Positions 1 to 64,000 of a DNA stretch of 64,000 nucleotides are shown here, in pieces. The DNA lies in the IMG/VR virus record IMGVR_UViG_3300050821_003659, positions 11,962 to 75,961 of that record. The stretch is one strand, 5' to 3'. How positions within the stretch are numbered: the first letter of the stretch is position 1; each line of letters begins with the position of its first letter. The DNA is from a virus. A program made the position numbers and the translations under genes. The notes below the pieces were generated by a model. It had not been told where the DNA came from, searched no databases, and worked only from the letters and a program-made list of their open reading frames with translations.

Positions 1-525
1 CTTGGGGGCCTTCTTCGGGGCCGAAACCATGTCGTACGGTGTGGCTGTCACTTTGCCGCCTTTGTCGTAAATCTTCGCTTCCATCGCGTCCTCCGCAGGG
101 TTCTCTTTATCGAACGCCTCGCTCTTTTCATACTTCTTGTTCTGCTTCTCGGTCAGAACGCGTTCGCCTTCCTTCAGGATAGCGACGTGATGTTTTCCAT
201 CACCGACATTGACCTTGCTCTTTTTGACCTTGCCGCCTTTGTCGAAGACGGGCAGGGATTGGCCGAGAGGCTTCACCATCTCGCGAGTGTCGATCCGCTT
301 CTCGCCGGGACGGTCGCCATACTTACGACCAGAGTTCAGCCTGTCACCTGCGACAGCAGCCTCGGCGGGCTTGTCTGGAGTTTCCGCGTTGCCGAGAGCG
401 TTGCGGGTCATCTTCGCCCGCTCTGCTAATTCGTTGCCCAGACTGTCAGTCTGTTTGTTGCCTTCGCTGATGGCCTTTGCTCGGCTCTTTACTTCACCGA
501 CCAGCTTGTCGAAAATTCCCGGCAT
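1..525 (-). CDS. Hypothetical virion-associated protein, partial (runs off window start)
   Basis: ATG at 525 with GGAG RBS and an open frame to position 1. Contains repeated [FY]DKGGKV and AILKEGERVLTEKQ, resembling motifs in tape-measure/virion proteins. Confidence 0.6.
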   Translation of the reverse strand, partial: MPGIFDKLVGEVKSRAKAISEGNKQTDSLGNELAERAKMTRNALGNAETPDKPAEAAVAGDRLNSGRKYGDRPGEKRIDTREMVKPLGQSLPVFDKGGKVKKSKVNVGDGKHHVAILKEGERVLTEKQNKKYEKSEAFDKENPAEDAMEAKIYDKGGKVTATPYDMVSAPKKAPK

Positions 526-533
526 GATAGCTC

Positions 534-1049
534 CTATTTCTTGAAGAACGTCGGAAGAGTCTTCCAACGCTCACGGGCCTTAGCCCGCATCCCTGTACCG
601 GGATCGTAATCTGGGTAGAGTGAGCGAAACTTCCGCTCGGCTCCCAGCAGACTGTCGCCCATCTCTCCGATAGCTCGGAGAAACATCAGCATCAGTGTGG
701 TGCTGCGTGAGTGACCTGCGATGCAGTGCACAAGAACCTTGTCACCTGCGTCGTATCTTTCCTTGATGAACTTCAACCCCGCGTCGATCACCTCGTCGGG
801 GATCATGTCAACGTCGTCGGCGTCAATTAGGTTCAACGCCATGTGCTTCTCATCCACGCGGTAGAAGTAATAATTTTTGTCCTGCGGTGCACCGAGCGTT
901 GTGTACCCGAGGACTGCCCTGTGGCAATCGTCGGAGCCATCTTTGCACGCGGCGAGAATCGAGTACCCGCGTTTCTCTGCGATTGGCAGAGCCTCTTTGT
1001 CACCCACGTAAAGCCGTGGGATGATCTCTTCGAGAATGGCCTTGTACAT
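534..1049 (-). CDS. Dual-specificity protein phosphatase
   Basis: CX5R P-loop VLVHCIAGHSRS; N-terminal EIIPRLYVG typical of DSPs. Confidence 0.9.
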   Translation of the reverse strand: MYKAILEEIIPRLYVGDKEALPIAEKRGYSILAACKDGSDDCHRAVLGYTTLGAPQDKNYYFYRVDEKHMALNLIDADDVDMIPDEVIDAGLKFIKERYDAGDKVLVHCIAGHSRSTTLMLMFLRAIGEMGDSLLGAERKFRSLYPDYDPGTGMRAKARERWKTLPTFFKK

Positions 1050-1059
1050 CGCTCCTCCG

Positions 1060-1362
1060 TTAATCGGTCAAGATGATGCTCGACTTCGGTGCGGGCGAGG
1101 GAACCACCTTGGTTGCTACGGCGTCAGTCGGGGTAACAGTTTCTCCCGCACCCTCAGCCTTCTTCTGTGCTGCGATCTTCGCTTCCGCGACCTTCTTCAC
1201 CTGTGCCGCCATGTCAGCGACGAAAGACTTGAGAACGATGTTCGCGTAATCTGTTGCGAACTGGCATGTCGTGCTATCGAGGATGACCTTGATACCGTTC
1301 AAGTCCCATGCCTGTGCGAAGGCTTTGGTCTGCTCCAACGTGATGCTAGGAATTAGTGGCAT
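1060..1362 (-). CDS. Hypothetical protein
   Basis: 100-aa ORF with GGAGG RBS, tightly packed in the minus-strand operon. Confidence 0.7.
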   Translation of the reverse strand: MPLIPSITLEQTKAFAQAWDLNGIKVILDSTTCQFATDYANIVLKSFVADMAAQVKKVAEAKIAAQKKAEGAGETVTPTDAVATKVVPSPAPKSSIILTD

Positions 1363-1630
1363 CTGACCCTCCCTTCCATCGCGACAGAAAGTCGCTCACA
1401 TCCATCTTGTCTTCCTTCGGCTCCTCTGGGGGCTGAGGCTCAGCCGCCGCTGCGGACTGCTCTTTGTATCGAGCGACTCCGGGGGGCGGCATCGTGATCG
1501 GGATCATCTTGGTGACGACCGCGAGTGCGTATGTACAATATATACGGATCGACCACGGGCAATCTTTGTCCCTTGCGAACTGCTTCCAAAACGCAAGGAT
1601 AGTTTCTTCGTCTCGACGCTTTCGCGGCAT
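1346..1630 (-). CDS. Hypothetical protein
   Basis: 94-aa ORF with GGAGGAG RBS. Confidence 0.65.
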   Translation of the reverse strand: MPRKRRDEETILAFWKQFARDKDCPWSIRIYCTYALAVVTKMIPITMPPPGVARYKEQSAAAAEPQPPEEPKEDKMDVSDFLSRWKGGSDATNS

Positions 1631-1648
1631 CTCTCCTCCAAAATGTTT

Positions 1649-2014
1649 TTAGAACAGGGTGATGTTCGAAAGCAACGCACCCTTCTTGAATAGACCCCGC
1701 TCGGTCAGTTTCTTGTGCCAGTCGTCAAATGCCTCACCATGCTCGTCTTTGTAGTTCGTCGCGATGTGAACCATCTCGTGTGCCAGCGACGATAGCTTGA
1801 TCGACGCGGTCGGGTTCTTCGCTTTGTTGAGCAGGATTAAATACTTGTGCTTGTTGTCGGGGTTGTCGATAGGAGAGCAGGAGGCGACATCTGATTCCTC
1901 GCCCGCTCGTGCCCAGCGTACGATAACATTGTCAGGCAGTTCGTTGTTGAAGAACCGCTTGTTGATGTTCCGATACCACTTCTTGAGGCTAGCATCCGAG
2001 TGCTGGTCAGCCAT
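1649..2014 (-). CDS. SprT-like zinc metalloprotease
   Basis: HEMVH zinc motif, INKRFFNNELP N-terminus and HGEAF downstream; start MADQH chosen after GGAG. Confidence 0.8.
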   Translation of the reverse strand: MADQHSDASLKKWYRNINKRFFNNELPDNVIVRWARAGEESDVASCSPIDNPDNKHKYLILLNKAKNPTASIKLSSLAHEMVHIATNYKDEHGEAFDDWHKKLTERGLFKKGALLSNITLF

Positions 2015-2091
2015 ACTGTCTCCAAGAAACACGCGGGGGAGTGGAGAACTTATCGTCACACTCCCCACAAAGCAGGGCGTCCCCTGCGATG

Positions 2092-2382
2092 TTACTCGGT
2101 TTGAGGTGCCAGCGACAGACCGTTCGACTCGATCTGAGCGGAGTTGACTGTCGGATCGACGCCGACGCCAGAAGTGCATGCCAGCCAGTTTGCGACACCT
2201 GCGGTGCCGTCTGTGGTCAGGTCAGTCGCGTTCTGAACAGTGCCATCGATCAGCTTGATCCCGGCCTTGCCCGGAGGCACGGTGCCGAGAATGTTTCCAG
2301 AGTCGTACGGCTTGACGTTTGCAGAGTCGATGCCGTATTGGGCGACCTTCCCTGCGGTGCGTGCTGCTAAAGTTGTTGCCAT
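2092..2382 (-). CDS. Hypothetical (possible small virion) protein
   Basis: ORF MATTLAART with AGGAG RBS; Gly/Thr/Ala-rich. Confidence 0.6.
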   Translation of the reverse strand: MATTLAARTAGKVAQYGIDSANVKPYDSGNILGTVPPGKAGIKLIDGTVQNATDLTTDGTAGVANWLACTSGVGVDPTVNSAQIESNGLSLAPQTE

Positions 2383-2390
2383 GATATCTC

Positions 2391-3302
2391 CTAGCCCCAC
2401 CAATCAATCGTCAGCCCATCGGCTGCGTAATTGATCCCCGGCTTTCTCTTCGGCGTCAGTCCAACACGGTACACGTCGCCCACAGGATATTTCCAATCCC
2501 GGTTGCGATCATATTGATGGACGATGCAGAACGGCGTGTCGCTGCCCTGCGGATAGAGGATGCCGTTTCTCAAATCTGGTTTGGGGTCAAGCCAGAAATG
2601 GTTCGGGAGGTTCCCGAAGCAATATCCGACAACTGCGAAGCCTTCGCTCAGTCGGGGTACGACGGTGATGCCTTTGAAATCGTCTTCACGTGCGATGACG
2701 TTCAACGCCGCTTGCTCAACGATTTGGTGGGTGTCCCACTTGCAAATCTCGATGGTGCGGCGGAATATTTCTGCCATCTCTGCGGGCGTTCCTGCGAACG
2801 TGCCGCCGTTCAGGGCTTCCTCTTCGCGGATGCGTGCGTACGTCTCGGGAGTGAAAATGTTCTTCACCCAGTTGTCGTTGCACTGCTCGTTCTTGATGAG
2901 GTAGCTCTCTGTGGCGATGACGATCTTCTTGTCACCAACCAGATTCTTCTCCAACCAGATCGACGGGTCGGTCTGGAAGATGAGATCGCGGATGTCCATC
3001 CACATGATGTAGCGGAACTCGTGCCCTCGTTCTTTGATGAACTGATACGCGAGGGTGTCGCGATACTCGTAAAAGTTTTTGTGCATCTCGTGCCACGAAC
3101 CTGTCGGCGCCTTCTGCTCCACGTCGATTAACTCGAACCCGTACTCGATCAACTGCTGTCGCACGTTCTGTGCAAGGCTCCAAACTAACAGAATCTTGCG
3201 TCCGCGAAAGCCGCTGCGTTTGATGCTCACCATGTAGGCTTCTATCCAACTGAAGTCCACGTTGGCGAATACACCGAGTAATAGGTCGTTAGTCGCGTCC
3301 AT
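2391..3302 (-). CDS. Glycosyltransferase-like protein
   Basis: MDIRDLIFQTDP (DxxD), LNGGTFAG, EQAALN and IVHQYDR motifs of GT-A fold nucleotide-sugar transferases. Confidence 0.75.
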   Translation of the reverse strand: MDATNDLLLGVFANVDFSWIEAYMVSIKRSGFRGRKILLVWSLAQNVRQQLIEYGFELIDVEQKAPTGSWHEMHKNFYEYRDTLAYQFIKERGHEFRYIMWMDIRDLIFQTDPSIWLEKNLVGDKKIVIATESYLIKNEQCNDNWVKNIFTPETYARIREEEALNGGTFAGTPAEMAEIFRRTIEICKWDTHQIVEQAALNVIAREDDFKGITVVPRLSEGFAVVGYCFGNLPNHFWLDPKPDLRNGILYPQGSDTPFCIVHQYDRNRDWKYPVGDVYRVGLTPKRKPGINYAADGLTIDWWG

Positions 3303-4155
3303 CTCTCCCCCGAAATTCCTTGGCGTAAACCGCGAGTGCCTCTTTCCAATGCCGAGGCGTGAAGCCCTCGATCCGGCTGTTCAGAAGAACTTCGCTCTTA
3401 GGTCGTGGGGCGTGATACTCTCGCTCGAAGAACGAGGAGTTCACTCTTTGAACCGCTACCGACACTCCCAAGAGGCGAACAAACTCTTGTGCGATCTCGA
3501 ATCGGCTGGCTGAGCCATTGCAGCAGACGTGAAAGATTCCACGTCGTCCCGATGAGAGGATGCAATCGAGTGCGACCGCGAGATCGGGGAGATACGACAG
3601 AGAACCGAACTTGTCCTCGACTGCGGAGATGATTTTGTGACCAGCGGCGATTTGCCTGTAAATCTTTCCGATGAACTTCGTGTCGTCCACAGGCCCGCCG
3701 CCGAAGCACCACTCGGTGCGGAGGACGATGTGATCCCGAAGTGAGCGGGCGATGTTTTCACCCATCAGCTTCGTTTTACCGTACGTTGAAATCGGGCGGG
3801 GCAGTGAAACCGCGTCGTACGCAGGGTCTTGTCCGTCGAACACGCACGCGGAACTGAGATAGACGTACGTCGCACCTGCATGCTCAGCACAGAGGGCCGC
3901 GTTTGCGGAGCCGAGTGCGTGAAGCTGTAGGGCGACTGCGGGGAACGTCTCGCACTTCTCCATATCGCAGAGAGCCACGAGATTGATTACCGCGTCGGGT
4001 TTGAATTGTGTGATGGATTCGTTCAGGGCGTGAAAATCTTGAATGTTCACCGCACGGTGCGTCGGGGCGAGGACGGTGTGTTCGATGCTGAAGTGCTTGA
4101 TGAGGGCGGAACCAATCATGCCTGATCCGCCAAGAATGTAAATCCTCATTAGCAT
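3289..4155 (-). CDS. rfbD: dTDP-4-dehydrorhamnose reductase-like SDR
   Basis: GGSGMIG Rossmann motif, SSACVFDG, YGKTK catalytic motif, APRPKS C-terminal motif. Confidence 0.85.
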   Translation of the reverse strand: MLMRIYILGGSGMIGSALIKHFSIEHTVLAPTHRAVNIQDFHALNESITQFKPDAVINLVALCDMEKCETFPAVALQLHALGSANAALCAEHAGATYVYLSSACVFDGQDPAYDAVSLPRPISTYGKTKLMGENIARSLRDHIVLRTEWCFGGGPVDDTKFIGKIYRQIAAGHKIISAVEDKFGSLSYLPDLAVALDCILSSGRRGIFHVCCNGSASRFEIAQEFVRLLGVSVAVQRVNSSFFEREYHAPRPKSEVLLNSRIEGFTPRHWKEALAVYAKEFRGRDGRD

Positions 4156-5135
4156 CCCCCTTCTCGCATGCCCCCTTTCGGGTCGGTGTGAGCCTGAATC
4201 AAAACTTCGCCTAGCTGGATGATGTTCTCACGAGTCCAGCCTTTCGCTTTGATGATGCCGCGATAGTAAATCTGGTCATGCACCATCGAACCCGGAACCC
4301 ATGTCGGAGTCGCGTCTTCTGCTCGAAGCCACGCCTCTTGGGTGTCATAACTGAAATCGCAGATCGTGCTGTCCAATCGCATCCCGCAGTGAACTACTCT
4401 CACCTTCGGGTCTGCAAACGGTGCGGCCATCTTCGAGAGATAACCGGGGAGCATGTCGTTGTCGTCATCGAAGCAGCAGACGAGATCGCCTGTCACATAC
4501 GGATAACCACAATTCTTCGCGTAGCAAGGATTCGCTACGTCGCTGTGCTCGAACACTCTGATACGCGGATCATCGGGTAGGCTTACAACCCCATCCTTCT
4601 CGTTGTTGACAACGATCAGTTCCCAGTTTTTATGATCCTGCTCTAACAGAGTTTTCACAGTCCGCCCGATGATGTGCTGGCGGCGAAACGTTCCCATAAT
4701 GATACTGACCTTCGGCTGGTAATTCGGATCAACGACATATTGACTGTCGTCGATCAACATGAGCCAGCGGTATCGGCAGTAAGGAAAAAGTTGTGGCGGG
4801 GTCAGGTCTTCCTCAAATTCGAGGAACTCCATCGGATGCCCCTTGACCAGTCGGGTCAACTCCGCTTTGATCGCGGAGACGCGTTCACGATTCGTGACGT
4901 TGAGGAAGCAGTAGGAGACGCCGTTCGTGCCGTCGATATTGGCTGTCCACCACTCGGGAAGAGGGTAGGGCCACTTGTGCTCCTCAGGTTTGACTGGCTG
5001 TTGAGCGAACCAATCGAGCGTGAGTCCGTCCGCTGCGTAGCGACAACCGGGGGCACGATAAGGTCGGACAACAAGCGGGGGACGCTTCTGTCCCTGCGGG
5101 CCGAACGATGTGAGATTAGGCTTGACTTGCGACAT
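4149..5135 (-). CDS. Family 2 glycosyltransferase with N-terminal extension
   Basis: PKVSIIMGTFRR...WELIVVNN...FDDDN GT2 signature. Confidence 0.85.
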   Translation of the reverse strand: MSQVKPNLTSFGPQGQKRPPLVVRPYRAPGCRYAADGLTLDWFAQQPVKPEEHKWPYPLPEWWTANIDGTNGVSYCFLNVTNRERVSAIKAELTRLVKGHPMEFLEFEEDLTPPQLFPYCRYRWLMLIDDSQYVVDPNYQPKVSIIMGTFRRQHIIGRTVKTLLEQDHKNWELIVVNNEKDGVVSLPDDPRIRVFEHSDVANPCYAKNCGYPYVTGDLVCCFDDDNDMLPGYLSKMAAPFADPKVRVVHCGMRLDSTICDFSYDTQEAWLRAEDATPTWVPGSMVHDQIYYRGIIKAKGWTRENIIQLGEVLIQAHTDPKGGMREGGC

Positions 5136-5826
5136 GAAGCCTCCGCATTACATCAGGAGTGCAAGAATGGAACGACGAGATTCCTGTCGGGTCGATGTCA
5201 ATCGGCACCTTGTACCCAGTGCCCCATTGGTTCCGCATCGAAGGGATGTGGTGCATCACGACTCGATTGTCGCGTGCGACCTTCCCTATCCAAACGTCAT
5301 CTGCGTACGTCGTCACGCTCGATGAGATAACCAAGTCCATCATGCGGCGTGAAAGGAACATGCAGCCGCCCGGATGAAAATCATTCGTGGCACATGCACC
5401 TGAATAGTCGAAGTCGGCCCAATCAGTGGCGAGAAGCCTGTCGAGATAGACGAACGTGTCGTCATCGCAACGCAGGATGTGAGTGTAGCCGTGTTCAATC
5501 GCCCAGCGACAGATCGCCTTCATCTTCGCGGGGTTCTCCGTGTACTGATCGCCGCAGTCGAGGAACACCTCGTCGGCCAGCGGTTCGCGGAGCAGAGTCT
5601 TGTCGGGCACGCGTTGGTTGCGTTTCGCGTCACGCAGTTTTGTGCCGTAGAAAAATTTGTAGTCAACACCTTCGGGAAGTTTTGTGAGCCACGTCGCACG
5701 GATCGTGTTGACGCGTGCTTGCTGATCGGTGCATCGCAGGTTCTGCTGAGTGCACCAGTCCACAGTGAGATCATCGATGTAGTAATCGAGACGATGACAC
5801 GTCATGATGGCGATGAGTAGCTTCAT
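5116..5826 (-). CDS. Galactosyltransferase/Fringe-like (GT31) glycosyltransferase
   Basis: KLLIAIMT, IRATW, RCDDDTFV, GGCMFLSR and ADDVWIG motifs. Confidence 0.8.
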   Translation of the reverse strand: MKLLIAIMTCHRLDYYIDDLTVDWCTQQNLRCTDQQARVNTIRATWLTKLPEGVDYKFFYGTKLRDAKRNQRVPDKTLLREPLADEVFLDCGDQYTENPAKMKAICRWAIEHGYTHILRCDDDTFVYLDRLLATDWADFDYSGACATNDFHPGGCMFLSRRMMDLVISSSVTTYADDVWIGKVARDNRVVMHHIPSMRNQWGTGYKVPIDIDPTGISSFHSCTPDVMRRLHVASQA

Positions 5827-6319
5827 TTTCCCCTCCAGAAAAAAGTAAAGCCCACTCAACGCTTGGCAGCGGAGCGGGCTTTGATCTCGGTGGTGTCGCC
5901 GCGTTGAACGCGACGAGGAGGAGGGTCACCACCGTCTCTCGTGGATGTTTGGCGGTTTTACTTAGTTGAGCGTCCGATTAGGTAAGGATTCATCTCATTC
6001 GAGGGCACCGTCGAGCCAAAAGGTCTTCATTCTCCCTTACTATATGCACCGCTTTTCCCTTTTTCGGGAGAAGATTGTCCGTAAGTGCATGAAAAGAAAG
6101 CAAATATATTAGTTCGTTATCTCCCCGTTCTCGTCCCCTTTCTTATAACTGATGTCGAGATCGCCCCCTTTTGGGCGAGTTCCCATTGCCTGTGCCCCGT
6201 GTAGAGCGTCGAGGATCGCGGTGCCGCCGACGTACGAAACGCGTTTAGATCGCCCACGTTCCATCGACAGCCCTTCCTTGCGAAGACGCTTTTCCCAGTA
6301 CTCGGGTGAGTCTTTCTGC

Positions 6320-6520
6320 TTATGGGCCAACGGACAACTCCCCGAACGGGCGTTGCCAACCGTACTTGTCGTCCAGCACGAGTTGAGATTTCTCTTTCTG
6401 ATCTTGGGTGAGGAACACGGTGTTGTCAACCATCTTCTGATAGTTGGGGTCGCTGCTGTACTGCTCAGCGTTCTTGATGATGAAGTTCGCACGACGTTCT
6501 CGTTCGATCTCAGGTGTCAT
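6320..6520 (-). CDS. Hypothetical protein
   Basis: ORF MTPEIER overlapping the upstream stop (ATGA). Confidence 0.55.
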   Translation of the reverse strand: MTPEIERERRANFIIKNAEQYSSDPNYQKMVDNTVFLTQDQKEKSQLVLDDKYGWQRPFGELSVGP

Positions 6521-6708
6521 TGAGTCCCCTTTCGTTTCATCTCTTGACAGGCCGCACACTTCGGGTCAAACTTCCCCTCGTGGCATGCGAACTGATGATT
6601 CTGCGTGGGGCTAGTGCCCAAGAAGCGATGACGATCTCCTGTATCAACGCGACCGTACGGCTTCGTTGGGTATGTCGGCCCGACGCGGTTGTATTGCAGA
6701 AGTTTCAT
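6517..6708 (-). CDS. Small hypothetical protein
   Basis: 63-aa ORF with a purine-rich RBS, downstream of a minus-strand TTGCAA-17-GATGAT promoter-like site. Confidence 0.55.
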   Translation of the reverse strand: MKLLQYNRVGPTYPTKPYGRVDTGDRHRFLGTSPTQNHQFACHEGKFDPKCAACQEMKRKGTQ

Positions 6709-6789
6709 CTCTTCCCCCTAAGTTCATCATCGCTTTTTTGCGGGAAGATTGCAACAGAAATCTTTCAAAAAGTTTTTGTGAAATAAAAC

Positions 6790-6818
6790 TTGACATCGTC
6801 GCCGCGATGCGTCACTAT
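6790..6818 (+). promoter_or_regulatory. Sigma70-type promoter (divergent control region)
   Basis: TTGACA-17 bp-CACTAT with an AT-rich upstream tract. Confidence 0.75.
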
Positions 6819-6891
6819 GTACTTAGGGAGAAGAACGACTGCTCCCGTCTGTAGTACCCAACGCCCAATTGAGGCAGAAAAGAGATGACCT

Positions 6892-7296
6892 ATGAGTCTG
6901 ATTGTAAAAGATCGTGTGTTCGAGCAGATGACCGAAGGGCTTCACAACGTGGCAATCACGCGTGTTGAAGACCTTGGGTTGCAGGACACAATGTACGGCA
7001 GCAAAGATCAAGCCCGGATTTTCTTCACCGCTCAGGATCAGAAGGATGTCGAAGGCAAGGCAGTCGATTGCCCGATGACGGTGACCACCACCTCGCTGCA
7101 TCCCAAGAGCAAGCTGGCGAAGCTGCTCAACTCTCTCGGCATCACCGCCGACGACACGTTTGACCTGAACTCCCTTGTGGGGATCAAGTGCCAAGTCGTG
7201 ATCGAGCAGAACACGAACAAAGAGACTGGCAAGCCGTACGCCAAGATCGTCTCTGTGCTCAAGAATCGCAAGGCGTCCGCACCTACCGAGGTGTAG
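6892..7296 (+). CDS. Phage ssDNA-binding/OB-fold-like protein
   Basis: EGLHNVAITRVED...LVGIKCQVVIE...YAKI pattern of DUF669-like phage SSBs; first gene of the replication operon. Confidence 0.55.
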   Translation: MSLIVKDRVFEQMTEGLHNVAITRVEDLGLQDTMYGSKDQARIFFTAQDQKDVEGKAVDCPMTVTTTSLHPKSKLAKLLNSLGITADDTFDLNSLVGIKCQVVIEQNTNKETGKPYAKIVSVLKNRKASAPTEV

Positions 7297-7311
7297 TCGT
7301 CTACAAAGTAC

Positions 7312-7341
7312 ACGGGGTCAGCAATGGCCCCGTTCTTTTTT
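7312..7341 (+). terminator. Rho-independent terminator/attenuator
   Basis: ACGGGGTCA/TGGCCCCGT hairpin followed by a T-tract. Confidence 0.7.
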
Positions 7342-7356
7342 GTCCGAGGAGTTTTG

Positions 7357-9474
7357 ATGGCTGACCCCAAGATTGTCGCAGAGCTAAAAGCAGCCGCTGA
7401 AGACGCCCTGTCCCGTGGATTCGCGATTCTCACGTGCGAACCTCATGACAAGGCACCGTACGCCAAGTACAGTCCCCATGCGGTCAATTCATCAACCCGA
7501 AAACCAGAAGTCGCACTCGCCGCGTGGGTCGCGGGCGAGGAGGCCAACTATGGCGTTGGCTGTGGCCCCAGTAACATCACCGTGGTTGACGTGGATCACG
7601 GGATCAATAATCTCGAAGAGTTCGAAGCGTGGCGAACCAAGCACGGTCTGCCTGAGACGTTCACTGTCATCTCAGGACGTGACGGCTTTGGTGCCCACAT
7701 GTACTATTCAGGCAGTGTGCCGACCTGTGGATTCAACATTGGTGAAGTCACCGGAGAACTGAAGGGTATCGGAGGATACGTCGTCGGCCCCGGCTCGATT
7801 CACCCGAGCGGCAAGAAGTATGCGTTGCTGAAAGACGTGGCTGTAGCTCCGCTTCCAGACGGACTCGTCGCGATGGCGAAGTCTAAGACGAAAGAGAAGC
7901 TGGAGTACAAGCCGAAGGCCCAAGGTGGCGGACTGATCGCGGCGGGCAACCGCTGGATTCACCTGCAATCAAAGGCGGGCACGTTCCGCAATGCAGGGCT
8001 GGATGAGGAAGGCATTTACCTCGCTCTGAAAAACTTCGCAGAGAACAACTGCGAGGATGGAGCGAATTATCCAGACGACAAGATTCGATCTCTCGCGAAG
8101 GCTGCGGTCGGCGTGTTCGATGCGACCGAGTCCGCACCTGTCATCTTTTTCAGCGACAACAACACGAAGCTGAAGGTCGGCATCGAAGAGTTGCCAAACG
8201 ACGCCGCAGAGGGCGACTGGCTTGGTGAGATGGCTCATCACGTCTCGGACGGGACTTTTATTCCGCTATCATTTGCACGCACACAGATCAAGACGATCCT
8301 TGCCTCATCGATCAACGGACTTGTCGGCTTCCCGAGCCAGCCTGATATTCACATGAAGCAGTGGTCGGTTCTCGTCTCGTCCCAGCCCGAGTCTGGTAAG
8401 GGCGAGTCGTGGAAACGCACGGCAGAAGCGGCTCTCGCGAACTACATCAAGAAGTCGAGCGTCGGACTCCCGAAGGCAGGATACTTCTCTTCGGGTGAGC
8501 ACATGGTCAAGTACCTTGCTGATCCTGAAAACGGATTTCCCGACAACGGACTCGGCGGACGAAACGTCCTCGTGTACTTTGACGAGTTGAAGTCTCTGTT
8601 CGAGAAGGGAGCGTCTGTCGGATCGACGTTGTTCTCGAAGATGATCGAACTCTACGAACGCGACGACTCCAGTGCGGGATCACTCTCGCACGAGGGCGGC
8701 GAGTTCAAGAACATCGCACTCTCGTTCACCGGAGGTTTCACTGGATCGTCGTTCGATGCGGCGGTTGCTGGCAAAGGTGCGGGCGGCGACGGATTTCTGT
8801 CGCGTTGCGTCCTCGCGTACACTGGCGACGTGAAGCACTGCGGCGACTGGGCGGATCAGGACACTGCGGCGATCAATGCTCTCTCGCAGAAGATGCTCAA
8901 GAAGTACAGCGAGTTGTTGCAATCGTTTCTCGATAAGAAGAACGCTGATTCCGGTAAAGAGGAGTTCGATCCTCTAAAGTGGCGATACGTGCCTGTAGAA
9001 ACATCCGAAGCGAAGCAACTCCGCATGGACTTTCAGAAGTGGCTCTTTGAAAAACGCAAAGAGCACAACGAACGTCATCCGGGGTTGGGATACATGTCGC
9101 GTATCGAGGCTCACTTCAAACGCGATCTGCTGATGCGGACAGTGTTCTCTGATGACACGACGATCACTGCTGACAAGACGCAGAGGGCCATCGACTGGGC
9201 GAAGCATGAGTTGTATCTGCGTGAGGAACTCTGGCCTGTTGATCGAGGCTCTGTGGTCACTCGCATGGAGGCAACGATCATCCGGGCGTTGGAGAAGCAC
9301 GAGCACCTCACGAAGATGGAACTGCAACGCTTCTGCAACGTCAAGCGATCCGAATCAGGCGGCGTCGGAACGTTCAATATGGCGTGGAAGAACATGATGC
9401 AGGGCGGCTGCGTCGAGGTGGTTGGCAAGACGCACAAGGGCACGGAGAAGTTCGGATTGGTCGAAGGCTTCTAA
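7357..9474 (+). CDS. Bifunctional primase-polymerase with C-terminal helicase-like (DUF3987-type) domain
   Basis: ANYGVGCG, VVDVD, GAHMYY and GGYVVGPGSIHPSGKKY Prim-Pol motifs; Walker-like PESGKGES and YFDEL. Confidence 0.85.
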   Translation: MADPKIVAELKAAAEDALSRGFAILTCEPHDKAPYAKYSPHAVNSSTRKPEVALAAWVAGEEANYGVGCGPSNITVVDVDHGINNLEEFEAWRTKHGLPETFTVISGRDGFGAHMYYSGSVPTCGFNIGEVTGELKGIGGYVVGPGSIHPSGKKYALLKDVAVAPLPDGLVAMAKSKTKEKLEYKPKAQGGGLIAAGNRWIHLQSKAGTFRNAGLDEEGIYLALKNFAENNCEDGANYPDDKIRSLAKAAVGVFDATESAPVIFFSDNNTKLKVGIEELPNDAAEGDWLGEMAHHVSDGTFIPLSFARTQIKTILASSINGLVGFPSQPDIHMKQWSVLVSSQPESGKGESWKRTAEAALANYIKKSSVGLPKAGYFSSGEHMVKYLADPENGFPDNGLGGRNVLVYFDELKSLFEKGASVGSTLFSKMIELYERDDSSAGSLSHEGGEFKNIALSFTGGFTGSSFDAAVAGKGAGGDGFLSRCVLAYTGDVKHCGDWADQDTAAINALSQKMLKKYSELLQSFLDKKNADSGKEEFDPLKWRYVPVETSEAKQLRMDFQKWLFEKRKEHNERHPGLGYMSRIEAHFKRDLLMRTVFSDDTTITADKTQRAIDWAKHELYLREELWPVDRGSVVTRMEATIIRALEKHEHLTKMELQRFCNVKRSESGGVGTFNMAWKNMMQGGCVEVVGKTHKGTEKFGLVEGF

Positions 9475-9580
9475 TCGGAGTCAGAGGCTCCTGACAGACC
9501 CCCCTAAGCTCGTACGCACAAATATTCTTTTGTTTCATATATTTACAGACATACAGGGGGGTGTCACGGGAACTCTTCGT

Positions 9581-9667
9581 GACTACGATTCCCAAAACAG
9601 CCCCTAAACCTTTGAAACTAAAGAAAGAGCGGAGAAAACAACTTGACTACGATTCAGACTACGATTC
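9581..9667 (+). repeat. Three GACTACGATTC direct repeats next to an AT-rich tract (candidate origin)
   Basis: Copies at 9581, 9645 and 9657; AT-rich 9519-9546. Confidence 0.6.
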
Positions 9668-9954
9668 GCGGCAAAGAGCCAAAAGTCGTCTATCTCGATG
9701 GAAACATTGAGCTTGGATGGTTTCGGATGGGCCGGGGCGTTCCTGACGGCGTGTCTGTGGCTCCTGTAGGAGGGACAATCCACCTCCAGACCTTCCGCAT
9801 CGCGGAGTGTGCGAGGTTGAAGGATGCCCGCCTCTTTCGCGATCTGTTTCACAAACGGTTCCGGCACTGCTGGGCACGCGGCGACTGGTTTAAGAACCTC
9901 GACATCGTGGACGCGATCAAAGCATTCGACGTGTTGATGAGGAGTGAACAGTGA
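9643..9954 (+). CDS. T5orf172/Mug113-like (GIY-YIG superfamily) protein
   Basis: C-terminal HKRFRHCWARGDWF resembles the H..F....RGEWF motif. Confidence 0.5.
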   Translation: MTTIQTTIRGKEPKVVYLDGNIELGWFRMGRGVPDGVSVAPVGGTIHLQTFRIAECARLKDARLFRDLFHKRFRHCWARGDWFKNLDIVDAIKAFDVLMRSEQ

Positions 9955-12038
9955 GACGACTCTGGCTGGACTTCGAAACTCGTTCGATGCTGAACATCAA
10001 AAAGGTCGGTCTTGACCGCTACGGCAAGGACAAGACGACTCAGGTGCTCATGCTGGCGTGGGCTTTTGATTACGACAAACCCCGTCTGTGGCTCCCCTGT
10101 CTCGGGGAACCGATGCCCCCGGAACTCTACGCCGGATTGACAGACCCGACAGTTCTGAAGTGTGCGTGGAACTTTAACTTCGAAAAAGACATCCTGCACT
10201 TTCAACTCGGGATCGCGATTCCGCTGGTTGAGTGGTACGACCCCGCAACGCTTTGTGCTTACATGTCGCTGCCTATCGGCTTGCACCGAGCCAGCCAAGC
10301 ACTCGACATCGACACGAAGAAAGTTCACATCACGGGCGACGAGCGTCCTGTGAAGATGTTCTCGAATCCGTCGAAGCAGTTGAAACGCGTGCTGAAGAAA
10401 AATCCTGACGCACCTGCGTTTTACTTCAAGGATTGGAACTCGCATCCTGAGGACTGGGCGATCTTCTGCTCGTACTGTATTCAGGACGTGGAGGCGGAAC
10501 GCGGCGTGTGGGAGGCTGCGGTCGCATTCAACTCCCCGATGACGCACGGCGAGAAAGAGGCGTGGCTCCTCGACCAGAGGATGAACGACAACGGTGTCTG
10601 GATCGACATGCAGTACGTCCTGAACGCGATGAAGGTCGCACAGGGCGAGGCCGACCAGATCATCGCAGAGATGAAACTGGAAACGGGTCTGGAGAATCCG
10701 AACAGCCGCGACCAGATTCTCGAATGGTTGCAAGCACGCAATTATCCGTTCGAGAGCGTGGACGTTGAGCACATCGAGGAGGCACTGAAAGAACAGAAGC
10801 GTTACAAGATGCCGCCACTCGCGATCAAGATTCTGCTGCTGAAGCAGAAGCTGGGCGGCTCCGCGTACAAGAAGCTGCAAAGCATTCTCGACCGCGTCGG
10901 CCCTGATGGTCGCTTGCGAGATCAGTTCACTTATCACGGAGCACACACGGGTCGGTGGTCTGGACGCGGCGTGCAGTTGCAAAATCTGTACAAGCCTGAC
11001 CGTGAAGTCTCTCGTGCGTTGGAGCAGCTAGTCACCGCACTGCGAGACGGTACGCTCGACATTCCGAATGTCATCACCACGTTTGACGCGGAGATTGACA
11101 CATGGAACTCCGCAAATCCTGCGGAGAAACCAAAGAAGCACCTTGACCCGAAGCCCTTCACACCGATGGAGGTGGTCGCGTCAACGATCCGGGCCGCGTT
11201 CGCTGCGGCACCGGGGAACAAACTGGTTGTCGGTGACCTTGCACAGATCGAGTCACGCGTGCTGGCTGCAATCGCACAGTGTCCGACGATGCTCTCCGCG
11301 TACGCAGAGGGCCGCGATCTTTACAAGGAAGTGATGGCGGCACAACTCGGCATTCCGCTGAGCGAAGTCACCAAGGCACACCGCGACCGAGGCAAGGTCA
11401 TCATCCTCGGCTGCGGATACGGGATGGGCTGGGAAAAGTTCATCGACTACGCCCTCACGTACGGCATCGTGCTCACCGAGAAGGAAGCGAAGGATGCAGT
11501 CTGGGGATTCCGCGAGACGTACAGCGAGATCGTGGACTTCTGGGCAGAGATCAATCAGGCAGTCATCACGGCGTTCAAGGCGGGCATCTGCGTGTACGTA
11601 CGCGGGCTGGTCGTAGATGGGCGAGATGAGAAGTGCCTGAAGATCAAGCTGCCGAGCGGACGGTACATTCACTACCACAAGCCGACACTGCTGTTCGAGC
11701 CTCCACCGTGGGGCGGGCCACCTAAAGAGTCGATCAGCTTCATCATGTACGGCTCGAAGGGTGCGGAGAGCAAGCGGCTTTACGGCGGGCTGCTCACTGA
11801 GAACATCGTTCAAGCGGTCGCACGCGATCTGTTGTTGAACGGCATGCTTGAGGCCGAGAAGATGGGCTTCAAGATCATTATGACGATTCACGACGAGATA
11901 GCTGGTGAGGTGCCAATAGATTCTCCGCTGGGAGAGAAGGAACTTCTGGCGGCGATGTGCATCGTCCCCGAGTGGGGCGAGGGCATGGGGTTCGTACTCA
12001 AGGCAGAAGGGTACGAGAATCCGTACTACAAGAAATAG
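9951..12038 (+). CDS. Phage family A DNA polymerase with 3'-5' exonuclease
   Basis: LDFETRS ExoI, HTGRWSG..VQLQN, DLAQIESRVLA (motif A), RDRGKVIILGCGYG (motif B), TIHDEI (motif C). Confidence 0.95.
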   Translation: MRRLWLDFETRSMLNIKKVGLDRYGKDKTTQVLMLAWAFDYDKPRLWLPCLGEPMPPELYAGLTDPTVLKCAWNFNFEKDILHFQLGIAIPLVEWYDPATLCAYMSLPIGLHRASQALDIDTKKVHITGDERPVKMFSNPSKQLKRVLKKNPDAPAFYFKDWNSHPEDWAIFCSYCIQDVEAERGVWEAAVAFNSPMTHGEKEAWLLDQRMNDNGVWIDMQYVLNAMKVAQGEADQIIAEMKLETGLENPNSRDQILEWLQARNYPFESVDVEHIEEALKEQKRYKMPPLAIKILLLKQKLGGSAYKKLQSILDRVGPDGRLRDQFTYHGAHTGRWSGRGVQLQNLYKPDREVSRALEQLVTALRDGTLDIPNVITTFDAEIDTWNSANPAEKPKKHLDPKPFTPMEVVASTIRAAFAAAPGNKLVVGDLAQIESRVLAAIAQCPTMLSAYAEGRDLYKEVMAAQLGIPLSEVTKAHRDRGKVIILGCGYGMGWEKFIDYALTYGIVLTEKEAKDAVWGFRETYSEIVDFWAEINQAVITAFKAGICVYVRGLVVDGRDEKCLKIKLPSGRYIHYHKPTLLFEPPPWGGPPKESISFIMYGSKGAESKRLYGGLLTENIVQAVARDLLLNGMLEAEKMGFKIIMTIHDEIAGEVPIDSPLGEKELLAAMCIVPEWGEGMGFVLKAEGYENPYYKK

Positions 12039-12039
12039 C

Positions 12040-12068
12040 TTGACACGGGGCGTGGCGGCTGCTACGCT
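12040..12068 (+). promoter_or_regulatory. Sigma70-type promoter
   Basis: TTGACA-17-TACGCT with TG extension. Confidence 0.65.
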
Positions 12069-12074
12069 CCTGTC

Positions 12075-12236
12075 ATGACGAAACTGAAGTGCGGATGCAA
12101 ACCGACAGATGCCTGTCCACACGCTCTGGCTCACGTCTTCTTCATCACGAAGACTGTGTCGAAGCCAAAGACACACGAGTGTGTTGTGTGCCACGGGCCT
12201 TACCCAAACTGCCGATGTTTCGAGGAGGAAAAATGA
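12075..12236 (+). CDS. Small Cys-rich protein (probably leaderless)
   Basis: 53-aa ORF MTKLKCGCKP...CVVCHGPYPNCRC; stop overlaps the next ATG. Confidence 0.55.
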   Translation: MTKLKCGCKPTDACPHALAHVFFITKTVSKPKTHECVVCHGPYPNCRCFEEEK

Positions 12237-12433
12237 AAATCGAAGTGACGCCCATTCAGGGCACAGCAAATCAGTTCACCGTCACGCTGGCGGGAAATTA
12301 CCGTCTGGCGTTTGCGGGCACGCAGGACAACGCAGTTCAAGTCGCGGCTGACCTTCGCAAGTCGATCAACCGCAGCGGTCGCAAGACTTCAAAAAAGGTC
12401 TTGACAGCGACCCCCATCCTTGCTACTGTGTAA
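12233..12433 (+). CDS. Hypothetical protein
   Basis: GAGGAGG RBS; MKIEVTP. Confidence 0.65.
   Translation: MKIEVTPIQGTANQFTVTLAGNYRLAFAGTQDNAVQVAADLRKSINRSGRKTSKKVLTATPILATV
12401..12429 (+). promoter_or_regulatory. Sigma70-type promoter upstream of the ncRNA cluster
   Basis: TTGACA-17-TACTGT with TG extension. Confidence 0.7.
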
Positions 12434-12535
12434 GTAGAGGGGAGTGAGGTAAAGCGGCTCCCTACCAGCCCTTGACAGAACACCGCATCTGGGCGATCAT
12501 GCCGCTTGGGTCACTCCCAAATTTTAGGAGGAACG

Positions 12536-12778
12536 ATGACAGTTTTCGGAGCGATTGTAGCAGCAGTTTTGCGGAAGGCCGAGGCGTTCCTCGCGGAATG
12601 CAAGGCCCTCGTCGTGAAGGCCAAGGCGATTGAGAAGAATCTCGTCGCGACGGCTGAGCACGATGTGCACGAAGTGATCTTGAAGGCGAAGGAAGACGTG
12701 ATCGACATCGAGACGAAGGTCGAGAACGAAGTCAAGACTCTGAAGAACGAGTTGGTTGACAAAATCTCGAAGCTGTAA
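12536..12778 (+). CDS. Small helical protein
   Basis: AGGAGG RBS; amphipathic coiled-coil-like sequence. Confidence 0.7.
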   Translation: MTVFGAIVAAVLRKAEAFLAECKALVVKAKAIEKNLVATAEHDVHEVILKAKEDVIDIETKVENEVKTLKNELVDKISKL

Positions 12779-12783
12779 GTTAC

Positions 12784-12932
12784 GGGCACACGCGGTTACG
12801 GAACTGGGTGTTCAATCACTCAGATCGCAACCAACGGAGACTTTGTCAGAAAAGAACGCACGTGAAACGTCGCGACGAGTAGCGTGCAAGTAATCCGTTG
12901 GGAATGGTGGTTCGAGTCCACAGGTGCCCACC
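12784..12932 (+). ncRNA. tRNA-like RNA with a large internal domain
   Basis: GGGCAC/GTGCCC acceptor stem + ACC; T arm GTGG-TTCGAGT-CCAC; internal helices CTGGGTG/CACTCAG, CCAACGGA/TCCGTTGG and GCACG/CGTGC. Confidence 0.65.
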
Positions 12933-13149
12933 GACATTGAGGTTGCTGATGTGAGAAGGCTAAACTCTGACGTGTAAAATGCGACCGAGCCTTGGAAGTA
13001 GGTCGTGTTTCCAAAAAGTTTGACCCCCAATTGATAGGCAGATACTGTCAGCACGTGAAGTCGTGCGTCGAGCCGCCACGTAAGGGGCGGGGAGATATAG
13101 TCATAATGCTGCTGGGTCATTTTGGGCGAGGGGCTTCACTCGCCCACCG

Positions 13150-13500
13150 AATTACGCAAGTATGAAGGCGTTGTTTCCGTTTTCGGACGCGGGTTCGATT
13201 CCCGCCGCCTCCACCAAAGATGCTGAATCAGCGACACAGTGTGCACACGTCGTGTGATTGAGGTTCGTTTAACTCCTCACGATAGAACACGCTTGAGAGG
13301 TTCAGCACTTTTGATGGGGGCGTCAAGGCTTCGACGGAGGCGATGAGATGGCGTTGGACTTGCCGAGGTTGTATGGCTCCTCGTTAAACAGACATGCAAA
13401 AACCAAACGCAGAGACTAAACCCCTCGCGATGGCTGCTGCCGCTGGTCGGTAGAAGTCAGGAGGCTTTGCTCCCACCTTCTCAAATAACGGGAGCACTTT
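13150..13500 (+). ncRNA. ssrA: Circularly permuted (two-piece) tmRNA
   Basis: The acceptor piece ending GGGTTCGATTCCCGCCGCCTCCACCA (13216) precedes the coding piece starting GGGGGCG...TTCGAC (13316). G3-U70 pair, P2 pairing and pk1 (CGAGG/CCTCG, TTGTATG/CATGCAA) are present. Resume codon GCA at 13409; tag AETKPLAMAAAAGR-stop. Outer ends are approximate. Confidence 0.92.
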
Positions 13501-13633
13501 CATAGTCGCTCGTGATAGCATGAGGGCGACTGTTCAACCAGTTCGAACAAACGCACGGCACCTTGAGTACCCGTGCGACCCGTTGTCCCCATCGGATTGT
13601 GGCGGGACGTGAATCGTTGAACGAGCGACTATG
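13501..13633 (+). ncRNA. Structured RNA closed by a 13-bp perfect stem
   Basis: CATAGTCGCTCGT/ACGAGCGACTATG plus internal GTTCAAC/GTTGAAC and CGCACGG/CCGTGCG. Confidence 0.55.
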
Positions 13634-13638
13634 AACTT

Positions 13639-13791
13639 ATGAACACACTGAAACTAGCACACGCGGTCATCGTAGCAATGTCAGTCGAGAGCCTCGTGGC
13701 ATCGGCTGCATTCGCGTACGAACACAACTGGAAACTCGCACTGTACTGGTTTCTCGTCTCTGCGATCAATGCGGTCGCATCGACGTTTTGA
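13639..13791 (+). CDS. Small two-helix membrane protein
   Basis: 50-aa hydrophobic ORF MNTLKLAHAVIV...WKLALYWFLVSAINAVASTF; weak RBS. Confidence 0.5.
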   Translation: MNTLKLAHAVIVAMSVESLVASAAFAYEHNWKLALYWFLVSAINAVASTF

Positions 13792-13907
13792 CATCCGCAC
13801 CCACCTACACCCATGCACCGCGTTCATGACGGTGGTGTAAGCATGGTGATATGGATCGAGCCGTGGTGGGCGGGGGAGCTAGTCTCCCCCCGACATTAGG
13901 AGGAGCA

Positions 13908-14288
13908 ATGGCTGTGAAGAAAAAGCCGAGCAAACGCGTCACGATGAGAAAACCGAGACAAAATAAGCTGGCACAGGTCGCCGCCGAACTCGCACGCACG
14001 AAGATCGAGATCGCGAAGAAGTCAGTTGCGGGGACTGCTTGGAAGGCACCCGCGATCAACGTCCGTCCTATCGCGGAGCCTCAGGCATTCTGGGTTCGGG
14101 CACGCATGATCGAGACGCCGGAAATTGGCTACGGGCCGAAGACGTTCCTCGCCCGCATACCAGTTACACTCACGACGATCCCTGAACTGCCCGAGGTGGT
14201 TCGGATCGCGAATCAGTTTTTTGTGTTGACGACCACGCTGCCTGTCACGTACAGTCAGAAGCAGTACGCAGAGGCCACAAGACTATGA
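13908..14288 (+). CDS. Hypothetical basic protein
   Basis: AGGAGG RBS. Confidence 0.7.
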   Translation: MAVKKKPSKRVTMRKPRQNKLAQVAAELARTKIEIAKKSVAGTAWKAPAINVRPIAEPQAFWVRARMIETPEIGYGPKTFLARIPVTLTTIPELPEVVRIANQFFVLTTTLPVTYSQKQYAEATRL

Positions 14289-15211
14289 GCGAAATCTTCA
14301 TCACTTCCGACGAGCACTATGGGCACGCGAACATCATCCAGTTCTGCGACCGTCCCTTCGTCTCGACGGAGCAGATGCAGGAGACGATCATCGAGCGGCA
14401 CAACAAGAAAGTTCCGAACAACAAGCACCACCTCACTATCCACGCAGGTGACATGTTCTGGCAGACGATGACTGAGGGAGAAGCCCTCGCCATCCTCACG
14501 CGGCTGAACGGTCGGCACGCGTTTCTCTACGGTAATCACGACGAGTTGATGGAGCGGTCGCGGCTGCTGCCTGATGCGTTCGAGTGGGTTCGCGGTCGCA
14601 ACAAAGAGAACACGAGCCACAGCGTTCAGTTCAACAAGCATCGCATCGTCATCAGTCACTTCGCTCAGCGAGTCTGGCAGAACAGTCACAAAGGTTCGTG
14701 GCACGTGTACGGGCACTCGCACGGTGAGATCGCTGAGTTGGGCAAGTCGTTCGACATCGGCGTTGACTGTCACAACTTCGAACCGTGGTCGCTTGAAGAG
14801 ATCGAAGCGAAGATGAGCAAGCTGTCCTCGCATCACGTGATCCCTGCGGCGAAGCGGTGGCACCCTTGCAATCCGGCAGAGTCGCAATACTGCGGCGTCT
14901 GTCCTGACTGCCTTGCTCACCTCCGCGAGACGGGCACCTCCCTGATGCCTCGACGCGGCGACGGTGATCCCCTCCCCCTCGGCTCTTTGTACGAGAAGCC
15001 GATCATGGGGCACGACGGAAAGACCGCGATAGGCACCATCGTCGCGTACGATCCGAGCATCAAGAACGCCAGTGTAGCTCAGACGGTAGAGCAGGGCACC
15101 TGTAATGCCAAGGTCGGGGGTTCAAATCCCTCCGCTGGCTCCACTGTTCACTTCCATCCCGTGGGCGAGACTTGCGGGTTCTGTGCAATGCAGGGAAGGA
15201 TGGATATATGA
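14285..15211 (+). CDS. Calcineurin-like metallophosphoesterase with C-terminal extension
   Basis: SDEHYGH, HAGD, GNHD and GHSH motifs. Confidence 0.9.
   Translation: MSEIFITSDEHYGHANIIQFCDRPFVSTEQMQETIIERHNKKVPNNKHHLTIHAGDMFWQTMTEGEALAILTRLNGRHAFLYGNHDELMERSRLLPDAFEWVRGRNKENTSHSVQFNKHRIVISHFAQRVWQNSHKGSWHVYGHSHGEIAELGKSFDIGVDCHNFEPWSLEEIEAKMSKLSSHHVIPAAKRWHPCNPAESQYCGVCPDCLAHLRETGTSLMPRRGDGDPLPLGSLYEKPIMGHDGKTAIGTIVAYDPSIKNASVAQTVEQGTCNAKVGGSNPSAGSTVHFHPVGETCGFCAMQGRMDI
15068..15143 (+). tRNA. tRNA-Thr(UGU), nested in a CDS
   Basis: GCCAGTG/CGCTGGC acceptor, canonical D and T arms, loop CCTGTAA, TCCA end. Confidence 0.8.
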
Positions 15212-15393
15212 ACAAAGACAAGCGGGACTGGCTTTTCATGGCAGGAGTCGCGGCTGTGATCTGGCTCTGGGCGAGTGCGTTCTGTCTTACGATGGCAGTG
15301 CTCGGTCAGTGTCTTCCGAAAGACTTGTTCTGGTACGGACTCAGCACACTTGCAAGCGGGGTGACTTTCAAAACAATCTTTGACCAATTCTAG
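15208..15393 (+). CDS. Small membrane protein
   Basis: Hydrophobic ORF with ATGA overlap. Confidence 0.55.
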   Translation: MNKDKRDWLFMAGVAAVIWLWASAFCLTMAVLGQCLPKDLFWYGLSTLASGVTFKTIFDQF

Positions 15394-15401
15394 GAGACAG
15401 C

Positions 15402-16067
15402 ATGGCGATGACAGGCGACATCAAATCGTACATGCAGCAGTGGCTCCAAACGGCAACGAAGGGCGATGTCGTCGTAGACTACGCGTGGTTTCAAGACCGC
15501 ATGGAGTTGCGGTGCAAGAAGTGCCACGCGGTGTTCCGCTGCACGCTGCCTGAGAGTCCGACTGAGATTGACTGGTCAATCCAGAAGTGGGTAAAGCAGC
15601 ACGCACCCGGAGGAGAGCACGACACAAAAGAGTTGCACTGTCCTGTCGATCCGATTCCGCTCACTGCGGACTTTCACAAGCTGCCGAGTTTCAATCCGAT
15701 TCCGTTACAGACGGGCGGGCAAACAGGGATCATCGACGCCAGCGAAGCGAAGGCCGCGATCCTGAAAGCCCAGATGGAGACGTACAAAGCTGAGCAGGAA
15801 AAGAAAGACATCGACGGCAAGGTTGAGTGGTTGAAGAAGACGGCGGCACAGAAGGCTGAGGTTGCTGCGGCACAGACTGAGAAGGCGAAGGAACAAGCTC
15901 TTGCGAATCTGCTTCTGATGATGACACAGATGACGCAGAACCCCCAGATCGTCAAGGCGATGAAGCCGCCAGAGGCCGTCCTTCCGAAAGAATGGGAGAC
16001 AACAGTCACGCCGCAACCGAGAATACCGAAGGCCGCGAAGATCGTCACAGGACGGAGGTTCCGATGA
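15402..16067 (+). CDS. Hypothetical protein with CxxC and a GRRFR C-terminus
   Basis: AGGAG RBS; 221 aa. Confidence 0.75.
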   Translation: MAMTGDIKSYMQQWLQTATKGDVVVDYAWFQDRMELRCKKCHAVFRCTLPESPTEIDWSIQKWVKQHAPGGEHDTKELHCPVDPIPLTADFHKLPSFNPIPLQTGGQTGIIDASEAKAAILKAQMETYKAEQEKKDIDGKVEWLKKTAAQKAEVAAAQTEKAKEQALANLLLMMTQMTQNPQIVKAMKPPEAVLPKEWETTVTPQPRIPKAAKIVTGRRFR

Positions 16068-16492
16068 GACTGACCGCACGTGAAAAAGATTCTGACATGT
16101 TCGAGCGGCTGCTGAGAATCAACGACGAGAGTTTCAATCTTGATGAGCGGGCGTCCCGCGAGAAGTTCAAGGCCCTGTTCGATGCGAACGCGGTGTACGT
16201 TGACAGTGCACTGACACCAGCCGCCTTCGCGATAGTCACTGATCGCGGCGGGCCTTATGTCATCGTGATCGCGGTGACGAGCAGTCTGCGGGGTCAGGGC
16301 GTCGGCTCTGCTCTCCTGCGGGAGATCGCAGAGTACAGCCGAGCATGTGGTGAGTACGGCGTGGCTCTGATGTGCAAGATTGACAACTGGCAAGCCCAGA
16401 GACTATACTTGAAAAATGAGTACCGAGTGGTTCGCGTCGTGCCGGGATATTACGGAGCGACAGACGGGCTTCTCATGAGGAGAAAAATATGA
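16064..16492 (+). CDS. GNAT acetyltransferase (RimI-like)
   Basis: IAVTSSLRGQGVGSALL acetyl-CoA motif; NWQAQRLY; GYYG..DGLLM. Confidence 0.9.
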   Translation: MRLTAREKDSDMFERLLRINDESFNLDERASREKFKALFDANAVYVDSALTPAAFAIVTDRGGPYVIVIAVTSSLRGQGVGSALLREIAEYSRACGEYGVALMCKIDNWQAQRLYLKNEYRVVRVVPGYYGATDGLLMRRKI

Positions 16493-17325
16493 CCAACATC
16501 GAATGCACCAAGTGCGGAGACGTAGTCGAAGTCACGGCGGACACCGTCGTGCTGCCTTTCGTTTGCATGTCCTGCGAAGACGCCATCGCGAAGTTCACGC
16601 AGGAGTTCGTTCCGCCCGCCCCCGTCACCGACGAACAGGCCGAGGTTGCCGCGTTCTACGAGAAGATGGCTCCCGAGTCTGAGACGACCGAGCCTGAGGA
16701 AGAGTTCGCGACCGTCGAGAACACGACGCTTCTCATCGCTGACCTTGAGGAGCAGTTGCGTCAGGAGAGAATCCTGTCAGACTCGCTGAAACTCCGCATC
16801 GAAAACGGAGAGGAAAAGAACACTCAACTGCTGATCGAGAAGAATCGTCAGGCTGACACGATCCGTACGCGTGGAGTACAGATCGAGAATCAGGCGAAGA
16901 CCATCGCGTCGTATGAGAACGACATCGACGGGCTGCTCGATAAGCAGGTACGCTCGAACGTCGCCCTCCAGTTCCTGAAGGCCGTTATCTACCAACTCGG
17001 CAAGGCCGGGATGGAACTTCGCAAGGAAGTTGATACGCTGAAGACCAAGGTCGTGAGTGAGCAGCGACGTACGGAGATCGAGAAGATGATCTCGCAGATG
17101 AATGCGTCCTCCGCAAATGGATACGCTTCTCAGGCTGCTGACCTGCGATACGAGATCGACCAGTTGAACGCCGAGATCGATACTCTGAAGCTGAACCTGA
17201 AGTGCACGAAAGAAGAACTAGCGACCGAACGTCGTAAGTCTCTTTGGACGCGGTTCGTAGAGCAGTGGCGTGCAGAGGCGAAGCGTGCTGCTGAAGAGAA
17301 CAAGGACTACTACGGCGAGATATAA
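16489..17325 (+). CDS. Coiled-coil protein with N-terminal Zn ribbon
   Basis: CTKC...CMSC followed by a long heptad region. Confidence 0.75.
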   Translation: MTNIECTKCGDVVEVTADTVVLPFVCMSCEDAIAKFTQEFVPPAPVTDEQAEVAAFYEKMAPESETTEPEEEFATVENTTLLIADLEEQLRQERILSDSLKLRIENGEEKNTQLLIEKNRQADTIRTRGVQIENQAKTIASYENDIDGLLDKQVRSNVALQFLKAVIYQLGKAGMELRKEVDTLKTKVVSEQRRTEIEKMISQMNASSANGYASQAADLRYEIDQLNAEIDTLKLNLKCTKEELATERRKSLWTRFVEQWRAEAKRAAEENKDYYGEI

Positions 17326-17556
17326 ATGACCGACCCCTTCAAGTTTCAACGTGCGTTGTTTCCCGAGATGGAGCCTCGCACGATTGTTGTCTCGAAGGGC
17401 GGCACGCCGCACAGGTGTTACGTCGTCTGGTGCGACAAGATCACAGACGAGATCAGAAAGAGGGTTCGGGGCAAGAACAGTAAGCTGTTCGTCTCGATGC
17501 ACACAAGTCATAGTGAACCAAACGACGAGGAGGTAGCATGGGAATTAAAAATCTAA
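17326..17556 (+). CDS. Hypothetical protein
   Basis: ORF abutting the upstream stop. Confidence 0.55.
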   Translation: MTDPFKFQRALFPEMEPRTIVVSKGGTPHRCYVVWCDKITDEIRKRVRGKNSKLFVSMHTSHSEPNDEEVAWELKI

Positions 17557-18224
17557 TGCTCGTTCTTCTCCTCGTCGCCTCCTCTTTCGCACGCACCAAA
17601 ATGTTTCCTGCAACACATGACTCTGTCCCTGCTGAGAACAGGAGAGCCGAGATGCTGGGTCTGAAGAGGTACGAGACATTGGAGCAAGTCCAACAGGACG
17701 TAGCTTCTCTCAAACTCGTACCTCTCACAGTTCCGACATCGAACAAGTTGCCGTTGAACCGGAGATACGCTCTGCCAGAGACGGTTGCCTTCGTGGAGAA
17801 GTTGGATCATGACTTCTATGAGATGACTGAGCATCGTCTGGTGGTTGACTCCGCAGTTCGTCCGCGTGACGTGCAGAAACGTCTGACACGCCGCAACCGG
17901 AACGCCGCCCCAGCGGATGGGGCAAGAGCATCAAGTCATGAACGTGGCACGACAGTTGATCTCGCCCGCCCCCGTAAAAAGGGCGACCTGCGATGGCTTC
18001 TGCTGCGGCTGGCCTATTACAAGGCACGCGGCGATATTCTGGTCATCGAGGAGCGGGCCTGTATCCACGTCTTTGTCGGAGGGTCGCATGAGTTGCGTCT
18101 ACAAGATTCGCAGGAAGTCGGATGGTCTGTACTCGAAGGGCAAGACCAGCCCCAGTTTCAACAAGGTGGGCAAGACGTGGAGTTCGTGGAGGAATCTCGT
18201 CCTGCACCTCTCCCTTGTCCGTGA
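17538..18224 (+). CDS. Secreted M15-like peptidase (DUF5715-like)
   Basis: Signal peptide; DSAVRP..VQKRL...NRNAA...SSHERGTTVD...CIHV motif. Confidence 0.7.
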   Translation: MGIKNLMLVLLLVASSFARTKMFPATHDSVPAENRRAEMLGLKRYETLEQVQQDVASLKLVPLTVPTSNKLPLNRRYALPETVAFVEKLDHDFYEMTEHRLVVDSAVRPRDVQKRLTRRNRNAAPADGARASSHERGTTVDLARPRKKGDLRWLLLRLAYYKARGDILVIEERACIHVFVGGSHELRLQDSQEVGWSVLEGQDQPQFQQGGQDVEFVEESRPAPLPCP

Positions 18225-18375
18225 CGGTCTGACTCACGTGAAGCCACAGGACAGGCTCCGTGAGGTGTACAACGGCTGCGAGATCGTGGAGTTCAAGGAA
18301 ACGAGCAGCGTGCGGATCGACAGCTTCTTCGCAACATTTTTTGAAGAGAAGAAATCTCGCTTCGAGGGGGACTGA
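18088..18375 (+). CDS. Hypothetical protein
   Basis: GGAGG RBS; MSCVYKIRRKSDGLYSKG. Confidence 0.65.
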   Translation: MSCVYKIRRKSDGLYSKGKTSPSFNKVGKTWSSWRNLVLHLSLVRDGLTHVKPQDRLREVYNGCEIVEFKETSSVRIDSFFATFFEEKKSRFEGD

Positions 18376-18602
18376 TGAGCTATCTCACATTCACGGAGTA
18401 TCCAGCAAAGGGAGTGACGAAACGCTGGACGGTCGCATCGAAGACGGGCGTTGTTCTCGGAGAGGTGAAGTGGTACTCCGCGTGGCGTCGGTACATCTTC
18501 TTTCCGAACGCACTCACGTGTTACGACGCCGACTGTCTGCTCGACATCGTGACGTTTCTCAATTCGCAGATGCAGTGCTATCGCGATCAGAGAACCGTAT
18601 GA
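18375..18602 (+). CDS. Hypothetical protein
   Basis: TGATG overlap; LGEVKWYSAWRRYIFFP. Confidence 0.7.
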   Translation: MSYLTFTEYPAKGVTKRWTVASKTGVVLGEVKWYSAWRRYIFFPNALTCYDADCLLDIVTFLNSQMQCYRDQRTV

Positions 18603-18686
18603 ACCACTGGGAGACACCCGAGGAGTTCCGAAGCTGGTGCCTGAGGATGGCGGCACTGCTCGACAAGAATCTGGAGGAGGCGAAAC

Positions 18687-18920
18687 GTGGAAAGCCAAGT
18701 GACGATCAACGCGGAGCAGTTGTCGAAGACCGCACAGCATCTGCGGACGACACTGTTCGAGATGAGCAAGACAGTCGAGCGGTTCGATAACACGTCCGCC
18801 GCACTGATGCAGTACAGCGAAGGCTTCCTCGAACGTCTGGAAGCGATCATGAAACGAATGGAGAAGATCAATGAGCCAACCATCCACCCCGACGCCGTTC
18901 GCCCCGCTACTTTCCTGTGA
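18687..18920 (+). CDS. Hypothetical protein
   Basis: GTG start after GGAGGAGG. Confidence 0.55.
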   Translation: MESQVTINAEQLSKTAQHLRTTLFEMSKTVERFDNTSAALMQYSEGFLERLEAIMKRMEKINEPTIHPDAVRPATFL

Positions 18921-19248
18921 GATCACGACTGAGACGGTCGTCGCGACTGACGGGCACGAGGAGCATCCCGAGTCGATGCGTCCCCGAGTGTTCCTCACTG
19001 TCGTACAGAACGACAGCCGAGGGGACATCTTTTACGCGAGACATTACGAAGTTCTCGCCACAGGGTATGTGATCCCGTGGCAGACGCTGCCTGAGGGCAA
19101 GTTCGACTATCTGCACTTCTCGGTGCCCACGCTGAAAGCCTTCCGGCTGGCACACGCCAGCAATCCGAGTACGGCATTCTGGAACGGCACGCTGCGTCGG
19201 GTGTACGAATCTGTCGGCCCGAGCATTCCGACACTGGAGATGAAATGA
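18871..19248 (+). CDS. Hypothetical protein
   Basis: GGAG RBS, operon packing. Confidence 0.6.
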   Translation: MSQPSTPTPFAPLLSCEITTETVVATDGHEEHPESMRPRVFLTVVQNDSRGDIFYARHYEVLATGYVIPWQTLPEGKFDYLHFSVPTLKAFRLAHASNPSTAFWNGTLRRVYESVGPSIPTLEMK

Positions 19249-19927
19249 TCCGACATCTGCACATGACGCCGGGGCCGAGCATCGCTGACCCCTGCAACAC
19301 CGCCGTCTTTTACGAGGCACGGTACGCCGACCCGAAGCTGGGTCAGGAGCATAAAATCTGGGGCGGCTGGCGATGCCGTCTGATCCGCTGGCTCGTTCAG
19401 CGGTGGATGCCGACGCCGACCGTCTGGTGGGCTGATCTGAGGAAACGTGAGACTACCGTCACCACCGATCCCCGCTGAAGTGTGGGAGTTCCTGAGGATC
19501 GCAGAGGAGCAAAATGACCGAATCACAGGCGTACAGGATGCTGGGCTGGCCCGCAGGGGGCGGGGAGCCACACAGCGAGAACAGGTTCGTCCTGCCACTG
19601 AGCGGGAGTGAGTCCGAGGACTGGTTCGTCACCCGATGTTACGACTGTCGATGGAGCGGCGTCTCGCTGGGACATATTCTTCCAGAGGGATGTCCGTCGT
19701 GCGGAAAGGCGTGGAGCCATGTCATCGGATAACCGTGTACCAGATAAACCCGAGAACGATCCTCTCGTGATAATGGAGGAGTACGTCGCCGGGGAGTGGA
19801 TCAGGGTGCCGCAGTACCCCCGGCTCCTGCACCCCGTGCACGGGGCCTCCTGCCTGTCGGCTCTCAAGCGGGTGCACAAGTCGAGGAAGTTTCGACTCAC
19901 ACCTGTCCCAGAAGAGGACATACCGTT

Positions 19928-20338
19928 TTGAGCATCGACAGCGTAGTCGCCAATCTCGCGGCCCAACTGTCGCACAGAGCCGCCGTGTCGATGAACGCCA
20001 TCCTCGCTGGCATGGCTCCGAGCCAGAAGGAACTTTTCACCCTCCCGGCTCCGGGCATCTGGGTTTACAAAGTAGAGTACCGAGTCTGGCTCCGATACGC
20101 GGACGGGCGAGAGTGCTGGTCGCCAGACTGGTACCACGCTGTGAACGGCAGAACCTGCCTCGCGTGGTACAAGCGACGGGCCGACGCGGAGAAGGCTCTC
20201 GTGCGTCACAGGGCACGGCATTCGTGCTGGGGAGTCAAAGAGTACCGCGTGCGTGCTGAGACGCACCCCGAGTATCCCTACCGCCGCGATCTCGATCCCC
20301 GAGCCAAGAACATCAACAGACTACGATCTATAAAGTAA
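19928..20338 (+). CDS. Hypothetical protein (last gene before the non-coding region)
   Basis: Open frame ending just before a terminator; start uncertain. Confidence 0.5.
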   Translation: MSIDSVVANLAAQLSHRAAVSMNAILAGMAPSQKELFTLPAPGIWVYKVEYRVWLRYADGRECWSPDWYHAVNGRTCLAWYKRRADAEKALVRHRARHSCWGVKEYRVRAETHPEYPYRRDLDPRAKNINRLRSIK

Positions 20339-20342
20339 ACTC

Positions 20343-20377
20343 GCCACGTACCCGTGATTCGGGGCGTGGCGTTTTTG
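20343..20377 (+). terminator. Rho-independent terminator
   Basis: CGCCACG/CGTGGCG stem followed by TTTTT. Confidence 0.75.
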
Positions 20378-20379
20378 CG

Positions 20380-21700
20380 TTTCCCTTCCTGCCCCGGTGC
20401 CGCCCCGATCCCTCCCGCTGAGCACGGCGTTCCAGATTCGCGAATACGGAATGCAGCTTAGCCAGAGGGGGGTCGCAGGGGAGGTAACCTCCTATGAAAA
20501 ACCATATATGCAGGGGGACTCAGTCAGGGAGTCCCTTAGGGGAGGTATGAAAAATAATATCCCCCCATGCGTCGAGTAGAGGGTCAGGAGTCCCTTGGCT
20601 AAGCCAAGCTCCGCTGGCCCGCGAGGGGTGCCGGGACTCCCCCGCCGCCGCCCTCGGCCCTAAGTACTGACCCCCTGTCAACGCTCTGATTCCAAAGAGT
20701 TTAGTACCCCTGACCCTGTACCCCTTTCGCTCTGTGTTCTCCCCGAGCTAACTCGTTTACAATGTGCAGTTACAGCGGTGGGACGCCACGCGAGTGCAGA
20801 ATGTAGCGTAAGGCGTGTAGAATCACAGCGTTACAGCGTCCTGCACCAATATAGTGTTTTGGTGCACGGCATTTCAGCGTCCCGCGTCCCACTTCAGAGG
20901 GGCGAAGGGATTGCGTAGCCAAACCGACCAGTTGGTTGTGACGCTGGGACACAGCGAAGGGAAAGCGATGATATGGTTTATCATAGATCGCTACTGTTTC
21001 TCATAGGCGAATGGAATGCGTAAGGCTGTGTACTGTGTAAACGGTACAGCGAATGAACAGCGAATGCTGTAACCCTGCGTGTGGTGTATTGTGTACAGTG
21101 GCTGCGTGCTGTGCTCTGCGTGTGGCGTGCAGTGCTTCGCCTTTGGTTCTCCCTTGAGTGTATTCCTATCAGAGTCCTTAGCGTCTGCCCGATTTGCCCG
21201 AGTTCGCCGTGCGTTCGCCCTGCGTTGGTTTGTATCAGGTATTGGCCCGCCCAGTGACTATATACGATACAGATCGATCAGGCGAAGAGAATGCGAAGGT
21301 CTGCATGAAACGTTCCTGACGCTGGGGCGAACATAGAGCGAATGTGACGTATACATCACATTTGACTGATGAGTACACAGTTGCAATTCTGTTATCTAAT
21401 CAGTAACGCATGCGTGTGTCATATCGTGCACACGCGGTGCCGTGCGTGGGTGAGCTATGACGCGTTACGCTTCGCCCTGCGTTCGCCCTGCACTGTCGTG
21501 CCTTGACAGTCTCTGGTCTGTCTGCCTGTCGGTGCAATCGATTGGCCCGATTCGTTCAATTTTCGCCTCTGTTCACGGTGCGTGAACGTCACCAAATGTT
21601 GAACAGTTGGTGACAGTCAATAGCACGAAAGTGTGTACATGGTACATGCACCTTCGTGCCATTGCACGCAATACAAGGAAGAGTAGAATAGTCACAGTAA
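20380..21700. other. Approx. 1.3-kb non-coding region (possible genome terminus, packaging or control region)
   Basis: No convincing ORF; GAGTCCC/GGGACTC repeats, TTCGCCCTGC and ATTGGCCCG repeats. Confidence 0.5.
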
Positions 21701-21709
21701 AGGGAGGCT

Positions 21710-22297
21710 GTGATGAACGAATGCACATGCAAGGCAGTAGCGATTGACGGGCAGGTCTGGCATTCGATGTCGTGCCCAGCGAACGTCAAGGTGCGTGAGC
21801 ATGCCAAGCTATCGCGTGCAGGTCTGAAGGCTGTGCGGATGGGCGTGCGTGACGCGGGTTTCGAAGCCGAGGACAATGACTGTTTCGTCAAGGCAGTTCA
21901 GGCCATCACTGGCGTGCCCTATCGCGATGCACACGCGTTCGTGGCGAAGCGTTTCAACCGCAAGGTAGGCCGAGGCACCTTCGATGTCGTCACAATCACA
22001 ATGGCGATAGAAACAGGCAAGGAACTGATCTACGGCTTCCGCCTGTTCATCAAGCCCGCTGCGATAGGCACAGGCATACGCCGCAGCCGTTTCGGGTATC
22101 GTCAGGTCACACGCTATCGCACACTCGAACAGTTCGCACGCACGCATCGCACGGGACGCTGGTTGCTCTGGTCGAATGACCACGCGTTTGCAATGGTCGA
22201 TGGCGTCGTGTACGATAGCGGTGCCGCTGGTGCACGCACGCAGGTCACTGGCGTTTGCGAGTTCATCGAGTCCAGCAAGGTCGAAGGGGGCAACTAA
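21710..22297 (+). CDS. Hypothetical phage early protein
   Basis: GGGAGG RBS; NDCFVKAV...HAFAMVDGVVYD, a C-H-D pattern common in phage proteins. Confidence 0.75.
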   Translation: MMNECTCKAVAIDGQVWHSMSCPANVKVREHAKLSRAGLKAVRMGVRDAGFEAEDNDCFVKAVQAITGVPYRDAHAFVAKRFNRKVGRGTFDVVTITMAIETGKELIYGFRLFIKPAAIGTGIRRSRFGYRQVTRYRTLEQFARTHRTGRWLLWSNDHAFAMVDGVVYDSGAAGARTQVTGVCEFIESSKVEGGN

Positions 22298-22473
22298 TGA
22301 AACGCATGTGGATCAATCAGCCGTCAACTCTTCAGCCGCATCACAGCATGCACGGCGTGAACGTGCTAGCGTGCGAGGAACGTCCGGGCACAATGCGTGT
22401 TTACTTTCTGTCTGGCAACGTGGTCAGTCAGGAAATGTTTTCTAACTGTCTCTCACTTGGATGGAGGAGCTAA
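22297..22473 (+). CDS. Small hypothetical protein
   Basis: TAATG overlaps on both sides. Confidence 0.65.
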   Translation: MKRMWINQPSTLQPHHSMHGVNVLACEERPGTMRVYFLSGNVVSQEMFSNCLSLGWRS

Positions 22474-22808
22474 TGACAGGTATAACGCAGGGTCGCAGGT
22501 TTCGCTCAACGTCGCCGTTCACGTTCAAGCCGCAGGTCACGCGTCAACGCACGCCAGCACAGCAACTGCAAGCCGACACGCGTCGTGTGAACCGTGCACT
22601 GCACGCGTTTGGCAACTATCACGACTTCATCCCGCTCGATGCCGTCAACATCGAGTTGGCGGATGCTGGCTTTGATGAGTTGCCAGACATGCTGCTGTGC
22701 GGTGCACAAGGATCGATCAATGAGTCTGTCGGTCGCAACCGCTGGCTCTCGCTCACGTGGTACAAAATGGAATCCGGTCGCTATGAGGTGGTGGCTTATG
22801 TCTCCTAA
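22473..22808 (+). CDS. Hypothetical protein with N-terminal ITQGRRFR
   Basis: GGAGGAG RBS. Confidence 0.75.
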   Translation: MTGITQGRRFRSTSPFTFKPQVTRQRTPAQQLQADTRRVNRALHAFGNYHDFIPLDAVNIELADAGFDELPDMLLCGAQGSINESVGRNRWLSLTWYKMESGRYEVVAYVS

Positions 22809-23015
22809 CATCGAAGTGCACGTCACGCTGTTCGACACTCAGGTCGCTATGCTGCATGCACTGCATCGCAGCGATCCGTTTCAGAACACCAACTCACAGG
22901 GCGTCGTATACGCTGAGACGCCCTGCTGGTCGCTGCTGGCAATGCCTGTGCCTGAACTGCACAGTGCAGAGACGCAGGAACGTCGCAGACTTCAACGCAT
23001 CACATGGAGGGCACG

Positions 23016-23267
23016 ATGAGAGGCGGACTGGTCTGGCAGTATCTCGAACGTAAACTGGAATGGGCCGCGAGTGTGCAGACTGTCGCGAAGCTGGCACGCG
23101 TGCAGTCGTATCTCGCAAACCGTCCCATGCTCGACTACACGCAGCCGTGCAACATCGAATCACACTGGGATGCGATATACCTGATCGATGCTGTGCGTCG
23201 TGCGTGCAAGTACAATCACGGCGTCTGCTACTCTGGTCAACTCGCGAAGTACAGGAGGGCACGATGA
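23016..23267 (+). CDS. Hypothetical protein
   Basis: GGAGG RBS; ATGA overlap. Confidence 0.6.
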   Translation: MRGGLVWQYLERKLEWAASVQTVAKLARVQSYLANRPMLDYTQPCNIESHWDAIYLIDAVRRACKYNHGVCYSGQLAKYRRAR

Positions 23268-23431
23268 AAGCTGACTCAACACTCATCTCAATAGCCGCAG
23301 ACCTCGATACGTTCGCACGGTTCTATGCGGACGAAGTCAAACAGGAGTATGCGTTCGCACTGCAATATGGCAGCGAGGAAGATGCCGCCGAAGTCGCCGC
23401 TGATCTAATGAAGCTGAGGTGTGACGCGTGA
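23264..23431 (+). CDS. Small acidic protein
   Basis: AGGAGG RBS. Confidence 0.55.
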   Translation: MKADSTLISIAADLDTFARFYADEVKQEYAFALQYGSEEDAAEVAADLMKLRCDA

Positions 23432-23832
23432 CACGCGACCGCATCATCCAACGCATACAGGATGCACTCTCGCCTGATCTAATCGACAAGCACTGGCAGG
23501 AGCAAGCGAAGGAACGTCCCCTGCATAACTACTGCTATGTCGCAAGCGAGGCACTGTATCACGCGTGGGGGCGTGCGTTTGGTTTCAAGCCCGCTCACAT
23601 CAAAGTGCACATCGGACACGGCACACGCTGTAATCACTGGCTGCTGCGTCGTGGCGATGAGGTGCTCGACATCACAGCGTCACAGTTTGGTCGCGTGCGT
23701 ATCCCATACCGTAAGGCGATCAACTGCGGTTTTCTCACTGGTGAGCGACCGTCGAATGCGTGCAAGGAAATTCTTCGACGCATCAGAATCGAACCTGAGT
23801 ATCTGGCAAACTATCGCGACGAGGTGAAGTGA
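23428..23832 (+). CDS. Papain/transglutaminase-fold-like protein
   Basis: CYVASE...NHW...LDITASQF putative Cys-His-Asp triad. Confidence 0.55.
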   Translation: MTRDRIIQRIQDALSPDLIDKHWQEQAKERPLHNYCYVASEALYHAWGRAFGFKPAHIKVHIGHGTRCNHWLLRRGDEVLDITASQFGRVRIPYRKAINCGFLTGERPSNACKEILRRIRIEPEYLANYRDEVK

Positions 23833-24173
23833 TGATCTGCCCATACTGCGGTGAGCACATGCACAGGACTGGCGAGGTGCCGAAGCGACCGAAGGGAATG
23901 CCGCGTCCGCAGTGGCGTGCGATGCACAAGAGACGCATAGCAACGCGGGATCACATCCTGCCACGCTCACGTGGTGGTGCTGGTCAACGCACGGTGCGTG
24001 TCTGTCACCAGTGCAACATGGAGAAGGGTGCACTCACGCTGAGCGAATATCGTGCAGTGTTGACGCGGTCGAAACGCATGCCGCACCTGTTTCACTTCGA
24101 GCGACAGATACCACGACTGCTGGTGACAGTTCTGTGTGCACGCATGTGGTGGATCGTCCGACTCGCCTTCTAA
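23829..24173 (+). CDS. HNH endonuclease-like protein
   Basis: CPYCG...TRDHILPRSRGG...CHQCNMEKG. Confidence 0.85.
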   Translation: MMICPYCGEHMHRTGEVPKRPKGMPRPQWRAMHKRRIATRDHILPRSRGGAGQRTVRVCHQCNMEKGALTLSEYRAVLTRSKRMPHLFHFERQIPRLLVTVLCARMWWIVRLAF

Positions 24174-24211
24174 CTTGTTGAAAACAAGCCAAATATAGTT
24201 GTATTTTTTCC

Positions 24212-24267
24212 TTGCAATAGTGTGGGCGTATGCTATGATTGTTTCAGTTCAGTTGATTCTTTGACAA
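24212..24267 (+). promoter_or_regulatory. Strong sigma70 promoter followed by a boxA-like element
   Basis: AT-rich UP tract, TTGCAA-16-TATGAT with TG extension, then GATTCTTTGACAA. Confidence 0.7.
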
Positions 24268-24693
24268 CCTAGAGCACAGGCCCACAGGGGAGATTCAAAG
24301 CTAAAGCCTCTGAGACTAGCCGGGACGAGCCGAATAAAGTCGATACAGTCGCCTTCGCCGGGACTGTGCCAGCGTAAAGCACTAATCTAGGCTCTGCTGA
24401 GATGCCGCACCAATGCCTCAGCAACGTAGTACAGCAGCCGCACATGAGGATGCTAACCGCGAGAAACGCCACAAGCGTACGGCACGGTAAGAGCGGAGGG
24501 CACGAGACGCAAGAGCAACTGTCGCTCTAATCGCAAGGTTGAACCCGATACCTAAAATCGGCGGTTTACCGAATCGAAAACGTGTTCAGCACACGAACCC
24601 AGAAAGCAGATTGCCTTCGATGGCACACGGCACGTGCAGACGACCGTATCTGACGACAACGAGAAGCGTATGCTGAGCGAGTGAGTCGATTCT
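24268..24693 (+). ncRNA. Long structured leader RNA
   Basis: No credible ORF; hairpins CAGTC/GACTG, GCTGAG/CTCAGC, CCGAT/ATCGG, CGTGT/ACACG and GAATCGA/TCGATTC. Confidence 0.45.
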
Positions 24694-24827
24694 ATGAAAC
24701 AAGAATACGAAAGTCGCATGGACGCGGCACTGTTAGTTATCCGCATGTGGAACGCGTCACACCTTCCTGAACAGAAACGCGTAGCAGAACACATCTACAA
24801 CTTCGCAGAACAACTGAGGAGATTATC

Positions 24828-25298
24828 ATGTCAGCAGGACTGAGCCGTAAGCAGATCACATCCCGCATCTACACCCGCTTGCAGTCGATCAAGTACGACC
24901 TTTCGAAAGCTGGCGTGTCCACCATATACAAGCGTGGCGGCACGCTGGTGTTCAACGAAGGCGACTCGCACATCGATGGCGGCTTCAACGTCACCTATGG
25001 CGTCTCGACCGCGTCGAATGGTGAGACGTTTGGCTTCGCTCATCTCTACGTTGTCTTCGAAGGCGTGACCACGCAGTACGGTCGCTACGACGGTGAGACG
25101 TTCGAGAAGGGCATCGAGTTCATCAAGACGCACTTCGCACCGAAGCCCGCTGTTGAAGATGACACGCTCGACTGCTCTGGCGTGTGCAAGGACTGCGGCA
25201 ACGGCACGATGAACAACAAGCTGCACGAAGCCTTCGACTTCAACGGCAACGGAGTGTACTGCCTCAACTGTGGCAGCACACACCTCGACCTTCTGTAG
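24828..25298 (+). CDS. Hypothetical protein with C-terminal Zn ribbon
   Basis: GAGGAG RBS; CKDC...CLNC. Confidence 0.75.
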   Translation: MSAGLSRKQITSRIYTRLQSIKYDLSKAGVSTIYKRGGTLVFNEGDSHIDGGFNVTYGVSTASNGETFGFAHLYVVFEGVTTQYGRYDGETFEKGIEFIKTHFAPKPAVEDDTLDCSGVCKDCGNGTMNNKLHEAFDFNGNGVYCLNCGSTHLDLL

Positions 25299-25311
25299 AT
25301 ACAAGGCACGC

Positions 25312-25436
25312 TGATGTCGTGCCTCATGCTAACACCTTAGGCCGGATCGTAGGGGACTGGCAGCACACTCGAAGCACCCTGTGGGCGTGTGCGATGGATG
25401 CAGGTTCGAATCCTGCTAGCGTGAGAGACGACATCA
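25312..25436 (+). ncRNA. tRNA-like domain on an extended stem
   Basis: Perfect T arm GCAGG-TTCGAAT-CCTGC; cloverleaf arms; closing helix with a GC/AG internal loop; no CCA. Confidence 0.6.
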
Positions 25437-25451
25437 ACGTCTGGAGGCAAT

Positions 25452-25670
25452 ATGATTATCACAGAGACGGTGCACGACAGCGGTCGCTCGTTTCGCACAT
25501 CACGTGAGCGGTTCATCAGCATGGAGCAAGCACTCAACATCCACGACCCTTTCATCATGTCCGGTTACAAGGGACTGGCGAACGGGCCAAACTGGGAGAA
25601 GGGCGAAGCGTATGGCCCTGAGTGGCGTGAGTACTTCTATCCCCCACAACGCAACGGAATGGGGCAGTAA
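25452..25670 (+). CDS. Hypothetical protein
   Basis: GGAGG RBS. Confidence 0.65.
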   Translation: MIITETVHDSGRSFRTSRERFISMEQALNIHDPFIMSGYKGLANGPNWEKGEAYGPEWREYFYPPQRNGMGQ

Positions 25671-25767
25671 CGAGGCTAGTAGCCTCGCACAGCATCACGA
25701 CGAACGCTGGCCTTGCCTGAGCAATCACCTTGGCCTATATCGTGGTGCTGTGTGAGTCTTCTGACTC
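25671..25767 (+). repeat. Structured intergenic element, copy 1
   Basis: CGAGGC-TAGTA-GCCTCG, a long CACA...TGTG stem and a GAGTC/GACTC hairpin; second copy at 30347. Confidence 0.65.
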
Positions 25768-25778
25768 TGGAGATTACA

Positions 25779-26168
25779 GTGCTGAGCAAACATCGCAGAC
25801 AGATGTCACCCGCTGAGATACGATTCGCGGAGACTACGGTTCACGCAGTGGACACGTGGTGCTTCGACAACGATCACCTGCTACAACGCATGCAGCAGAA
25901 GCAGATCAGCAAGAAGGACGCGGTACTCGCTGCGAAGTACGGCGAAGTCATCCGCGTTCAAGACGACGGTCGCGTGGTAATGCGGCTGATGCGACCAACG
26001 CAGCCGTTCGCGACTGACAAGGTCGGCACCGTCGTTTGCGTCTCGCTGCTCGACAAGACAATCGTCACCGCATGGCACAATGACCCGAAAGACAATCACA
26101 TGTCTGCGGGCTTGGATGCGTACACTTGGCAGGTCAACGTCATCGAATATCTGAGGAGCATACAATGA
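25779..26168 (+). CDS. DUF4258-like protein
   Basis: HLLQRMQQKQISKKD...GEVI...VVCVS....IVTAW pattern; GTG start after GGAG. Confidence 0.55.
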   Translation: MLSKHRRQMSPAEIRFAETTVHAVDTWCFDNDHLLQRMQQKQISKKDAVLAAKYGEVIRVQDDGRVVMRLMRPTQPFATDKVGTVVCVSLLDKTIVTAWHNDPKDNHMSAGLDAYTWQVNVIEYLRSIQ

Positions 26169-27718
26169 AAACTTTCATCGAGTTGTTCACCGACGCCCGT
26201 GCGGTATCGACGCCGTCAGTCGCTATCAAGACCTTCGACGCAACGTCTAGCATCCTCGCTGTGCAGAACAGCATGTCCCCTGAGGAAGCTGAGTTGACGC
26301 CGTTCATCACGTGGGACGCGATACACGGTCTGCGTGGTCTGACTGACGCGGGCACCGAAGCACTCGCTACGATGTGCAACGATGCCAGCGTGCCTGAGGT
26401 TGGTATCTCATGCGATCTGCCCACCGCACTCGGCATCCTCGAACGTGCGAAGCAGGATGTCATCGCCTTCATCCACAATCCACAGTTGGTGTGGAACGAA
26501 GCGAAGTCGGTCGTGCAAGGGTACGCGAACCTTCGCAACGACTACAAGGCACGCGGCAACATGGTCGTCACACTCTTCGGAGTTGGCGACACGATGCCCA
26601 TCGAACTCCAGCAAGACACGCTGGTGCTCGAACACCCACTGCCCACGCGTGACGAACTCGCGAAGATCGTGCGAGAGACGTACGCGTACGCATACAACAG
26701 CGACCCCAAGAAGTACAAGGCGTGCAAGACAGTCGATGAGACGGTCGTTGCACTCGCGGTCGATGCACTGATCGGTCTGCCAGCGTTCCCTGCTGAGCAG
26801 AGCACAGCGATGTGCCTGAACAAAGAGTCTGGCGTGCTCGACATCGTCACACTCTGGGATCGCAAGAAGACAATCGTCGGACAACGCAAGGGCTTGACCT
26901 ACCGCACAGGCGGGCTGAAGCTGCACGACCTGTACGGCGTCGAATCGTTCAAGACCTACGGCAAGCGGCTGATGTCTGGCAGCAAGCCTCCGACAGTCAT
27001 CCTGAGAATGGACGAGATACAACGTCAACTCTCAGGCAACGATACAGACTCAAGCGGCGTCAAGGGTGACCTGCTTGGTGAGTGGCTGACGTGGATCAAC
27101 GACCACGACATCTACTGCACTCTGCTCCTCGGCGTTCCGGGCAGCAGCAAGTCACACAGCATCGACTGCATCGCTGGTGAGTACGGCAAGCCTGTGATCG
27201 ACTACTCGATCTCACGCATGCAAGACTCGCTGGTCGGCAACAGCAACAAGAACATGACGGTCGCCAACAGCACCGTGGACTCGATCAGCGACAAGAACGT
27301 ATGGCTTGTAGCTACGGCGAACAAGCTGGACGGTCTGCCGCCTGAGTTGCTCTCTCGCTTCGCGGACATCTTCTTCTTCGATGCACCGGACGCGGATGAG
27401 TTGGCTGGCATCATGAACCTGAAGCTGGAGGCATACAAACTCGACACGACTCAGCCGCATCCTGACATGACGGGCTGGACTGGTCGTGACGTGAAGAACT
27501 GTGCTGTGAAAGCACAGCGTATGAACTCCACCGTTGTCGAGTGCGGCGAGTACATCATCCCACTGATGACATCGCAGAAGGAAGCGATGGACAAGTTGAG
27601 GCACGATGCTGCTGACCGCTTCCTCAGTGCTTCGAAGCCCGGAGTATACAAGTACACCGAGCCGACAGTGAAGCACACCGCGACCGTGAAGATCACGGAA
27701 GGTCGCAAGATGCGGTAG
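26165..27718 (+). CDS. Ycf46-like AAA+ ATPase with rearranged motif order
   Basis: ILRMDE, LLLGVPGSSKS, VATANKLDGLPPELLSRF..IFFFDAP and GWTGRDV motifs. Confidence 0.85.
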   Translation: MKTFIELFTDARAVSTPSVAIKTFDATSSILAVQNSMSPEEAELTPFITWDAIHGLRGLTDAGTEALATMCNDASVPEVGISCDLPTALGILERAKQDVIAFIHNPQLVWNEAKSVVQGYANLRNDYKARGNMVVTLFGVGDTMPIELQQDTLVLEHPLPTRDELAKIVRETYAYAYNSDPKKYKACKTVDETVVALAVDALIGLPAFPAEQSTAMCLNKESGVLDIVTLWDRKKTIVGQRKGLTYRTGGLKLHDLYGVESFKTYGKRLMSGSKPPTVILRMDEIQRQLSGNDTDSSGVKGDLLGEWLTWINDHDIYCTLLLGVPGSSKSHSIDCIAGEYGKPVIDYSISRMQDSLVGNSNKNMTVANSTVDSISDKNVWLVATANKLDGLPPELLSRFADIFFFDAPDADELAGIMNLKLEAYKLDTTQPHPDMTGWTGRDVKNCAVKAQRMNSTVVECGEYIIPLMTSQKEAMDKLRHDAADRFLSASKPGVYKYTEPTVKHTATVKITEGRKMR

Positions 27719-27859
27719 TCCAACCGTCTATACGCTCACTCATGACGTTAAACTGTGTGAACTGAAGTCGCATCAAGTGCGGCGACTCAGGCTGACCGAG
27801 GCACGACGTAGTCACAAAATAAATCGTGCCACACATTCTGCTCCACTGGAGAAAACATC

Positions 27860-28789
27860 ATGGCGTCACCAGCACCTGCTCTCTCAACTCTGACCACCGA
27901 CGTAGCGAAACTCGACCTGAGCAAGACTGAGGACTGCGTCTTCATCACGACCCACTTCACGATGGGCATCGGTCGCATGAAGCAGATCACCAACCTGAAC
28001 GTCATCACCGACGCAGACCAGAGCCAGTTGCGTCACCAGAAGAAACTGATCGACTCTCCTGAACTCGAAGAGATCAGAAGCCAAGACGGTTTCCTCAAGC
28101 GTTACCTCGACAGCAAGATGTGCCGCTACTCTGAGTCCACTGGGTTTCTGCCACACGTGTTCCTGAAAGAAGTTGACCGTGCGATCATCGCGTACCAGAC
28201 CATCCGGCGTCCGAAGCTGGTGCAGAAGTTCATGGAGAAGTACCGAGCACTCGAAGCGATGGACTTCGCACCGCTGAAGGCTGCACTCGGTTCGCACTTC
28301 AACCGCAGCGACTATCCATCGAGCGAGATCGTAGAGCGTGGCTTCGACTTCACGTTCTACTACCGTCCGGTTGGCAAGGTAAACCTCGAAGGCATCAGCG
28401 ATGTCATCATCGCACGCGAAGCCGAAAAGGAACAGGCCATCCGCCTCGCAGCCGTCACAGAGTGGCGTGACGCACTGCGGTTGGCTGGTGCAGAGATGGT
28501 CGATGCACTCTTCGACATGCTCAAACCTGAGGCTGGCAAGACGAAGAAGCTGTACGGTTGCCACGTCGAAAAGTTGCAAGAGTTCCTCGCGACGTTGCCT
28601 GACCGTGACCTAGCGAACGACACAGACTTCACCAAGAACATGAACGTGGTGAAGGCTGCACTCGAAGGCGTCACCATCGACAGACTGCGAGAGAGCAAGA
28701 GCCTCCAGCAGTACGTTGCTGACAAGGTCGCCACGGTTCGCGAGGACATCAAGAACCTGACAATCGTCTCCGGTCGTCGCTTCCGGTAG
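27860..28789 (+). CDS. DUF3150-like protein
   Basis: KKLID...LGSHFNRSDYPS pattern recalled from phage proteins adjacent to AAA ATPases. Confidence 0.55.
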   Translation: MASPAPALSTLTTDVAKLDLSKTEDCVFITTHFTMGIGRMKQITNLNVITDADQSQLRHQKKLIDSPELEEIRSQDGFLKRYLDSKMCRYSESTGFLPHVFLKEVDRAIIAYQTIRRPKLVQKFMEKYRALEAMDFAPLKAALGSHFNRSDYPSSEIVERGFDFTFYYRPVGKVNLEGISDVIIAREAEKEQAIRLAAVTEWRDALRLAGAEMVDALFDMLKPEAGKTKKLYGCHVEKLQEFLATLPDRDLANDTDFTKNMNVVKAALEGVTIDRLRESKSLQQYVADKVATVREDIKNLTIVSGRRFR

Positions 28790-28844
28790 ACACAGACAGG
28801 GGCGGGTTGACAACAGCCCGCCCTTTGATTATCATGAGGGCCAC

Positions 28845-29261
28845 ATGGACAAACCATTCGCACCAACGCCGCAGAAGATCGTGACCATCACCATCGACGA
28901 GAACGGCGACCAAGTCTTTCTGAAGACCGACTCCGCTGATGTGTTTCTCGAACAGGGCGAAGTCATCACACGTCGTGCATCGCACGTTGAACCCGCCGAC
29001 TTCTGGCGGCGTCTGGCGTTCAGTGTACTTCGTAAACTCACACCCGACACGAGCCGCATCGCAGCGTGGACACGCACATGGAACTGCCTCTGGCGTGTGA
29101 ACACGAAGCCTGTCGGTGGCCCGATACTCACGCACTTCCATGTGAAGCCCGAGACGCAGTCGCTGATGTGGGACGCCATCGCGTGGTTCCCCAACAGGCA
29201 GGATGCAATCGATGCTGAGGTTCAGTTTCTGAATCGCTGGTTCGCTGAGAGGACAATCTAA
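28845..29261 (+). CDS. Conserved AAA-module accessory protein
   Basis: ITIDENG...RRASHVEP...RQDAIDAEVQFL. Confidence 0.65.
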   Translation: MDKPFAPTPQKIVTITIDENGDQVFLKTDSADVFLEQGEVITRRASHVEPADFWRRLAFSVLRKLTPDTSRIAAWTRTWNCLWRVNTKPVGGPILTHFHVKPETQSLMWDAIAWFPNRQDAIDAEVQFLNRWFAERTI

Positions 29262-29668
29262 TGAGTGCATACCACACGCAGAAGACGCAGTACAAAGATC
29301 GCGACTGTCTAGTGAAGGCCCTGAACGATCAAGGCTACACGACAGTCGAAGTGCATGAAGTCGCGACGAACCTGTACGGTTATCACGGTGACATGCGTTC
29401 GCAGAAGGCCAACGTCATCGTCCGCCGTCAGTACGTTGGATGTGCAGCGAACGACCTTGGCTTCGTGAAGGCTGAAGACGGCACGTACAGTGCAATCGTC
29501 TCTCAGTTCGACAGCGGCAAGCATGACGCGGGCTGGTTCAAGGGGCTGAAGAAGTCCTACACCGAAGCACGCGACATGAAGACCGCAGCGGCACAGGGTT
29601 TCAAGTTCCTCGGCAAGAAGATCGTCGGGGGCAAAGTTCAACTCCAGTTCGCAGACACGAGGAGCTAA
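29261..29668 (+). CDS. DUF1257 (Ycf35-like) protein
   Basis: MSAYHTQKTQYKDRDCLVKAL...LYGYHGD...NDLGF. Confidence 0.8.
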   Translation: MSAYHTQKTQYKDRDCLVKALNDQGYTTVEVHEVATNLYGYHGDMRSQKANVIVRRQYVGCAANDLGFVKAEDGTYSAIVSQFDSGKHDAGWFKGLKKSYTEARDMKTAAAQGFKFLGKKIVGGKVQLQFADTRS

Positions 29669-29669
29669 C

Positions 29670-29861
29670 ATGGCACTCAAGATAATCACCATCACCATCG
29701 ATGAAGAGGGCGACCAGACGGTCGATCTCACTGGCTACCACGGCAAAGGCTGCGACGCCGTCGCTGATGTCTTCGGTCGAGCACTCGGAGAGACGACCAA
29801 GGTCACTCACAAGCCTGAGTTTAACAAGCCAGCGATCAACAAGAACCTGCTAAGACACTAG
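29670..29861 (+). CDS. DUF2997 protein
   Basis: ITITIDEEG...GYHGKGC...ALG...HKPEF. Confidence 0.8.
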   Translation: MALKIITITIDEEGDQTVDLTGYHGKGCDAVADVFGRALGETTKVTHKPEFNKPAINKNLLRH

Positions 29862-29906
29862 CAGAACGGGGGCAGCGATGCCCCCAGATTGCCTTGGAGG
29901 GCAAAC

Positions 29907-30041
29907 ATGAGCAGATACTCTCGCGACTCTGACTACTCGTTTCTGATCTTCTTCGTGTGGCTGGCTGGCGTCGTAGGCACCGTGGCGTTCTGGGGCACAG
30001 TGTTCTATGTCGCGTGGCACTTCCTGAGCAAGTACTGGTAA
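29907..30041 (+). CDS. Small membrane protein
   Basis: 44-aa hydrophobic ORF with GGAGG RBS. Confidence 0.6.
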   Translation: MSRYSRDSDYSFLIFFVWLAGVVGTVAFWGTVFYVAWHFLSKYW

Positions 30042-30048
30042 CCGCTCA

Positions 30049-30152
30049 CGGCGTCGATGGAGGGCAGCAGCATGAGGGCTGCAATGCAGAGGGTGCGGCC
30101 ACACCCCGAGCAAGCGAGTACCGCAAACACTCGCAGCACTCCACCGACGCCG
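30049..30152 (+). ncRNA. Multi-branch structured RNA
   Basis: CGGCGTCG-A-TGGAG/CTCCA-C-CGACGCCG closing stem with three internal hairpins. Confidence 0.55.
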
Positions 30153-30346
30153 CGATTATGGCAAACACACGGATCGTAATCTCAATGCCTGTGGACGCGA
30201 TGAAACGTCTGCAAGAGAAACTGGCAACGATGACACCCGAGCAGATCAATGCCGAGTTCGGCGTTCCGGTTTTGAGCATCACCTACCCTTCGACAATCGA
30301 GTTGGAAGTTGAAGACGAAGTGAACCACGAAACACGAGCAGGTAAG

Positions 30347-30474
30347 CGAGGCTAGTTGCCTCGCACAACACTCGGTGAGCAATGCACTGGTGAGGGAACG
30401 CCGCCAGCAACACGCTGGTTTGCCCCCATATATTCCAAGTGCTAGGCCGAGTGTTGTGTGAGTCAACCCGACTC
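30347..30474 (+). repeat. Structured intergenic element, copy 2
   Basis: Same three-part layout as 25671-25767, with a different but still complementary long stem. Confidence 0.65.
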
Positions 30475-30489
30475 TAAAAGGGAGAACAC

Positions 30490-31047
30490 ATGATAAACAA
30501 ACTCGCAGTAGAGTTTCTGAACGACGCCATCAAGCATCTGCAATCGCAGTCGTACTCTGACTCCGGTCGCGGTCTGTCCTTCCAGCAGTGGTTCAAGACG
30601 CTGGAGAACTCCATCGAAAAACTTCGCGAGGCCAAGAGCCGCGTGCCTCACGTGAAGACGCCCATCGAGAAGGCGACCACGGTGTTCGATGTCGTGGACG
30701 CGACGAACGATGTCGCGGAGTCTGTCGGCACGCTGGTCGTGATCGACATGCAGCGTCTCGAACGCGAGGTGCTGATCGGCAGCATCGCAGATGCGGACGT
30801 GCAGAAACTTCTGCCCTTCGCCAACGTGATCGGTGACGGCGAGAACTTCCGCCACATCATAAACAAGTCCGCGTACGTGGTCGAAACTAACAGCCACGTG
30901 ATCGCAGAGAACGAAACACTCTGCAAGCGTGCGGGCAAGACGTGGGAGACGTACTACGGCAGCGATGCCGTCAGTGTCGCGACCTGCCCCGGTTGCCTTG
31001 CGAAAGGCAAAGCGGTCATCGTCAACCATCTACTCAAGACACTCTGA
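30490..31047 (+). CDS. Hypothetical protein with C-terminal Zn site
   Basis: GGGAG RBS; H...LC...ATCPGC. Confidence 0.75.
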   Translation: MINKLAVEFLNDAIKHLQSQSYSDSGRGLSFQQWFKTLENSIEKLREAKSRVPHVKTPIEKATTVFDVVDATNDVAESVGTLVVIDMQRLEREVLIGSIADADVQKLLPFANVIGDGENFRHIINKSAYVVETNSHVIAENETLCKRAGKTWETYYGSDAVSVATCPGCLAKGKAVIVNHLLKTL

Positions 31048-31071
31048 GGAGGTGATCCTATCTCGGCACAG

Positions 31072-31209
31072 TGCTGCTGTGCCGTCTGCTCTACTCTGTT
31101 CACGCTGACAGCATCGGGCTACCCAACGGGGGCCGACAGTGTGAGCATGGGGCTACTAAACCGCTATCGCAGGACGCTGCGGTGGAGTAGAGCAGACGAG
31201 ACAGCAGCA
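31072..31209 (+). ncRNA. Long-stem structured RNA
   Basis: 9-bp + 14-bp closing helices separated by a GC/AG internal loop. Confidence 0.6.
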
Positions 31210-31222
31210 ACGTCAAAAGTTC

Positions 31223-31312
31223 GGAAGGTTGGGTGAGTGGATGAAACCATCGCTCTGCTAAGGCGACGTACCCGCAAGGGTGCCGTAGGTTCGAATCCTA
31301 CACCTTCCGCCA
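31223..31312 (+). tRNA. tRNA-Ser(GCU)
   Basis: Full cloverleaf, long variable arm, loop CTGCTAA, GCCA end. Confidence 0.95.
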
Positions 31313-31879
31313 AGCGTGTCGGACTATCCGTTGGGACGTTTCTAGAGCCACCCCCAACGGTGGAGAGCCGATATCCAGCAGTCTGCACTGGGGAGTATAA
31401 GAGCGGCGTCATGAACCGTTCGCCCTATCACTGAGACTTCTGGAGTATCTGCTGGTTCCACGGAGGACACATGGAAACAACTTTATTGTTGCTGGCAATC
31501 GCGTTACTTCTAGCGTTCAGGGGGGCATAATGGCAACCGAAGAGAGCAGGGCAATACTTCCGCCAACAATCGCTGGGCTTGACCTTGCCATCACGGTCAC
31601 TCTCGGTCTGCGACGGTGCGGTCACAAGACGCGGCTGGTCGAGCGTGCCATCTGTGGCTTCCCTGTCATCGAAGTTCTGGCAACTCCACCGCCGCGACCG
31701 ACGCGTGCGGAACGGGGGTGCAACCTTGGACTGTGACACGATCCCCGAGTACGTGCTGAGGCTGTGGAAGCTGATGGAACCCCCACGCAGCCTCAGCTTG
31801 AACGCGGCGAAGGCGGTTGTCAACGCCGCGATGTACGGTGTAGGATGTATCGAAGGCAAAGTGAGAGAGGAGCAACAAC

Positions 31880-32116
31880 GTGTCGAAGAAAACGCTCGAC
31901 GTGATCTTCGTTGAATATCTGAAAGAGCAGGTTGAGGATGCGAAGGCTGAGTACGTGGGCATCCAAGAGTGCGAGGGTGTTGGATACGATCTCGTCCTCT
32001 TCAACTCCCCCAAGACGGGCAGCACGCTAGCCGTCAAATCAAATGTCGATGACGTGCGTGACGCAGTCGCCAAGCGTCTCGCCGCTCACGACAGGGACTG
32101 GAAGAAACATGGATAA
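31880..32116 (+). CDS. Hypothetical protein
   Basis: GAGGAG RBS with GTG start. Confidence 0.65.
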   Translation: MSKKTLDVIFVEYLKEQVEDAKAEYVGIQECEGVGYDLVLFNSPKTGSTLAVKSNVDDVRDAVAKRLAAHDRDWKKHG

Positions 32117-32423
32117 CCAGTGGGGAGTGGGCGTGCCTGACTCAGCGATCATCATGCTTGCCAGACTGATGCTCACACGCATCAAGCTGAAGGGCATGAA
32201 GGTCACGACGAGACAGGACGCCATCGCGATCATCAAGGGGCTACGACCCGCAGTGAGCAAGGACACTCCGCTCAGTGCCGTCGTGAAGCCTGTGACTGAC
32301 AAGCCTGTCGTGGAAGGCAGGTGCTCGTCCTGCGGCAAGCCGTTGCTGAGGGGTTCCCTCTGTCGTACGGTCTGGACGATGCACGACGGGGAGCACATCA
32401 GATGTCCGGGCGGGAAAATATAA
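32109..32423 (+). CDS. Hypothetical protein
   Basis: Operon packing; CSSC motif. Confidence 0.55.
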   Translation: MDNQWGVGVPDSAIIMLARLMLTRIKLKGMKVTTRQDAIAIIKGLRPAVSKDTPLSAVVKPVTDKPVVEGRCSSCGKPLLRGSLCRTVWTMHDGEHIRCPGGKI

Positions 32424-32424
32424 C

Positions 32425-32453
32425 TTGTCAATATAGTTCCGTTATGGCACTAT
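32425..32453 (+). promoter_or_regulatory. Sigma70-type promoter
   Basis: TTGTCA-17-CACTAT; same -10 as 6790 and 42374. Confidence 0.65.
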
Positions 32454-32476
32454 GTTGGCATCTCACGGAGGTGAGC

Positions 32477-32740
32477 ATGCAAGCAGGAAAGACAAAGGCA
32501 GAGCGTAAGGCGTCCCGAGCAGGACGTGTCGCAGATCGTCCGACGAAACGCGGCGAACGTCGTGCAGCGAACACGCTGCGGCGTGTCGAGCAGAAGACCA
32601 CGGCAACACTGAAGGAAGATCGCAAGCGTTCGTACCTCGCGACCTACACCGAGGGCGTGCGTGCGGCAAGGGAACTGAAGAAAACGTTGCGGGCTAACGC
32701 AACCACACCTGCTGAGGCAGCGACCAACGAGACGCGGTAA
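32477..32740 (+). CDS. Small basic protein
   Basis: GGAGGTGA RBS; Arg/Lys-rich. Confidence 0.7.
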   Translation: MQAGKTKAERKASRAGRVADRPTKRGERRAANTLRRVEQKTTATLKEDRKRSYLATYTEGVRAARELKKTLRANATTPAEAATNETR

Positions 32741-32839
32741 GCCGTCTCAACAACGGTGGACGGGGGAGAGGCTGGTGACTCGATGATCCCGTCCGCTGAT
32801 TAAGAAAAACTATACCACTTTTTCTCAACGGAGGATGCG

Positions 32840-33304
32840 ATGGACGGGCAACTCGACAGTGCAGAGCAGCAACTGAAACTGATGCAGGTGATCGAGAAGT
32901 TCGCGGAGACGCGGACGACCGAGAAGTCGGGCCGCATGCACGGACTTGAGACTGTCGAGGGTGCGTACTGCATGTGCGACTCCACGAGCGATGCGTTCAT
33001 CCGCTTCGCACACGCTGCGGGCGTCACGCTCGAACTCTCCCGCTATGACTTCGATCTCGACACGACAATATGTTTGCCTGAGGGCGGCATCCAGTCTCAG
33101 CCGTCACCACGCAACCCCGACCCGACACTTTACCAGCGTGGGAAACATCCGACCGCAGAGTTCCACCGTGCGGGCTGGCACGCAATCGTAGAGACGCCCG
33201 AGTTTTTTCTTGACTTCACGGCACGCCAGTATCATCATGAGGCTTGCTATCCGCACATCATCAGCAAGAAACTAGCAGCGGCAGCAGCCGCAGGAGGCGA
33301 CTGA
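32840..33304 (+). CDS. Papain/transglutaminase-fold-like protein with Ala-rich tail
   Basis: CDSTS...WHAIV...LDFTARQY; ends KKLAAAAAAGGD. Confidence 0.6.
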   Translation: MDGQLDSAEQQLKLMQVIEKFAETRTTEKSGRMHGLETVEGAYCMCDSTSDAFIRFAHAAGVTLELSRYDFDLDTTICLPEGGIQSQPSPRNPDPTLYQRGKHPTAEFHRAGWHAIVETPEFFLDFTARQYHHEACYPHIISKKLAAAAAAGGD

Positions 33305-33716
33305 TGTGTGACGAGACACCGTCTCTGTTCGACATCCTGACTCGATATGAGAACGCGATGGTGCAGGTGCACTACGAGCAGGATGACAGCGAAGCAGCAC
33401 AGACAGAACTGAGCGAGGCTCGACAGGCTCTGCTCACAATCTTACGAGAAGCACTAGGGAGGAACTGACATGTCGTTCGGAGCAAAAGAAGCACGCGAGA
33501 CACGCATCAAGGCAGACCGCAAGCCGCGAGTCAATCTCTGCGGCGACTGCGGCGACGAGATCAGCGAGACAGAACTGCTCTGCGAATCGTGCAGACGAAC
33601 GGGCGAGAATCGGTGGGAGCCAATCCATGATCTGTCCTCGCTGCAAACTCGCTAGGCCCCAGCGTTACGGCGTCATGCTTCGCTGTGGCTGCTGTGGGCG
33701 TGTATACGGTACACAA

Positions 33717-33792
33717 CTCCTGAGTCCCGAAGCCGACGAGGGGCGTGGCTGCAACCCACGTGAAACTGGTGCGAGTCCAGTTCAGGAGTCCA
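33717..33792 (+). tRNA. tRNA-Cys(GCA), atypical
   Basis: CTCCTGA/TCAGGAG acceptor, CGTGG-CTGCAAC-CCACG, T loop TGCGAGT, U73-CCA. Confidence 0.75.
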
Positions 33793-34023
33793 ACATCTGG
33801 CTGGTAGGCACGTTCTTAGGGTCACAATAACGATATTCTAACCCCGCCCTGATGGGTTTAGATCGTGGGTGACCATCGACAAGGGGGTTGCTGTGTAACG
33901 GCACAGGAACCCCCGGAACAGGGAGATCAGCATGAGGGCGTACGCGGTCGAAAGTCTGGTCGTCGTGATCCTGATGGAAGTCATCTGGATCGTGGCGAAA
34001 CTCGAAGCACTGGCGAGGTGAGT

Positions 34024-34662
34024 GTGGGATATAAGCTGACGAACAAAAATCTGGCGGTCACGCGGCTGATGCCTCGCGGCCCAAAGGCAGACAAGCGGCT
34101 GAAGTACATGCACGTCTCGCCGCAGGGCACCGTGTGTCTGACGCCGTCGTATCTCGTGCGAGTGTCGCTGCCGAATGTACCGCAGCCACGTCTGCCTGTC
34201 CTGCACATGCAGAAGCAGATCGATGACGGCGGCTGGATCAATCACGGCACCCAACACGGAGAACCGTTTGACATGGGAGAAGGTCGGCCCGCGACGAACG
34301 GCCCCGAGCACATCGTTCCTCGAATCGATGACGCGATCCCCGTGCCCGAAGATCAGACGGCGACGTTTACCTGCAACGCAGAGACGCTGCTGAAGATGCT
34401 GAAGATCGTGAACGAGGTGAGCGAAGACAGCGAGAAGCCGATACGTCTGCGGCTGTACGGCGGCGAGAACGCGACCGAGCTACGCATCGACTCATACCGT
34501 CAACCGGGAAAGCAGGAGTTCCTCGGCGTGCTCAAGTGCATGGAGTACTACGGGAGCCTGATCCCCGGCGACAAGCCGAGCGACATGCCCGTGAAAGAAG
34601 AACCACCGAAGCAGATGGTCGAGACGCTGAAGGTGAGCACAGGTCGGAGGTTCAGATCGTGA
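34024..34662 (+). CDS. Hypothetical protein (weak resemblance to sliding-clamp domains), GRRFRS tail
   Basis: GAGGTGA RBS; FTCNAETLLKML...PIRLRL pattern. Confidence 0.65.
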   Translation: MGYKLTNKNLAVTRLMPRGPKADKRLKYMHVSPQGTVCLTPSYLVRVSLPNVPQPRLPVLHMQKQIDDGGWINHGTQHGEPFDMGEGRPATNGPEHIVPRIDDAIPVPEDQTATFTCNAETLLKMLKIVNEVSEDSEKPIRLRLYGGENATELRIDSYRQPGKQEFLGVLKCMEYYGSLIPGDKPSDMPVKEEPPKQMVETLKVSTGRRFRS

Positions 34663-35717
34663 AGGGTGAAGAGGACGCGACACTGATCTCGAAACCGACA
34701 GGGAATCTACTGGGCTACTACCACCGCCTGACAGGATTCGCGAAGAAGGGCGAGTCCTGTCTGGATAGCGGCAAGTACATGTGGTCGTACACGAAGTGGT
34801 CGCAGCCTGTGAACATCGCGAACGTGATCGACAACATCGAGAAGTGGCACACGAACGTTCAGGAGTACGCGGTCGTGCGGTGCGTGAACTGCGGAGACTA
34901 TCACGGACAGAGTGACTGGTCTGGCGTGCGGTGCCCGAAGTGTGAGAAGCTGACGTTGAAGGCATCGCTGAAAGACGCGGGCGGATGGCCCCTGCCTGTC
35001 TGTGTGTTGGCGGGCAATCGAGTTCAGTTCACGCAGTACTGCAAAGATAAGGGTGAGAACCCGTACACGACAGACGCGTTCATCGACGGTTCGCAGGGCA
35101 TGATCCACGGGCACCACTTCAGCGGCATCGTGATCGTCGGAACGTTTGAAGAAAAAGTTGACGCCAATGAAATTCTGATGTACGCTAAGGCGAACCTCGA
35201 ACCCGGAGGGCAGATCACCGGAGGAAACGTCGTGAAGCCGAAGCCGCTGCTGGTGGTGAAACCCGTGAACATCTGGAAAGGTGCAGACGGCGTGCCGACA
35301 GCGTCGAAGCCGTTTCTGTTGCCGAAAAAAGAAGAACCGAAGATGAAGAACGGCGAGGTGCGAAAACTTCCCAAGGCGAATAGCCCGATGTGGGTGACGC
35401 AGTGGGCGGCACAGGGCACAGCGAAGACGCCGTACATCGTGAGCAAGAAAGATACGCCGAGTGGAGCAACGACAAGCGAGGGCTGGGCGTGCTCTTGTCC
35501 TAGCTTCACACAAAACTCTCCCCGAGCGGACTGCAAGCACATCTGCTGGGTGAGGAAGTTCGAGAACATCCCGATGAGTGCTGCACCTGTCGCGATGTTG
35601 CCAAAGGAACAGCAGGAGGCGTTCAAGAAGTTTTTGCTGGAGCAAGCGAAGGCGGGCAATCCCGCGATCAAGGTCGAGAAGAAACCGTTCATCACGCAGG
35701 GCAGGAGGTTCCGATGA
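34659..35717 (+). CDS. SWIM zinc-finger protein, GRRFR tail
   Basis: WACSCPSF......CKHI SWIM motif plus an additional CxxC pair. Confidence 0.75.
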   Translation: MKGEEDATLISKPTGNLLGYYHRLTGFAKKGESCLDSGKYMWSYTKWSQPVNIANVIDNIEKWHTNVQEYAVVRCVNCGDYHGQSDWSGVRCPKCEKLTLKASLKDAGGWPLPVCVLAGNRVQFTQYCKDKGENPYTTDAFIDGSQGMIHGHHFSGIVIVGTFEEKVDANEILMYAKANLEPGGQITGGNVVKPKPLLVVKPVNIWKGADGVPTASKPFLLPKKEEPKMKNGEVRKLPKANSPMWVTQWAAQGTAKTPYIVSKKDTPSGATTSEGWACSCPSFTQNSPRADCKHICWVRKFENIPMSAAPVAMLPKEQQEAFKKFLLEQAKAGNPAIKVEKKPFITQGRRFR

Positions 35718-36208
35718 TATCACAGCACAGGACAGACCGAGCGACCGCGTACAACCACATGCCACCACACGAGCGTGCGGCGTCGTTCATCAAATCGAGC
35801 ATCTACTTCTGTGAGCAGAATATCGGCGGTCTGCAATCGGAAATAAAAATGTGGGGCGAACCGGAGATCGTCGCACTCCTCGGTGACGAGACGTGCTACA
35901 TGAAACGTTGTCAGGCCGAGTCTGCTCTCAAAGAGCACGAAGCAGAGAAGCAGAGTTGGGAACATCTCTACGACAAACTCGGAGCGTGCCAGACGTGCAA
36001 CGGGCAAGGATGGCTCTGGCAGTGCGTCTCACAAGACGAATCGATCAAGGTGAAGTGCGACTCGTGCGGAGGGTTAGGCAAGACGTTGGCCGCGACTGCG
36101 GCGGTCAAGACTGTGGAAGCACAGAAGGCAGTTGCCGCAGCCGAAGCCGCGAAGAAGCCGACTCTGCTGGACAACATGAAGACGGCGTTGGGAAGGAAGT
36201 TCCGATGA
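35714..36208 (+). CDS. DnaJ-type Zn-finger protein, GRKFR tail
   Basis: CQTCNGQG...CDSCGGLG. Confidence 0.7.
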   Translation: MISQHRTDRATAYNHMPPHERAASFIKSSIYFCEQNIGGLQSEIKMWGEPEIVALLGDETCYMKRCQAESALKEHEAEKQSWEHLYDKLGACQTCNGQGWLWQCVSQDESIKVKCDSCGGLGKTLAATAAVKTVEAQKAVAAAEAAKKPTLLDNMKTALGRKFR

Positions 36209-36462
36209 CACTGGCGTATGTCCTCTTCAGCGTCATGTTCACGGTGCTGCTGATCGGCACCATACTCGAAGACAGGAGATCAACTCAGATGGAGCAAACG
36301 ATCAAGGCAATTCTGGCACGGTGTCACGGCAACGTGGGCGAGGCTGTGAACTACTGCGTGTCGATCATCACCACGACGAGCAACCCGCATCTGAAGCAGG
36401 AGTATCAGACGCTGCTCGACGCGATCCGACAGAACAAAGCGGAGGGTGCCCATGCTTCATAA
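36205..36462 (+). CDS. Small membrane-anchored protein
   Basis: N-terminal hydrophobic helix; ATGA overlap. Confidence 0.6.
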   Translation: MTLAYVLFSVMFTVLLIGTILEDRRSTQMEQTIKAILARCHGNVGEAVNYCVSIITTTSNPHLKQEYQTLLDAIRQNKAEGAHAS

Positions 36463-37182
36463 CGGCTACCTCGTGCATCCCGACATCTGGATGCTGTGGT
36501 TCTCGTTCGTCGTCTCGGCGTTTGTCTTCTCCTGTTACGTCATCAGGGTCGCACTCGCGACGTACGATCTAATCAAATCGCTCTGGAGGAAATAATGGCA
36601 AAGCAAGTTCAGGTGCACATCACGACGCCAACAACGAACGGCGAGATCAACCGAGTGGACTGGGTTGACGAATCGCTGAAACCGAAACCGGGAATGGTTC
36701 TCCCCATGAAGGGCGACTCACGTGTGTGGACAGTGAAGTACGCGTACACCAACACCGTACAGGACTTGAAGTGAGTTGCGGGGTCACGACTAACGGCGGG
36801 CATCAGGTCGAAGGTGCCCCACTGCACTGCGGGACGCGTCTGTACTGGAAGACGAATCCCGCACGACCACAGGACAGGGAACTCGAAGTCGTCCTGTGTG
36901 GCGAATGTAAGGCGAAGGGGGAACATGAGCAATCCACGGTTACAACGTAAAGCTGAGTGGGATGGAACCTTCAGCCTGTTGCTTGACGGCGAGGTGATCC
37001 GCGAACGGCGACCGCTGGCAGAGATCGAAGAGGCCGAAACGTACGTCGGTGCACTGGTGTCGCTGCCACGGGGGAAGTCGGTGCCCACGACACTTCCACG
37101 CTTCGAATGCCAGTGTGAGGACTGCATGGAGCCGACGCTGCGGGACACGGGCGAGATCGACCCGCCGTCTCTCAGATAGTGC

Positions 37183-37211
37183 TTGACTCGGTCACCTCGC
37201 TTGTGTATCCT
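37183..37211 (+). promoter_or_regulatory. Sigma70-type promoter
   Basis: TTGACT-17-TATCCT. Confidence 0.65.
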
Positions 37212-37230
37212 GTAAATAGAGGGGTGTACC

Positions 37231-37713
37231 ATGAAAAGCCTTTCCAAAGACGAGTTGAAGTCGCTGCTCGAAGTCGCTGGCCCGGACAGACTTCTGTTCA
37301 CGGTGATGTTCAATCACGGGCTGCGGGTGTCTGAGGCTATCGCCCTGAACGACACGAACGTCGTAGACGGACACCTTGTGGTGCAGCGTCTGAAGGGTTC
37401 GGAGAAGACCACCCAGCGTATCCTCGCGGACGAGGCACAACTGCTCACGATGAAGGGCCGCTTCTTCCCGATGTCTCGCTGGACTGTGAACCGCCGTCTG
37501 CAAGAGGCGGGCGTGAAGGCGGGAATCCCCGAGCACAAGCTGCACGCTCACGTGTTGAAGCACACGACGGGGCGACTGGCGTATAAGGGCGGCTGCGGAG
37601 TGGCTGAGATACAGTCGATCCTCGGTCACAAGTGTGGCGGCAACTCGATGATCTACATGCAAGCTGATGAGTCCGAAGCGTACGCGGCGTTTGCTGCGGC
37701 GGTAGGCAAATAG
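37231..37713 (+). CDS. Short tyrosine recombinase (catalytic domain only, FimB-like)
   Basis: HGLRVSE, RLKGS, HAHVLKH, LGH and MIY catalytic residues. Confidence 0.85.
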   Translation: MKSLSKDELKSLLEVAGPDRLLFTVMFNHGLRVSEAIALNDTNVVDGHLVVQRLKGSEKTTQRILADEAQLLTMKGRFFPMSRWTVNRRLQEAGVKAGIPEHKLHAHVLKHTTGRLAYKGGCGVAEIQSILGHKCGGNSMIYMQADESEAYAAFAAAVGK

Positions 37714-37721
37714 GAGGAAAC

Positions 37722-38087
37722 ATGGGATACAATCTGGAGCAGTGCACGGACGAGGGAGACACGATCTCACACGCGTTGGCACGCACGGCGACGGGCACGG
37801 CTTTACTGCTCTCGCCTGAGATGCAGGAGATCGAACGAGAGATCGAGTACATGGAGCAGCGTGCGGAGAACCGCAACCCCGGAGAGAACAAACTTCTAGG
37901 CATGCTGGCTCTGGGCAACGCGTTTCGCTTTGTCGAGAATCTGTTTCGCACCGAGCAGATCGACTGGCTCACATACGCACGTGCGGGGCGAATCCTCTGC
38001 GACAGATACGAGGCTCTGCGGAAAGATGCGTACATCATCGACTTCAGCAAGACGATGAACTCTGCCTTCGGAAAGGAAACCCTGTGA
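37722..38087 (+). CDS. Hypothetical protein
   Basis: AGGAGG RBS. Confidence 0.7.
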   Translation: MGYNLEQCTDEGDTISHALARTATGTALLLSPEMQEIEREIEYMEQRAENRNPGENKLLGMLALGNAFRFVENLFRTEQIDWLTYARAGRILCDRYEALRKDAYIIDFSKTMNSAFGKETL

Positions 38088-38605
38088 AACGACTGCTCAT
38101 GCTGAAGTTGGTTGCTCTGCTGCTGGTTGGCACCGCACACGCTCAGATGGACAAGGTCGCCAAGTTCGCCACAGCAATCGCCCGCACCGAAGGTTTTTTC
38201 GTGAAGGGCACGATACCCAACCGCTATCACAACCCCGGCGACATCCGGGCCGAGAAGCTGCACGTCTACCCCGGACAGGTCGGACTCTCGAAGCGAGGAT
38301 ACGTGATCTTCAAAAATGACGCGTGGGGCTGGGCTGCACTCGAACGTCAAATCCAGAAGGTGATCGACGGCACGTCTACAAAGTACACGCAGGACATGAC
38401 GATGCTCCAGATCGCGAAAGTTTACGCGGCGAGTCCGCAGTGGCCCAAGACGCTCTGCAAAATCCTGCGGATCAGTCCTCGGCTCACGTTCCAAGAGTAC
38501 TTCGATCTTGCACCACGAGTGAACGTCACGGAGTTGCGTTATGATATCTTGCGGACACTTGCCGGAACATCTCTGCCCGAGATGCCAACGTTGCAGGGCA
38601 TGTAG
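38084..38605 (+). CDS. Secreted lysozyme-like protein
   Basis: Signal peptide; AIARTEG...RYHNPGDIR...YVIF...GWAAL. Confidence 0.55.
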   Translation: MKRLLMLKLVALLLVGTAHAQMDKVAKFATAIARTEGFFVKGTIPNRYHNPGDIRAEKLHVYPGQVGLSKRGYVIFKNDAWGWAALERQIQKVIDGTSTKYTQDMTMLQIAKVYAASPQWPKTLCKILRISPRLTFQEYFDLAPRVNVTELRYDILRTLAGTSLPEMPTLQGM

Positions 38606-38685
38606 TCACACGTACGTCGAACGGGCTGATGGCTGGTGGATCAAGTGCCCGACAGGACGCTGGCACAAACCAACGTGGAGGGAAG

Positions 38686-39489
38686 ATGGCTACAACACGC
38701 GAGTTAATCCAGTCGGTAGCGAAGTCGCCGCTGATGCAAAAGATGAACACGGATCACCTCATCCATCTTTTTGAGGGCGGGTCTGCACTGCACGGTGCAC
38801 GGCTGGCTACGAAGTCAGACCTTGACATCTGCGGCGTGTTCATCGAGCCGAAGGCGAACGTCTTCGGACTCACGCCTTTCGAGCACATGGTGACGAGCAC
38901 GAGCGATCAGACCGAGCGGAACACGAGCGATGACACAGACATCTGCCTCTACGGTCTGAAACGCTGGGCCGAGCTAGCCTGTAAGGGCAACCCGACAGCG
39001 ATCAGCTACCTGTTCGCAGAGAACTGTGCACCGACGAACTGGCTCTGGGGCTACGCCGTCCTCGGTCGCATGAAGGAAGCGATCATCAGCAAGAAGGCCG
39101 CGTTGCACTTCCTCGGCTTTGTCGATGGACAGATGAAACGGCTGCTGGGCCAGAAGGGTCAGGGCAAGCACGGGCAGCGTCCCGAGCTAATCGAGAACTT
39201 CGGATACGACACGAAGGCCGCGATGCACGCGATGCGGCTGTGTGGCGAAGGTCTGGAGTTGATGCGTGAGGGTTTCATCCGATATCCACGCCCCAATGCG
39301 AAAGACTTAATCCGAATCCGCGAGGGAGGATGGTCGCTTGACATTGTGAATCGCGAGGTGTCACGCGGGCTGTACGAACTCGAAGATGCGATGGAAAAAT
39401 CTTCCTTGCGTTCGAAGCCCGACTACGATATCGTGAACGAGGAGTTGGTGAATGCCTACGAAGAGTTTTACTACCACCGAGAAAACTGA
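38686..39489 (+). CDS. Pol-beta superfamily nucleotidyltransferase
   Basis: GSALHG...SDLDICGVFI, KGNP and GYDTKAAMHAMRL motifs. Confidence 0.85.
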   Translation: MATTRELIQSVAKSPLMQKMNTDHLIHLFEGGSALHGARLATKSDLDICGVFIEPKANVFGLTPFEHMVTSTSDQTERNTSDDTDICLYGLKRWAELACKGNPTAISYLFAENCAPTNWLWGYAVLGRMKEAIISKKAALHFLGFVDGQMKRLLGQKGQGKHGQRPELIENFGYDTKAAMHAMRLCGEGLELMREGFIRYPRPNAKDLIRIREGGWSLDIVNREVSRGLYELEDAMEKSSLRSKPDYDIVNEELVNAYEEFYYHREN

Positions 39490-39633
39490 GTTGCCGAAGG
39501 GCTTCACCTGTGAGTGTGGGACGTTCAACCGCTTTCCCCCTTACGTATATGCCCACTGGGACATCATTCTGGTGTTCACGTGCGAGTGCAAACGCAAATA
39601 TATCATCAGGCGAGGAATCGCTTTGGAGGACAA

Positions 39634-39861
39634 ATGAAAAACGTAATCAGTCTCATGCAGTTGAAGGCCAATCTTCAGAGCGAAGAAGACAAGCGTCAGG
39701 CTCTGATCGACCAAGGACGCCGAGCGTATAAACTCGGCATCGAAGAAGTGAACTGTCCGCTCAAGGAACTGAGCGAACGCAAACTGTGGAGCCTCGGCTG
39801 GACAAAAGCCCGGAACGAGTTCCTCGAACTCTTGCGGCGGAACGGAGGCAACATGAGATAA
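39634..39861 (+). CDS. Hypothetical protein
   Basis: GGAGGA RBS; GRRAY...CP...W..GW, an RMF-like pattern. Confidence 0.6.
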   Translation: MKNVISLMQLKANLQSEEDKRQALIDQGRRAYKLGIEEVNCPLKELSERKLWSLGWTKARNEFLELLRRNGGNMR

Positions 39862-39899
39862 CAACCAAATCAACACCTAAGACTGATAATAAGCACCAC

Positions 39900-40270
39900 C
39901 TATAGAACTTACAGAGGCAAGGCCCACCGACTGTGCGTGGGTGTTCTGAGGCACGAACGAGTAGCACCGTCTAGTCCACGCGTGCGATGCGGTCGTGATA
40001 GGAGCGAACAGCACAGAGGGTCAAAGCCGCCGAGACAGTAGCGAAGGGCTGGCTGTAGGGTGCCGCACGGGGAGGAATCCCATCCGAAAGGTAAACGTGA
40101 GACATCGTCTGACACCGAGGAGTGCGGATCGGGGAGCAAACGCCCGTGCCGTAAAAGAGAGAACCGAGTATACAGCACGGTGGGGATCGACTCCCGCTGC
40201 GTGCGACAGCCTCTCATCACTTCGTTGACGATGCCAAATGCTGATGCGTCCTACCCTACCGGAACAAAAA
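39900..40270 (+). ncRNA. Candidate large structured RNA
   Basis: GNRA hairpins, a T-loop, several AGTA/GAA pairs and long-range helices; no credible ORF. Confidence 0.5.
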
Positions 40271-40302
40271 CAAAGTGGGGAGAAAAACATGGAGAGAATA
40301 TC

Positions 40303-40695
40303 ATGACTACCAAAAGTTCACGACGCAACATCGTTCGCGATGTCGATGGCGACCGCTATCTGCTCACCTCACGTCGCATCGTCCAGATGGACAGTGCGGA
40401 CGCGAAGGAAGGCACACCGTGGTACGCGTACAATGCCGAGATCAAACGCGTCACGGCTGACGGCATCGAAGGCTTCAACCTCATCAACGTCTCGTCTCGT
40501 GTGAGCACTGACAGCAATGCGACCATACGTGTGCAGGTTCGTTTCGGCAAGACATCCGACGAAGCGAAGGGCCTTCATATCGGGACGTATCAGATCGGCT
40601 GCGGTCACTTCACCCGCAAGACGTTTCTGCGTATCCTCAAGAACGCTGGTGTGCAGACCACCAAGAAAGCGTTCGCAGCAGTGGCGGGCTTATGA
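40303..40695 (+). CDS. Hypothetical protein, tail KKAFAAVAGL
   Basis: GGAG RBS. Confidence 0.7.
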   Translation: MTTKSSRRNIVRDVDGDRYLLTSRRIVQMDSADAKEGTPWYAYNAEIKRVTADGIEGFNLINVSSRVSTDSNATIRVQVRFGKTSDEAKGLHIGTYQIGCGHFTRKTFLRILKNAGVQTTKKAFAAVAGL

Positions 40696-40976
40696 AGACC
40701 CTAGCCCAAGAGTACGCCGAGTACTCGCGGCAGCAAGCAGGTGACGGTTCTGTGAGTCCGACAGTCGATACTGGTTTTCGAATGCCGCCCACTGAACCCT
40801 TCACCTACACGCCGCGACCGAATCCCCCGACCAAGGAACTCTGGGACATCGACACCGTCCACGAGGACGACATCACCTCGAAAGAGTCCACCGGAATCCG
40901 GGGTATCAACTTCATCACCATCGACGTTGCGAAGGCACGAGCACGAAAGAACCAGTTGACACCTGTGCTACAATAG
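40692..40976 (+). CDS. Hypothetical protein
   Basis: ATGA overlap. Confidence 0.55.
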   Translation: MKTLAQEYAEYSRQQAGDGSVSPTVDTGFRMPPTEPFTYTPRPNPPTKELWDIDTVHEDDITSKESTGIRGINFITIDVAKARARKNQLTPVLQ

Positions 40977-40989
40977 TTCAGGAGGAAAC

Positions 40990-41304
40990 ATGGCTCGTTT
41001 ATCGAAGCGTACGAAACCTGAACCCGTCCCCCAGACTGATGCGGTCGTCGGTCGCGATCTGATCGAACACTACCGCAAGCAGAGCGAAGAACAGGCGGAC
41101 AAGCTGACCGAGGGTGAAGCCTGCCAGTACTGGGATGACGGCTGGCGTTACGGGCACATCGAGAAGTTGCCCGATGCAGATGAACCGAAGTACGGACAGG
41201 TGAGGATCGTGCATCAGGTCACAGGCCGCGTCTGGGTTCCAGCACGTGATGTGAAGCCGATGAACCAAGAGTGGGAGCAGTACTTTGCGTGGAGGCGGGA
41301 ATGA
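40990..41304 (+). CDS. Hypothetical SH3-like protein
   Basis: AGGAGG RBS. Confidence 0.7.
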   Translation: MARLSKRTKPEPVPQTDAVVGRDLIEHYRKQSEEQADKLTEGEACQYWDDGWRYGHIEKLPDADEPKYGQVRIVHQVTGRVWVPARDVKPMNQEWEQYFAWRRE

Positions 41305-42377
41305 GTCTGGTCATAAAGCGTTACCCTGATCTTTCGCCGCCCGTGCTCTTTTATTCTGGCACGGAATCGTTGCGGTTCAGTGAGGCTCACTGGCTCTGGC
41401 TCCGCGAGACGACGACAGGTCTGGTGCCGTTGGACGGTGTCACGACCGTTTTGAAAGCAACACACAACGCAGCCGAGCCGCTCATCAACTGGGCACTGCG
41501 TCAGGGCTTCGACAAGTTCAAGGCGATGTTGTCGAAACACATGGGGCCGAATCATGCGTACGAACTCTGGGAAACGGAACTCGACAGTCTCATCGTTGAG
41601 GCAAAGAAAGCTGCAAAGGAAAAACTCAATGACGCTGGTGATGTTGGAACGCAAGCCCACCGCCACCTTGAAAAAGTTGCCAAGGCGACTCTTGGCTCTG
41701 ATACACGAAGACTTGCTGAGCTAATCGCCCTGATGCCGGAAGACCCGCGTGCCGAGTCCTGCGTCATCGCGGCGATCCTCTGGTGCGTCGAGCACGACAT
41801 CGAGTGGATATACTCAGAACGGCCCGTGTACCATATAGACCACGGGTACTGCGGCACGCTGGATAACGTCGCGTGGGCGTCAAGCTGCAAGAACCCGCTC
41901 TGTTGCCCCACACCGTTCACACGGCGTCGGGTGCAGGTCGATTACAAGAGTTCGAATGCCCTGAGGGTAGAATATTGCCTTCAAACAGCGGCGTACACCG
42001 CTGCTCTCGAACGCGAGAAACCGGACGAGGTGATCGATGACAGGTTCATCCTCCGACTCGATAAAGAGACGGCGGCGTTCGAACCGTGGCACCTTGAGGG
42101 CCGAGATTTGCAGAAGCAAGACTTCGCGGCCTACCTCGATGCCCTAGCCTGTTTTCGGTCTGGGCGTGCGGTCGAGGCCCGGATGAACACTATCCGCGAG
42201 GTTCGGCGGGCGGCTGAGAGGGAGATCAAGAAGGCGGCGAAGGAAGCTGCCCACCGCAAGGAATGCCCGAAGGCGGCTGACTACAAGGGTTCCCGGCTCA
42301 CGAAGTGCTTCGAGGACGGGACGCAGTGCGAGGCGTGCCGTGCAAAATATATTGCGAATCACCCAGAAAACAGTTGA
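41301..42377 (+). CDS. PD-(D/E)XK exonuclease
   Basis: GVTTVL, GTQAH, SERPVY, YCGTLD, VDYKSS and LQTAAY motifs. Confidence 0.85.
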   Translation: MSLVIKRYPDLSPPVLFYSGTESLRFSEAHWLWLRETTTGLVPLDGVTTVLKATHNAAEPLINWALRQGFDKFKAMLSKHMGPNHAYELWETELDSLIVEAKKAAKEKLNDAGDVGTQAHRHLEKVAKATLGSDTRRLAELIALMPEDPRAESCVIAAILWCVEHDIEWIYSERPVYHIDHGYCGTLDNVAWASSCKNPLCCPTPFTRRRVQVDYKSSNALRVEYCLQTAAYTAALEREKPDEVIDDRFILRLDKETAAFEPWHLEGRDLQKQDFAAYLDALACFRSGRAVEARMNTIREVRRAAEREIKKAAKEAAHRKECPKAADYKGSRLTKCFEDGTQCEACRAKYIANHPENS

Positions 42378-42402
42378 CACGGTACACCAGTTCTGTCACT
42401 AT
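42374..42402 (+). promoter_or_regulatory. Sigma70-type promoter
   Basis: TTGACA-17-CACTAT. Confidence 0.7.
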
Positions 42403-42418
42403 GAATGTAGGGGGGAAC

Positions 42419-43042
42419 ATGCAAAAATTATATCGCGGTGAACTGGTCGAGGTGATCGAGGAGAGTGGTTCCCTCGTTCGAGTGCGGTACGCCAATGGCG
42501 ACGAAAGCAACTGGTTCCCGGCTACCCTGCTGAAAGAACCGAAGCCTGTGAAGCTGCGAATCTCCCGAGACGCCGACTACGAAGCCGCCGTCACCGAAGG
42601 TCTGACGCACTTCTACACCGTTGACACGTTCGACCGAGACGAACCGAAGCTGAACATCCCCGAGTACAACTGGCTGAAGGTTGAACTTCAGTCTCGCGGA
42701 TACGTCATCACCGTTTACTCCGCAACGAAAGACGCACAGAAGACGGCTGAGACGCTGGCGACTCTGGCGGGTGTCACTGCGGAGCAAGCGTTGCCGTTTA
42801 TCACCGTGCGAGATCGCAAGGGTGGGCCGAAGTGGAACGTTGACTTCGCAAACTTTCCAGCGTTGAACACCTCCGTGCGTGACCTGCTCGAAGTGAACTT
42901 CGGGCACATGCGTGCGAAGGGACGCAAACCGAACATCCGTAAAATCCGCATCGGCTCAACGAAGCTGGTGCAAAAACTTATCAGCGAGGGCTTCACCGTC
43001 ACGAAGCGGTCGGAAGAGACTTCGCAACTGGAGGGGAAATGA
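42419..43042 (+). CDS. Hypothetical protein
   Basis: ORF after the promoter; SH3-like N-terminus. Confidence 0.7.
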   Translation: MQKLYRGELVEVIEESGSLVRVRYANGDESNWFPATLLKEPKPVKLRISRDADYEAAVTEGLTHFYTVDTFDRDEPKLNIPEYNWLKVELQSRGYVITVYSATKDAQKTAETLATLAGVTAEQALPFITVRDRKGGPKWNVDFANFPALNTSVRDLLEVNFGHMRAKGRKPNIRKIRIGSTKLVQKLISEGFTVTKRSEETSQLEGK

Positions 43043-43794
43043 CTTTCACCAAAGGACAGATCGTGTATCACCCCACGCTGGGTAAAGGCGTCGTCGGTTT
43101 AGTGGATGAGAAGGTTCGCGTCAAGTGGGCGGGGCAGAAGTTCGAGAACTGCTATCTTCCCTCAGCGAACGTTCTGTCTGAGTTGATCGACAAACCTGTC
43201 AAGGCTGGCAAGCCCCCTGTGCTTCCGCCTGATCTAACACAGATCAAAATCGCGGGCGACGACTCTGGGTTTCAGTTTCCTGACGAGCAGAAACTTCTGG
43301 CACTCATCGAAACGAAGCGGGTGCCACGCACCACAGCGTATGAAGAGACGAGCCGTCTCGCGTATCTACTGCGACCGGACTCTCTCAAACTCGCAGACTC
43401 TGCTAAGGCTGCGGAGGAAGACGCACACACAGTTGTGTTCGAAGCGATACAGCAGGTCGGCGGTGTCTTCACGACGGTGCCCGCACAGACTGCGGTCGCC
43501 GCTGACGGACAGAAGACTGAAGTCGGTGAACTGTACCTGAACGTCTTCGCTGAGAAGAAGATCGTGGTCTGGCTGCGTACGTCGCAACCGAACGCGTCTC
43601 AGTCCAAGTTTTATACGTTCGTCCGTGATGAGGTGCTGCCTGTGCAGTTTCCGGGCTACACCGTGTACGTCACGACTCACGGGGATGTGCCGTCAAAGAA
43701 TCCCTCTGTCAACGTCCGAGCACGCGACATGTGGACGGCAGTCACGGGGCATGTCGGAGCGTATGCTCGACTCGAATCTCTGTTCACTTACTAG
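43039..43794 (+). CDS. Hypothetical protein
   Basis: GGAGG RBS; FTKGQIVYHPTLGKGVV SH3/Tudor-like N-terminus. Confidence 0.75.
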   Translation: MTFTKGQIVYHPTLGKGVVGLVDEKVRVKWAGQKFENCYLPSANVLSELIDKPVKAGKPPVLPPDLTQIKIAGDDSGFQFPDEQKLLALIETKRVPRTTAYEETSRLAYLLRPDSLKLADSAKAAEEDAHTVVFEAIQQVGGVFTTVPAQTAVAADGQKTEVGELYLNVFAEKKIVVWLRTSQPNASQSKFYTFVRDEVLPVQFPGYTVYVTTHGDVPSKNPSVNVRARDMWTAVTGHVGAYARLESLFTY

Positions 43795-43984
43795 GAGGCA
43801 TCATGCTGAATCGTTTCTACTGGATCGGACTCAAGTCGCAGCCGTCGAGTTTTTCCTCTCGTCGCAACCGCTCTGGTCAACTGACCGAGCACATCGAAGC
43901 CATCCGCGAGAATCTTCTGCGTGCCGCTGAGGTACTCGCCCACATCGGAGAGCAGCCCGCTCAACTGCTGCTCACTGAGGGAAA

Positions 43985-45175
43985 ATGAACTTCTATACCT
44001 ACATCGGACTGACGCCCACGGAGTTTCAGGAGCAGTACATCGATGCAGGGTACGTGTCGATGCAGAAGCATCACGAGTTTCCGCTGGCGATCTTTGCCTA
44101 CGCACGCGACACCGTGAAAGAGCAGAAGTGGGATCACGTCACCTCGCGTTGCCGTGGCATCGTCATCAACACAGAGACAGGTGAGATCGTCTCTCGCCCG
44201 TTCGAGAAGTTTCACAACTACGGCAGCGAACTCGGCTGCATGGACACTCTGGGTGAGATGTTGAACGGTCACGAGCCGACCATCTGGGAAAAGATGGACG
44301 GGTTCATGTGTACTCTGTATACGTGGCAAGGCGTTGACTACATCGCGTCGAAGGGATCGTTTCACTCGATCCACGCGAAGTGGGCGACCGCGTGGCTACG
44401 GAAAAAGTTTAGCACCTCTCTTGGCATCCCTGCGGGCCACACCGCTGTGTTCGAAGGGCTGCACCGCGATCTGCGGATCGTCGTTGACTACGGGCTGCGT
44501 CAAGAACTTGTTCTTCTCGCGATCATCAACAACGAGACAGGAGAAGAGTTTTCGCCCGGAGCACTGTTCGCGTTCGCGGACAGCAAGGGCCTGTCAACTC
44601 CGAAGCCGTACAACATCGGACTAGACGCCGCCGTTCGAATCACAATGGCGACTGGCGTCTTCGAAGACGGAGGAGACGAGGGCTTTGTGCTCACGTGGTA
44701 TCAGAAGGGCCAACCGCCCTTCCGCTTGAAGTTGAAGTACATCGAGTACCTGCGACTGCACCGGATGGTCACGGGCGTGTCTCCCAAACGCATCTGGGAA
44801 GTTTTGGCGAACAACCAATCGTCAGAGTTGGACGAATACCTCAAGCAATCGACTCCGTGGTTCAGTGCCTTCGTCAACAAATGGCTGAAGGCCCTGACAC
44901 TGGAGTTCAAACGAATCGAGAAGGAAGTGGAGACACGCTACGCGTTCTCAGGCGTGAACCCGAATGACTTCCTGCAACCAAACAACACCGTCCCTGTGGA
45001 CTTCGCTGGGCTGCGGAAAGCCTATGCCCTGAAGTTCACGACCGAAGAGAACAAGCCGTACTCGGCGGGGCTGTTCGCACTGCTGGATGGCAAGGACATC
45101 AAGCCTGTCATCTGGAAGATGGTCAAGCACATGACTGCCGGGGCGAACCCGATGGTCGATGCACACAACACATAG
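43985..45175 (+). CDS. RNA ligase, T4 Rnl1-like
   Basis: CRGIV, RPFEKFHN, EKMDG (motif I), SKGSF, EGFVL and KLK motifs. Confidence 0.9.
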   Translation: MNFYTYIGLTPTEFQEQYIDAGYVSMQKHHEFPLAIFAYARDTVKEQKWDHVTSRCRGIVINTETGEIVSRPFEKFHNYGSELGCMDTLGEMLNGHEPTIWEKMDGFMCTLYTWQGVDYIASKGSFHSIHAKWATAWLRKKFSTSLGIPAGHTAVFEGLHRDLRIVVDYGLRQELVLLAIINNETGEEFSPGALFAFADSKGLSTPKPYNIGLDAAVRITMATGVFEDGGDEGFVLTWYQKGQPPFRLKLKYIEYLRLHRMVTGVSPKRIWEVLANNQSSELDEYLKQSTPWFSAFVNKWLKALTLEFKRIEKEVETRYAFSGVNPNDFLQPNNTVPVDFAGLRKAYALKFTTEENKPYSAGLFALLDGKDIKPVIWKMVKHMTAGANPMVDAHNT

Positions 45176-45183
45176 GAGGAAAC

Positions 45184-45525
45184 ATGGCAACAAAAATCCG
45201 TAAGTTCAAGGTCGTGAAGCCGACCCTCAAGGCTGTACAGGCACAGTTTGCCGCGTACAAGGTGAACGCTCTGGCTCTCATCAACAAGTTCCGCTATGCC
45301 GGGGCTGAGACGTTCTTCTCGGTGAAGGGATACGAGAAGGTCGAAGGCAAGCTGAAGCCGAACGTCATCAACGTGCCCGAGCTACTCGCCATCGTTGGCA
45401 CAGCGAAGCGTCTGGGCAAGCTGGTTGTCCTCACGACTTCCGGCGTGGAAGACGGTGGACAGGTGAACGTCCTGCTGCAAGACGATCCGTCTCGCGTCGT
45501 GATCCCATCTGAACTGACGTACTAG
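45184..45525 (+). CDS. Hypothetical protein
   Basis: AGGAGG RBS. Confidence 0.7.
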   Translation: MATKIRKFKVVKPTLKAVQAQFAAYKVNALALINKFRYAGAETFFSVKGYEKVEGKLKPNVINVPELLAIVGTAKRLGKLVVLTTSGVEDGGQVNVLLQDDPSRVVIPSELTY

Positions 45526-45533
45526 GAGGAAGC

Positions 45534-46025
45534 ATGCGTAAGGACACACTCGCTGCGGGGGCACGCTCCGCAAAGTTTGCTGGCGGCGTCGGAGAGAACG
45601 ACATCGACCGGAACATCATGAGCGACGAGGATCGTGCGGCACTCGAAGCTGAGACGGCTGCGGTCGTCGTAGAGAAGACGGCGGCACCGAAGAAAGTGTT
45701 CCGTCCTCTCGGCACGACTCTGCTCATTCGCCGCATCTCTGAGGAAGAGTTGTCGAGCGTCCTCATCACCGAGACTATCGAGAAAGAGAAGCCCGCAGAG
45801 GGCACCGTTCTCGCAGTCGGCAAGAAAGTTGTTGACACGGTCGTCGGTGATCGCGTAGTGTTTGGCAAGTACAGCGGCACCGAGTTCAAGCTGAACGGCG
45901 AAACGCTGCTCATCATGGACGAGGCAGATATCAAGGGCTTCATCGAAGACGAGAACCTTCCGGCGTCGAGCGTAAACTTTTCAAGCACGTACGAAGTCGG
46001 CGGCTGCATCGTCGCCCGAGCGTAA
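45534..46025 (+). CDS. groES: Co-chaperonin GroES with terminal extensions
   Basis: FRPLG...KEKPAEGTVLAVG...VGDRVVFGKYSGTEFKLNGE. Confidence 0.9.
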   Translation: MRKDTLAAGARSAKFAGGVGENDIDRNIMSDEDRAALEAETAAVVVEKTAAPKKVFRPLGTTLLIRRISEEELSSVLITETIEKEKPAEGTVLAVGKKVVDTVVGDRVVFGKYSGTEFKLNGETLLIMDEADIKGFIEDENLPASSVNFSSTYEVGGCIVARA

Positions 46026-46031
46026 CCCGGA

Positions 46032-46110
46032 GGGCACGTAGGGGAGTCTGGTCGTCCCTGCCACCTTGTCACGGTGGAGATCATGGGTTCGAATCCCATC
46101 GTGCCCGCCA
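46032..46110 (+). tRNA. tRNA-Asp(GUC)
   Basis: Cloverleaf; CCACC-TTGTCAC-GGTGG; GCCA end. Confidence 0.9.
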
Positions 46111-46121
46111 TAGGAGAAAAC

Positions 46122-46838
46122 ATGGAACCGAATATCCCAGCGGTCGTCGGAGAAGTCGAAGCTGGGCGTGCCGCGAAGGTACGCCGCGAGATCAACAAAC
46201 TCATCAAGGGTGTGAACACCAGCAACTTCGATCTGATGGACTTGCTGTTCGAGGCGAAGACCAATCACTACTACTCGCCTGAGTACGAATCTTTCAGCAA
46301 GTACGCGAAGTCTCTTGACATCAAGTACACCAAGAGCTACTATCTCGTGAAGATCAGGGCACTGATGCAGGGTGTCGGTCTTGAGCGGGCAGCGTACGAG
46401 CCTGTCGGAATGGGCAAGCTGCGTGTCATCTCGAAGCTGAACCTCGAAGGCGAGTTCAAGGGTGTTCCGATGCCCCTCGTCATCAAGGAACTGACCGAGA
46501 AGGCACTGCACATGTCTCTCGAAGATGTCACGTTCGAAGTCGATACGATCCTCGGACTCACAGAAGACGAGTCGATGGTCTGGCTGAACGTGCACCTGAA
46601 AAAGCTGGCCCGCGACAACGCGGTGAAGCCCGCTCTGGCTCTGGCGAAGAAGCACATGCCCGAATCACAGACAAAGGACGACGATGGAAACTTTGTCGAT
46701 CCCGGCGACGGTGCCGCACTCGAAATGATCTGTGCGAACTTCCTCGCTGATCCAAACTACAACCCGACCGACGAACAGGTCGCCAACGAACAGCCCGCTG
46801 AACTTGAACCCGAAGACGAACAAATCCAAGACGCATAG
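46122..46838 (+). CDS. Hypothetical protein
   Basis: AGGAG RBS; ALEMICANFLA motif. Confidence 0.75.
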   Translation: MEPNIPAVVGEVEAGRAAKVRREINKLIKGVNTSNFDLMDLLFEAKTNHYYSPEYESFSKYAKSLDIKYTKSYYLVKIRALMQGVGLERAAYEPVGMGKLRVISKLNLEGEFKGVPMPLVIKELTEKALHMSLEDVTFEVDTILGLTEDESMVWLNVHLKKLARDNAVKPALALAKKHMPESQTKDDDGNFVDPGDGAALEMICANFLADPNYNPTDEQVANEQPAELEPEDEQIQDA

Positions 46839-46847
46839 AGGTGACGC

Positions 46848-47882
46848 ATGGCAGTTCGCACACTCGATCCGAAGCGACAGAGTTACAAAGCTGAGGCACT
46901 CGCGTCACGCCTCTCCCTCCGCATCGTCGGACAGACGGGGCCGACACAGGCCCTCCTCTCCGCAATCGCAAAGTATCAGAGCGGCTTCTACGACAAGACG
47001 AAGCCTATCTTCAGCATGCTTGGACTGGGGCCTACGGGCGTCGGCAAGACTGGCGTGTTTGAAGCCTTCGCGGAGGGCCTGTTCGGTTCTCCGAAGCACA
47101 TGCTGAAGGTTGACTGTGCGGAGTTTCAGCACAGCCACGAGATCGCAAAGTTGGTCGGCTCTCCTCCCGGATATCTCGGACACCGTGAGACGCACCCGTT
47201 CTTTACGAACGCGTCTCTCGCGGCTCTGCGGACTCCTGAGCTAGACTTCACCATCGTTCTCTGGGACGAGATCGAGAAGGCAAGCGACTCTCTCTGGAAT
47301 CTCCTACTCGGCATCCTCGACAAAGGGACGCTAACCACGGGGACGAACGAGAAGGTTGACATGACGAAGACGGTTCACCTCATGACCAGCAACGTCGGCT
47401 CTGCGGACATCAGCGACGAGGCATCTATCGGCTTCGACGCTGGACAGAAGCAGATGACCGACCAGCAGGTGAGCGACACCGTGATGGCTGCGGCACGCCG
47501 CAAGTTCATGCCCGAGTTCCTCGGTCGTCTGGACGAGATCGCGGTGTTCAAGACTCTGACCGAGTCTGAGATCGCAGAGGTGCTGGGGCTGCAACTGAAC
47601 GACCTGAGCGACCGCATCATGCTCAGTGCACCTGTACCTTTCGAGTTCAACGTGTCGCCCGCTGCTATCCGGCAACTGCTGAAGGAAGGATACGACAGGC
47701 GATACAACGCACGCGGTTTGAAGCACGTGATCGAGAAGCACATCGCCCTCCCCCTTGGACGGCTGATGTCAACCGGACAGGTGATGCCAAATGACATCAT
47801 CATCGTGGACTTCGACCAGAACTGGAAATACTATGCCCAAATCCCCCTTGCCCGAGCCGCTGCGGAAGGCGATATACTTTAG
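46848..47882 (+). CDS. Single-domain Clp (ClpA/B/C D2-type) AAA+ ATPase with an IGF loop
   Basis: GPTGVGKT, GSPPGYLG pore loop, WDEIEKA, MTSNVG, SIGFD, PEFLGRLDE and NARGLK. Confidence 0.9.
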   Translation: MAVRTLDPKRQSYKAEALASRLSLRIVGQTGPTQALLSAIAKYQSGFYDKTKPIFSMLGLGPTGVGKTGVFEAFAEGLFGSPKHMLKVDCAEFQHSHEIAKLVGSPPGYLGHRETHPFFTNASLAALRTPELDFTIVLWDEIEKASDSLWNLLLGILDKGTLTTGTNEKVDMTKTVHLMTSNVGSADISDEASIGFDAGQKQMTDQQVSDTVMAAARRKFMPEFLGRLDEIAVFKTLTESEIAEVLGLQLNDLSDRIMLSAPVPFEFNVSPAAIRQLLKEGYDRRYNARGLKHVIEKHIALPLGRLMSTGQVMPNDIIIVDFDQNWKYYAQIPLARAAAEGDIL

Positions 47883-48105
47883 GGATGAGTGGAAGTGCCG
47901 TCACTGCGGCAACCGTCAAACGCTAGACCCCCATCACGTCGAGTATCGAAGTGCTGGGGGCGAACATTCAATGACCAACCTGCTCACGCTATGTCGTAAG
48001 TGTCACGACGATGAGCACGCGGGACGACTCCGAATCGAAGTTCTGGACGTGCTGACCAACGATCTCCGCGTGAGATTCTGGCGGCTGAAAGGATGGAAAC
48101 CATGA
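47833..48105 (+). CDS. HNH endonuclease
   Basis: RDEWKCRHCG...HHVEYRSAGG....NLLTLCRKCH. Confidence 0.9.
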   Translation: MPKSPLPEPLRKAIYFRDEWKCRHCGNRQTLDPHHVEYRSAGGEHSMTNLLTLCRKCHDDEHAGRLRIEVLDVLTNDLRVRFWRLKGWKP

Positions 48106-48683
48106 GCGGACTACCGAGCAGTTCTCTGGGAGAGGTACTCTTCGGCGGCGACGTGCTACCGGATGGACAGACCGTCGTGAACGCGTTGGCAAAAAAGAAA
48201 CTGAATGATCCCCTCAATGATGAAGTCGCGGCGATCACTCGCAGTGTGCAACACGACTATGATCTCGATGAGCCGAACTCTGACCGAGCGATCAAAGAGG
48301 CCGAAGACAACAACCTCGAAGTGATCTTCCCGGCTGAGAATCAGTTGCTAATCGACATCGACAGCGACCGAGCCTTCGACGTGTACATCGCGATGAAGCC
48401 TCTGCTGGAGAAGTACTACGGCATCCGCGAAGAGAAGGTCGCGTACAGCCGAAGCGGTACACCAAAGCGGCACATCACCGTCGATCTGTTCAGGACGATC
48501 ACCAACGAAGAACGCATCACACTGCAAGTGATGATGGGTTCCGACCGCGTGCGGGAGTTCCTTGGACTCATCCAGTTGGGCAACGGTGATCCGCACCCCG
48601 TGTTGTTTTTAGAAAAGAAGCCTGAGGTGACCAATGCAGGATCGACCGTATCAGATGGAAGCGGAGCAAGCGACCCTCAGTGA
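48102..48683 (+). CDS. Hypothetical protein
   Basis: LLIDID...SRSG...H, weakly reminiscent of AEP motifs. Confidence 0.6.
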   Translation: MSGLPSSSLGEVLFGGDVLPDGQTVVNALAKKKLNDPLNDEVAAITRSVQHDYDLDEPNSDRAIKEAEDNNLEVIFPAENQLLIDIDSDRAFDVYIAMKPLLEKYYGIREEKVAYSRSGTPKRHITVDLFRTITNEERITLQVMMGSDRVREFLGLIQLGNGDPHPVLFLEKKPEVTNAGSTVSDGSGASDPQ

Positions 48684-50298
48684 ATACGACAAGGGCGTGC
48701 GTCGGATGATGCACGTGATGGCGACCGGGACTGGCAAGACAGTCGTGTTCTCCAAGCTGTACGAGGCGATGAAAAGTCGATTGCCCGGACAGATGTTAGT
48801 CGTGGCACACACCGAGGAGTTGGTGAAGCAGAACGCCGACGCGATGCTGGAGTGGAATCCGGGCATCAAGGTCGGCATCGAGATGTCAGGATCGTACGCC
48901 GATGAAACGGGCGACGATGTCATCAGCACCTGCGTTGGAACGCTAGGTCGAAAGGATACCAAACGTGTCAGTCGATTTAATTGGGACAACGTGGACAAAG
49001 TCGTCATCGATGAGGCTCATCATGGGGTCACGGATGGATATCGCCGCATCCTTGACGCGGCAGGAAGCCTTCACGCTGATACTCATAAGCTGTTGCTGGG
49101 CGTTACTGCGACTCCGAACCGTCCTGACGGCGAACCCCTTTCGGACTTATTCGAGAAAGTCGCTTACGTCTATTCAATCAGACAGGCGATCAAAGACAAG
49201 TGGCTCGTCCCGATTCGAGGATATCGAACCGTAACAGACACGAGTCTGGCTGATGTGTCGAGCAATGACGGCGACTTCGTCAAAAGTGAACTGTCCGCTG
49301 CGGTGAACAACCACAAGCGGAACAATCAGATCGTGGACGTGTGGATGGCGAAGGCCGAGGGCCGACGCACGCTGTGCTTCACCGTTGACATCGAGCACGC
49401 CAAGGCACAGGCTCTGGCGTTCAACATCCGGGGCGTCGAAGCCGCCGCAGTCTGGGGCGACGATCCGATGCGGGCTGAGAAACTGGAGGCGTTCCGTGAA
49501 GGAAAAATTCGTGTACTTTGTAACTGCAATCTGCTCATTGAGGGTTTCAACGATCCGGGCATTGCGTGCGTACTACTTGCTCGTCCTACCCAAAGTGGCA
49601 TCCTATTTACCCAGATGGTAGGTCGCGGCACCCGACTGTATCCGGGCAAGCTGGATTTGATCGTGATCGACGTTGTGGACGGCACCACGAAGCACACACT
49701 GCTCACGCTGCCGACACTGATGGGCATGCAAGCCTATCTCGATCTGAAGGGCCGCTCGTTGCTTGAGGTGGTCGAGGAGTTGGAGGCACTGAAGGAAGAA
49801 CATCCGGGCGTGAACTTCGACAGTCTGGAGTCGATGGAGAAGGCGGCTTGGCTCATCGAGCAGGTCGATCTCTTCCAGATTCGATTCCCCAAGGAAGTCG
49901 AAGAGAACAGCGAACTGATGTGGTTCAAGGCGGTTGACGGCGGATACAAGATGCTCGTCCCCAAGGAAGGCGACACGCGGGCGGGCTTCCTGAAAGTTTA
50001 CGAGAACGCCATTGGTCGCTGGGAACTGGTAGGCCGGATCAACGACGTTGAATTGCACGGCACGCGTCCGACGATGGAAGAGATATTCAAGGTGAGCGAC
50101 GAACAGGTTCGCAAGCGTGTGAACAAGATGACGCTCACCAAGGTTCTGCGTGAGGCAACGTGGCACGGCAAGCCTGTCACGAAGGGCCAGCGGAAGATGC
50201 TGGAGCAGTTGTTCCCTCACAAGCAGTTCCTGTACGACCAGATGAACTCGGGGCAAGCCTCGAAACTCATCAGCGAAAGATTAGCGAGGAAGAAATGA
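48634..50298 (+). CDS. Superfamily 2 DEAH helicase
   Basis: RPYQ, ATGTGKT, DEAHH, TATP and QMVGRGTR. Confidence 0.95.
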   Translation: MQDRPYQMEAEQATLSEYDKGVRRMMHVMATGTGKTVVFSKLYEAMKSRLPGQMLVVAHTEELVKQNADAMLEWNPGIKVGIEMSGSYADETGDDVISTCVGTLGRKDTKRVSRFNWDNVDKVVIDEAHHGVTDGYRRILDAAGSLHADTHKLLLGVTATPNRPDGEPLSDLFEKVAYVYSIRQAIKDKWLVPIRGYRTVTDTSLADVSSNDGDFVKSELSAAVNNHKRNNQIVDVWMAKAEGRRTLCFTVDIEHAKAQALAFNIRGVEAAAVWGDDPMRAEKLEAFREGKIRVLCNCNLLIEGFNDPGIACVLLARPTQSGILFTQMVGRGTRLYPGKLDLIVIDVVDGTTKHTLLTLPTLMGMQAYLDLKGRSLLEVVEELEALKEEHPGVNFDSLESMEKAAWLIEQVDLFQIRFPKEVEENSELMWFKAVDGGYKMLVPKEGDTRAGFLKVYENAIGRWELVGRINDVELHGTRPTMEEIFKVSDEQVRKRVNKMTLTKVLREATWHGKPVTKGQRKMLEQLFPHKQFLYDQMNSGQASKLISERLARKK

Positions 50299-50645
50299 GA
50301 CTAGACACACTGCATCTGTCAACAGGTGAGAAGGTCGCACGTTTCTGGCGTGAGCACGCGGCGTGGTCACAGGAGACGTTCGGCACCGACCAAGAGCGAG
50401 GGCCTATCGGGGCACTCAAGCATCTGGCAAAGGAAGCTGTAGAAGCACAGGCCGACATCAGCGACCGTTCAGAATTTGCGGACTGTCTCTTCCTCACCTT
50501 CGACGCGGCACGTCGTGCGGGTATGACGCTCGATGACCTGATAGACGAGGCGTTTGCGAAGCTGGAGAAGAATCGGAAACGCGTTTGGGCTAAGCCCACC
50601 AACTCGGATGAGCCGATTGAGCACGTCCGAGGCATCCATGACTAG
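50295..50645 (+). CDS. dATP/dGTP pyrophosphohydrolase (DUF550/MazG-like)
   Basis: WSQETFG...GPIGALKHLAKE...EFADC...DAARRAG. Confidence 0.8.
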   Translation: MRLDTLHLSTGEKVARFWREHAAWSQETFGTDQERGPIGALKHLAKEAVEAQADISDRSEFADCLFLTFDAARRAGMTLDDLIDEAFAKLEKNRKRVWAKPTNSDEPIEHVRGIHD

Positions 50646-51063
50646 CAGTGAGAAGGCGAAGGACAAACGCCTTCGCGAGATTTATAATCAGACACTGGAG
50701 GAGCACAATGCAAAACGCCAAGAACAACTCAACGCCTGTGCCATCTGTCGTCGTTCCTTCACCCAGTTCCAACCCTACCAAGACCACGATCACGCGTGCT
50801 GTCCCCGGCGACAGAAACGTTACTGTGGCAAGTGCAACCGGGGTCTGCTTTGTTTCCTGTGTAACAAAAAAGTCGTAGCGTGGATCGAGTACGCTCGAAA
50901 GGTTGGCATCGACCCTCACGTCGCCATCAAGTACATTGACGACTGGACGGTGAAGATTCGTGCGAAGGGCGGCTATGAACAAAAAGAAGAAAGTCCCAAA
51001 CTTCGGAAAGCAAAAAAGAGCGTTCGATCAAGTGCTCGAAGCCTATCGAAAAACAAGGGCTAA
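50638..51063 (+). CDS. Endonuclease VII-like protein
   Basis: CAIC...DHDH...RGLLCFLCN. Confidence 0.85.
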   Translation: MTSSEKAKDKRLREIYNQTLEEHNAKRQEQLNACAICRRSFTQFQPYQDHDHACCPRRQKRYCGKCNRGLLCFLCNKKVVAWIEYARKVGIDPHVAIKYIDDWTVKIRAKGGYEQKEESPKLRKAKKSVRSSARSLSKNKG

Positions 51064-51379
51064 CGTCACTCTCATTGGATGCGTGAACATCAACCCCAGC
51101 GGAGGTGGTGGAGGATCGGTGGACAAGGCAAAGCCGCTGCCTTCAGAGTTCCGCTGCGATGTCGAGCGAGTGGTCGAGGCTCTGGTCGCGACCAAGTATC
51201 ATCTGCACTTCTGGGCGGCGTACACGTGGTACGACAGCGACGACGCTCTCGACCGCGAGATGTTCGCACAGAAGATGCTAGGCGACAGGCGGCATTCGTG
51301 GGAGCAGCGATTAGGTGCCAAGTTCATCGAGATCGGGCTTCACCCGCCGACTCTTTATTTCCGTCACAAGAGGGTCTGA
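50975..51379 (+). CDS. Hypothetical protein
   Basis: Open frame with operon packing. Confidence 0.65.
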   Translation: MNKKKKVPNFGKQKRAFDQVLEAYRKTRANVTLIGCVNINPSGGGGGSVDKAKPLPSEFRCDVERVVEALVATKYHLHFWAAYTWYDSDDALDREMFAQKMLGDRRHSWEQRLGAKFIEIGLHPPTLYFRHKRV

Positions 51380-51975
51380 TGAAATATCCTCGTCGCAAGG
51401 TCAAACGCACGAAACACGGCGACTATGAACGGGTTGTCAAGTTTCCCGTCTGGTCTGGTTATCAGGTTCACGTCATTTTCACGAACGACATCGCGGCGTC
51501 TCGCAAGGCCCGCTACGGATCGGCTGGAGCGTCTGAGGGTGCCCGAGCACTGCATTCGAGTGCAGAGGGTGGACACAGTCATCTGTTCTTCAGGATCGGC
51601 AACTCTCCTGCGGGTGTGATCTCGCACGAGTCTTGGCACGCGATTCGTTGCATGATGGTGGACTTCGGTGGAGTCACAATCATGGAGAACGAGGTGACCG
51701 CGTATCACCTCGGCTACCTCACGCAAGAAGTCGTCAGCTTTCAGATCGATCTGATGGACGCAAAGATTGGAGTTAAATCTAGCAGTAGAAAGAAGGCAAC
51801 ACATGGCAACAAAGATTCACAAAGGTCTGTGGCTGGAATGCAAGGTGTGCCCACACACTCCCGAGGAGTTGGAACTGAAAAAGCGGGAGAAGCGGGAACG
51901 CCTGAACCTTCGTCGCAAGCGGATGGACACGGGGGCGACCTTGGATACCGTCGTGAGACGACAGGTGGCCTATGA
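51379..51975 (+). CDS. HExxH-containing hypothetical protein
   Basis: ISHESWHAI...NEVTAY. Confidence 0.65.
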   Translation: MKYPRRKVKRTKHGDYERVVKFPVWSGYQVHVIFTNDIAASRKARYGSAGASEGARALHSSAEGGHSHLFFRIGNSPAGVISHESWHAIRCMMVDFGGVTIMENEVTAYHLGYLTQEVVSFQIDLMDAKIGVKSSSRKKATHGNKDSQRSVAGMQGVPTHSRGVGTEKAGEAGTPEPSSQADGHGGDLGYRRETTGGL

Positions 51976-52291
51976 GCTAGGCGGGCCTGACGCCGAACCA
52001 ACGAAGGATGAGAAGTTTCAAATCCTTCAGAAGTACGGCATCGCAGCGGCACGGATCGACCGAGGAGTGAAGAAACCCACATGGATGACGGAGGCAGCAT
52101 GGAACCAGAAACGAGCGGAGTTTTACAAGGCGACAGCGGGGCTAGTCCCGAAGGAACAGTTCAAGCGGAGCAACCGACCGCAGCCGAACCAAAGCCGTAC
52201 GGGGGACTCACGCCCGAGGAACTCGAACGCATCCCACCGGAGTTTCGCCCGGACAAAGACGGCAAGTACCCCGCGATCACCCCGCAGCTAA
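51803..52291 (+). CDS. Hypothetical basic protein
   Basis: Open frame with a purine-rich RBS; overlaps both neighbours. Confidence 0.55.
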   Translation: MATKIHKGLWLECKVCPHTPEELELKKREKRERLNLRRKRMDTGATLDTVVRRQVAYELGGPDAEPTKDEKFQILQKYGIAAARIDRGVKKPTWMTEAAWNQKRAEFYKATAGLVPKEQFKRSNRPQPNQSRTGDSRPRNSNASHRSFARTKTASTPRSPRS

Positions 52292-52746
52292 TCCGGGCGA
52301 TGCGTGGGAAGTACTTCACGGTGCGTCACGTCCTCCTGACCAACTGCGGTCACCGGATCGACATGATAAACCAGCCGAAGAATAACTGTGAGAACTGCTG
52401 GTTTCAGTGGTTCAACACTCACCCTCAACTCGTGGAGACGGCGGATCAGTTCTTCCGCACCCACGGCAAAGGCCCGCTCATCGGTATGCGTGGTCAGAAG
52501 TTTTTCAAGATGTTCGTTCGCTATATGGCGACGGTCATCCACTTCATGAAGCAGGAGGCGGAAGCCAAGGCAGCACTGGAGAAAGCAAATGAGTCTGGTA
52601 GTCAAGAACAACCCACAGGACAACCAACCAGTTCTACACCAGCAGCAAGCGGTGAAAGCGAAAGCGGAGAAGTTGCCGCCAGTAGCACCCCAGTTGTCGA
52701 AAGCGGAGAAGCTGAAGGCAATCGAGGGGCTGACTCGGTCGTTTAA
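52081..52746 (+). CDS. Hypothetical protein
   Basis: CGH...CENCW core; start possibly slightly downstream. Confidence 0.6.
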   Translation: MDDGGSMEPETSGVLQGDSGASPEGTVQAEQPTAAEPKPYGGLTPEELERIPPEFRPDKDGKYPAITPQLIRAMRGKYFTVRHVLLTNCGHRIDMINQPKNNCENCWFQWFNTHPQLVETADQFFRTHGKGPLIGMRGQKFFKMFVRYMATVIHFMKQEAEAKAALEKANESGSQEQPTGQPTSSTPAASGESESGEVAASSTPVVESGEAEGNRGADSVV

Positions 52747-53788
52747 CACCGAGTACGAAACACAACTGATCCAGAAGCTGGGCAAGAAGACGGGCGTTCG
52801 TCTCCCTTGCCTAGTCTCTGGGATGCCAACGTTCGATGAGACGCTGATGTCCTGCGGGGGAATGCCTCGCGGTCGCGTCATCGAAATTTACGGGCCTGAA
52901 TCATCCGGCAAGACGACTCTCGCTCTGCACTTCGTGGGAATGGCACAGAGGCTTGGCGAGTACGCGTTGTTCGTTGACGCGGAGCACGCACTCGATCCCA
53001 ACTACGCGAAGACGCTGGGCGTCGATGTCGATAACCTCGTCATCAGCCAGCCGGATTACGGAGAGCAAGCGTTGGAAGTTGTCGATGCTGCACTCGATAC
53101 ACGGGCGTTCGGCGTGATCGTCGTTGACTCAGTCTCGGCTCTGGTGCCGAAGGCTGAACTCGAAGGCGACATGGGCGACAGCCACATGGGTCTGCAAGCA
53201 CGACTGATGTCACAGGCGATGCGTAAGCTGGTCGCCAAGGCACACCGTGCGAACTGTCTCGTCATCTTCATCAATCAGGTGCGTGAGAAGATCGGCGTCA
53301 TGTTCGGCAATCCCGAAGTCACGACTGGCGGACGTGCGTTGAAGTTCTGGTCGTCGGTGCGTCTCGAAGTTCGTCGTCTCTCGAAGACAGACGGCGGCGA
53401 GATCAAGGACGAGCAGGGTACGCACATCGGTCACAAGATGCGGATCAAGAACGTGAAGAACAAGGTCGGCCCGCCGTTCCGTGAGACTGTGGTCGATCTC
53501 TATTACGCGAAGGGCTTCGATCTGAAAGCTGATACAATCACCTACGCCATCTCAATCGGTGCCGTGGTCGAGGGCGATCAGACGAAGGAAGACGTGAAGA
53601 ACGGCACAGGCAACGGAGTTCCCAAGGGCTGGTACGGCTTCGGTGGTGAAAATTATCGAAGAATGGACTTGACACAGGAACCCCTGTATGCGAAGATTCA
53701 AGTAGAGGCAATGGCTCGAAGGGACGTTATGCTGGCTGCGGCAGCGAAAGCGGCAACCGACTCCGTCCCCCAGACACCAGCCTCATAA
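52589..53788 (+). CDS. recA: RecA recombinase
   Basis: GGMPRGRVIEIYGPESSGKTT, DAEHALDP, GLQARLMSQAMRKL and TTGGRALKF. Confidence 0.97.
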   Translation: MSLVVKNNPQDNQPVLHQQQAVKAKAEKLPPVAPQLSKAEKLKAIEGLTRSFNTEYETQLIQKLGKKTGVRLPCLVSGMPTFDETLMSCGGMPRGRVIEIYGPESSGKTTLALHFVGMAQRLGEYALFVDAEHALDPNYAKTLGVDVDNLVISQPDYGEQALEVVDAALDTRAFGVIVVDSVSALVPKAELEGDMGDSHMGLQARLMSQAMRKLVAKAHRANCLVIFINQVREKIGVMFGNPEVTTGGRALKFWSSVRLEVRRLSKTDGGEIKDEQGTHIGHKMRIKNVKNKVGPPFRETVVDLYYAKGFDLKADTITYAISIGAVVEGDQTKEDVKNGTGNGVPKGWYGFGGENYRRMDLTQEPLYAKIQVEAMARRDVMLAAAAKAATDSVPQTPAS

Positions 53789-53844
53789 ACGGGGTGTTTC
53801 AGAACATCGAACCCCTAAAGCCTTATATACAAGGCAACCAACAC

Positions 53845-53981
53845 GTGAGTGTTGGAGAGCATCTCGGCTGGCAAGGCCCAAGGGGTCGCTGGTCTGGTGA
53901 TGCCTCCCACACCGTGGAGGACGCAACCTCACCGTCTTGCCCTGTTGCGAGGGAATGACAGGGGTGCTCTCCAACACTCAC
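53845..53981 (+). ncRNA. Structured RNA closed by a 19-bp stem
   Basis: GTGAGTGTTGGAGAGCATC/GGTGCTCTCCAACACTCAC. Confidence 0.6.
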
Positions 53982-53996
53982 CATCTAGGAGGAATC

Positions 53997-54269
53997 ATGT
54001 CGAAGAAGCAGAGCAAGAAGCCCGCCCCGGTTGTCGTGCGTGACCCACTGAAGGATGCGAAGTTCGCATACTTCTCCGTCTGTTGCAACGAAGTGGCGAA
54101 GAAGACGCCGCTCGTGGCAGCGAACCGCATCACCCAGACGTATCTGGGTGCGAAGCCTGAGGCCGAAGGCACGCTCGGCTCGTGGCGTTGCTCGAAGTGC
54201 AACAAGCCGTGCAAGTGCACACGGCACGTCCGCAAGGTGGAGGAGAACAATGGAACCAAAGAAAGCTAA
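53997..54269 (+). CDS. Small Cys-rich protein
   Basis: AGGAGG RBS; SVCC...CSKCNKPC. Confidence 0.7.
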   Translation: MSKKQSKKPAPVVVRDPLKDAKFAYFSVCCNEVAKKTPLVAANRITQTYLGAKPEAEGTLGSWRCSKCNKPCKCTRHVRKVEENNGTKES

Positions 54270-55392
54270 CCATCAGGCCAACGTCGTGCGGATCGAGAAC
54301 CTCCGTCCGCACCCAGACCCAGAGACGACGAAACTCGAACTGACTGACGTGGGCGGCTATCAGATCGTTATCGGCAAGGGCAACTTCAAGGTGGGCGATC
54401 TCGCTGTGTACGTCCAGCCTGACTCCGTTGTTCCGCAGACTGAGCCGTTCAAGTTCATCTGGGGTGAGCACGTCGGCATCGATGGCACAGTGCCCGAACG
54501 TCGGCGTCGTATCACTGTCAAGCGGCTTCGCAAAGAGTTCAGCGAGGGGCTGCTGTTGCCTATCGGAGACTTTGCAGTTACGGCGGGCAACACCACATCC
54601 ATCGCGGATGAGTTGACCCACGAGGGTGCAGATGTCAGCGAGTTGCTGGGCATCACGCACTGGGTTCCGGCGTTCGACAAGGAATCGACTGCGGCTGAGA
54701 CGGCTGCTGCTCCGAAGCGTCGTTACCCGAAGACTCTGAAGGGCTGGTTCTTCTGGACGCTCTACAAGCTGGGCTTCAAGAAGGCGGGCCGCTCTCTCGC
54801 ACAGGAAGTCGCGTTCAACTATCCCATCTACGACGTGGACGCATACAAGAATCACAAGAACTGGGTGCCTGAGGGCACGCTGGTTCAGATCACGGAGAAG
54901 ATACACGGGTCGAATGCCCGCTACACCTTCACCGAGGGCGTCTTCTACGCTGGCTCTCACGAGCAGTGGAAGCAGGACGGTGCGAACGTTTGGTGGAAGG
55001 CCGCACGGCAGTTCCCCCAGATCGAGAAGTGGTGCCGCGAGAATCCGGGGCTGGTGCTCTATGGCGAAGTAGGCCCGACACAGGGCGACAACTTTCGCTA
55101 CGGGGCGAAGAACGGCGAGGTGTTCTTCTTCGCGTTCGACGTGTACGACCCTAAGGCTAACACGTGGACGTTCGCGGGCGATGCGGGGTTCTCTTTCAAC
55201 CTCTGCGTCCCTGTCTACTCGACCGGAGCATCCTTTGGGCCAATCGTCTTTGCGTGGGTTGATGGACAGACGACAGTGCCCGGAGCCACTGGCATCCGCG
55301 AAGGTGTCGTGATCCGCATCGTCGGCAACACGACAACACGTGGCAAGCTGAAGATCGTGAGCAACAAGTTTCTGGAGAAAGACAACAAATGA
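54250..55392 (+). CDS. RNA ligase, DRB0094/Rnl2-like
   Basis: N-terminal OB-like module (FKVGDLAVYVQPDS, SEGLLLP), TEKIHGSN, LYGE, FDV and REGVV. Confidence 0.85.
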   Translation: MEPKKANHQANVVRIENLRPHPDPETTKLELTDVGGYQIVIGKGNFKVGDLAVYVQPDSVVPQTEPFKFIWGEHVGIDGTVPERRRRITVKRLRKEFSEGLLLPIGDFAVTAGNTTSIADELTHEGADVSELLGITHWVPAFDKESTAAETAAAPKRRYPKTLKGWFFWTLYKLGFKKAGRSLAQEVAFNYPIYDVDAYKNHKNWVPEGTLVQITEKIHGSNARYTFTEGVFYAGSHEQWKQDGANVWWKAARQFPQIEKWCRENPGLVLYGEVGPTQGDNFRYGAKNGEVFFFAFDVYDPKANTWTFAGDAGFSFNLCVPVYSTGASFGPIVFAWVDGQTTVPGATGIREGVVIRIVGNTTTRGKLKIVSNKFLEKDNK

Positions 55393-55544
55393 TCGCACTG
55401 ACAATAGCAGGGAGCATCGCTTCCATCCTCGGACTCGGCGTCTCCCTCTATGTTCTTGTGCGAGAGTTGCGAATCGAAAACGAAGTTCACATCCTGAAGA
55501 CTGAAGAGGAGCAATGGCATGATGAGCAAAACGTTCGCCGCTAG
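55389..55544 (+). CDS. Small single-TM protein (possible lysis accessory)
   Basis: 51-aa ORF with a hydrophobic N-terminus; ATGA overlap. Confidence 0.5.
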   Translation: MIALTIAGSIASILGLGVSLYVLVRELRIENEVHILKTEEEQWHDEQNVRR

Positions 55545-55932
55545 AATGTTAACAGGTCTGTTCCTTGGAATCGTGGTCACGGTGCTCGTGAGTCTGGGGC
55601 ACTGTGCCACGACATCGAACCGCAAAAACTCTCTTGGCACCGTCAGCTACGACCACAATCCTCTCATGTACCTTGCAGGTTCGCTCACACAGACCAGTGA
55701 CGCCGTCTCGAACATCGACGGGAATCTAAACCTGAGGATCAACCCCCTCGGTACGTACATGCTGTACGATGAGTCCGTTCTGTTCTGCGGGTTGCCTGTC
55801 GATAAGTTTCAGGGCGTCTCTGAACCGTTCGTGATGACCTACGAGCGACAGGCCCACCGAACAGTGCAGGGCATCGGCTGTCACAACCTGCTACTTGTGA
55901 ACCATGTTGTTATCGAGCAGAGGTTGAAATGA
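55519..55932 (+). CDS. Membrane-anchored hypothetical protein
   Basis: GAGGAG RBS; N-terminal TM segment. Confidence 0.65.
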   Translation: MMSKTFAARMLTGLFLGIVVTVLVSLGHCATTSNRKNSLGTVSYDHNPLMYLAGSLTQTSDAVSNIDGNLNLRINPLGTYMLYDESVLFCGLPVDKFQGVSEPFVMTYERQAHRTVQGIGCHNLLLVNHVVIEQRLK

Positions 55933-56088
55933 AAATAGGCATCGAGATCGGGCACGACGAGAAGTACCTCACCTCAGTCAATGGCTGGGTGAGATCGAGT
56001 TGGTACATCACGGTGTCGATTCCCTGTCGTGTGCAGTGGGACATGGAGTATCACTGGGGTTGGAAGAGTCGAACGTGGAGGTGGTATC

Positions 56089-56610
56089 ATGGCAATGTTT
56101 GAACTGGCGATTCCTATCGTGCTGCGGCATGAGGGCGGATTCAACAACGTGGTGGGCGATCCGGGCGGGGCGACGAACTTCGGCGTCTCACTGCGATGGC
56201 TCAAGTCACAGGGGCTGGCGGGCGATCTGAATCACGATGGCGACGTTGACATCGCAGACGTGAAGATGATGACCCAGCACGACGCTGAGGGTTTTTATCG
56301 GCAATGCTGGTGGGACGCGTATCACTACGACCGCATTCTCGCTCAGGCCGTCGCGAACAAGGTCTTCGACATGGCAGTGAACATGGGAGCGGGGCGTGCC
56401 CACAAGATCGTGCAGTCGGTTCTCGGACTGGTTGCTGATGGCATACTCGGCCCGAAGACGCTCGATGAGTTGAACACGCAGCCATCGCTGAAGGTCATTC
56501 TGAGTTTACAAAGTACACAGGCTCAGTTCTATCGCGATCTCGTGGCGGCGAATCCCGCACGACAGAAATTTCTGCAAGGCTGGCTGAACCGAGCATACGA
56601 CCGAAACTAG
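56089..56610 (+). CDS. Endolysin, glycoside hydrolase family 108
   Basis: HEGGF....GDPGGATNFG, FDMAVNMG, DGILGPKT and FLQGWLNRA. Confidence 0.92.
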   Translation: MAMFELAIPIVLRHEGGFNNVVGDPGGATNFGVSLRWLKSQGLAGDLNHDGDVDIADVKMMTQHDAEGFYRQCWWDAYHYDRILAQAVANKVFDMAVNMGAGRAHKIVQSVLGLVADGILGPKTLDELNTQPSLKVILSLQSTQAQFYRDLVAANPARQKFLQGWLNRAYDRN

Positions 56611-56618
56611 GAGACTGC

Positions 56619-56987
56619 ATGGAGGATGAGAGCCTCAAGCCAAATCTTTTAGAGAAGGGCACGCGTTGGGATCACTACAACGAACTGCGTGATCTCTTCG
56701 CCTCTGGGGTTGAAGTGCTGAAAACCCTCAGGGTCAAATCCCGTAGCGACCAAGAAAGACAAGCGAAGTTAGAGCACGCCGTCGAGATGATCGAGGGCCG
56801 ACTCAACTTCATCACCGACTTCACACAGAAGACTGGATGGGGCAGTGCGATCCGCTCCGCTGTGGACGGTGATATCGATAACATGTACCGCAAGATGAAG
56901 GTCGAACGGGAGAGAGCCAATGCCACGAGCAAAGAAAACAACGCCGCTAACGACGACGAAGGCCCTGAGGCTTATACGACAAAATAA
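56619..56987 (+). CDS. Hypothetical protein
   Basis: AGGAG RBS. Confidence 0.7.
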   Translation: MEDESLKPNLLEKGTRWDHYNELRDLFASGVEVLKTLRVKSRSDQERQAKLEHAVEMIEGRLNFITDFTQKTGWGSAIRSAVDGDIDNMYRKMKVERERANATSKENNAANDDEGPEAYTTK

Positions 56988-57423
56988 GCCCGTGACACCC
57001 AAGCAGTGGGCTGATCTCGGTTTCAAGTTTCAGTTTCTGGGACACGGTGTGTTCCGCGAAGTGTGCCGCATCAAGGGCACTGACCTTGTGGTCAAGTCCC
57101 CTCTGCGTGAGGGCACCGATGACTACAGCGAAGGGATCGCACACTCGAAGGCAGAGATGAATCGCCTCGGGCGTCTGGCCCGGATTGACGTACTCGCACC
57201 ACATCTGCCGATTGTCTATTACTACGATGCGAAGCACGGCATCGTCGTGATGAAATATTATCCGGCGATCAACGAGAAGCAGAAGGTCGAGTTGCTGGGC
57301 AAGGTCGTGCGGTCGCTGGTGAGCAAGCTGGCGGGCGTCACGATGAGCGACATTCACGAAGACAACATCCGACAGAAGCGAAGCGACTGGCAGGTCTGTG
57401 TCTTCACTGATCTCGGATACTAG
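56920..57423 (+). CDS. Minimal protein-kinase-like protein
   Basis: LGHGVFREV Gly loop, VVK, AEM, DIHEDNI and TDLGY. Confidence 0.7.
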   Translation: MPRAKKTTPLTTTKALRLIRQNKPVTPKQWADLGFKFQFLGHGVFREVCRIKGTDLVVKSPLREGTDDYSEGIAHSKAEMNRLGRLARIDVLAPHLPIVYYYDAKHGIVVMKYYPAINEKQKVELLGKVVRSLVSKLAGVTMSDIHEDNIRQKRSDWQVCVFTDLGY

Positions 57424-57628
57424 GAGACAACATGATTCGAGATAGTCAACGACAAGACTGGCAAGCACTGGTCGATTATTTAACCCCCTTCGGCAACGGG
57501 GCCTGTCTGAACTGTCTGGTAGAGGATGGCCCTGATGACGTGACAGACTTCAAGGGGCTGCTTGAGAAGTTCAAGAAAGACGACGAGGAGGCAACATGTT
57601 CACACCCGCAGGGAGTGGAGGAGGAAGC

Positions 57629-58120
57629 GTGACACAACGAGAGGTTCAGATTTACTTCGAGGCATTCAACGAGGAGTTAGACAAGCTGATACCGTCCGCG
57701 TTGAAGGGCTTTTATGAGGAGGGCAAGCGGATCAAGGTGCACGCTCTCCCAGCAGACATCAAATACGCGACGACGCTGGAGTGGTTCGGTGGTCAAACAG
57801 AGGACGGAGTGACCCGCGTGCCGCTCGATGAGTACGCCGACTACCGCAACCTCGACAGCATCGAGCCGAAAGAGATCATCGCCGGGGTGAAGGCTCTGGC
57901 ACTCATGGCAGCGGAGTCTTACATCTCGAACGTGAAAAACGCTTACATCAGGGGCGGACGCCTTCGCGGACTCTTCAGCAAAGAGAATCTGCACGTGACC
58001 GACTGGAAGGGTGCCTTCCATGTGAACGTCGTTGAGAACGGGCAAGGTCTGTGCATCGATGAGGTGAAGCCTCTCGGCTGGTGTGCGTTCCGGTATCGCT
58101 TCGCCGCAGCCAAACTTTAA
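57629..58120 (+). CDS. Hypothetical protein
   Basis: GGAGGAGG RBS with GTG start. Confidence 0.7.
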   Translation: MTQREVQIYFEAFNEELDKLIPSALKGFYEEGKRIKVHALPADIKYATTLEWFGGQTEDGVTRVPLDEYADYRNLDSIEPKEIIAGVKALALMAAESYISNVKNAYIRGGRLRGLFSKENLHVTDWKGAFHVNVVENGQGLCIDEVKPLGWCAFRYRFAAAKL

Positions 58121-58121
58121 C

Positions 58122-58194
58122 GGGGTCGAGGCAGTAGTGTCGGCTGGCACTCCAAACGCACAGTCAGGGGGTGCAACTCCCCACGTCCCCGCCA
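58122..58194 (+). tRNA. Non-canonical tRNA with CCA (Trp) anticodon
   Basis: GGGGTCG/CGTCCCC acceptor, tiny D arm, loop CTCCAAA, T loop TGCAACT, GCCA end. Confidence 0.6.
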
Positions 58195-58200
58195 AAAACG

Positions 58201-58245
58201 AAGAAAGCCCCCACGTCCTTTGCAGGATAGTGGGGGCTTCTTTAT
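58201..58245. terminator. Bidirectional terminator between convergent units
   Basis: AAGCCCCCAC/GTGGGGGCTT stem with A-rich 5' and T-rich 3' flanks. Confidence 0.8.
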
Positions 58246-58427
58246 TGCACTCCGAGTTTGATCTTCAGAGGTTGGCGATGTTTGGGCTGGTGTTTCTTGC
58301 CCTTTTTGAACTTAGACTTCGCGTAGCGAACGCTGAGCGGATGTTCCGCCAGCACTCGTGCACGGTGAGCCTGTCGTTCCGCCAACTTGCGAAGGCGGGT
58401 TGCTTCTTTTTGTTCTGGTGTACGCAT
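58242..58427 (-). CDS. Small basic protein
   Basis: AAGGAG RBS; 61 aa. Confidence 0.6.
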   Translation of the reverse strand: MRTPEQKEATRLRKLAERQAHRARVLAEHPLSVRYAKSKFKKGKKHQPKHRQPLKIKLGVQ

Positions 58428-58478
58428 GAGTAGCTCCTTTCACTACATCATGAGTCACCTCCTTTCTTAGATCAAAAA

Positions 58479-59519
58479 TTATGCTGGTTGGAACGCCGCG
58501 ATGACGGCTGCGGTTGATCCAGAGCCTTGTGTCCATGTCGGACTGACTGGCGTGGCGTCTGCCGTGAGCAGATATGCCGCCGCACCTTGAATGTTCGTGA
58601 ACCGTTTGAGCAGACCCGTGAAGCTGTCGTTGACAGTGGCAGACGACGTATCGTTGACCACACCGACGATGCCCGTGAGTACGACTCCTCCGGTTGCCGG
58701 GGTAACAGAACCCGGAACTGGGTTTGCTGTCGCTGCGACTGAGCCGTTCTCGTTGAGGAAGCAAGCTGCTGTCGTCGTTGCTCCACCGAAGGCGTAGACA
58801 AAGCCGACGCAACTTCCGCCGATGGAGAACGTGTGCCCTGCTCCAACTACCGGGGCGAAGGCGTATGCGATTCGAGTCTGTACGCCATTGGCTGTTCGGA
58901 TCGTAAGATAGTTCCACGTGTTGTTGTTACCATCTACCAACACTGGGGGAGCACCAGACTGAGCAATCACTGCTGCCAAGAAAGTCGCCCCGGTCGTGTC
59001 GAGGGTGATCGGGTTAGTCCCGGTCGAGTCAATCGACCCGCTGGTCAGGAAGGTAAAGGCTGAGGGTGCTGCGGTGTACGTCCACGCGTTCGTGAGCGTC
59101 TGGGTGCCGAGATCGGCATCGATCACTTGGACATTACCAGTACCGGGAGTGACTCCGACTTCAGAGGTGCCCGTGATCGTGTTGTCGTCAGCCACACTCC
59201 AGTTCGCCGCAACGACGCCGTCGAGGACGACATCGAAGTTGCCGAGATTCAGAAAGCCGCTGCCCGAGAGCGTGAACGGAGTCTGGGCGTTGACGGCCCC
59301 GCCGCTAGGCGAGATTCCGCTAAGGGAGAAGGTCACCGCTGGGGTGATGACGTTTCCGAACTCGTGGGGAAGCGTGATCGGGTTGCCGAAGTTCTTGGGC
59401 AACGTGACTGGATTCCCGAAGTTGTGAGTCGTCAAGTCCATCGGCGTGCCGAACTCGTGCGGTAGTGTGATGGGCGTACCGTTTCGGTAGTCGCCCGTTC
59501 GATTCAAGCCTCGTGGCAT
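58479..59519 (-). CDS. Virion protein with IPT/TIG-like domain and N-terminal repeats
   Basis: GISPSGG...TLSGSGF...TLTNAWTY IPT pattern; FGNPITLPHE repeats. Confidence 0.7.
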   Translation of the reverse strand: MPRGLNRTGDYRNGTPITLPHEFGTPMDLTTHNFGNPVTLPKNFGNPITLPHEFGNVITPAVTFSLSGISPSGGAVNAQTPFTLSGSGFLNLGNFDVVLDGVVAANWSVADDNTITGTSEVGVTPGTGNVQVIDADLGTQTLTNAWTYTAAPSAFTFLTSGSIDSTGTNPITLDTTGATFLAAVIAQSGAPPVLVDGNNNTWNYLTIRTANGVQTRIAYAFAPVVGAGHTFSIGGSCVGFVYAFGGATTTAACFLNENGSVAATANPVPGSVTPATGGVVLTGIVGVVNDTSSATVNDSFTGLLKRFTNIQGAAAYLLTADATPVSPTWTQGSGSTAAVIAAFQPA

Positions 59520-59520
59520 G

Positions 59521-59775
59521 TTATTCCTTTGCTGGAGCAGTCTCGATCAGAGCAAGCTGGTCGAGGTTGACCGTGTACTTGCCTTTTTCCAATCCGAGTT
59601 CGATGCCCACTCTATCGACAGCGTCAGACAGATTCTGGAGTGCGATTCGCTTGTTCTGCTGCGTGATCTGTAGATTCTTCTCCGCGATCTGATTGTCTGA
59701 GTCTGTCTTGATGTACTCACGCTGGGCGAGAACGATGCTCAGCTTCTGTTCGTTTGTCAGTTCAGGTTTGCTCAT
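59521..59775 (-). CDS. Small coiled-coil protein (possible fibre chaperone)
   Basis: AGGAGGAG RBS; MSKPELTNEQ. Confidence 0.65.
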   Translation of the reverse strand: MSKPELTNEQKLSIVLAQREYIKTDSDNQIAEKNLQITQQNKRIALQNLSDAVDRVGIELGLEKGKYTVNLDQLALIETAPAKE

Positions 59776-59783
59776 CTCTCCTC

Positions 59784-61115
59784 CTAGTACGGGAAGTTCT
59801 GCCCAACGCCCGCTGCGTTGCCGCCAGTGCCTTGTGCACCACGCGGAAAGATTTGACCCGTGAACGGTTTCGCTAAGGGACTGTTCGGGTCTTGAAACGA
59901 TGCACGCGGGGTCATCCACGGAGAAGCGGTCAAACCCGACGTGTGATCGTAAATTGCCGAAGGTGATGTGATCCCGAAACTCGGGAACCGCATGAACGGT
60001 GGGATGCTTCCGTTCCATTCGTAGAGCGATGTCTTGTCCATGACAGTCGCCTGAAGGGTGTAGCTTCCGGTGTTGTCGTGAAGATCGGTGTCCGCGATAC
60101 CGAGCGACAGCTTCGTCGCCCCCGCTGGAACGCGGAGGACAATGCCCGTGAACGGTGTCATCGTCGCCGCATGCGATTCTGGAACGTAATTCGGATTCCA
60201 CACAGACCAGTTCGATGAACTAACCGCGAAGACGAAGAACGTCCCGTTGTTCAGGGGGTTCGTGAACCCCGCGATAGTCACCAGATTGCCGACAGCCGCC
60301 GCTGGTGTTGGCAGACCCGACCCGTTGTACAGCGTGATCCCTGCGGTGCCCGCCGAGACTGATGTGAGTGTCATCGCGTTGTTAGGAACGATTCCGCCCC
60401 AACCCGCGAAGTCAAACGTGCCGCCAGTGACGACGTTTCCTGAGCCATCTGTGAACGCACCGACGACGCCGCCGATGGAAGTCTTAGCTCCCCACGTGAG
60501 GTACGTGACGCCCGTCTGCGTACCTGCGGAGGTAGCGATGGTCATCGTGATCGCCCCACCAGCCGTGGTGCCTGTGAACGACGAGATCGTAAACGCGACG
60601 TTGTTGATCCAGATCACGCCGGGGCTGATCGGAGTTCCGAGCATGTCGTTTGAGAACTTGTCGCCACTCACCCACGTCACTGTGGTGCCGGAGGTGTTGA
60701 CCGTTCCCGTGTGGTTCGCGGCCCGAAGGCCCTTCACCACGTTCGTCGCCATGTTGTCGTTGTCGTCGCCGCCCGCTGGCAGAGGTGTCAGACCCGTCGA
60801 GGGTGATCCTGCTGGGGTGGAGTTGCCCGCTCCTGATCCCTGTGTCGCAACGGTGCCGCTCACGTACTGCAAGAAGACGATGTTGCCCGCTGCGACCGTG
60901 AGCGTCGAGGGATTCTGTTCGCCCGCCGACGCGTGGCTCTTTCCGTAGAGGTAAGACGCGTTCTGTGCCGCTGATCCGCCCGCCGCCGACCCGTCGCAGT
61001 GTGCTGCGTTATAGGGATCGAGGGTGCCAGCAGACCCGTTGTTCGGGGTGCTCGAACCGAGCAACCACGGACGAGAACGACCGTCGAGAGATACTGAGGT
61101 TGCTGTAATTGCCAT
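59784..61115 (-). CDS. Virion structural/tail protein
   Basis: Gly/Thr/Ser-rich beta protein; VPAGATKLSLG..D....DNTGSY lectin-like motif. Confidence 0.7.
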   Translation of the reverse strand: MAITATSVSLDGRSRPWLLGSSTPNNGSAGTLDPYNAAHCDGSAAGGSAAQNASYLYGKSHASAGEQNPSTLTVAAGNIVFLQYVSGTVATQGSGAGNSTPAGSPSTGLTPLPAGGDDNDNMATNVVKGLRAANHTGTVNTSGTTVTWVSGDKFSNDMLGTPISPGVIWINNVAFTISSFTGTTAGGAITMTIATSAGTQTGVTYLTWGAKTSIGGVVGAFTDGSGNVVTGGTFDFAGWGGIVPNNAMTLTSVSAGTAGITLYNGSGLPTPAAAVGNLVTIAGFTNPLNNGTFFVFAVSSSNWSVWNPNYVPESHAATMTPFTGIVLRVPAGATKLSLGIADTDLHDNTGSYTLQATVMDKTSLYEWNGSIPPFMRFPSFGITSPSAIYDHTSGLTASPWMTPRASFQDPNSPLAKPFTGQIFPRGAQGTGGNAAGVGQNFPY

Positions 61116-61116
61116 G

Positions 61117-62271
61117 TTACTCCCAAAGAATTGCTGCTACGCTCCCGTTCGTGGCGACGTTGTCGATAGAACCGAGAGCCGCCGCTGAGTTAGAGTTCAC
61201 GAGATAGTTGTGACTCGCTCCGTAGTTCCACACAGGGATGATCGAGCCGTCAGTGACATCGGGACGGTGAAATCCGACTGCTCCGAGCACTGGCCCCGCG
61301 ATATATCCGATGAGCGGGAAGATAGGCAGAGGCGGGACAGACCCGAACTGAGCCATCGAGGTTGACTGTCCGCCCGACCAAATTGTTCCCGGCCAGCCGC
61401 AAGAGTTGTATACGGAGATTGGTGATGCTCCGATAGTTAGGTTCGGCAGAATCGAGGTGCGATTCGTCTGACCGCCCACCTGTAATAGAATCGCCCCGAA
61501 CCAGATAAAGGCGTTCGTATCTGAGCCGCTGGCGTTCTTAGAACGATCCGCGACAAACAATTGCGACCAGAGGGCCGAAGCCGTATGACCACGCCAGAGA
61601 ATGAATCGGAAGTTGTCCGCGTCTCCTGCGAAGTCGCATTCTGCAAGGACTCCGCTTGTTGTCGTGGAGTTGTCCATGACGCACGTGTTGACCGGAGCAG
61701 TCGTTGACATGGTTGTCGCCCCGGTGATGTTCCCGTTCGAGTCGATCCCTGTTCCGACCTGCATGAAGAATCGCACGGAACTGTTCGCGGCACCCTGAAT
61801 GGTGTACGTGAGACGAACGTAAATCGGCAACGTGGACGAGTTCGCACCTGTTGACTTCCAGATTTCAAACTGAAGTGGTTGCCAATCGGTCGCGTTGGAG
61901 TGCGGAGCCGTCGTCAGGTTGGTCGCGACGTTGGTCGTGATCTTCTGATACGAGATGCCGTTGCCGCCGACGCTGTTGTCTGTGACTATGTCAGCCGTCG
62001 CGTTCGCGGTGTTGCTTCCGTTCGGATATGTCGTACCTGACACCCACGCACCACGATAGGTGTACGTCGCCATCGGGTTCATCGCGACAGCGGGCAGTAC
62101 AGGGTTCGTGAAGGCATAGGAAGAACCCGACCCAGAGGCCGGAAGTTCCCCGTGCCCTGTTTGAGCCGTCCATCCAATGGTTGTGAATCCGCCGCCGAAG
62201 AACTGAGCAAACGCCTGAAAGTGAGCGAGGGTGTCCATGATCGGTGCCGAGAATGTCTGATAAGTCGCCAT
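61117..62271 (-). CDS. Virion structural/tail protein
   Basis: Thr/Asn/Gly-rich; YRGAWVSGTTY carbohydrate-binding-like segment. Confidence 0.7.
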   Translation of the reverse strand: MATYQTFSAPIMDTLAHFQAFAQFFGGGFTTIGWTAQTGHGELPASGSGSSYAFTNPVLPAVAMNPMATYTYRGAWVSGTTYPNGSNTANATADIVTDNSVGGNGISYQKITTNVATNLTTAPHSNATDWQPLQFEIWKSTGANSSTLPIYVRLTYTIQGAANSSVRFFMQVGTGIDSNGNITGATTMSTTAPVNTCVMDNSTTTSGVLAECDFAGDADNFRFILWRGHTASALWSQLFVADRSKNASGSDTNAFIWFGAILLQVGGQTNRTSILPNLTIGASPISVYNSCGWPGTIWSGGQSTSMAQFGSVPPLPIFPLIGYIAGPVLGAVGFHRPDVTDGSIIPVWNYGASHNYLVNSNSAAALGSIDNVATNGSVAAILWE

Positions 62272-63212
62272 TAGCTCTCCAGTTGAACAAGCGTGTACGT
62301 GATAACAATCGTCTGCGTGCCCGTGTCAATGTTCGTGACGCTGGCGTAAATCGCCGCAGAGACTGAGCCGTCATCGTTGAAGCCCACCACGATAGGTGAG
62401 CACGTCCACGGGGTGACTGCGTTCACCTGATCGAAATAAAAGTCAGCGATGCAGCCGTGCTGCGATCCAAGCAGCAGAGGTGTTGAGTAGGATCGGTTCA
62501 GATCAGCCGTTCGAGCCGCCGCTGTCGAGTACAGCCGGATGCGGCACTTCTTATTGCTCGTGATGGCGATGTGTTCGAGTTCGAAAGATTTGAAGAACGT
62601 CGGTGCTTGACTGCTGTCCGTTGCCCCCGCCGCGAGTGACGTGTACGTCGATGTCACTGTCGTACGATTGGCGAGTCCGGTTCCTGCTCCCGGCGTTCCC
62701 CACGTGAGATCGCCCTTCAGAAACGTCGATGCCGATGCACCTGATCCCGCGTTGAAGTCATTGGGCGAGATCGCACGGAACGTCGGTGTGACCGTCGATC
62801 CGACCGATGCTGATCCTGCGAAGAAGGTGTTCGATGTCTGCGTGCTCAGTGTGAACGAAAGCGTCGGAGTCGTGGTCGATGTCGCGACGTTAGTCGTGAA
62901 CAGAGGGGAGAGGTTGCCCGCGATGAAATTCGTCACGGTGCCTGATCCAGCTACCGCCCACGTGCCGTCACCACGCCAGAAAGTTGAGCCTGAGGCCCCT
63001 GTGCCTCCGTTGAAGTCCGCGATCACCAACGTGCGGAAGGTCGGAAGGGCTGACCCACCTGAAGTCGGCCCTGCATAGAAAGTGTTGGCTGGTTCAACAG
63101 AGGGCGACCCGCCCGCTGCCGTGCCGTGTACGTTGCCGTCTCGATCAGTTGTCCATGTCAGAGAGGGTGAATCGACAAGCCGCTTGATGTTGTAGACCTG
63201 AACCTTTGCCAT
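62271..63212 (-). CDS. Tail fibre-like protein
   Basis: Duplicated NTF.AG...PTFR....DFN.G.GAS.STF..GD.TW repeat. Confidence 0.75.
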   Translation of the reverse strand: MAKVQVYNIKRLVDSPSLTWTTDRDGNVHGTAAGGSPSVEPANTFYAGPTSGGSALPTFRTLVIADFNGGTGASGSTFWRGDGTWAVAGSGTVTNFIAGNLSPLFTTNVATSTTTPTLSFTLSTQTSNTFFAGSASVGSTVTPTFRAISPNDFNAGSGASASTFLKGDLTWGTPGAGTGLANRTTVTSTYTSLAAGATDSSQAPTFFKSFELEHIAITSNKKCRIRLYSTAAARTADLNRSYSTPLLLGSQHGCIADFYFDQVNAVTPWTCSPIVVGFNDDGSVSAAIYASVTNIDTGTQTIVITYTLVQLES

Positions 63213-63231
63213 GACTTCCTTCGGAGAAATT

Positions 63232-63305
63232 TGGTGGACAAGGCGAGAGTTGCACTCGCATCAGCACCTTGCAGGGGTGCTAGTCTCCTGTTGACGTACT
63301 CGCCC
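63232..63305 (-). tRNA. tRNA-Ala(UGC), atypical
   Basis: G3-U70, loop CCTGCAA, T loop TGCAACT, ACCA end. Confidence 0.8.
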
Positions 63306-63425
63306 ACTTTAAGCCCATCCCACGTGGTTAGTTGCACGCCCCACGCATTCAGGGCACCTCGCGACATGCTGCATCTGTGCAACCAGACTCACGCAGTATC
63401 GGTCTTTGAGGCCAGTATAATATTT

Positions 63426-63501
63426 TGGCTGGCACGGCAGGACTCGAACCTGCGACCATGCGGTTAACAGCCGCACGCTCTACCAACTGAGCTACATGCC
63501 A
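63426..63501 (-). tRNA. tRNA-Asn(GUU)
   Basis: Canonical cloverleaf with GCCA end. Confidence 0.95.
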
Positions 63502-63676
63502 GTGTTGCTGGTGCGTGCCCCAGAGCAGAGCCAGCGTGCTTGTTAAAGGCGATAGTCAGTGCTCGGTCGCTGACAACCATCAATGGAGCGGCCCGTTTGC
63601 CCGTAGGCAGCAACGTCGGCGGATATCTCACCTCGGTCGCCCGTTACCAACCCCTTCAGAGGGCTGTAGCCGCGTA

Positions 63677-63756
63677 TGGGGTGATGAGTGGGAGTCGAAC
63701 CCACCAGACGACAGCTTCACAGGCTGCGGCAACGTTCCCAGAGTTGCCATCATCAC
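63677..63756 (-). tRNA. tRNA-His(GUG), atypical D arm
   Basis: Loop CTGTGAA, C73-CCA, 6-bp D stem. Confidence 0.8.
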
Positions 63757-63762
63757 AGTCGT

Positions 63763-63837
63763 TGGAGCGGGTGAGAGGAATCGAACCTCCATACGTTGGG
63801 TGGAAGCCAACTAGCCTACCACATGGCCCACACCCGC
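63763..63837 (-). tRNA. tRNA-Gly(UCC)
   Basis: GCGGGTG acceptor, loop CTTCCAC, TCCA end. Confidence 0.9.
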
Positions 63838-63845
63838 TCAGAAAT

Positions 63846-63922
63846 TGGTCGCGGGGGCAGGATTCGAACCTGCGACACGAGGCTTATGAGGCCCCTGCTC
63901 TACCGGACTGAGCTACCCCGCA
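63846..63922 (-). tRNA. tRNA-Met(CAU), initiator-like acceptor
   Basis: TGCGGGG/CCCCGCG acceptor with U1-G72; loop CTCATAA. Confidence 0.9.
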
Positions 63923-63923
63923 A

Positions 63924-64000
63924 TGGTGAACGCTGAAGGATTCGAACCTCCGAAGCCCACTGGGGGCGACTGGGTTACAGCCAGTCCACTTTGGCCGCTC
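63924..64000 (-). tRNA. tRNA-Tyr(GUA), 5' end outside the window
   Basis: Loop CTGTAAC, long variable arm, ACCA end. Confidence 0.85.

Follow-up and report, generated by a model that had tools for sequence, protein, structure and literature searches.

The locus analysed here raises the question of whether a phage gene with the two halves of a tmRNA in reversed order is a working tmRNA, where its permutation comes from, and what becomes of proteins that receive a tag in which Gly-Arg follows the last alanines. The window, that is, the whole stretch of DNA under analysis, comprises 64 kb of a 75,961-bp IMG/VR virus record with a CheckV completeness of 80%, and the GC content of the phage is 56%. 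The probable source of the record is a soil DNA run; no RNA run was found among the sequencing runs listed with the sequence. When the DNA polymerase and the Clp ATPase encoded by this phage were compared with proteins of cultured phages, identity was at most about 34-37% and no close relatives were detected.

An earlier note on this DNA had proposed a circularly permuted tmRNA in a phage and had asked for a search with ARAGORN and a covariance model of permuted tmRNAs. Both searches were positive and agreed with each other. ARAGORN called a permuted tmRNA at 13124-13544 on the + strand, with the tag AETKPLAMAAAAGR followed by a stop, and the Rfam model RF04321 (tmRNA_permuted) matched 13156-13441 over model positions 1-213 with 73.7 bits (gathering threshold 47, E 2.9e-12). 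The source is an IMG/VR virus record, and replication genes lie just upstream of the locus. As the note had described, the half that bears the CCA precedes the 5' half, which opens with GGGG, and the G3:U70 pair, P2 and PK1 were all found intact. The parts of the gene are as follows:

13124..13216, + strand: acceptor piece with putative 5' end (ARAGORN start 13124, Rfam start 13156), opening with a 5' leader hairpin
13156-13185, + strand: 3'-side strands of P2, with the conserved GTATGAAG loop at 13160-13167
13189-13205, + strand: T arm, read from the sequence and seen in the covariation
13206-13212, + strand: 3' strand of the acceptor stem, read from the sequence, with covariation in P1
13213 and 13214-13216, + strand: discriminator A and encoded CCA, read from the sequence
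13217..13315, + strand: intervening segment of 99 nt, expected to be removed on maturation
13217-13229 with 13299-13311, + strand: closing stem of the intervening segment, abutting the CCA and separated from G1 by a 4-nt leader, UGAU (TGAT in the DNA), at 13312-13315
13316..13408, + strand: 5' part of the coding piece in the Rfam alignment, with the acceptor 5' strand, a D-loop analogue, P2, PK1 and an A-rich spacer leading to the resume codon
13316-13322, + strand: 5' strand of the acceptor stem, GGGGGCG, in which G3 is G13318, opposite T13210 (G3:U70)
13335-13363, + strand: 5'-side strands of P2 in the Rfam alignment
13364-13399, + strand: PK1, with S1 CGAGG/CCTCG (5 bp) and S2 TTGTATG/CATGCAA (7 bp), ending 9 nt ahead of the resume codon
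13409..13453, + strand: tag reading frame, with the resume codon GCA, 14 codons for AETKPLAMAAAAGR (13409-13450) and the stop TAG (13451-13453)
13460..13496, + strand: post-tag pseudoknot-like element with a predicted hairpin, TGCTCCC/GGGAGCA (13468-13474 with 13490-13496), and a 15-nt loop
13499..13636, + strand: structured domain of 138 nt that separates the tmRNA from the next ORF (13639-13791), with a 15-bp closing helix

The RNA thus combines a 7-bp acceptor stem carrying G3:U70, a T arm and a discriminator A with CCA, and its tag frame starts with a GCN codon shortly downstream of PK1 and ends at a stop. No ORF of at least 50 aa overlapped positions 13166-13628 on either strand. GCA at 13396, with a frame running to TAA at 13417-13419, was considered as an alternative resume codon and rejected, as the alignments show no conservation of that frame but an invariant GCN at 13409. 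Within the post-tag element of the window, GGAGG (13460-13464) can pair by eye with CCTTC (13476-13480) in the hairpin loop, and the corresponding pairing was found by script to comprise 6 bp in the relatives L011 and L023. The script was noisy for PK1 and the hairpins of several relatives, and only clear cases are cited here. The 138-nt domain that follows is bounded by a 15-nt inverted repeat (13499-13513 and 13621-13635) and folds with -70 kcal/mol (z = -3.6; 0 of 200 shuffles equally stable). It is absent in the relatives, in which the post-tag hairpin directly precedes a ribosome-binding site and an ORF, and on its predicted fold it may be a 3' boundary or a processing element.

Five of the five phage contigs whose DNA polymerases are 60-78% identical to that of the window (L010-L014) carried a permuted tmRNA at the same site, downstream of the DNA polymerase gene. 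Two sequence patterns derived from the RNA retrieved more members from IMG/VR contigs of between 40 and 463 kb and from metagenome contigs, the soil-phage members including contigs of 332 and 463 kb. A blastn search with the tmRNA gene against 50,697 phage records returned only T-arm matches of 34-37 nt.

Covariation was counted on an alignment of 14 homologous sequences (A2), using the structure of the window RNA. The proportion of paired cells was 86.3% compared to 65.9% in shuffles, none of the 500 column shuffles reaching the observed value, and it was 40-51% when the partners were slid by 1-3 columns. Compensatory changes were present in 37 of 46 pairs, with covariation in P2, the T arm and P1; P1 and the T arm were 100% paired, and U:G was found at 3:70 in all 14 homologues. 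Judged by these alignments, the locus is a conserved structured gene and not a chance match. The idea that it is an attP fragment, for which a small tyrosine-recombinase-like ORF 24 kb away could be cited, was also discarded, but for another reason: the locus holds a complete covarying tmRNA, not a 3' fragment alone.

The intervening segment was also as first described, a 99-nt spacer with pairing ends at 13217-13315, whose ends TGCTGAATC and GGTTCAGCA form 9 bp. Extended on both sides, the closing stem of the window pairs AAG-A-TGCTGAATC with GGTTCAGCA-C-TTT over 13 positions, including one A-C mismatch. Most family members have a closing stem of 9-12 bp with unrelated sequences, which begins at offset 0 from the CCA and ends 4 nt before G1. 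All nine of the pairs counted in this stem covary and 92% of the cells pair; the interior of the spacer is not conserved and ranges from 25 to 125 nt among the relatives. By analogy with bacterial two-piece tmRNAs, this geometry would fit a precursor with an extended acceptor stem that is then cut by tRNA-end processing enzymes. In such a scheme, a single precursor would be transcribed, and the spacer-closing stem would present the acceptor stem to the tRNA-processing enzymes of the host. RNase P would cleave before G13316 and the 3' end would be trimmed back to the encoded CCA, leaving two RNAs, one with the acceptor and one with the coding part, joined via P1 and P2.

The tag ends in Ala-Ala-Ala-Ala-Gly-Arg-stop, so that the unusual ending of AETKPLAMAAAAGR reported in the earlier note was confirmed, and this ending is conserved through synonymous codon changes. 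An Ala-Ala-Gly-Arg ending was found in eight distinct genes: that of the window and those of L011, L013, L023, L160, L168, L194 and L198 (the L013 gene is identical to that of L201, and L160 lies on the same contig as L204). Across these eight genes, Gly is encoded by GGT, GGA or GGG and Arg by CGG, CGC, CGT or AGG, which includes a switch between CGN and AGG, and a stop (TAA or TAG) directly follows Gly-Arg in all eight. The resume codon GCN is invariant in the family alignments and the Ala codons vary at their third positions only. The L194 and L204 genes encode the same 15-residue tag with 8 synonymous and 0 non-synonymous differences, and L194 is only 69% identical to L160, from the contig shared with L204. 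As the variation is synonymous only, the tag must be translated and the cap selected, and the frame has not been mis-called; on this codon pattern, the tag frame is read and its Gly-Arg cap is under selection.

The same data bear on a reading in which the end of the peptide has no function, and either selection acts on the Gly-Arg codons at the level of the RNA or these codons are neutral sequence translated since an earlier stop was lost; at its extreme, the whole RNA would be a decoy that titrates SmpB, like the RNA of mycobacteriophage DS6A, which consists of a tRNA-like domain only. Four of the Gly-Arg genes do share the identical string GCTGCCGCTGGTCGG, and decoy tmRNA fragments occur in phages (PMC4131195). 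However, the remaining genes encode the cap as GGA CGC, GGG CGC, GGA AGG and GGA CGT, differing at synonymous sites alone and always with an immediate stop; entire tags vary only synonymously in genes with about 69% identity otherwise; and PK1, the context of the resume codon and the reading frame are all maintained, although a decoy would need none of them. We therefore regard this reading as highly improbable, and the cap is treated below as a selected peptide end.

The sister genes showed how this end varies. Their tags end in AAAA (L010, L020, L021 and L159), AAHA (L014, L017 and L203), AAYA (L202), AGM (L012) or VAA (L024). Tags of this subfamily follow the pattern A-x-T/P-K/E...A-M/F-A-A-A-A, which is restricted to phages, and approximately half of the genes add Gly-Arg. 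In these sequences, the last two or three residues, which are those that matter for ClpX, appear as the most changeable part of the family tags, with Gly-Arg as one stable solution. The resolution of the tmRNA tree is too poor to distinguish a single origin of the Gly-Arg genes from several. The nearest phage by its proteins, L010 (DNA polymerase 78% and ATPase 69% identical), has a tag that ends in four alanines; therefore, the cap is not essential to this type of phage. A link between the cap and protein C-terminal tails of the form G-R-[RK]-[FMI]-R was considered and dropped: such tails number 6, 5, 4 and 4 in G000, G001, G002 and G007, but G001 combines them with an AAAA tag, and G004 has a Gly-Arg tag and no tails. 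No AAGR tag appears in those portions of the supplement text of PMC11915505 and PMC9004378 that were accessible to us.

The earlier note had suggested a possibly independent permutation in a phage, and this part of it was not borne out. The window RNA falls below the thresholds of all three lineage-specific models, with 37 bits for alpha_tmRNA RF01849 (threshold 50, model positions 84-170 only), 44.6 bits for beta_tmRNA RF01850 (threshold 84, positions 78-165 only) and 35.7 bits for cyano_tmRNA RF01851 (threshold 70, positions 51-126), and only its tRNA-like part aligns to them. It fits, thus, no single lineage model. Its sister genes, on the other hand, align end to end to both the alpha and the beta models (L014 with 72.8 and 66.8 bits, and L020 with 51.7 and 63.4 bits, respectively), L014 and L020 passing the alpha_tmRNA threshold. 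On the beta model, L168 reaches 64.2 bits, and the best family members score 63-67 bits over their full length. In addition, the GTATGAAG motif in the internal loop of P2 is common to many phage tmRNAs that pass beta_tmRNA (87-127 bits, with AND..Y..AA tags). The stems of the post-tag hairpin covary, and its loop, which reads ACCUnGnAACAGAA in most members and ACCUUCUCAAAUAAC in the window, corresponds to the 3' motif of alpha_tmRNA; the form of this loop in the relatives is ACC..CAA(A/C)A(G/U)AA(C). As the window RNA itself passes no lineage model, its descent from the alpha/beta type rests on the shared motifs and the better-scoring sisters.

These comparisons leave little room for an origin in which a one-piece host tmRNA was captured and rearranged in this phage lineage, apart from the alpha, beta and cyanobacterial events, an origin that we consider quite unlikely. 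It would account for the low scores of the window RNA on every lineage-specific model, and for a tRNA-like domain (22-nt 5' end, T arm and acceptor stem) that is nearer to the one-piece tmRNAs of Acidobacteriota than to the alpha consensus. However, a host-like tRNA-like domain is to be expected anyway from selection to fit the SmpB, AlaRS and RNase P of the host, and outside this domain the break point, the architecture and non-trivial motifs are shared with beta-type phage tmRNAs and the alpha model: GTATGAAG in P2, the single post-tag pseudoknot hairpin with its conserved loop, and the closing stem with its 4-nt leader. Sister genes match the alpha and beta models from end to end, and the post-tag region is, by eye, unlike PK2-PK4 of Granulicella.

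Phage two-piece tmRNAs had been reported before, 53 of them among 18,146 phage genomes (Buchholz et al. 2022, PMC9004378), and the tmRNA database holds 79 phage sequences. Because the motifs are shared, the sisters fit both models and phage two-piece tmRNAs are already known, the window gene is best placed among the alpha/beta-type two-piece tmRNAs circulating in phages, as a diverged branch of them. Therefore, what is new is the family with capped tags, not the phage two-piece tmRNA as such.

The known systems support this placement and also delimit it. The two-piece tmRNAs of the OM43 phage Melnitz and of pelagimyophages (PMC9004378) resemble the window gene as permuted ssrA genes of virulent-type phages, placed among replication and tRNA genes and with no phage SmpB, and their lineage can likewise differ from that of the host's own tmRNA. 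Almost all of these known forms are marine or aquatic and have tags of the AND...AA type, and Melnitz carries a glutamine riboswitch; the window phage, in contrast, comes from soil, probably has an acidobacterial host and has a Lys/Pro-rich tag with an Ala4 core plus Gly-Arg, and no riboswitch was detected by Rfam. With the two-piece tmRNAs of Beta- and Alphaproteobacteria (RF01850 and RF01849; Keiler et al. 2000, Sharkady and Williams 2004, as cited in PMC9004378), the window RNA shares the order of acceptor half, spacer and coding half, P1 and P2 between the pieces, PK1, and a single post-tag pseudoknot-like hairpin that replaces PK2-PK4, with the GTATGAAG loop of the beta-type phage members and the ACCUnGnAACAGAA loop of the alpha model. 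It differs from them in its scores below both thresholds, in a canonical UUCGAUU T loop that is not the alpha consensus, and in a tag that neither starts with AND nor ends in AA. The one-piece tmRNAs of mycobacteriophages (Bxz1 group) and Bacillus phage G, and the DS6A RNA (Hudson, Lau and Williams 2014, PMC4131195), are also phage-borne ssrA genes or fragments that depend on host SmpB, but these RNAs are unpermuted, and that of DS6A, which has no tag frame, is considered an inhibitor of the host system.

The replication genes just upstream of the permuted tmRNA are those for a primase-helicase, at 7324-9474, and for a DNA polymerase of family A, at 9951-12038. The window also encodes seven or eight tRNA genes (ARAGORN, Rfam), two RNA ligases, RecA and a helicase. 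The tmRNA, the tRNA genes and the two RNA ligases together look like a kit for sustaining translation in an infected cell whose mRNAs are being cut. A consensus scan for sigma-70-like promoters found two matches compared to 0.6 expected, which by themselves imply no function:

12951..12980, + strand: sigma-70-like promoter match upstream of the tmRNA gene
12472-12500: second sigma-70-like match

The gene smpB was not found in the phage of the window (six related records were searched), and clpP was not found in this phage or its close kin. As the phage has neither, its RNA must rely on the SmpB, AlaRS, EF-Tu and RNase P of the host, and this reliance would explain why the tRNA-like domain is host-like.

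The probable host was approached through this domain. The 22-nt 5' end of the coding piece is present in at least 120 bacterial genomes, and about 80 of the 120 matches listed are from Acidobacteriota, largely Terriglobales (Granulicella, Edaphobacter and Tunturiibacter), whose tmRNAs are standard. Among 15 loci checked, all 14 tmRNA calls were standard one-piece genes with tags ending in LAA, YAA, IAA or AAA, and the acceptor piece of the phage closely resembles the 3' end of the Granulicella tmRNA. On the similarity of the tRNA-like domain, the GC content and the habitat, the host likely belongs to the phylum Acidobacteriota, class Terriglobia. A comparison of 20 kb of the window with 401 Acidobacteriota genomes gave only matches at the level of tRNA-Thr and tRNA-Ser (73-84%), with no spacer-like or prophage match, and is neutral as evidence on the host.

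A true permuted tmRNA was found in none of 151 sampled Acidobacteriota genomes. Five matches to tmRNA_permuted above threshold (G139, G115, G103, G076 and G093) proved not to be permuted: four are located at one-piece tmRNAs, of which three have a tRNA-Asp directly upstream and one stands alone, and the fifth gave calls of tRNA-Val and tRNA-Asp only with ARAGORN. The two Acidobacteriota samples include the unpublished G042, G067 and G170, on which no claim is based. If the host is an acidobacterium, the expectation that it would carry neither the same permutation nor the same tag holds, given the 151 genomes and the LAA, YAA, IAA and AAA endings of the tags checked.

Taken together, the locus is best explained as a functional, permuted ssrA of a lytic-type soil phage, a diverged member of the phage alpha/beta-type family, whose cap most likely either uncouples ribosome rescue from ClpXP or hands the tagged products to another reader; we hold this joint explanation to be probable. 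According to it, the phage RNA would supplement trans-translation during infection: host AlaRS, acting via G3:U70, together with host SmpB and EF-Tu, would bring it into stalled ribosomes, translation would resume at GCA 13409, and 14 encoded residues would be added to the nascent chain after the alanine borne by the tmRNA. Little literature was found on the function of phage tmRNAs.

The fate proposed for the tagged proteins follows from what is known of the Escherichia coli degron. ClpX of E. coli binds the Ala-Ala at the end of the tag together with its free carboxylate (Fei et al. 2020, PMC7652416). Like the E. coli ssrA degron, the phage tag is an Ala-rich C-terminal tag to be added co-translationally and contains an Ala-Ala element, but in the phage tag this element is internal and the carboxylate lies on Arg, so that the contacts of ClpX (Thr199, the Val154 amide and the RKH loops; PMC7652416) could probably not form in the same way. 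Thus, the tag lacks the terminal Ala-Ala with free alpha-carboxylate of a ClpXP-type degron, as defined in E. coli and not in the presumed host. With its alanines made internal by Gly-Arg and the carboxylate on Arg, the canonical ClpXP route would be lost or weakened, and by this analogy an escape of the tagged products from ClpXP is plausible.

A possible alternative reader is encoded in the same phage:

46848..47882, + strand: D2-only Clp/Hsp100 ATPase of 344 aa (Pfam AAA_2 and ClpB_D2-small), putative partner of the tag

The protein has Walker A and B motifs and a GYLG pore loop, and an IGF loop occupies the position of ClpP docking. Its nearest solved relative is the D2 domain of ClpC, and the IGF was aligned to the GF loop of ClpC. 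In eight of eight homologues of the ATPase, the Walker motifs, the GYLG pore loop and [ILF]GF are kept. The ATPase was found in all eight phages of the tag family with a completeness of at least 80% (76 to 463 kb, including those of 332 and 463 kb), and it is absent from two complete phages, L024 and Tunturi 4, whose permuted tmRNA tags end in VAA. Of the phage ATPase plus ClpP that the earlier note had invoked, the gene for a Clp-type ATPase does exist, but no gene for ClpP was found in this phage.

These data allow a private circuit of tagging and degradation to be envisaged, in which the D2-only Clp unfoldase of the phage, working on host ClpP, would read the phage tags, so that the phage, and not ClpX and SspB of the host, would select the rescued chains to be destroyed; the endings AA, HA, YA, GR and GM would then be specificity codes. 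The intact Walker A and B motifs and GYLG pore loop, together with an [ILF]GF conserved where ClpC has its ClpP loop, are what such an unfoldase should have, and a phage without ClpP would need a partner from the host. The distribution is also in line with it, as the ATPase accompanies the tag family in eight of eight phages and is missing from the two complete phages with VAA tags, and cultured phages have no close homologue of it. However, the ATPase occurs equally with AAAA, AAHA and AAGR tags and thus does not track the Gly-Arg cap, and the co-occurrence may reflect common ancestry or a shared host gene pool, as approximately three independent lineages were sampled. A D2-only ring without an N domain may have quite different clients. 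Therefore, we consider such a circuit unlikely. Equally doubtful is the related proposal of a quality-control loop of the phage's own, in which Gly-Arg would be the version of the tag hidden from host ClpX and still visible to the phage reader. If the partnership were true, the family would be a natural set of orthogonal pairs of degrons and unfoldases.

Returning to the more probable explanation, in which the cap uncouples rescue from ClpXP or redirects the products, the family offers a natural experiment: closely related phage tmRNAs diverge chiefly in the two or three residues on which recognition by ClpXP depends, and selection maintains Gly-Arg. Should the cap block degradation, the phage would want ribosomes to be recycled without proteolysis, which bears on the long-debated split between the two functions of tmRNA.

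With the host phylum as proposed above, two-piece tmRNAs would circulate in phages of a phylum that has one-piece tmRNAs, and this bears on how the permuted form has spread. A cultured case is the siphovirus Tunturi 4, which infects Tunturiibacter and Granulicella (Tunturi 4 paper). The paper describing it makes no mention of a tmRNA and lists for this phage a single tRNA gene of unknown type. In its genome, adjoining a gene with an RF-1 domain, we found an unannotated permuted tmRNA, the tag of which has the VAA ending given above, so that Tunturi 4 and Tunturiibacter constitute a cultured system for a permuted tmRNA in an acidobacterial phage.

Members of the tmRNA family to which the permuted tmRNA of the window belongs were found to vary at the acceptor end and between PK1 stem 1 and the resume codon, and several unusual features were detected in one phage contig:
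L012:8369-8668, gene of this family whose T loop is shortened (GGGTC-GTACCC), whose spacer measures 25 nt and whose tag ends in AGM.
The encoded CCA was missing in this gene and in its homologues of contigs L013, which has ACCC, and L168, which has ACTG. In L011, L023 and L160, an insertion of around 30-50 nt separates stem 1 of PK1 from the resume region (columns 297-346 of the 14-sequence alignment A2); these are three genes with a Gly-Arg tag, and the gene of the window was without the insertion. In the 332-kb phage L017, the tag of the tmRNA closes with a double stop, and two amber-suppressor tRNAs (anticodon CTA) were located close to this tmRNA (L017:7297-7583), which hints at TAG recoding in this jumbo phage.

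Two structured elements were detected on the flanks of the window's tmRNA:
12784-12932, tRNA-like element that has an acceptor-type stem (GGGCAC.../...GGTGCCC) and GGTTCGAGTCC as its T arm, and that ends in ACCG.
13499-13636, structured domain of 138 nt with a 15-bp closing helix, directly 3' of the tmRNA (z = -3.6).
The tRNA-like element, preceded by a small ORF (12537-12779) and followed by the tmRNA, is interrupted by an insert of ~70 nt and was called neither by ARAGORN nor by Rfam, even at E up to 1. No counterpart of the 138-nt domain was present in the relatives, and it may be a member of the set of long-stem intergenic RNAs of the same genome.

tmRNAs or tmRNA-like matches were also found in other phages:
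L145:2937-3471, permuted tmRNA, unannotated, in Tunturi 4 (PP885687.1), a cultured phage of Tunturiibacter; its tag has 33 residues and ends in AVAA.
L015:5917-5998, 82-nt match to the standard tmRNA (56.4 bits), whose end precedes the DNA polymerase match in this distant relative by 3 nt.
The Tunturi 4 tmRNA adjoins gp53, an RF-1-domain (ArfB-like) protein. Therefore, two putative ribosome-rescue functions are adjacent in one cultured acidobacterial phage. The match in L015, for which ARAGORN gave no call, may be an RNA of the DS6A kind, consisting only of the tRNA-like domain. GOLLD RNAs were detected within tRNA arrays at L152:4754-5180 and L161:6656-7122 (171 and 181 bits, respectively), in phages that also have beta-type permuted tmRNAs.

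Regarding the proteins of the window, a DNA pattern encoding G-R-[RK]-x-R and then TRR gave six matches on the + strand, compared to none for the reversed control:
16067, 22916, 27718, 28789, 35717 and 36208 (+), ORF ends with a G-R-[RK]-x-R tail.
The same search revealed five matches in the related phage record G001 and four in each of the records G002 and G007; G004 had none. A tie between these protein ends and the ending of the tmRNA tag was rejected, the two being unrelated.

Two other ORFs were considered:
37231-37713, ORF of 160 aa whose match to the tyrosine recombinase family is confined to the catalytic part.
46848-47882, D2-only Clp/Hsp100 ATPase (344 aa) in which the ClpP-docking loop, [ILF]GF, is conserved.
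Because of the recombinase-like ORF, the lifestyle of the window's phage can be assigned only tentatively. The ATPase lacks both the N domain and D1; a search of cultured phages revealed no close relative, and its homologues were found in eight phage records of 76-463 kb.

Follow-up and report, generated by a model that had tools for sequence, protein, structure and literature searches.

Seven tagged proteins in the phage contig

The window analysed here, meaning the whole 64,000-nucleotide stretch to which all positions refer, comes from a phage contig of 75,961 bp. The phage is a soil phage, and its host group is probably Acidobacteriota. Seven proteins in the window carry the short peptide G-R-[RK]-[FM]-R (the tag) at one terminus. 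Two of them, an AAA+ ATPase and a helical partner (carrier D), belong to an AAA+ module together with three small untagged proteins, each a candidate for the component that reads the tag; a Clp-type ATPase lies further downstream. The features are as follows.

15402..16067, + strand, carrier A, 221 aa; tag GRRFR at 16050-16064
22473..22808, + strand, carrier B, 111 aa; N-terminal copy of the tag at 22491-22505
26165..27718, + strand, Ycf46/p97-like AAA+ ATPase, 517 aa (Pfam AAA, phrog_8638); tag GRKMR at 27701-27715, then TAG and an intergenic gap
27860..28789, + strand, carrier D, helical partner protein, 309 aa; tag GRRFR at 28772-28786, then TAG
28845..29261, + strand, "RASHVEP" protein, 138 aa; untagged module member, candidate reader
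29261..29668, + strand, DUF1257 (Ycf35-like) protein, 135 aa (PF06868, E = 5e-9); untagged, candidate reader
29670..29861, + strand, DUF2997 protein, 63 aa (PF11211); untagged, candidate reader
34024..34662, + strand, carrier E, 212 aa; tag GRRFR at 34642-34656, then one Ser
34659..35717, + strand, carrier F, 352 aa; tag GRRFR at 35700-35714
35714..36208, + strand, carrier G, 164 aa; tag GRKFR at 36191-36205
46848-47882, D2-only Clp ATPase with an IGF-type loop

All seven sites lie where the initial annotation had placed them. Six are C-terminal, the tails reading KIVTGRRFR (gene end 16067), KITEGRKMR (27718), TIVSGRRFR (28789), KVSTGRRFRS (34662), FITQGRRFR (35717) and KTALGRKFR (36208), and the seventh opens the gene at 22473 as MTGITQGRRFRS. 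Six-frame translation of the whole 75,961-bp contig gave seven matches to GR[RK][FM]R, all on the coding strand and all terminal, and none elsewhere; among 126 gene calls the strict motif is terminal seven times and internal never. The initial annotation had proposed counting termini against shuffled sequence, and this count bears it out, with seven strict terminal matches against 0.03 expected (2,000 residue shuffles, means of 0.03 matches in total and 0.004 terminal; the control covers the strict motif in this contig). In the coding frames of related genomes and contigs, about 45 in all, internal copies of the motif hardly ever occur. The carriers are as dissimilar as first described, since an all-against-all BLASTP comparison of the seven found the tail to be the sole consistent match. 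No tag is more than about 12 kb away from the AAA module. Each carrier gene is of the early or middle class and lies on the replication (+) strand, and none was found in the structural block, which occupies the opposite strand.

The five carriers outside the module differ in their predicted domains and in how widely their tags are shared. Carrier A shows a weak zinc-ribbon match, a coiled coil and a linker, and its tail is kept in all five homologues found, the bodies of which are 26-40% identical. Carrier E ends in G-R-[RK]-[FI]-R in 7/7 homologues, followed by S, GEGE, GAGE or GVE. Carrier F combines zinc ribbons with a SWIM-like finger (the SWIM match is weak, E = 0.15) and retains its tail in all nine homologues. 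Carrier G contains a DnaJ-type CxxCxGxG zinc finger, also a weak match; no homologue was found in the related genomes fetched, so it is a recent carrier. The N-terminal tag of carrier B is missing in all four homologues found, and so is a one-off of this phage.

The AAA+ module

An AlphaFold2 model of the ATPase (pLDDT 94) matches the folds of p97, Cdc48, Rix7 and NVL, indicating a two-tier, p97-like AAA fold, and contains no p97-type N domain. Tail residues 501-517 of this model score 54-65. Carrier D was modelled at pLDDT 81.5 with its last five residues below 50, and a fold search with it returned no informative match. The bodies of both proteins are thus modelled with confidence, and their tails are predicted to be flexible.

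Free loss of the tail in homologues, which the initial annotation had named as a sign against it, is not what we found. The ATPase homologues end in x-R-[RK]-φ-R plus 0-4 residues in 118 of 120 cases, where φ is a hydrophobic residue, and the homologues of D (40-100% identity) end in [GST]-R-[RK]-[FI]-R plus 0-3 residues in 113 of 117. Many distant ATPase relatives (31-43% identity) end in G-R-[RK]-φ-x-φ-[DE]. The link to the AAA+ module that had been proposed is therefore stronger than first suggested: the module ATPase and its partner D end in the tail throughout their families, and the other carriers copy this ending.

The untagged members are also conserved. The RASHVEP protein occurs in G001-G004, G006, G007 and the cultured relative Tunturi_3, and its R-A-S-x-V-x-P core is invariant in an alignment of 28 sequences (alignment A3). 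Five acidic residues (D13, E30, D44, D65 and D84) are invariant in the alignment of the DUF1257 protein (A4); DUF1257 is the family known as Ycf35 in cyanobacteria and plastids. The DUF2997 protein (alignment A5) matches PF11211 just below the family cut-off (E = 6e-5, 23.2 bits versus 24.1 bits). The module of Ycf46-like ATPase, DUF1257/Ycf35 and DUF2997 is widespread, and no described function for it was found in the literature searched.

Selection on the peptide

Four of the seven tails in this phage (at 16064, 34659, 35714 and 36205) share an ATGA or GTGA with the start of the gene that follows. The stop of carrier A overlaps the ATG of a GNAT acetyltransferase gene, that of carrier E overlaps the GTG start of carrier F, and those of carriers F and G each overlap the next ATG. 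The codons for Gly, Arg and Lys are rich in purines, so tag DNA can double as a Shine-Dalgarno (SD) sequence and next start codon, and the short tail form of this lineage often does serve as the next gene's ribosome-binding site. It could accordingly be proposed that the motif is a functionless by-product of a cassette for translational coupling (GGAGG, spacer, ATGA) at gene junctions, given that G-R-R codons naturally yield SD-like sequence and that 37 of 106 tails collected across relatives overlap the next start codon. However, the other 69 do not, contrary to the restriction to overlapping junctions that the initial annotation had considered, and in 42 of the 106 both a stop/start overlap and an SD-like string are absent. 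The best conserved tails of all, those of the ATPase and D, stop at TAG before intergenic gaps. Furthermore, the peptide is fixed while synonymous codons are free: GGCCGTAAGTTTAGA in L036, for example, encodes the tail without an SD sequence, all six Arg and all four Gly codons are used among the tails, and the I-T-Q-G-R-R-F-R shared by carriers B and F differs at five of eight codons, every change being synonymous. The three tails of this phage without a start overlap likewise use other codons, as the initial annotation had noted. Its conclusion that selection acts on the peptide, and not on the DNA, is upheld by the retention of the tails in homologues and by this synonymous variation. As sole cause of the motif the junction cassette is refuted by the non-overlapping tails, and a functionless peptide is extremely improbable; the cassette may nevertheless explain the spread of the tag to new genes. 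Tag DNA that doubles as ribosome-binding site and start is a case of overlapping coding, which may account for how new genes pick up the tag.

Variation among relatives

The φ position of the 106 tails is occupied by F (67), M (15), V (10), I (7), L (6) and Y (1). The five tags of G004 outside the ATPase all have the sequence GRKIR, and that of the ATPase is GRKVR, whereas every other multi-tag genome has F on each non-ATPase tag. The GRKIR set includes two junction-free tags, in which Ile is encoded by ATT or ATC. This step change from F to I, seen in one lineage, indicates that the G004 tags changed together and points to one common reader. Changes specific to the same single lineage are G40S in DUF2997 and F34L in the RASHVEP protein. 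The φ residue of the ATPase (M, F, I or V) is not matched to that of D (V versus F in L047, I versus F in L060), and no columns of the ATPase body were found to track tail class beyond phylogeny.

More distant relatives carry related endings. The ATPase, D and extra ORFs of G008, G009, G011, G012 and Tunturi_3 bear lineage-specific versions of the loose pattern R-x-φ-x-φ-[DE], and the D-like tails in G008-G012 and Tunturi_3 are of this form. Under the same loose pattern, G012 has TRAITFEDE on D and SRAITLRDE on another ORF, so that RAIT[FL] recurs on two carriers; in G009, three carriers share R[RK]I[VT]L. In the present lineage the tail is shorter: it stops at the Arg (G-R-[RK]-φ-R) and in most cases lacks the second hydrophobic residue and the acidic residues. 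Tunturi_3, a phage of Tunturiibacter, has related tails on gp103, gp96 and gp131; since it is in culture, the ideas below can be tested at the bench.

A proposed docking tag for the AAA+ module

We propose, with a probability of roughly 0.6, that the tail is a short linear docking tag of the phage Ycf46/p97-like AAA+ module, by which ATPase, cofactor and clients are gathered. The tag would take the form [β-strand-like I/V-x-x]-G-R-[RK]-φ-R at a flexible terminus. Its original bearers would have been the ATPase and the helical partner D, and at least five further early proteins, including zinc-ribbon, SWIM-like and DnaJ-finger proteins, would have acquired it in this lineage. One docking site common to all tails is the most likely arrangement, and this site would be phage-encoded, so that ATPase, cofactor and a changing set of clients could meet on one machine for remodelling or unfolding. 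We infer that the tail binds at all, that its reader is a module component (DUF1257, DUF2997, RASHVEP or the body of the ATPase), and the fate of the clients. No publication on the tail system was found in the literature searched.

Other readers, and other roles for the peptide, have to be weighed against a docking tag. The initial annotation offered several readings, of which a peptide-level address tag under selection has held up, whereas neither a degron nor a packaging signal is supported, all carriers being early or middle genes in the case of packaging. If the tag were a degron, the phage D2-only Clp ATPase would work with host ClpP to remove early proteins on schedule. The phage does encode a ClpC-D2-like ATPase whose pore loop is GYLG, its S-I-G-F-D loop aligns to the ClpP-docking loop of ClpC, and tags and Clp ATPase occur together in G000, G001, G002, G004, G005 and G007. 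Degrons of the ClpX type can stand at either protein end, and one class of them is basic (MuA RRKKAI), both of which resemble the tag. However, the complete genomes of Tunturi_3, G008 and G011 lack a Clp ATPase and still carry related tails on the ATPase, D and other ORFs, so the phage Clp ATPase, which had been put forward as a partner, is not the reader. ClpP is encoded nowhere in the contig, and a stable machine component such as the ATPase, tailed family-wide, would be an odd site for a degron; we consider this role quite improbable.

A host hub is an unlikely reader; one example would be the substrate-binding domain of DnaK/Hsp70, a chaperone that the tails would then recruit to ATPase and clients. 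This domain prefers a hydrophobic core with basic flanks, which the R/K-φ-R or R-x-φ-x-φ composition fits, and the phage has no Hsp70 of its own. Yet the tags differ strongly among lineages and change in step, which would be unexpected of ligands for a very conserved pocket. The same lineage-specific forms speak against plain electrostatic binding of nucleic acids, one of the ways in which the peptide could act as a localisation signal; it might be a basic RNA-, DNA- or membrane-binding tail, or a capsid-loading signal of the T4 capsid-targeting or encapsulin-cargo type. The peptide is indeed terminal, flexible, basic and common to unrelated proteins, and encapsulin cargo peptides are likewise C-terminal with basic residues at the end. 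We hold a localisation role to be very unlikely, given that all carriers are replication or early genes on the + strand with none in the structural block, and that the motif is anchored in the ATPase family rather than in head proteins. Two specific signals were rejected: a T4-type capsid-targeting sequence is an N-terminal leader of late or structural proteins that the prohead protease cleaves, whereas six of seven tags are C-terminal and the carriers are early or replication proteins, and a Tat signal, which is N-terminal and consists of S/T-R-R-x-F-L-K with a hydrophobic stretch after it, is contradicted by C-terminal tags and by an N-terminal copy that continues as STSPFTFKPQVTRQR, with no hydrophobic stretch.

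If the tail is a docking tag of the AAA+ module, its carriers are a ready list of clients and cofactors, among them zinc-ribbon, SWIM-like and DnaJ-finger proteins, and the F-to-I switch of G004 is a natural, built-in test of specificity. A further reading, doubtful but worth stating, is that a p97-like unfoldase, itself unstudied, recruits proteins by the tail as a portable code, read by DUF1257 or DUF2997. Were this so, a phage could enrol any protein as client or cofactor by some ten terminal residues, which could come from a gene-junction cassette; ycf35, ycf46 and the DUF2997 genes would have their first mechanistic role, and the machine's clients could be traced by means of the tag.

Comparison with known terminal tags

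The ClpX signals (ssrA LAA and MuA RRKKAI) resemble the tag in being terminal, possible at either end and in one class basic; unlike them, the tag persists in phages without a Clp ATPase and ends a stable ATPase family. T4 clamp-binding tails and the acidic tails of T7 gp2.5 and gp4 similarly give several phage proteins one terminal peptide for one hub, but these have an acidic or hydrophobic character and their hub is the sliding clamp or DNA polymerase, whereas the tag here is basic and tied to an AAA+ module. The phage ATPase has a p97-like fold, and p97/Cdc48 likewise joins cofactors through short linear motifs (VIM, the Arg-rich VBM and the SHP box) and has a C-terminal tail read by PUB and PUL domains. 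In contrast, the tag has no sequence match to VIM, VBM, SHP box or the p97 tail, the phage ATPase model lacks the p97-type N domain, and the same motif stands on ATPase and partners.

The proteasome tails, HbYX of PAN, Rpt and archaeal Cdc48 and GQYL of mycobacterial Mpa and Bpa, are also very short C-terminal peptides on unrelated proteins including a ring ATPase, with a key hydrophobic residue near the end and one partner. They differ in that no proteasome is seen in the phage context, that the key phage residue is F, M, I or V with Arg/Lys flanks and not Tyr, and that the phage tag allows up to about nine residues after the motif and one N-terminal copy. The tag thus does not depend on a free carboxylate at a set distance, since extra residues and an N-terminal copy occur. 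Identity with HbYX or GQYL was rejected on variants such as GRRFRS, GRKFRTEN, GRKFRGEGE and GRKFRDVPEAQ and on the single Tyr among 106 tails. Short tags shared by unrelated proteins are how the proteasome, p97 and sliding clamps gather their partners.

Occurrence and genomic setting of the tag

Six-frame translation of the whole contig returned seven matches to GR[RK][FM]R, every one of them on the plus strand, in a called gene and at a protein end, and all within about 12 kb of the AAA module. The initial annotation had described these seven sites accurately, each tag being located on the plus strand at the end reported for it.

Tagged protein ends found by six-frame motif search
ends at 16067; plus; C-terminal tag
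gene start at 22473; plus; N-terminal tag of carrier B, MTGITQGRRFRS
26165-27718; plus; Ycf46/p97-like AAA+ ATPase, C-terminal tag ending at 27718
27860-28789; plus; helical partner D of the ATPase, C-terminal tag ending at 28789
ends at 34662; plus; C-terminal tag followed by one Ser
ends at 35717; plus; C-terminal tag
ends at 36208; plus; C-terminal tag

Shuffling of the proteome (126 predicted proteins) gave 0.03 matches per proteome and a maximum of one, and an all-against-all comparison of the seven carriers revealed no other similarity in common. Carriers A, B, D and E had no Pfam or PHROGs match even at E = 5. Four of the seven tails share bases with the start codon of the following gene; the remaining three tags use different codons and sit ahead of a stop and an intergenic gap, or within an N-terminus. 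The frame at 22809-22916, directly after carrier B, ends in LTGRRIR before its stop, but it lacks a start codon and a better gene call in a different frame overlaps it; this ending is probably due to chance.

The source is a single virus contig of 75,961 bp with 56% G+C and a completeness rating of about 80%; the window covers its bases 11,962-75,961. Structural genes occupy the minus strand at both contig ends, and a long plus-strand block carries replication and early genes, including those for PrimPol, a family-A polymerase, RecA, a helicase and RNA ligases. Single Thr and Ser tRNAs stand among the early genes (15068-15143 and 31223-31312), and a minus-strand cluster at the right end (63235-63922) contains Asn, His, Gly and Met tRNAs identified by ARAGORN, with one more found by Rfam only. 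The nearest cultured relative is the Tunturiibacter phage Tunturi_3, whose host, Tunturiibacter psychrotolerans X5P2, is an acidobacterium; its identity to the window phage is 83% for the major head protein versus 35-36% for the AAA ATPase. Our comparison set of related contigs consisted of IMG/VR records and other metagenome contigs, found as related loci or as whole virus records.

Conservation of the peptide

Database searches yielded 117 homologues of carrier D (309 aa), 40-100% identical to it; 113 of these terminate in [GST]-R-[RK]-[FI]-R followed by 0-3 residues, while the four without the tail appear truncated. An initial viral scan that used only D as query returned no matches. The form x-R-[RK]-φ-R plus 0-4 residues, where φ is hydrophobic, ends 118 of the 120 listed ATPase homologues (identity at least 51%). 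Across about 45 related genomes and contigs, the tails of the clients, meaning the tagged proteins other than the ATPase and D, were kept in all homologues of A (5/5), E (7/7) and the SWIM-like/zinc-ribbon protein F (9/9), and the body of A has diverged to 26-40% identity across the homologues that keep its tail.

The 106 distinct tails draw on all six Arg, all four Gly, both Lys and both Phe codons. Carriers B and F have eight residues in common (ITQGRRFR), and five of these eight codons differ, all synonymously. Dual use of the tag DNA is real: the G-R-R/K codons spell a Shine-Dalgarno (SD) sequence correctly spaced from an ATG formed by the last Arg codon and TGA, and about a third of all tails provide the SD and next start in this manner. 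The initial annotation had named persistence of the motif only at a GGAGG-ATGA junction as grounds for refutation, and this is not what is seen: in 69 of the 106 tails the stop does not overlap a start codon, and 42 tails lack both such an overlap and any SD-like string. Because the D, ATPase and client tails are kept while codons and junctions vary, these sequence comparisons point to the peptide, rather than the DNA, as the thing conserved. The selection on the peptide that had been proposed is borne out by this homologue conservation together with synonymous codon variation.

Anatomy of the AAA module

The ATPase model (pLDDT 94) matches two-tier AAA proteins such as p97, Cdc48, Rix7 and NVL, and its last 17 residues have pLDDT values of 54-65. 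D, modelled at pLDDT 81.5, is helical, and its five C-terminal residues fall below 50; Foldseek against the PDB gave no match to its fold at E <= 0.001, and a wide VIA search returned generic helical bundles only (Z 7-9). Neither the ATPase nor D showed its tail docked on its own body; both tails, given their low pLDDT, are flexible ends that do not fold back.

Three untagged genes follow D, encoding the 138-aa RASHVEP protein (28845-29261), with an invariant R-A-S-x-V-x-P core, a Ycf35-like DUF1257 protein with five invariant acidic residues, and a DUF2997 protein. A search of the ESM Atlas with DUF1257 returned only DUF1257 clusters. The sequence K-I-[IV]-T-[IV]-T-I-D-E-x-G-D opens both the RASHVEP and DUF2997 proteins (28845-28920 and 29670-29740) and is kept in both families across relatives; it may be a second element common to module proteins.

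The tail in distant relatives

ATPase-family representatives at 31-43% identity frequently end in G-R-[RK]-φ-x-φ-[DE], as in GRKISVEE, PRKMDLE, DRKFDLGE and TGRKFRE. Tunturi_3 (PP885686; L001-L003) bears related endings on its ATPase gp103 (DGRIIR), on gp96 (DRKFHLEGEEF), a D-like partner of the AAA module at 29% identity, and on gp131 (VRKIRLDNE); the record annotates gp96 as 'HNH endonuclease'. Four further clades show local tail forms common to the ATPase, D and extra ORFs, and the lineage of the window has a shortened tail, usually stopping at Arg.

Tail forms in four further clades (loose pattern)
G008 (L072): ARTISVED, NRCITFDEE
G009 (L073): RKITLKD, RKIVLE, RRIVLE, RSIRLED, RAIRLEAE; variant R[RK]I[VT]L[EK]
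G011 (L075): RQIIFDE, RSIDLEEIG, RQIILD
G012 (L076): TRAITFEDE, SRAITLRDE, GRSLSLGED; variant RAIT[FL]xDE

These distant forms, being loose-pattern matches, are supporting rather than decisive.

Candidate readers of the tag

The contig also encodes a proteostasis cluster (45534-47882), with no Hsp70 or ClpP encoded anywhere in the contig.

Proteostasis cluster
45534-46025; Cpn10-like protein with an N-terminal extension
46032-46110; tRNA-Asp
46083-46838; acidic 251-aa ORF
46848-47882; D2-only ClpC/ClpB-like ATPase

The pore loop of the Clp ATPase reads GYLG, and another of its loops, S-I-G-F-D, aligns to the ClpP-docking loop of ClpC. The same genome bears a circularly permuted (two-piece) tmRNA at 13156-13441 (Rfam RF04321, 74 bits), whose predicted tag peptide, AETKPLAMAAAAGR, terminates in Gly-Arg and not the usual Ala-Ala.

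The Clp ATPase, the partner first suspected of binding the tags, is present in five relatives (G001, G002, G004, G005 and G007) and absent from three complete genomes (Tunturi_3, G008 and G011) that nevertheless keep related tails, and on this co-occurrence we rejected it as the reader; the tail tracks the AAA module instead. A conserved host pocket, such as that of DnaK, is a further alternative. Because tag forms differ greatly between phage lineages, we infer that they argue for a fast-evolving phage reader over such a pocket. The complete 96 kb genome G004 carries GRKIR on all five of its non-ATPase tags and GRKVR on its ATPase; two of the GRKIR tags lie off junctions and have ATT or ATC as their Ile codon. 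Every other multi-tag genome (G000, G001, G002, L032, L036, L041 and L048) has F on all non-ATPase tags. This step change from F to I over five unrelated proteins, seen in one lineage only, is as expected for a shared binding pocket.

Candidates for a phage-encoded reader are DUF1257, DUF2997, the RASHVEP protein and the body of the ATPase. A covariation search found no column in the ATPase body that parts I/V tails from F/M tails beyond a frequency difference of 0.45. The G004-specific changes at conserved columns, from that single lineage, were limited to G40S in DUF2997 and F34L in the RASHVEP protein, with none in DUF1257.

The best reading is a docking tag with one phage-encoded binding site, the binding itself being predicted. 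A short strand-like stretch followed by G-R-[RK]-φ-R would be displayed on a flexible end, and the site would unite the ATPase with its cofactor, D, and with a varying group of early proteins of zinc-finger type. No relative has a homologue of carrier G, a putative DnaJ-type zinc-finger protein, and the N-terminal tag of B is missing from all four of its homologues; tags are therefore still being gained, and a junction cassette of tag, SD and ATG would offer a simple route.

Comparison with known systems

Literature searches for GRKFR or GRRFR gave no relevant matches and no paper on the tail, and those for DUF1257, DUF2997, Ycf46 and Ycf35 yielded gene lists only. New here are the shortened Acidobacteria-phage form of the tail, the conservation figures from large samples, the step change from F to I, the overlap with ribosome-binding sites and the exclusion of the Clp ATPase as reader, together with a tag-bearing cultured relative, Tunturi_3, which provides a phage-host pair where the tag could be tested. 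Although the tag lacks the features that define the HbYX/GQYL tails, p97 cofactor motifs and T4/T7 tails, having no fixed free C-terminus, no Tyr and no proteasome or clamp, the principle of those systems is the same as that proposed for the phage tag.

Follow-up and report, generated by a model that had tools for sequence, protein, structure and literature searches.

The core motifs of AAA+ ATPases follow an established order along the chain, namely Walker A, pore loop 1, Walker B and sensor 1, and the strands that carry them form a parallel sheet with the spatial order 5-1-4-3-2. To our knowledge, the succession of strands and motifs along the chain is regarded as fixed in P-loop ASCE ATPases, whose classification and profile models are built on it. 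The described group closest to the protein analysed here comprises the Ycf46-like AAA ATPases, to which the UniRef name 'Uncharacterized AAA domain-containing protein ycf46' refers. Changed motif orders are established for the circularly permuted GTPases (YlqF/YawG/RsgA type, TRAFAC class), in which the motifs run G4-G5-G1-G2-G3 as a result of a permutation of the whole domain that creates new termini. A rare class of non-cyclic permutations has also been described (PMC2096629).

Here, we analysed a window of 64,000 nucleotides (positions 11,962 to 75,961) from the IMG/VR virus record IMGVR_UViG_3300050821_003659, which comprises 75,961 bases. The original prediction, made from the letters alone, held that one gene of this window encodes an AAA+ ATPase whose Walker B block precedes its Walker A block, that this reflects an internal exchange of two contiguous blocks rather than a simple circular permutation, and that the protein belongs to a topologically rewired P-loop NTPase family.

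Gene and motif order of the ATPase

The gene and the parts of its product are as follows, with blocks named after their order in canonical proteins:
26165 to 27718, plus strand: ATPase gene, 517 aa; two-tier Ycf46-like AAA ATPase with a block-swapped catalytic core
26165 to 26884, plus strand: N-terminal domain (aa 1-240), composed of an alpha/beta domain and a helical lid, without a P-loop
26987 to 27109, plus strand: block B (transposed; aa 275-315), with strand b3 carrying Walker B, pore loop 2 and helix a3
27110 to 27292, plus strand: block A (aa 316-376), with b1, Walker A, a1, b2, pore loop 1 and a2
27293 to 27664, plus strand: block C, at its usual place (aa 377-500), with b4 carrying sensor 1, the Arg finger, b5 and the helical lid
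27701 to 27715, plus strand: C-terminal tail GRKMR

Translation probably starts at the ATG at 26165, which has a GAGGAG Shine-Dalgarno sequence just 5' of it and overlaps the stop codon of the DUF4258-like gene directly upstream (ATGA); the stop codon of the ATPase gene itself lies at 27716-27718. A motif similar to the C-terminal tail, GRRFR, ends the neighbouring DUF3150-like protein. The reading frame, motifs and coordinates that had been given for the core proved exact, with D283-E284 encoded by 27011-27016, GVPGSSKS (G323-S330) by 27131-27154, and SLVGNS followed by VWLVATAN..LPPELLSRF located 3' of the latter.

Walker B (VILRMDE, aa 278-284, with the acidic pair at 283-284) is thus located upstream of Walker A (323-330), and sensor 1 and the Arg finger follow. 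Pore loop 2 reads SGNDTDSSG, and pore loop 1 is the SLVG encoded by 27227-27238. Within block C, sensor 1 corresponds to N386 (27320-27322) and the Arg finger to R398 (27356-27358), both of which could be aligned to Msp1 and VAT, indicating that the second region of homology is present, while R441 (27485-27487) occupies the sensor-2 position in the helical lid. Relative to the canonical arrangement the exchange has three breakpoints (a0|b1, a2|b3 and a3|b4), and the two junction loops that it creates, a3-b1 and a2-b4, are 3-4 residues long, similar to those of the canonical relative described below.

Relatives with swapped and canonical block order

Domain profiles recognised the protein only in parts. 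PF00004 reached 32.7 bits, above its gathering cut-off of 21.2, from two partial stretches, the best of which aligned aa 320-364, inside block A, with profile positions 2-46 of 131; phrog_8638 gave 85 bits spread over three stretches and no colinear full-length match. The canonical relative, in contrast, was matched end to end by PF00004 (1-128/131, 87 bits) and in one stretch by phrog_8638 (304 bits), and the expectation that profiles would match the swapped protein piecewise was thereby met. When the PDB was searched with phmmer, aa 319-368 aligned with residues 80-129 of Msp1 and aa 375-446 with residues 176-252. Only six query residues stood opposite the 46-residue Walker B segment (strand plus helix) of Msp1, and the usual place of Walker B is therefore empty. 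In a PDB search with a profile of the swapped family, the Walker B block did not surface as a match of its own, out of order; such a match was obtained only against closer canonical relatives, not against the PDB.

These canonical relatives emerged from a scan of bacterial genomes, which yielded swapped relatives together with a chromosomal Desulfobacterales gene (locus L006, 5788-7206; 472 aa) and a near-identical one in locus L007. Both encode the canonical succession GIPGCGKS, SLVGQSEANMREALKVIE, VTVFIDEIEKQFAG..DGG..FLTFMQD and IFVVATAN..LPPEMLRAGRFD. The HMM of the swapped family gave four significant matches to the L006 protein, which were out of order:
HMM 43-253 on L006 protein 35-229, 82.6 bits: N-domain
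HMM 298-354 on L006 protein 239-295, 61.2 bits: block A
HMM 260-299 on L006 protein 300-342, 27.7 bits: block B
HMM 359-467 on L006 protein 341-449, 60.1 bits: block C

Separate block HMMs were then built from the swapped family (N, aa 1-270; B, 275-315; A, 316-376; C, 377-460). They placed the blocks in the order N-A-B-C in 124 of 124 canonical proteins, comprising those of L006 and L007, those of two jumbo-phage loci (L019 and L020) and the 120 best relatives of the L006 protein, which are named in their sources as AAA family ATPase, as SpoVK/Ycf46/Vps4 family or, in UniRef, as 'AAA domain-containing protein [ycf46]'. Scores on canonical proteins were 50-85 bits for block N, which marks the N-terminal domain as homologous to that of canonical Ycf46-like relatives, 52-73 bits for block A, 39-47 bits for block B, which fell on the Walker B regions, and 43-55 bits for block C. 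Since an HMM of 41 residues reaches 39-47 bits on canonical Walker B regions, the inferred order does not stem from a chance motif match. These out-of-order matches confirmed that Walker B precedes Walker A in this AAA ATPase. They also bore out the view of the change as an internal exchange of adjacent blocks, because the N-domain and block C have not moved. For the same reason a circular permutation of the whole domain, with the old termini joined and new ones opened inside it, was rejected. Judged by its block-by-block homology to canonical relatives, the protein is a natural block-swapped AAA ATPase, and the exchange of two adjacent internal blocks amounts, on the same alignments, to a circular permutation that is confined to the A+B sub-segment.

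The arrangement is shared by a large family. We assembled 375 homologues, down to approximately 30% identity, from JGI, ENA, NCBI and Logan assemblies, and block-HMM scans found the order N-B-A-C in every one of them, as would be expected if homologues had the same order. A word-indexed search returned 722 relatives, and nearly all of the 120 listed (51-94% identity) were colinear over their full length. When 1.84 billion cluster representatives were searched with a profile, 6638 clusters (at 50% identity) were obtained with E<=1e-3 and 1196 with E<=1e-30, and each of the best 150 of the 6638 matched the query in one colinear stretch. The swapped family probably extends to hundreds to thousands of 50%-identity clusters, mainly from tailed phages. 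In diverse representatives the consensus runs hhhhDEhEK..AG..DxSG..L..WMQD, GxPGxGKS, SLVGxSE and IATCN..LPPELRRRF. Names are scarce: the only match in a cultured phage was gp103 of Tunturiibacter phage Tunturi_3, annotated as 'ATPase' (35% identity), the look-alike clusters in the ESM Atlas were 71-95% viral with 'AAA family ATPase' as the sole name, and, among named BFVD structures, the nearest (TMq 0.66) were those of phage proteins that bear the name 'AAA domain-containing protein ycf46'.

Residues that would form the active site are strongly conserved. E284, N386 and R398 are invariant in all 375 sequences, K329 is found in 374 (the remaining one has an alignment gap) and G323 in 373, while position 283 is Asp in 368 sequences and Glu in the other 7. 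The Walker A variant GSSKS, which had been singled out, is indeed present in the ATPase, but characterises only part of the family, the alignment consensus being GxPGxGKS; at position 328, directly before the Walker A lysine, Ser occurs in 166, Gly in 120 and Ala in 77 sequences. Serine in place of glycine before this lysine is unusual in P-loops and might lower activity, for which there are no biochemical data from any member.

In a maximum-likelihood tree of the AAA cores, computed with the blocks set in a common order, a single branch (support 0.99, length 0.66) parts the 124 canonical from the 375 swapped proteins. This is consistent with a single origin of the swap but does not prove one, because the canonical proteins were narrowly sampled (two jumbo-phage sequences and otherwise a single bacterial clade). 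We propose that the swap arose, probably once, in an ancestor of the canonical Ycf46-like type in which the N-domain and the partner genes were already present. The simplest route, which we infer, would start with a partial tandem duplication of A-B, after which the first A and the second B were lost.

Predicted fold of the rearranged core

AlphaFold2 was run without templates on 27 or 118 sequences, and the model coordinates were not inspected. The pLDDT was 85.4 with 27 sequences and 95.8 with 118 (pTM 0.90). In both models the active module consists, in chain order, of a strand (278-282), a helix (299-313), a strand (317-323), a helix (329-339), a strand (344-347), a helix (357-375), two strands (379-385 and 401-405) and lid helices, and the number of core strands in these predictions, five, is the strand count of an AAA core. 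In VIA superpositions, model residues 1-486 fell on the D1+D2 tiers of p97/Cdc48 (Z 17-18), with the N-terminal domain on the D1 tier, and the active tier superposed on Vps4, spastin and p97-D2 with Z 15-16 and an rmsd of 3.0-3.5 A over 200-212 of approximately 250 residues. Block B, with its 41 residues, is out of reach for a sequential aligner, and the aligned 200-212 residues accordingly correspond to about the model range minus this block.

Contacts were further inferred by mean-field direct-coupling analysis (375 sequences, Meff 247, 28,920 pairs). By far the strongest of the ten strand pairs was b3-b4, with residues 279-285 coupled to 380-383 in parallel register (I285-A383, L280-L381, I279-W380 and M282-L381 at ranks 24, 41, 64 and 68 of 28,920). 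The second strand pair was b1-b5 (L321-F405, rank 28). Coevolution was weak for b3-b2 and b1-b4 (ranks 260-470), although the b1-b4 couplings formed an in-register series (316-379, 318-381 and 320-383). Couplings that involve helices can be set against the canonical AAA fold, in which a1 crosses over b4 and b3 and a2 and a3 are neighbours on the other face of the sheet: I333/D334 of a1 are coupling partners of R281 in the moved strand, and a3 and a2 are linked by ten of the 150 highest-ranking pairs. Together, the AlphaFold2 models and coevolution give the pattern expected if the moved strand sits at the canonical Walker B position, beside the sensor-1 strand, even though the tracing of strands is indirect. 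As to whether the MDE strand lies at the nucleotide site, the structural check that had been put to the idea, this placement gives indirect support only.

These data also bear on the possibility that the RMDE segment lies outside the nucleotide site, as a linker or inter-domain element, which would leave a four-stranded core without Walker B, i.e. a dead or merely ATP-binding pseudo-ATPase. Such a reading could appeal to the Pfam and PDB sequence searches, which do not find a Walker B where it normally lies, to the deviating Walker A (GSSKS) and to model coordinates that were not inspected. We nonetheless regard it as very unlikely: block B matches the canonical Walker B and a3 at 39-47 bits, including the DEIEKQFAG segment and the DxSG loop, E284 is as invariant as its fellow catalytic candidates (K329, N386 and R398), and the sensor-1 strand is the strongest coevolution partner of the RMDE strand, in a core that AlphaFold2 predicts with five confident strands.

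Neither coevolution nor conservation can separate contacts within a chain from those between chains, and permuted connections sometimes go with three-dimensional domain swapping. The moved block might hence complete the core of the neighbouring subunit in a ring, so that each active site would be built from two chains. However, the AlphaFold2 monomer has a pLDDT of 90-98 over aa 270-320 with the strand paired (again without inspection of coordinates), and the junction loops are short, at 3-4 residues, and near-canonical, which fits insertion of the strand within its own chain and makes exchange between subunits, in our estimate, highly improbable. An artefact of the contig (misassembly, local rearrangement or wrong frame) that hides a canonical gene has nothing in its favour beyond the unusual order itself and was rejected with virtually no reservation, given one open frame of 517 aa, the N-B-A-C order in 375/375 homologues, and homologues of 30-94% identity that are colinear in hundreds of independent assemblies as well as in the cultured phage Tunturi_3 (gp103).

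The reading that we prefer, and hold to be likely, is a real and conserved block swap that has kept the canonical three-dimensional site, whose placement is inferred from secondary structure and confidence in the AlphaFold2 models together with coevolution. The chain order of the swapped core would then be b3-a3-b1-a1-b2-a2-b4-a4-b5, with the strands assembling into a normal parallel sheet of the spatial order b5-b1-b4-b3-b2, which in chain numbering reads 5-2-4-1-3 rather than 5-1-4-3-2. Helix a3 would have to cross b4 to reach b1, and a2 to cross b3 to reach b4, each one strand further. As the new b3-a3-b1 and b2-a2-b4 connections keep the old direction across the sheet, crossover handedness and helix faces would be kept. 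Preserved in such a core would be the P-loop Lys, the Walker B Asp-Glu, the sensor 1 Asn, the Arg finger acting in trans and both pore loops. The notion of a rewired P-loop NTPase family is hence supported, subject to the indirect tracing of strands and to an enzymatic activity that is only inferred.

Partner genes, proposed role and known systems

Downstream of the ATPase gene lies a set of small genes:
27860 to 28789, plus strand: diverged DUF3150-family protein, 309 aa, adjoining the ATPase in 13 loci
28845 to 29261, plus strand: 138-aa protein with a DUF2997-like N-terminus, a conserved neighbour of the ATPase
29261 to 29668, plus strand: DUF1257 (Ycf35-type) protein (PF06868, E 5e-9)
29670 to 29861, plus strand: DUF2997-like protein (PF11211, E 6e-5, 23.2 bits, just below the cut-off of 24.1)

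The DUF3150 assignment rests on PF11348 matches in 6 of 12 homologues of the 309-aa protein, and homologues of the DUF2997-like protein encoded at 29670 to 29861 occur in related loci. A scan of viral contigs for swapped ATPase loci gave 13 loci. Genes for DUF3150-like, DUF1257 and DUF2997 proteins accompany the swapped ATPase in 9-13 diverged phage loci (DUF1257 in L001, L004, L005, L008-L011 and L016), and they recur where the ATPases share only 31-73% identity. In the Desulfobacterales locus L006, the canonical ATPase gene is followed by DUF1257 and DUF3150 genes and then by genes for an SSB and a PD-(D/E)XK nuclease. A DUF2997-DUF1257(ycf35) cluster is also conserved in cyanobacteria (PMC4284462).

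The DUF1257 and DUF3150 neighbours are common to both families and predate the swap, and the swapped enzyme therefore likely keeps the job of its canonical sister. That both do the same job is the most likely interpretation, although the only grounds for inferring the role are family likeness and the neighbouring genes. As to what this job may be, the protein resembles classical AAA enzymes in pore loop 1 ([S/K][L/H]VG), pore loop 2 (AG..DxSG), the Arg finger and the D1-like upper tier, and we take it to be an active Ycf46-like enzyme of the classical AAA clade, its ATPase activity being inferred. With a D1-like N-domain that lacks a P-loop, it would most likely assemble into a ring of two tiers and thread or remodel a protein substrate, and its likely partners would be the co-inherited DUF1257, DUF2997 and DUF3150 proteins, in an early/replication gene region of the phage. 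This proposal of a two-tier ring working with small partner proteins is tentative and may well be wrong in part or whole, since it rests on analogy: ring formation and threading are inferred, and there are no biochemical data.

No description of an AAA+ protein with Walker B before Walker A, or of its family, was found in the full-text literature, with most subscription journals outside the scope of the search. We are inclined to believe, with some caution, that the family represents an undescribed, fixed, non-cyclic segment swap inside the AAA+ ASCE core, of single origin, spread through a large, mainly tailed-phage family, with site and partners kept. If the active site folds as it appears to, this would be one of few cases in which nature has rewired the core of an enzyme. 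It would mean that the AAA+ core can be rewired in ways that go beyond circular permutation, which bears on fold evolution, folding pathways and protein design. The swapped and canonical sisters, having the same partner genes, form a matched pair with which to probe connectivity against folding, allostery and ring mechanics. The swap also exposes a blind spot in annotation, as such proteins receive partial AAA matches and would be called Walker-B-less or inactive. Finally, it ties an uncharacterised but widespread module (Ycf46-like AAA with DUF1257/Ycf35, DUF2997 and DUF3150) to a cultured phage-host pair, namely Tunturiibacter phage Tunturi_3 on T. psychrotolerans X5P2.

Among known systems, the Ycf46-like AAA proteins (COG0464 SpoVK/Ycf46/Vps4 group; phrog_8638) are alike in four homologous blocks and in a length of approximately 470-520 aa, and the Walker B block with DEIEKxxAG and the DxSG/DGG loop is common to both families, as are the DUF1257 and DUF3150 neighbours; members of this group were the best structural matches among viral proteins. 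The two families differ in that Ycf46-like canonical proteins have the order N-A-B-C and are covered by PF00004 end to end, whereas the family of the ATPase has N-B-A-C and is matched in pieces. The type II classical AAA proteins (p97/VCP, Cdc48, Rix7/NVL and AFG2) share the two-tier architecture, as seen in the superposition on p97/Cdc48 D1+D2, while Vps4, spastin and FIGNL1 are single-tier classical AAA proteins, of which Vps4 and spastin superpose on the active tier. The likeness to classical AAA extends to pore loop 1 (hydrophobic-Val-Gly) and to the second region of homology with the sensor 1 Asn and the Arg finger; in contrast to these enzymes, the upper tier of the ATPase lacks a P-loop, the order of its core elements differs and the identity is only 13-19%. 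The circularly permuted GTPases are likewise P-loop NTPases in which the motif order has changed; their three-dimensional site is kept, as is inferred for the ATPase, but the ATPase differs from them in swapping only an internal pair of blocks within an ASCE/AAA+ core, with its flanks left in place.

Gene neighbourhood

The start codon of the swapped-order ATPase overlaps the stop codon of the DUF4258-like gene upstream of it in an ATGA at window 26165-26168, an overlap which, at sequence level, suggests translational coupling of the two genes.

25779-26168: DUF4258-like gene, upstream of the ATPase

Downstream, the N-terminal peptide of the 138-aa protein (28845-29261) resembles the start of the DUF2997-like protein (29670-29861), KIVTITIDENGDQ versus KIITITIDEEGDQ, and the homologue of the 138-aa protein in L004, a related locus, matched both window proteins by BLASTP. 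Away from the ATPase, we found a second, weak PF00004 match, which falls in a separate 345-aa open frame.

47019-47321 (G000:C1:58980-59282): PF00004 match, 17.7 bits, profile positions 2-93

At the Desulfobacterales locus L006, the canonical-order ATPase is flanked on one side by a type III restriction helicase and its DNA methylase, and on the other by a run of DUF1257, DUF3150, SSB and PD-(D/E)XK nuclease genes. This stretch of chromosome (L006:1271-11395) resembles a mobile element such as a prophage.

A common C-terminal motif

The ATPase and the DUF3150-like protein both close with the same short motif, which we compared across loci L004-L017.

27701-27715: C-terminal motif, ATPase
28772-28786: C-terminal motif, DUF3150-like protein

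From phage to phage, the two ends co-vary: GRK[MFIV]R terminates both proteins in the window's clade, and the two proteins of distant phages carry R-x-[IL]-x-[FLV]-x-acidic there instead (ARTISVED is paired with NRCITFDEE, for example, and GRSLSLGED with TRAITFEDE). As far as sequence comparison goes, the pattern suggests that the two proteins share a tag for docking or targeting.

The N-terminal domain

26165-26884 (+): N-terminal 240 residues of the ATPase, an alpha/beta domain plus lid

When the predicted structure was superposed, this domain matched the D1 tier of p97/Cdc48. It lacks a P-loop, in place of which it carries a conserved STP..A.RT.D motif. Given that the same domain is common to the swapped ATPase and its canonical Ycf46-like relatives, Ycf46-type proteins would be two-tier AAA proteins whose upper tier is a pseudo-ATPase.

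Active-site residues of the swapped family

27146-27148 (+): S328, preceding the Walker A lysine
27353-27358 (+): S397-R398
27485-27487 (+): R441, sensor-2 position

The glycine preceding the Walker A lysine is nearly universal in P-loops. Among 375 swapped-family sequences, residue 328 varies freely (166 carry serine, 120 glycine and 77 alanine), and the surrounding G326, K329 and S/T330 are fixed. Coevolution analysis of these sequences ranked 397-441 as the top pair (z 24.7). About 165 members, including the window ATPase, combine S397 with R441, and about 190 combine R397 with A441. In the S397/R441 members, one arginine seems to have left the trans finger position and taken up the cis sensor-2 position instead, an inferred move. 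Classical AAA proteins have two Arg fingers and an alanine at the sensor-2 position, and the R397/A441 subset shows this same pattern.
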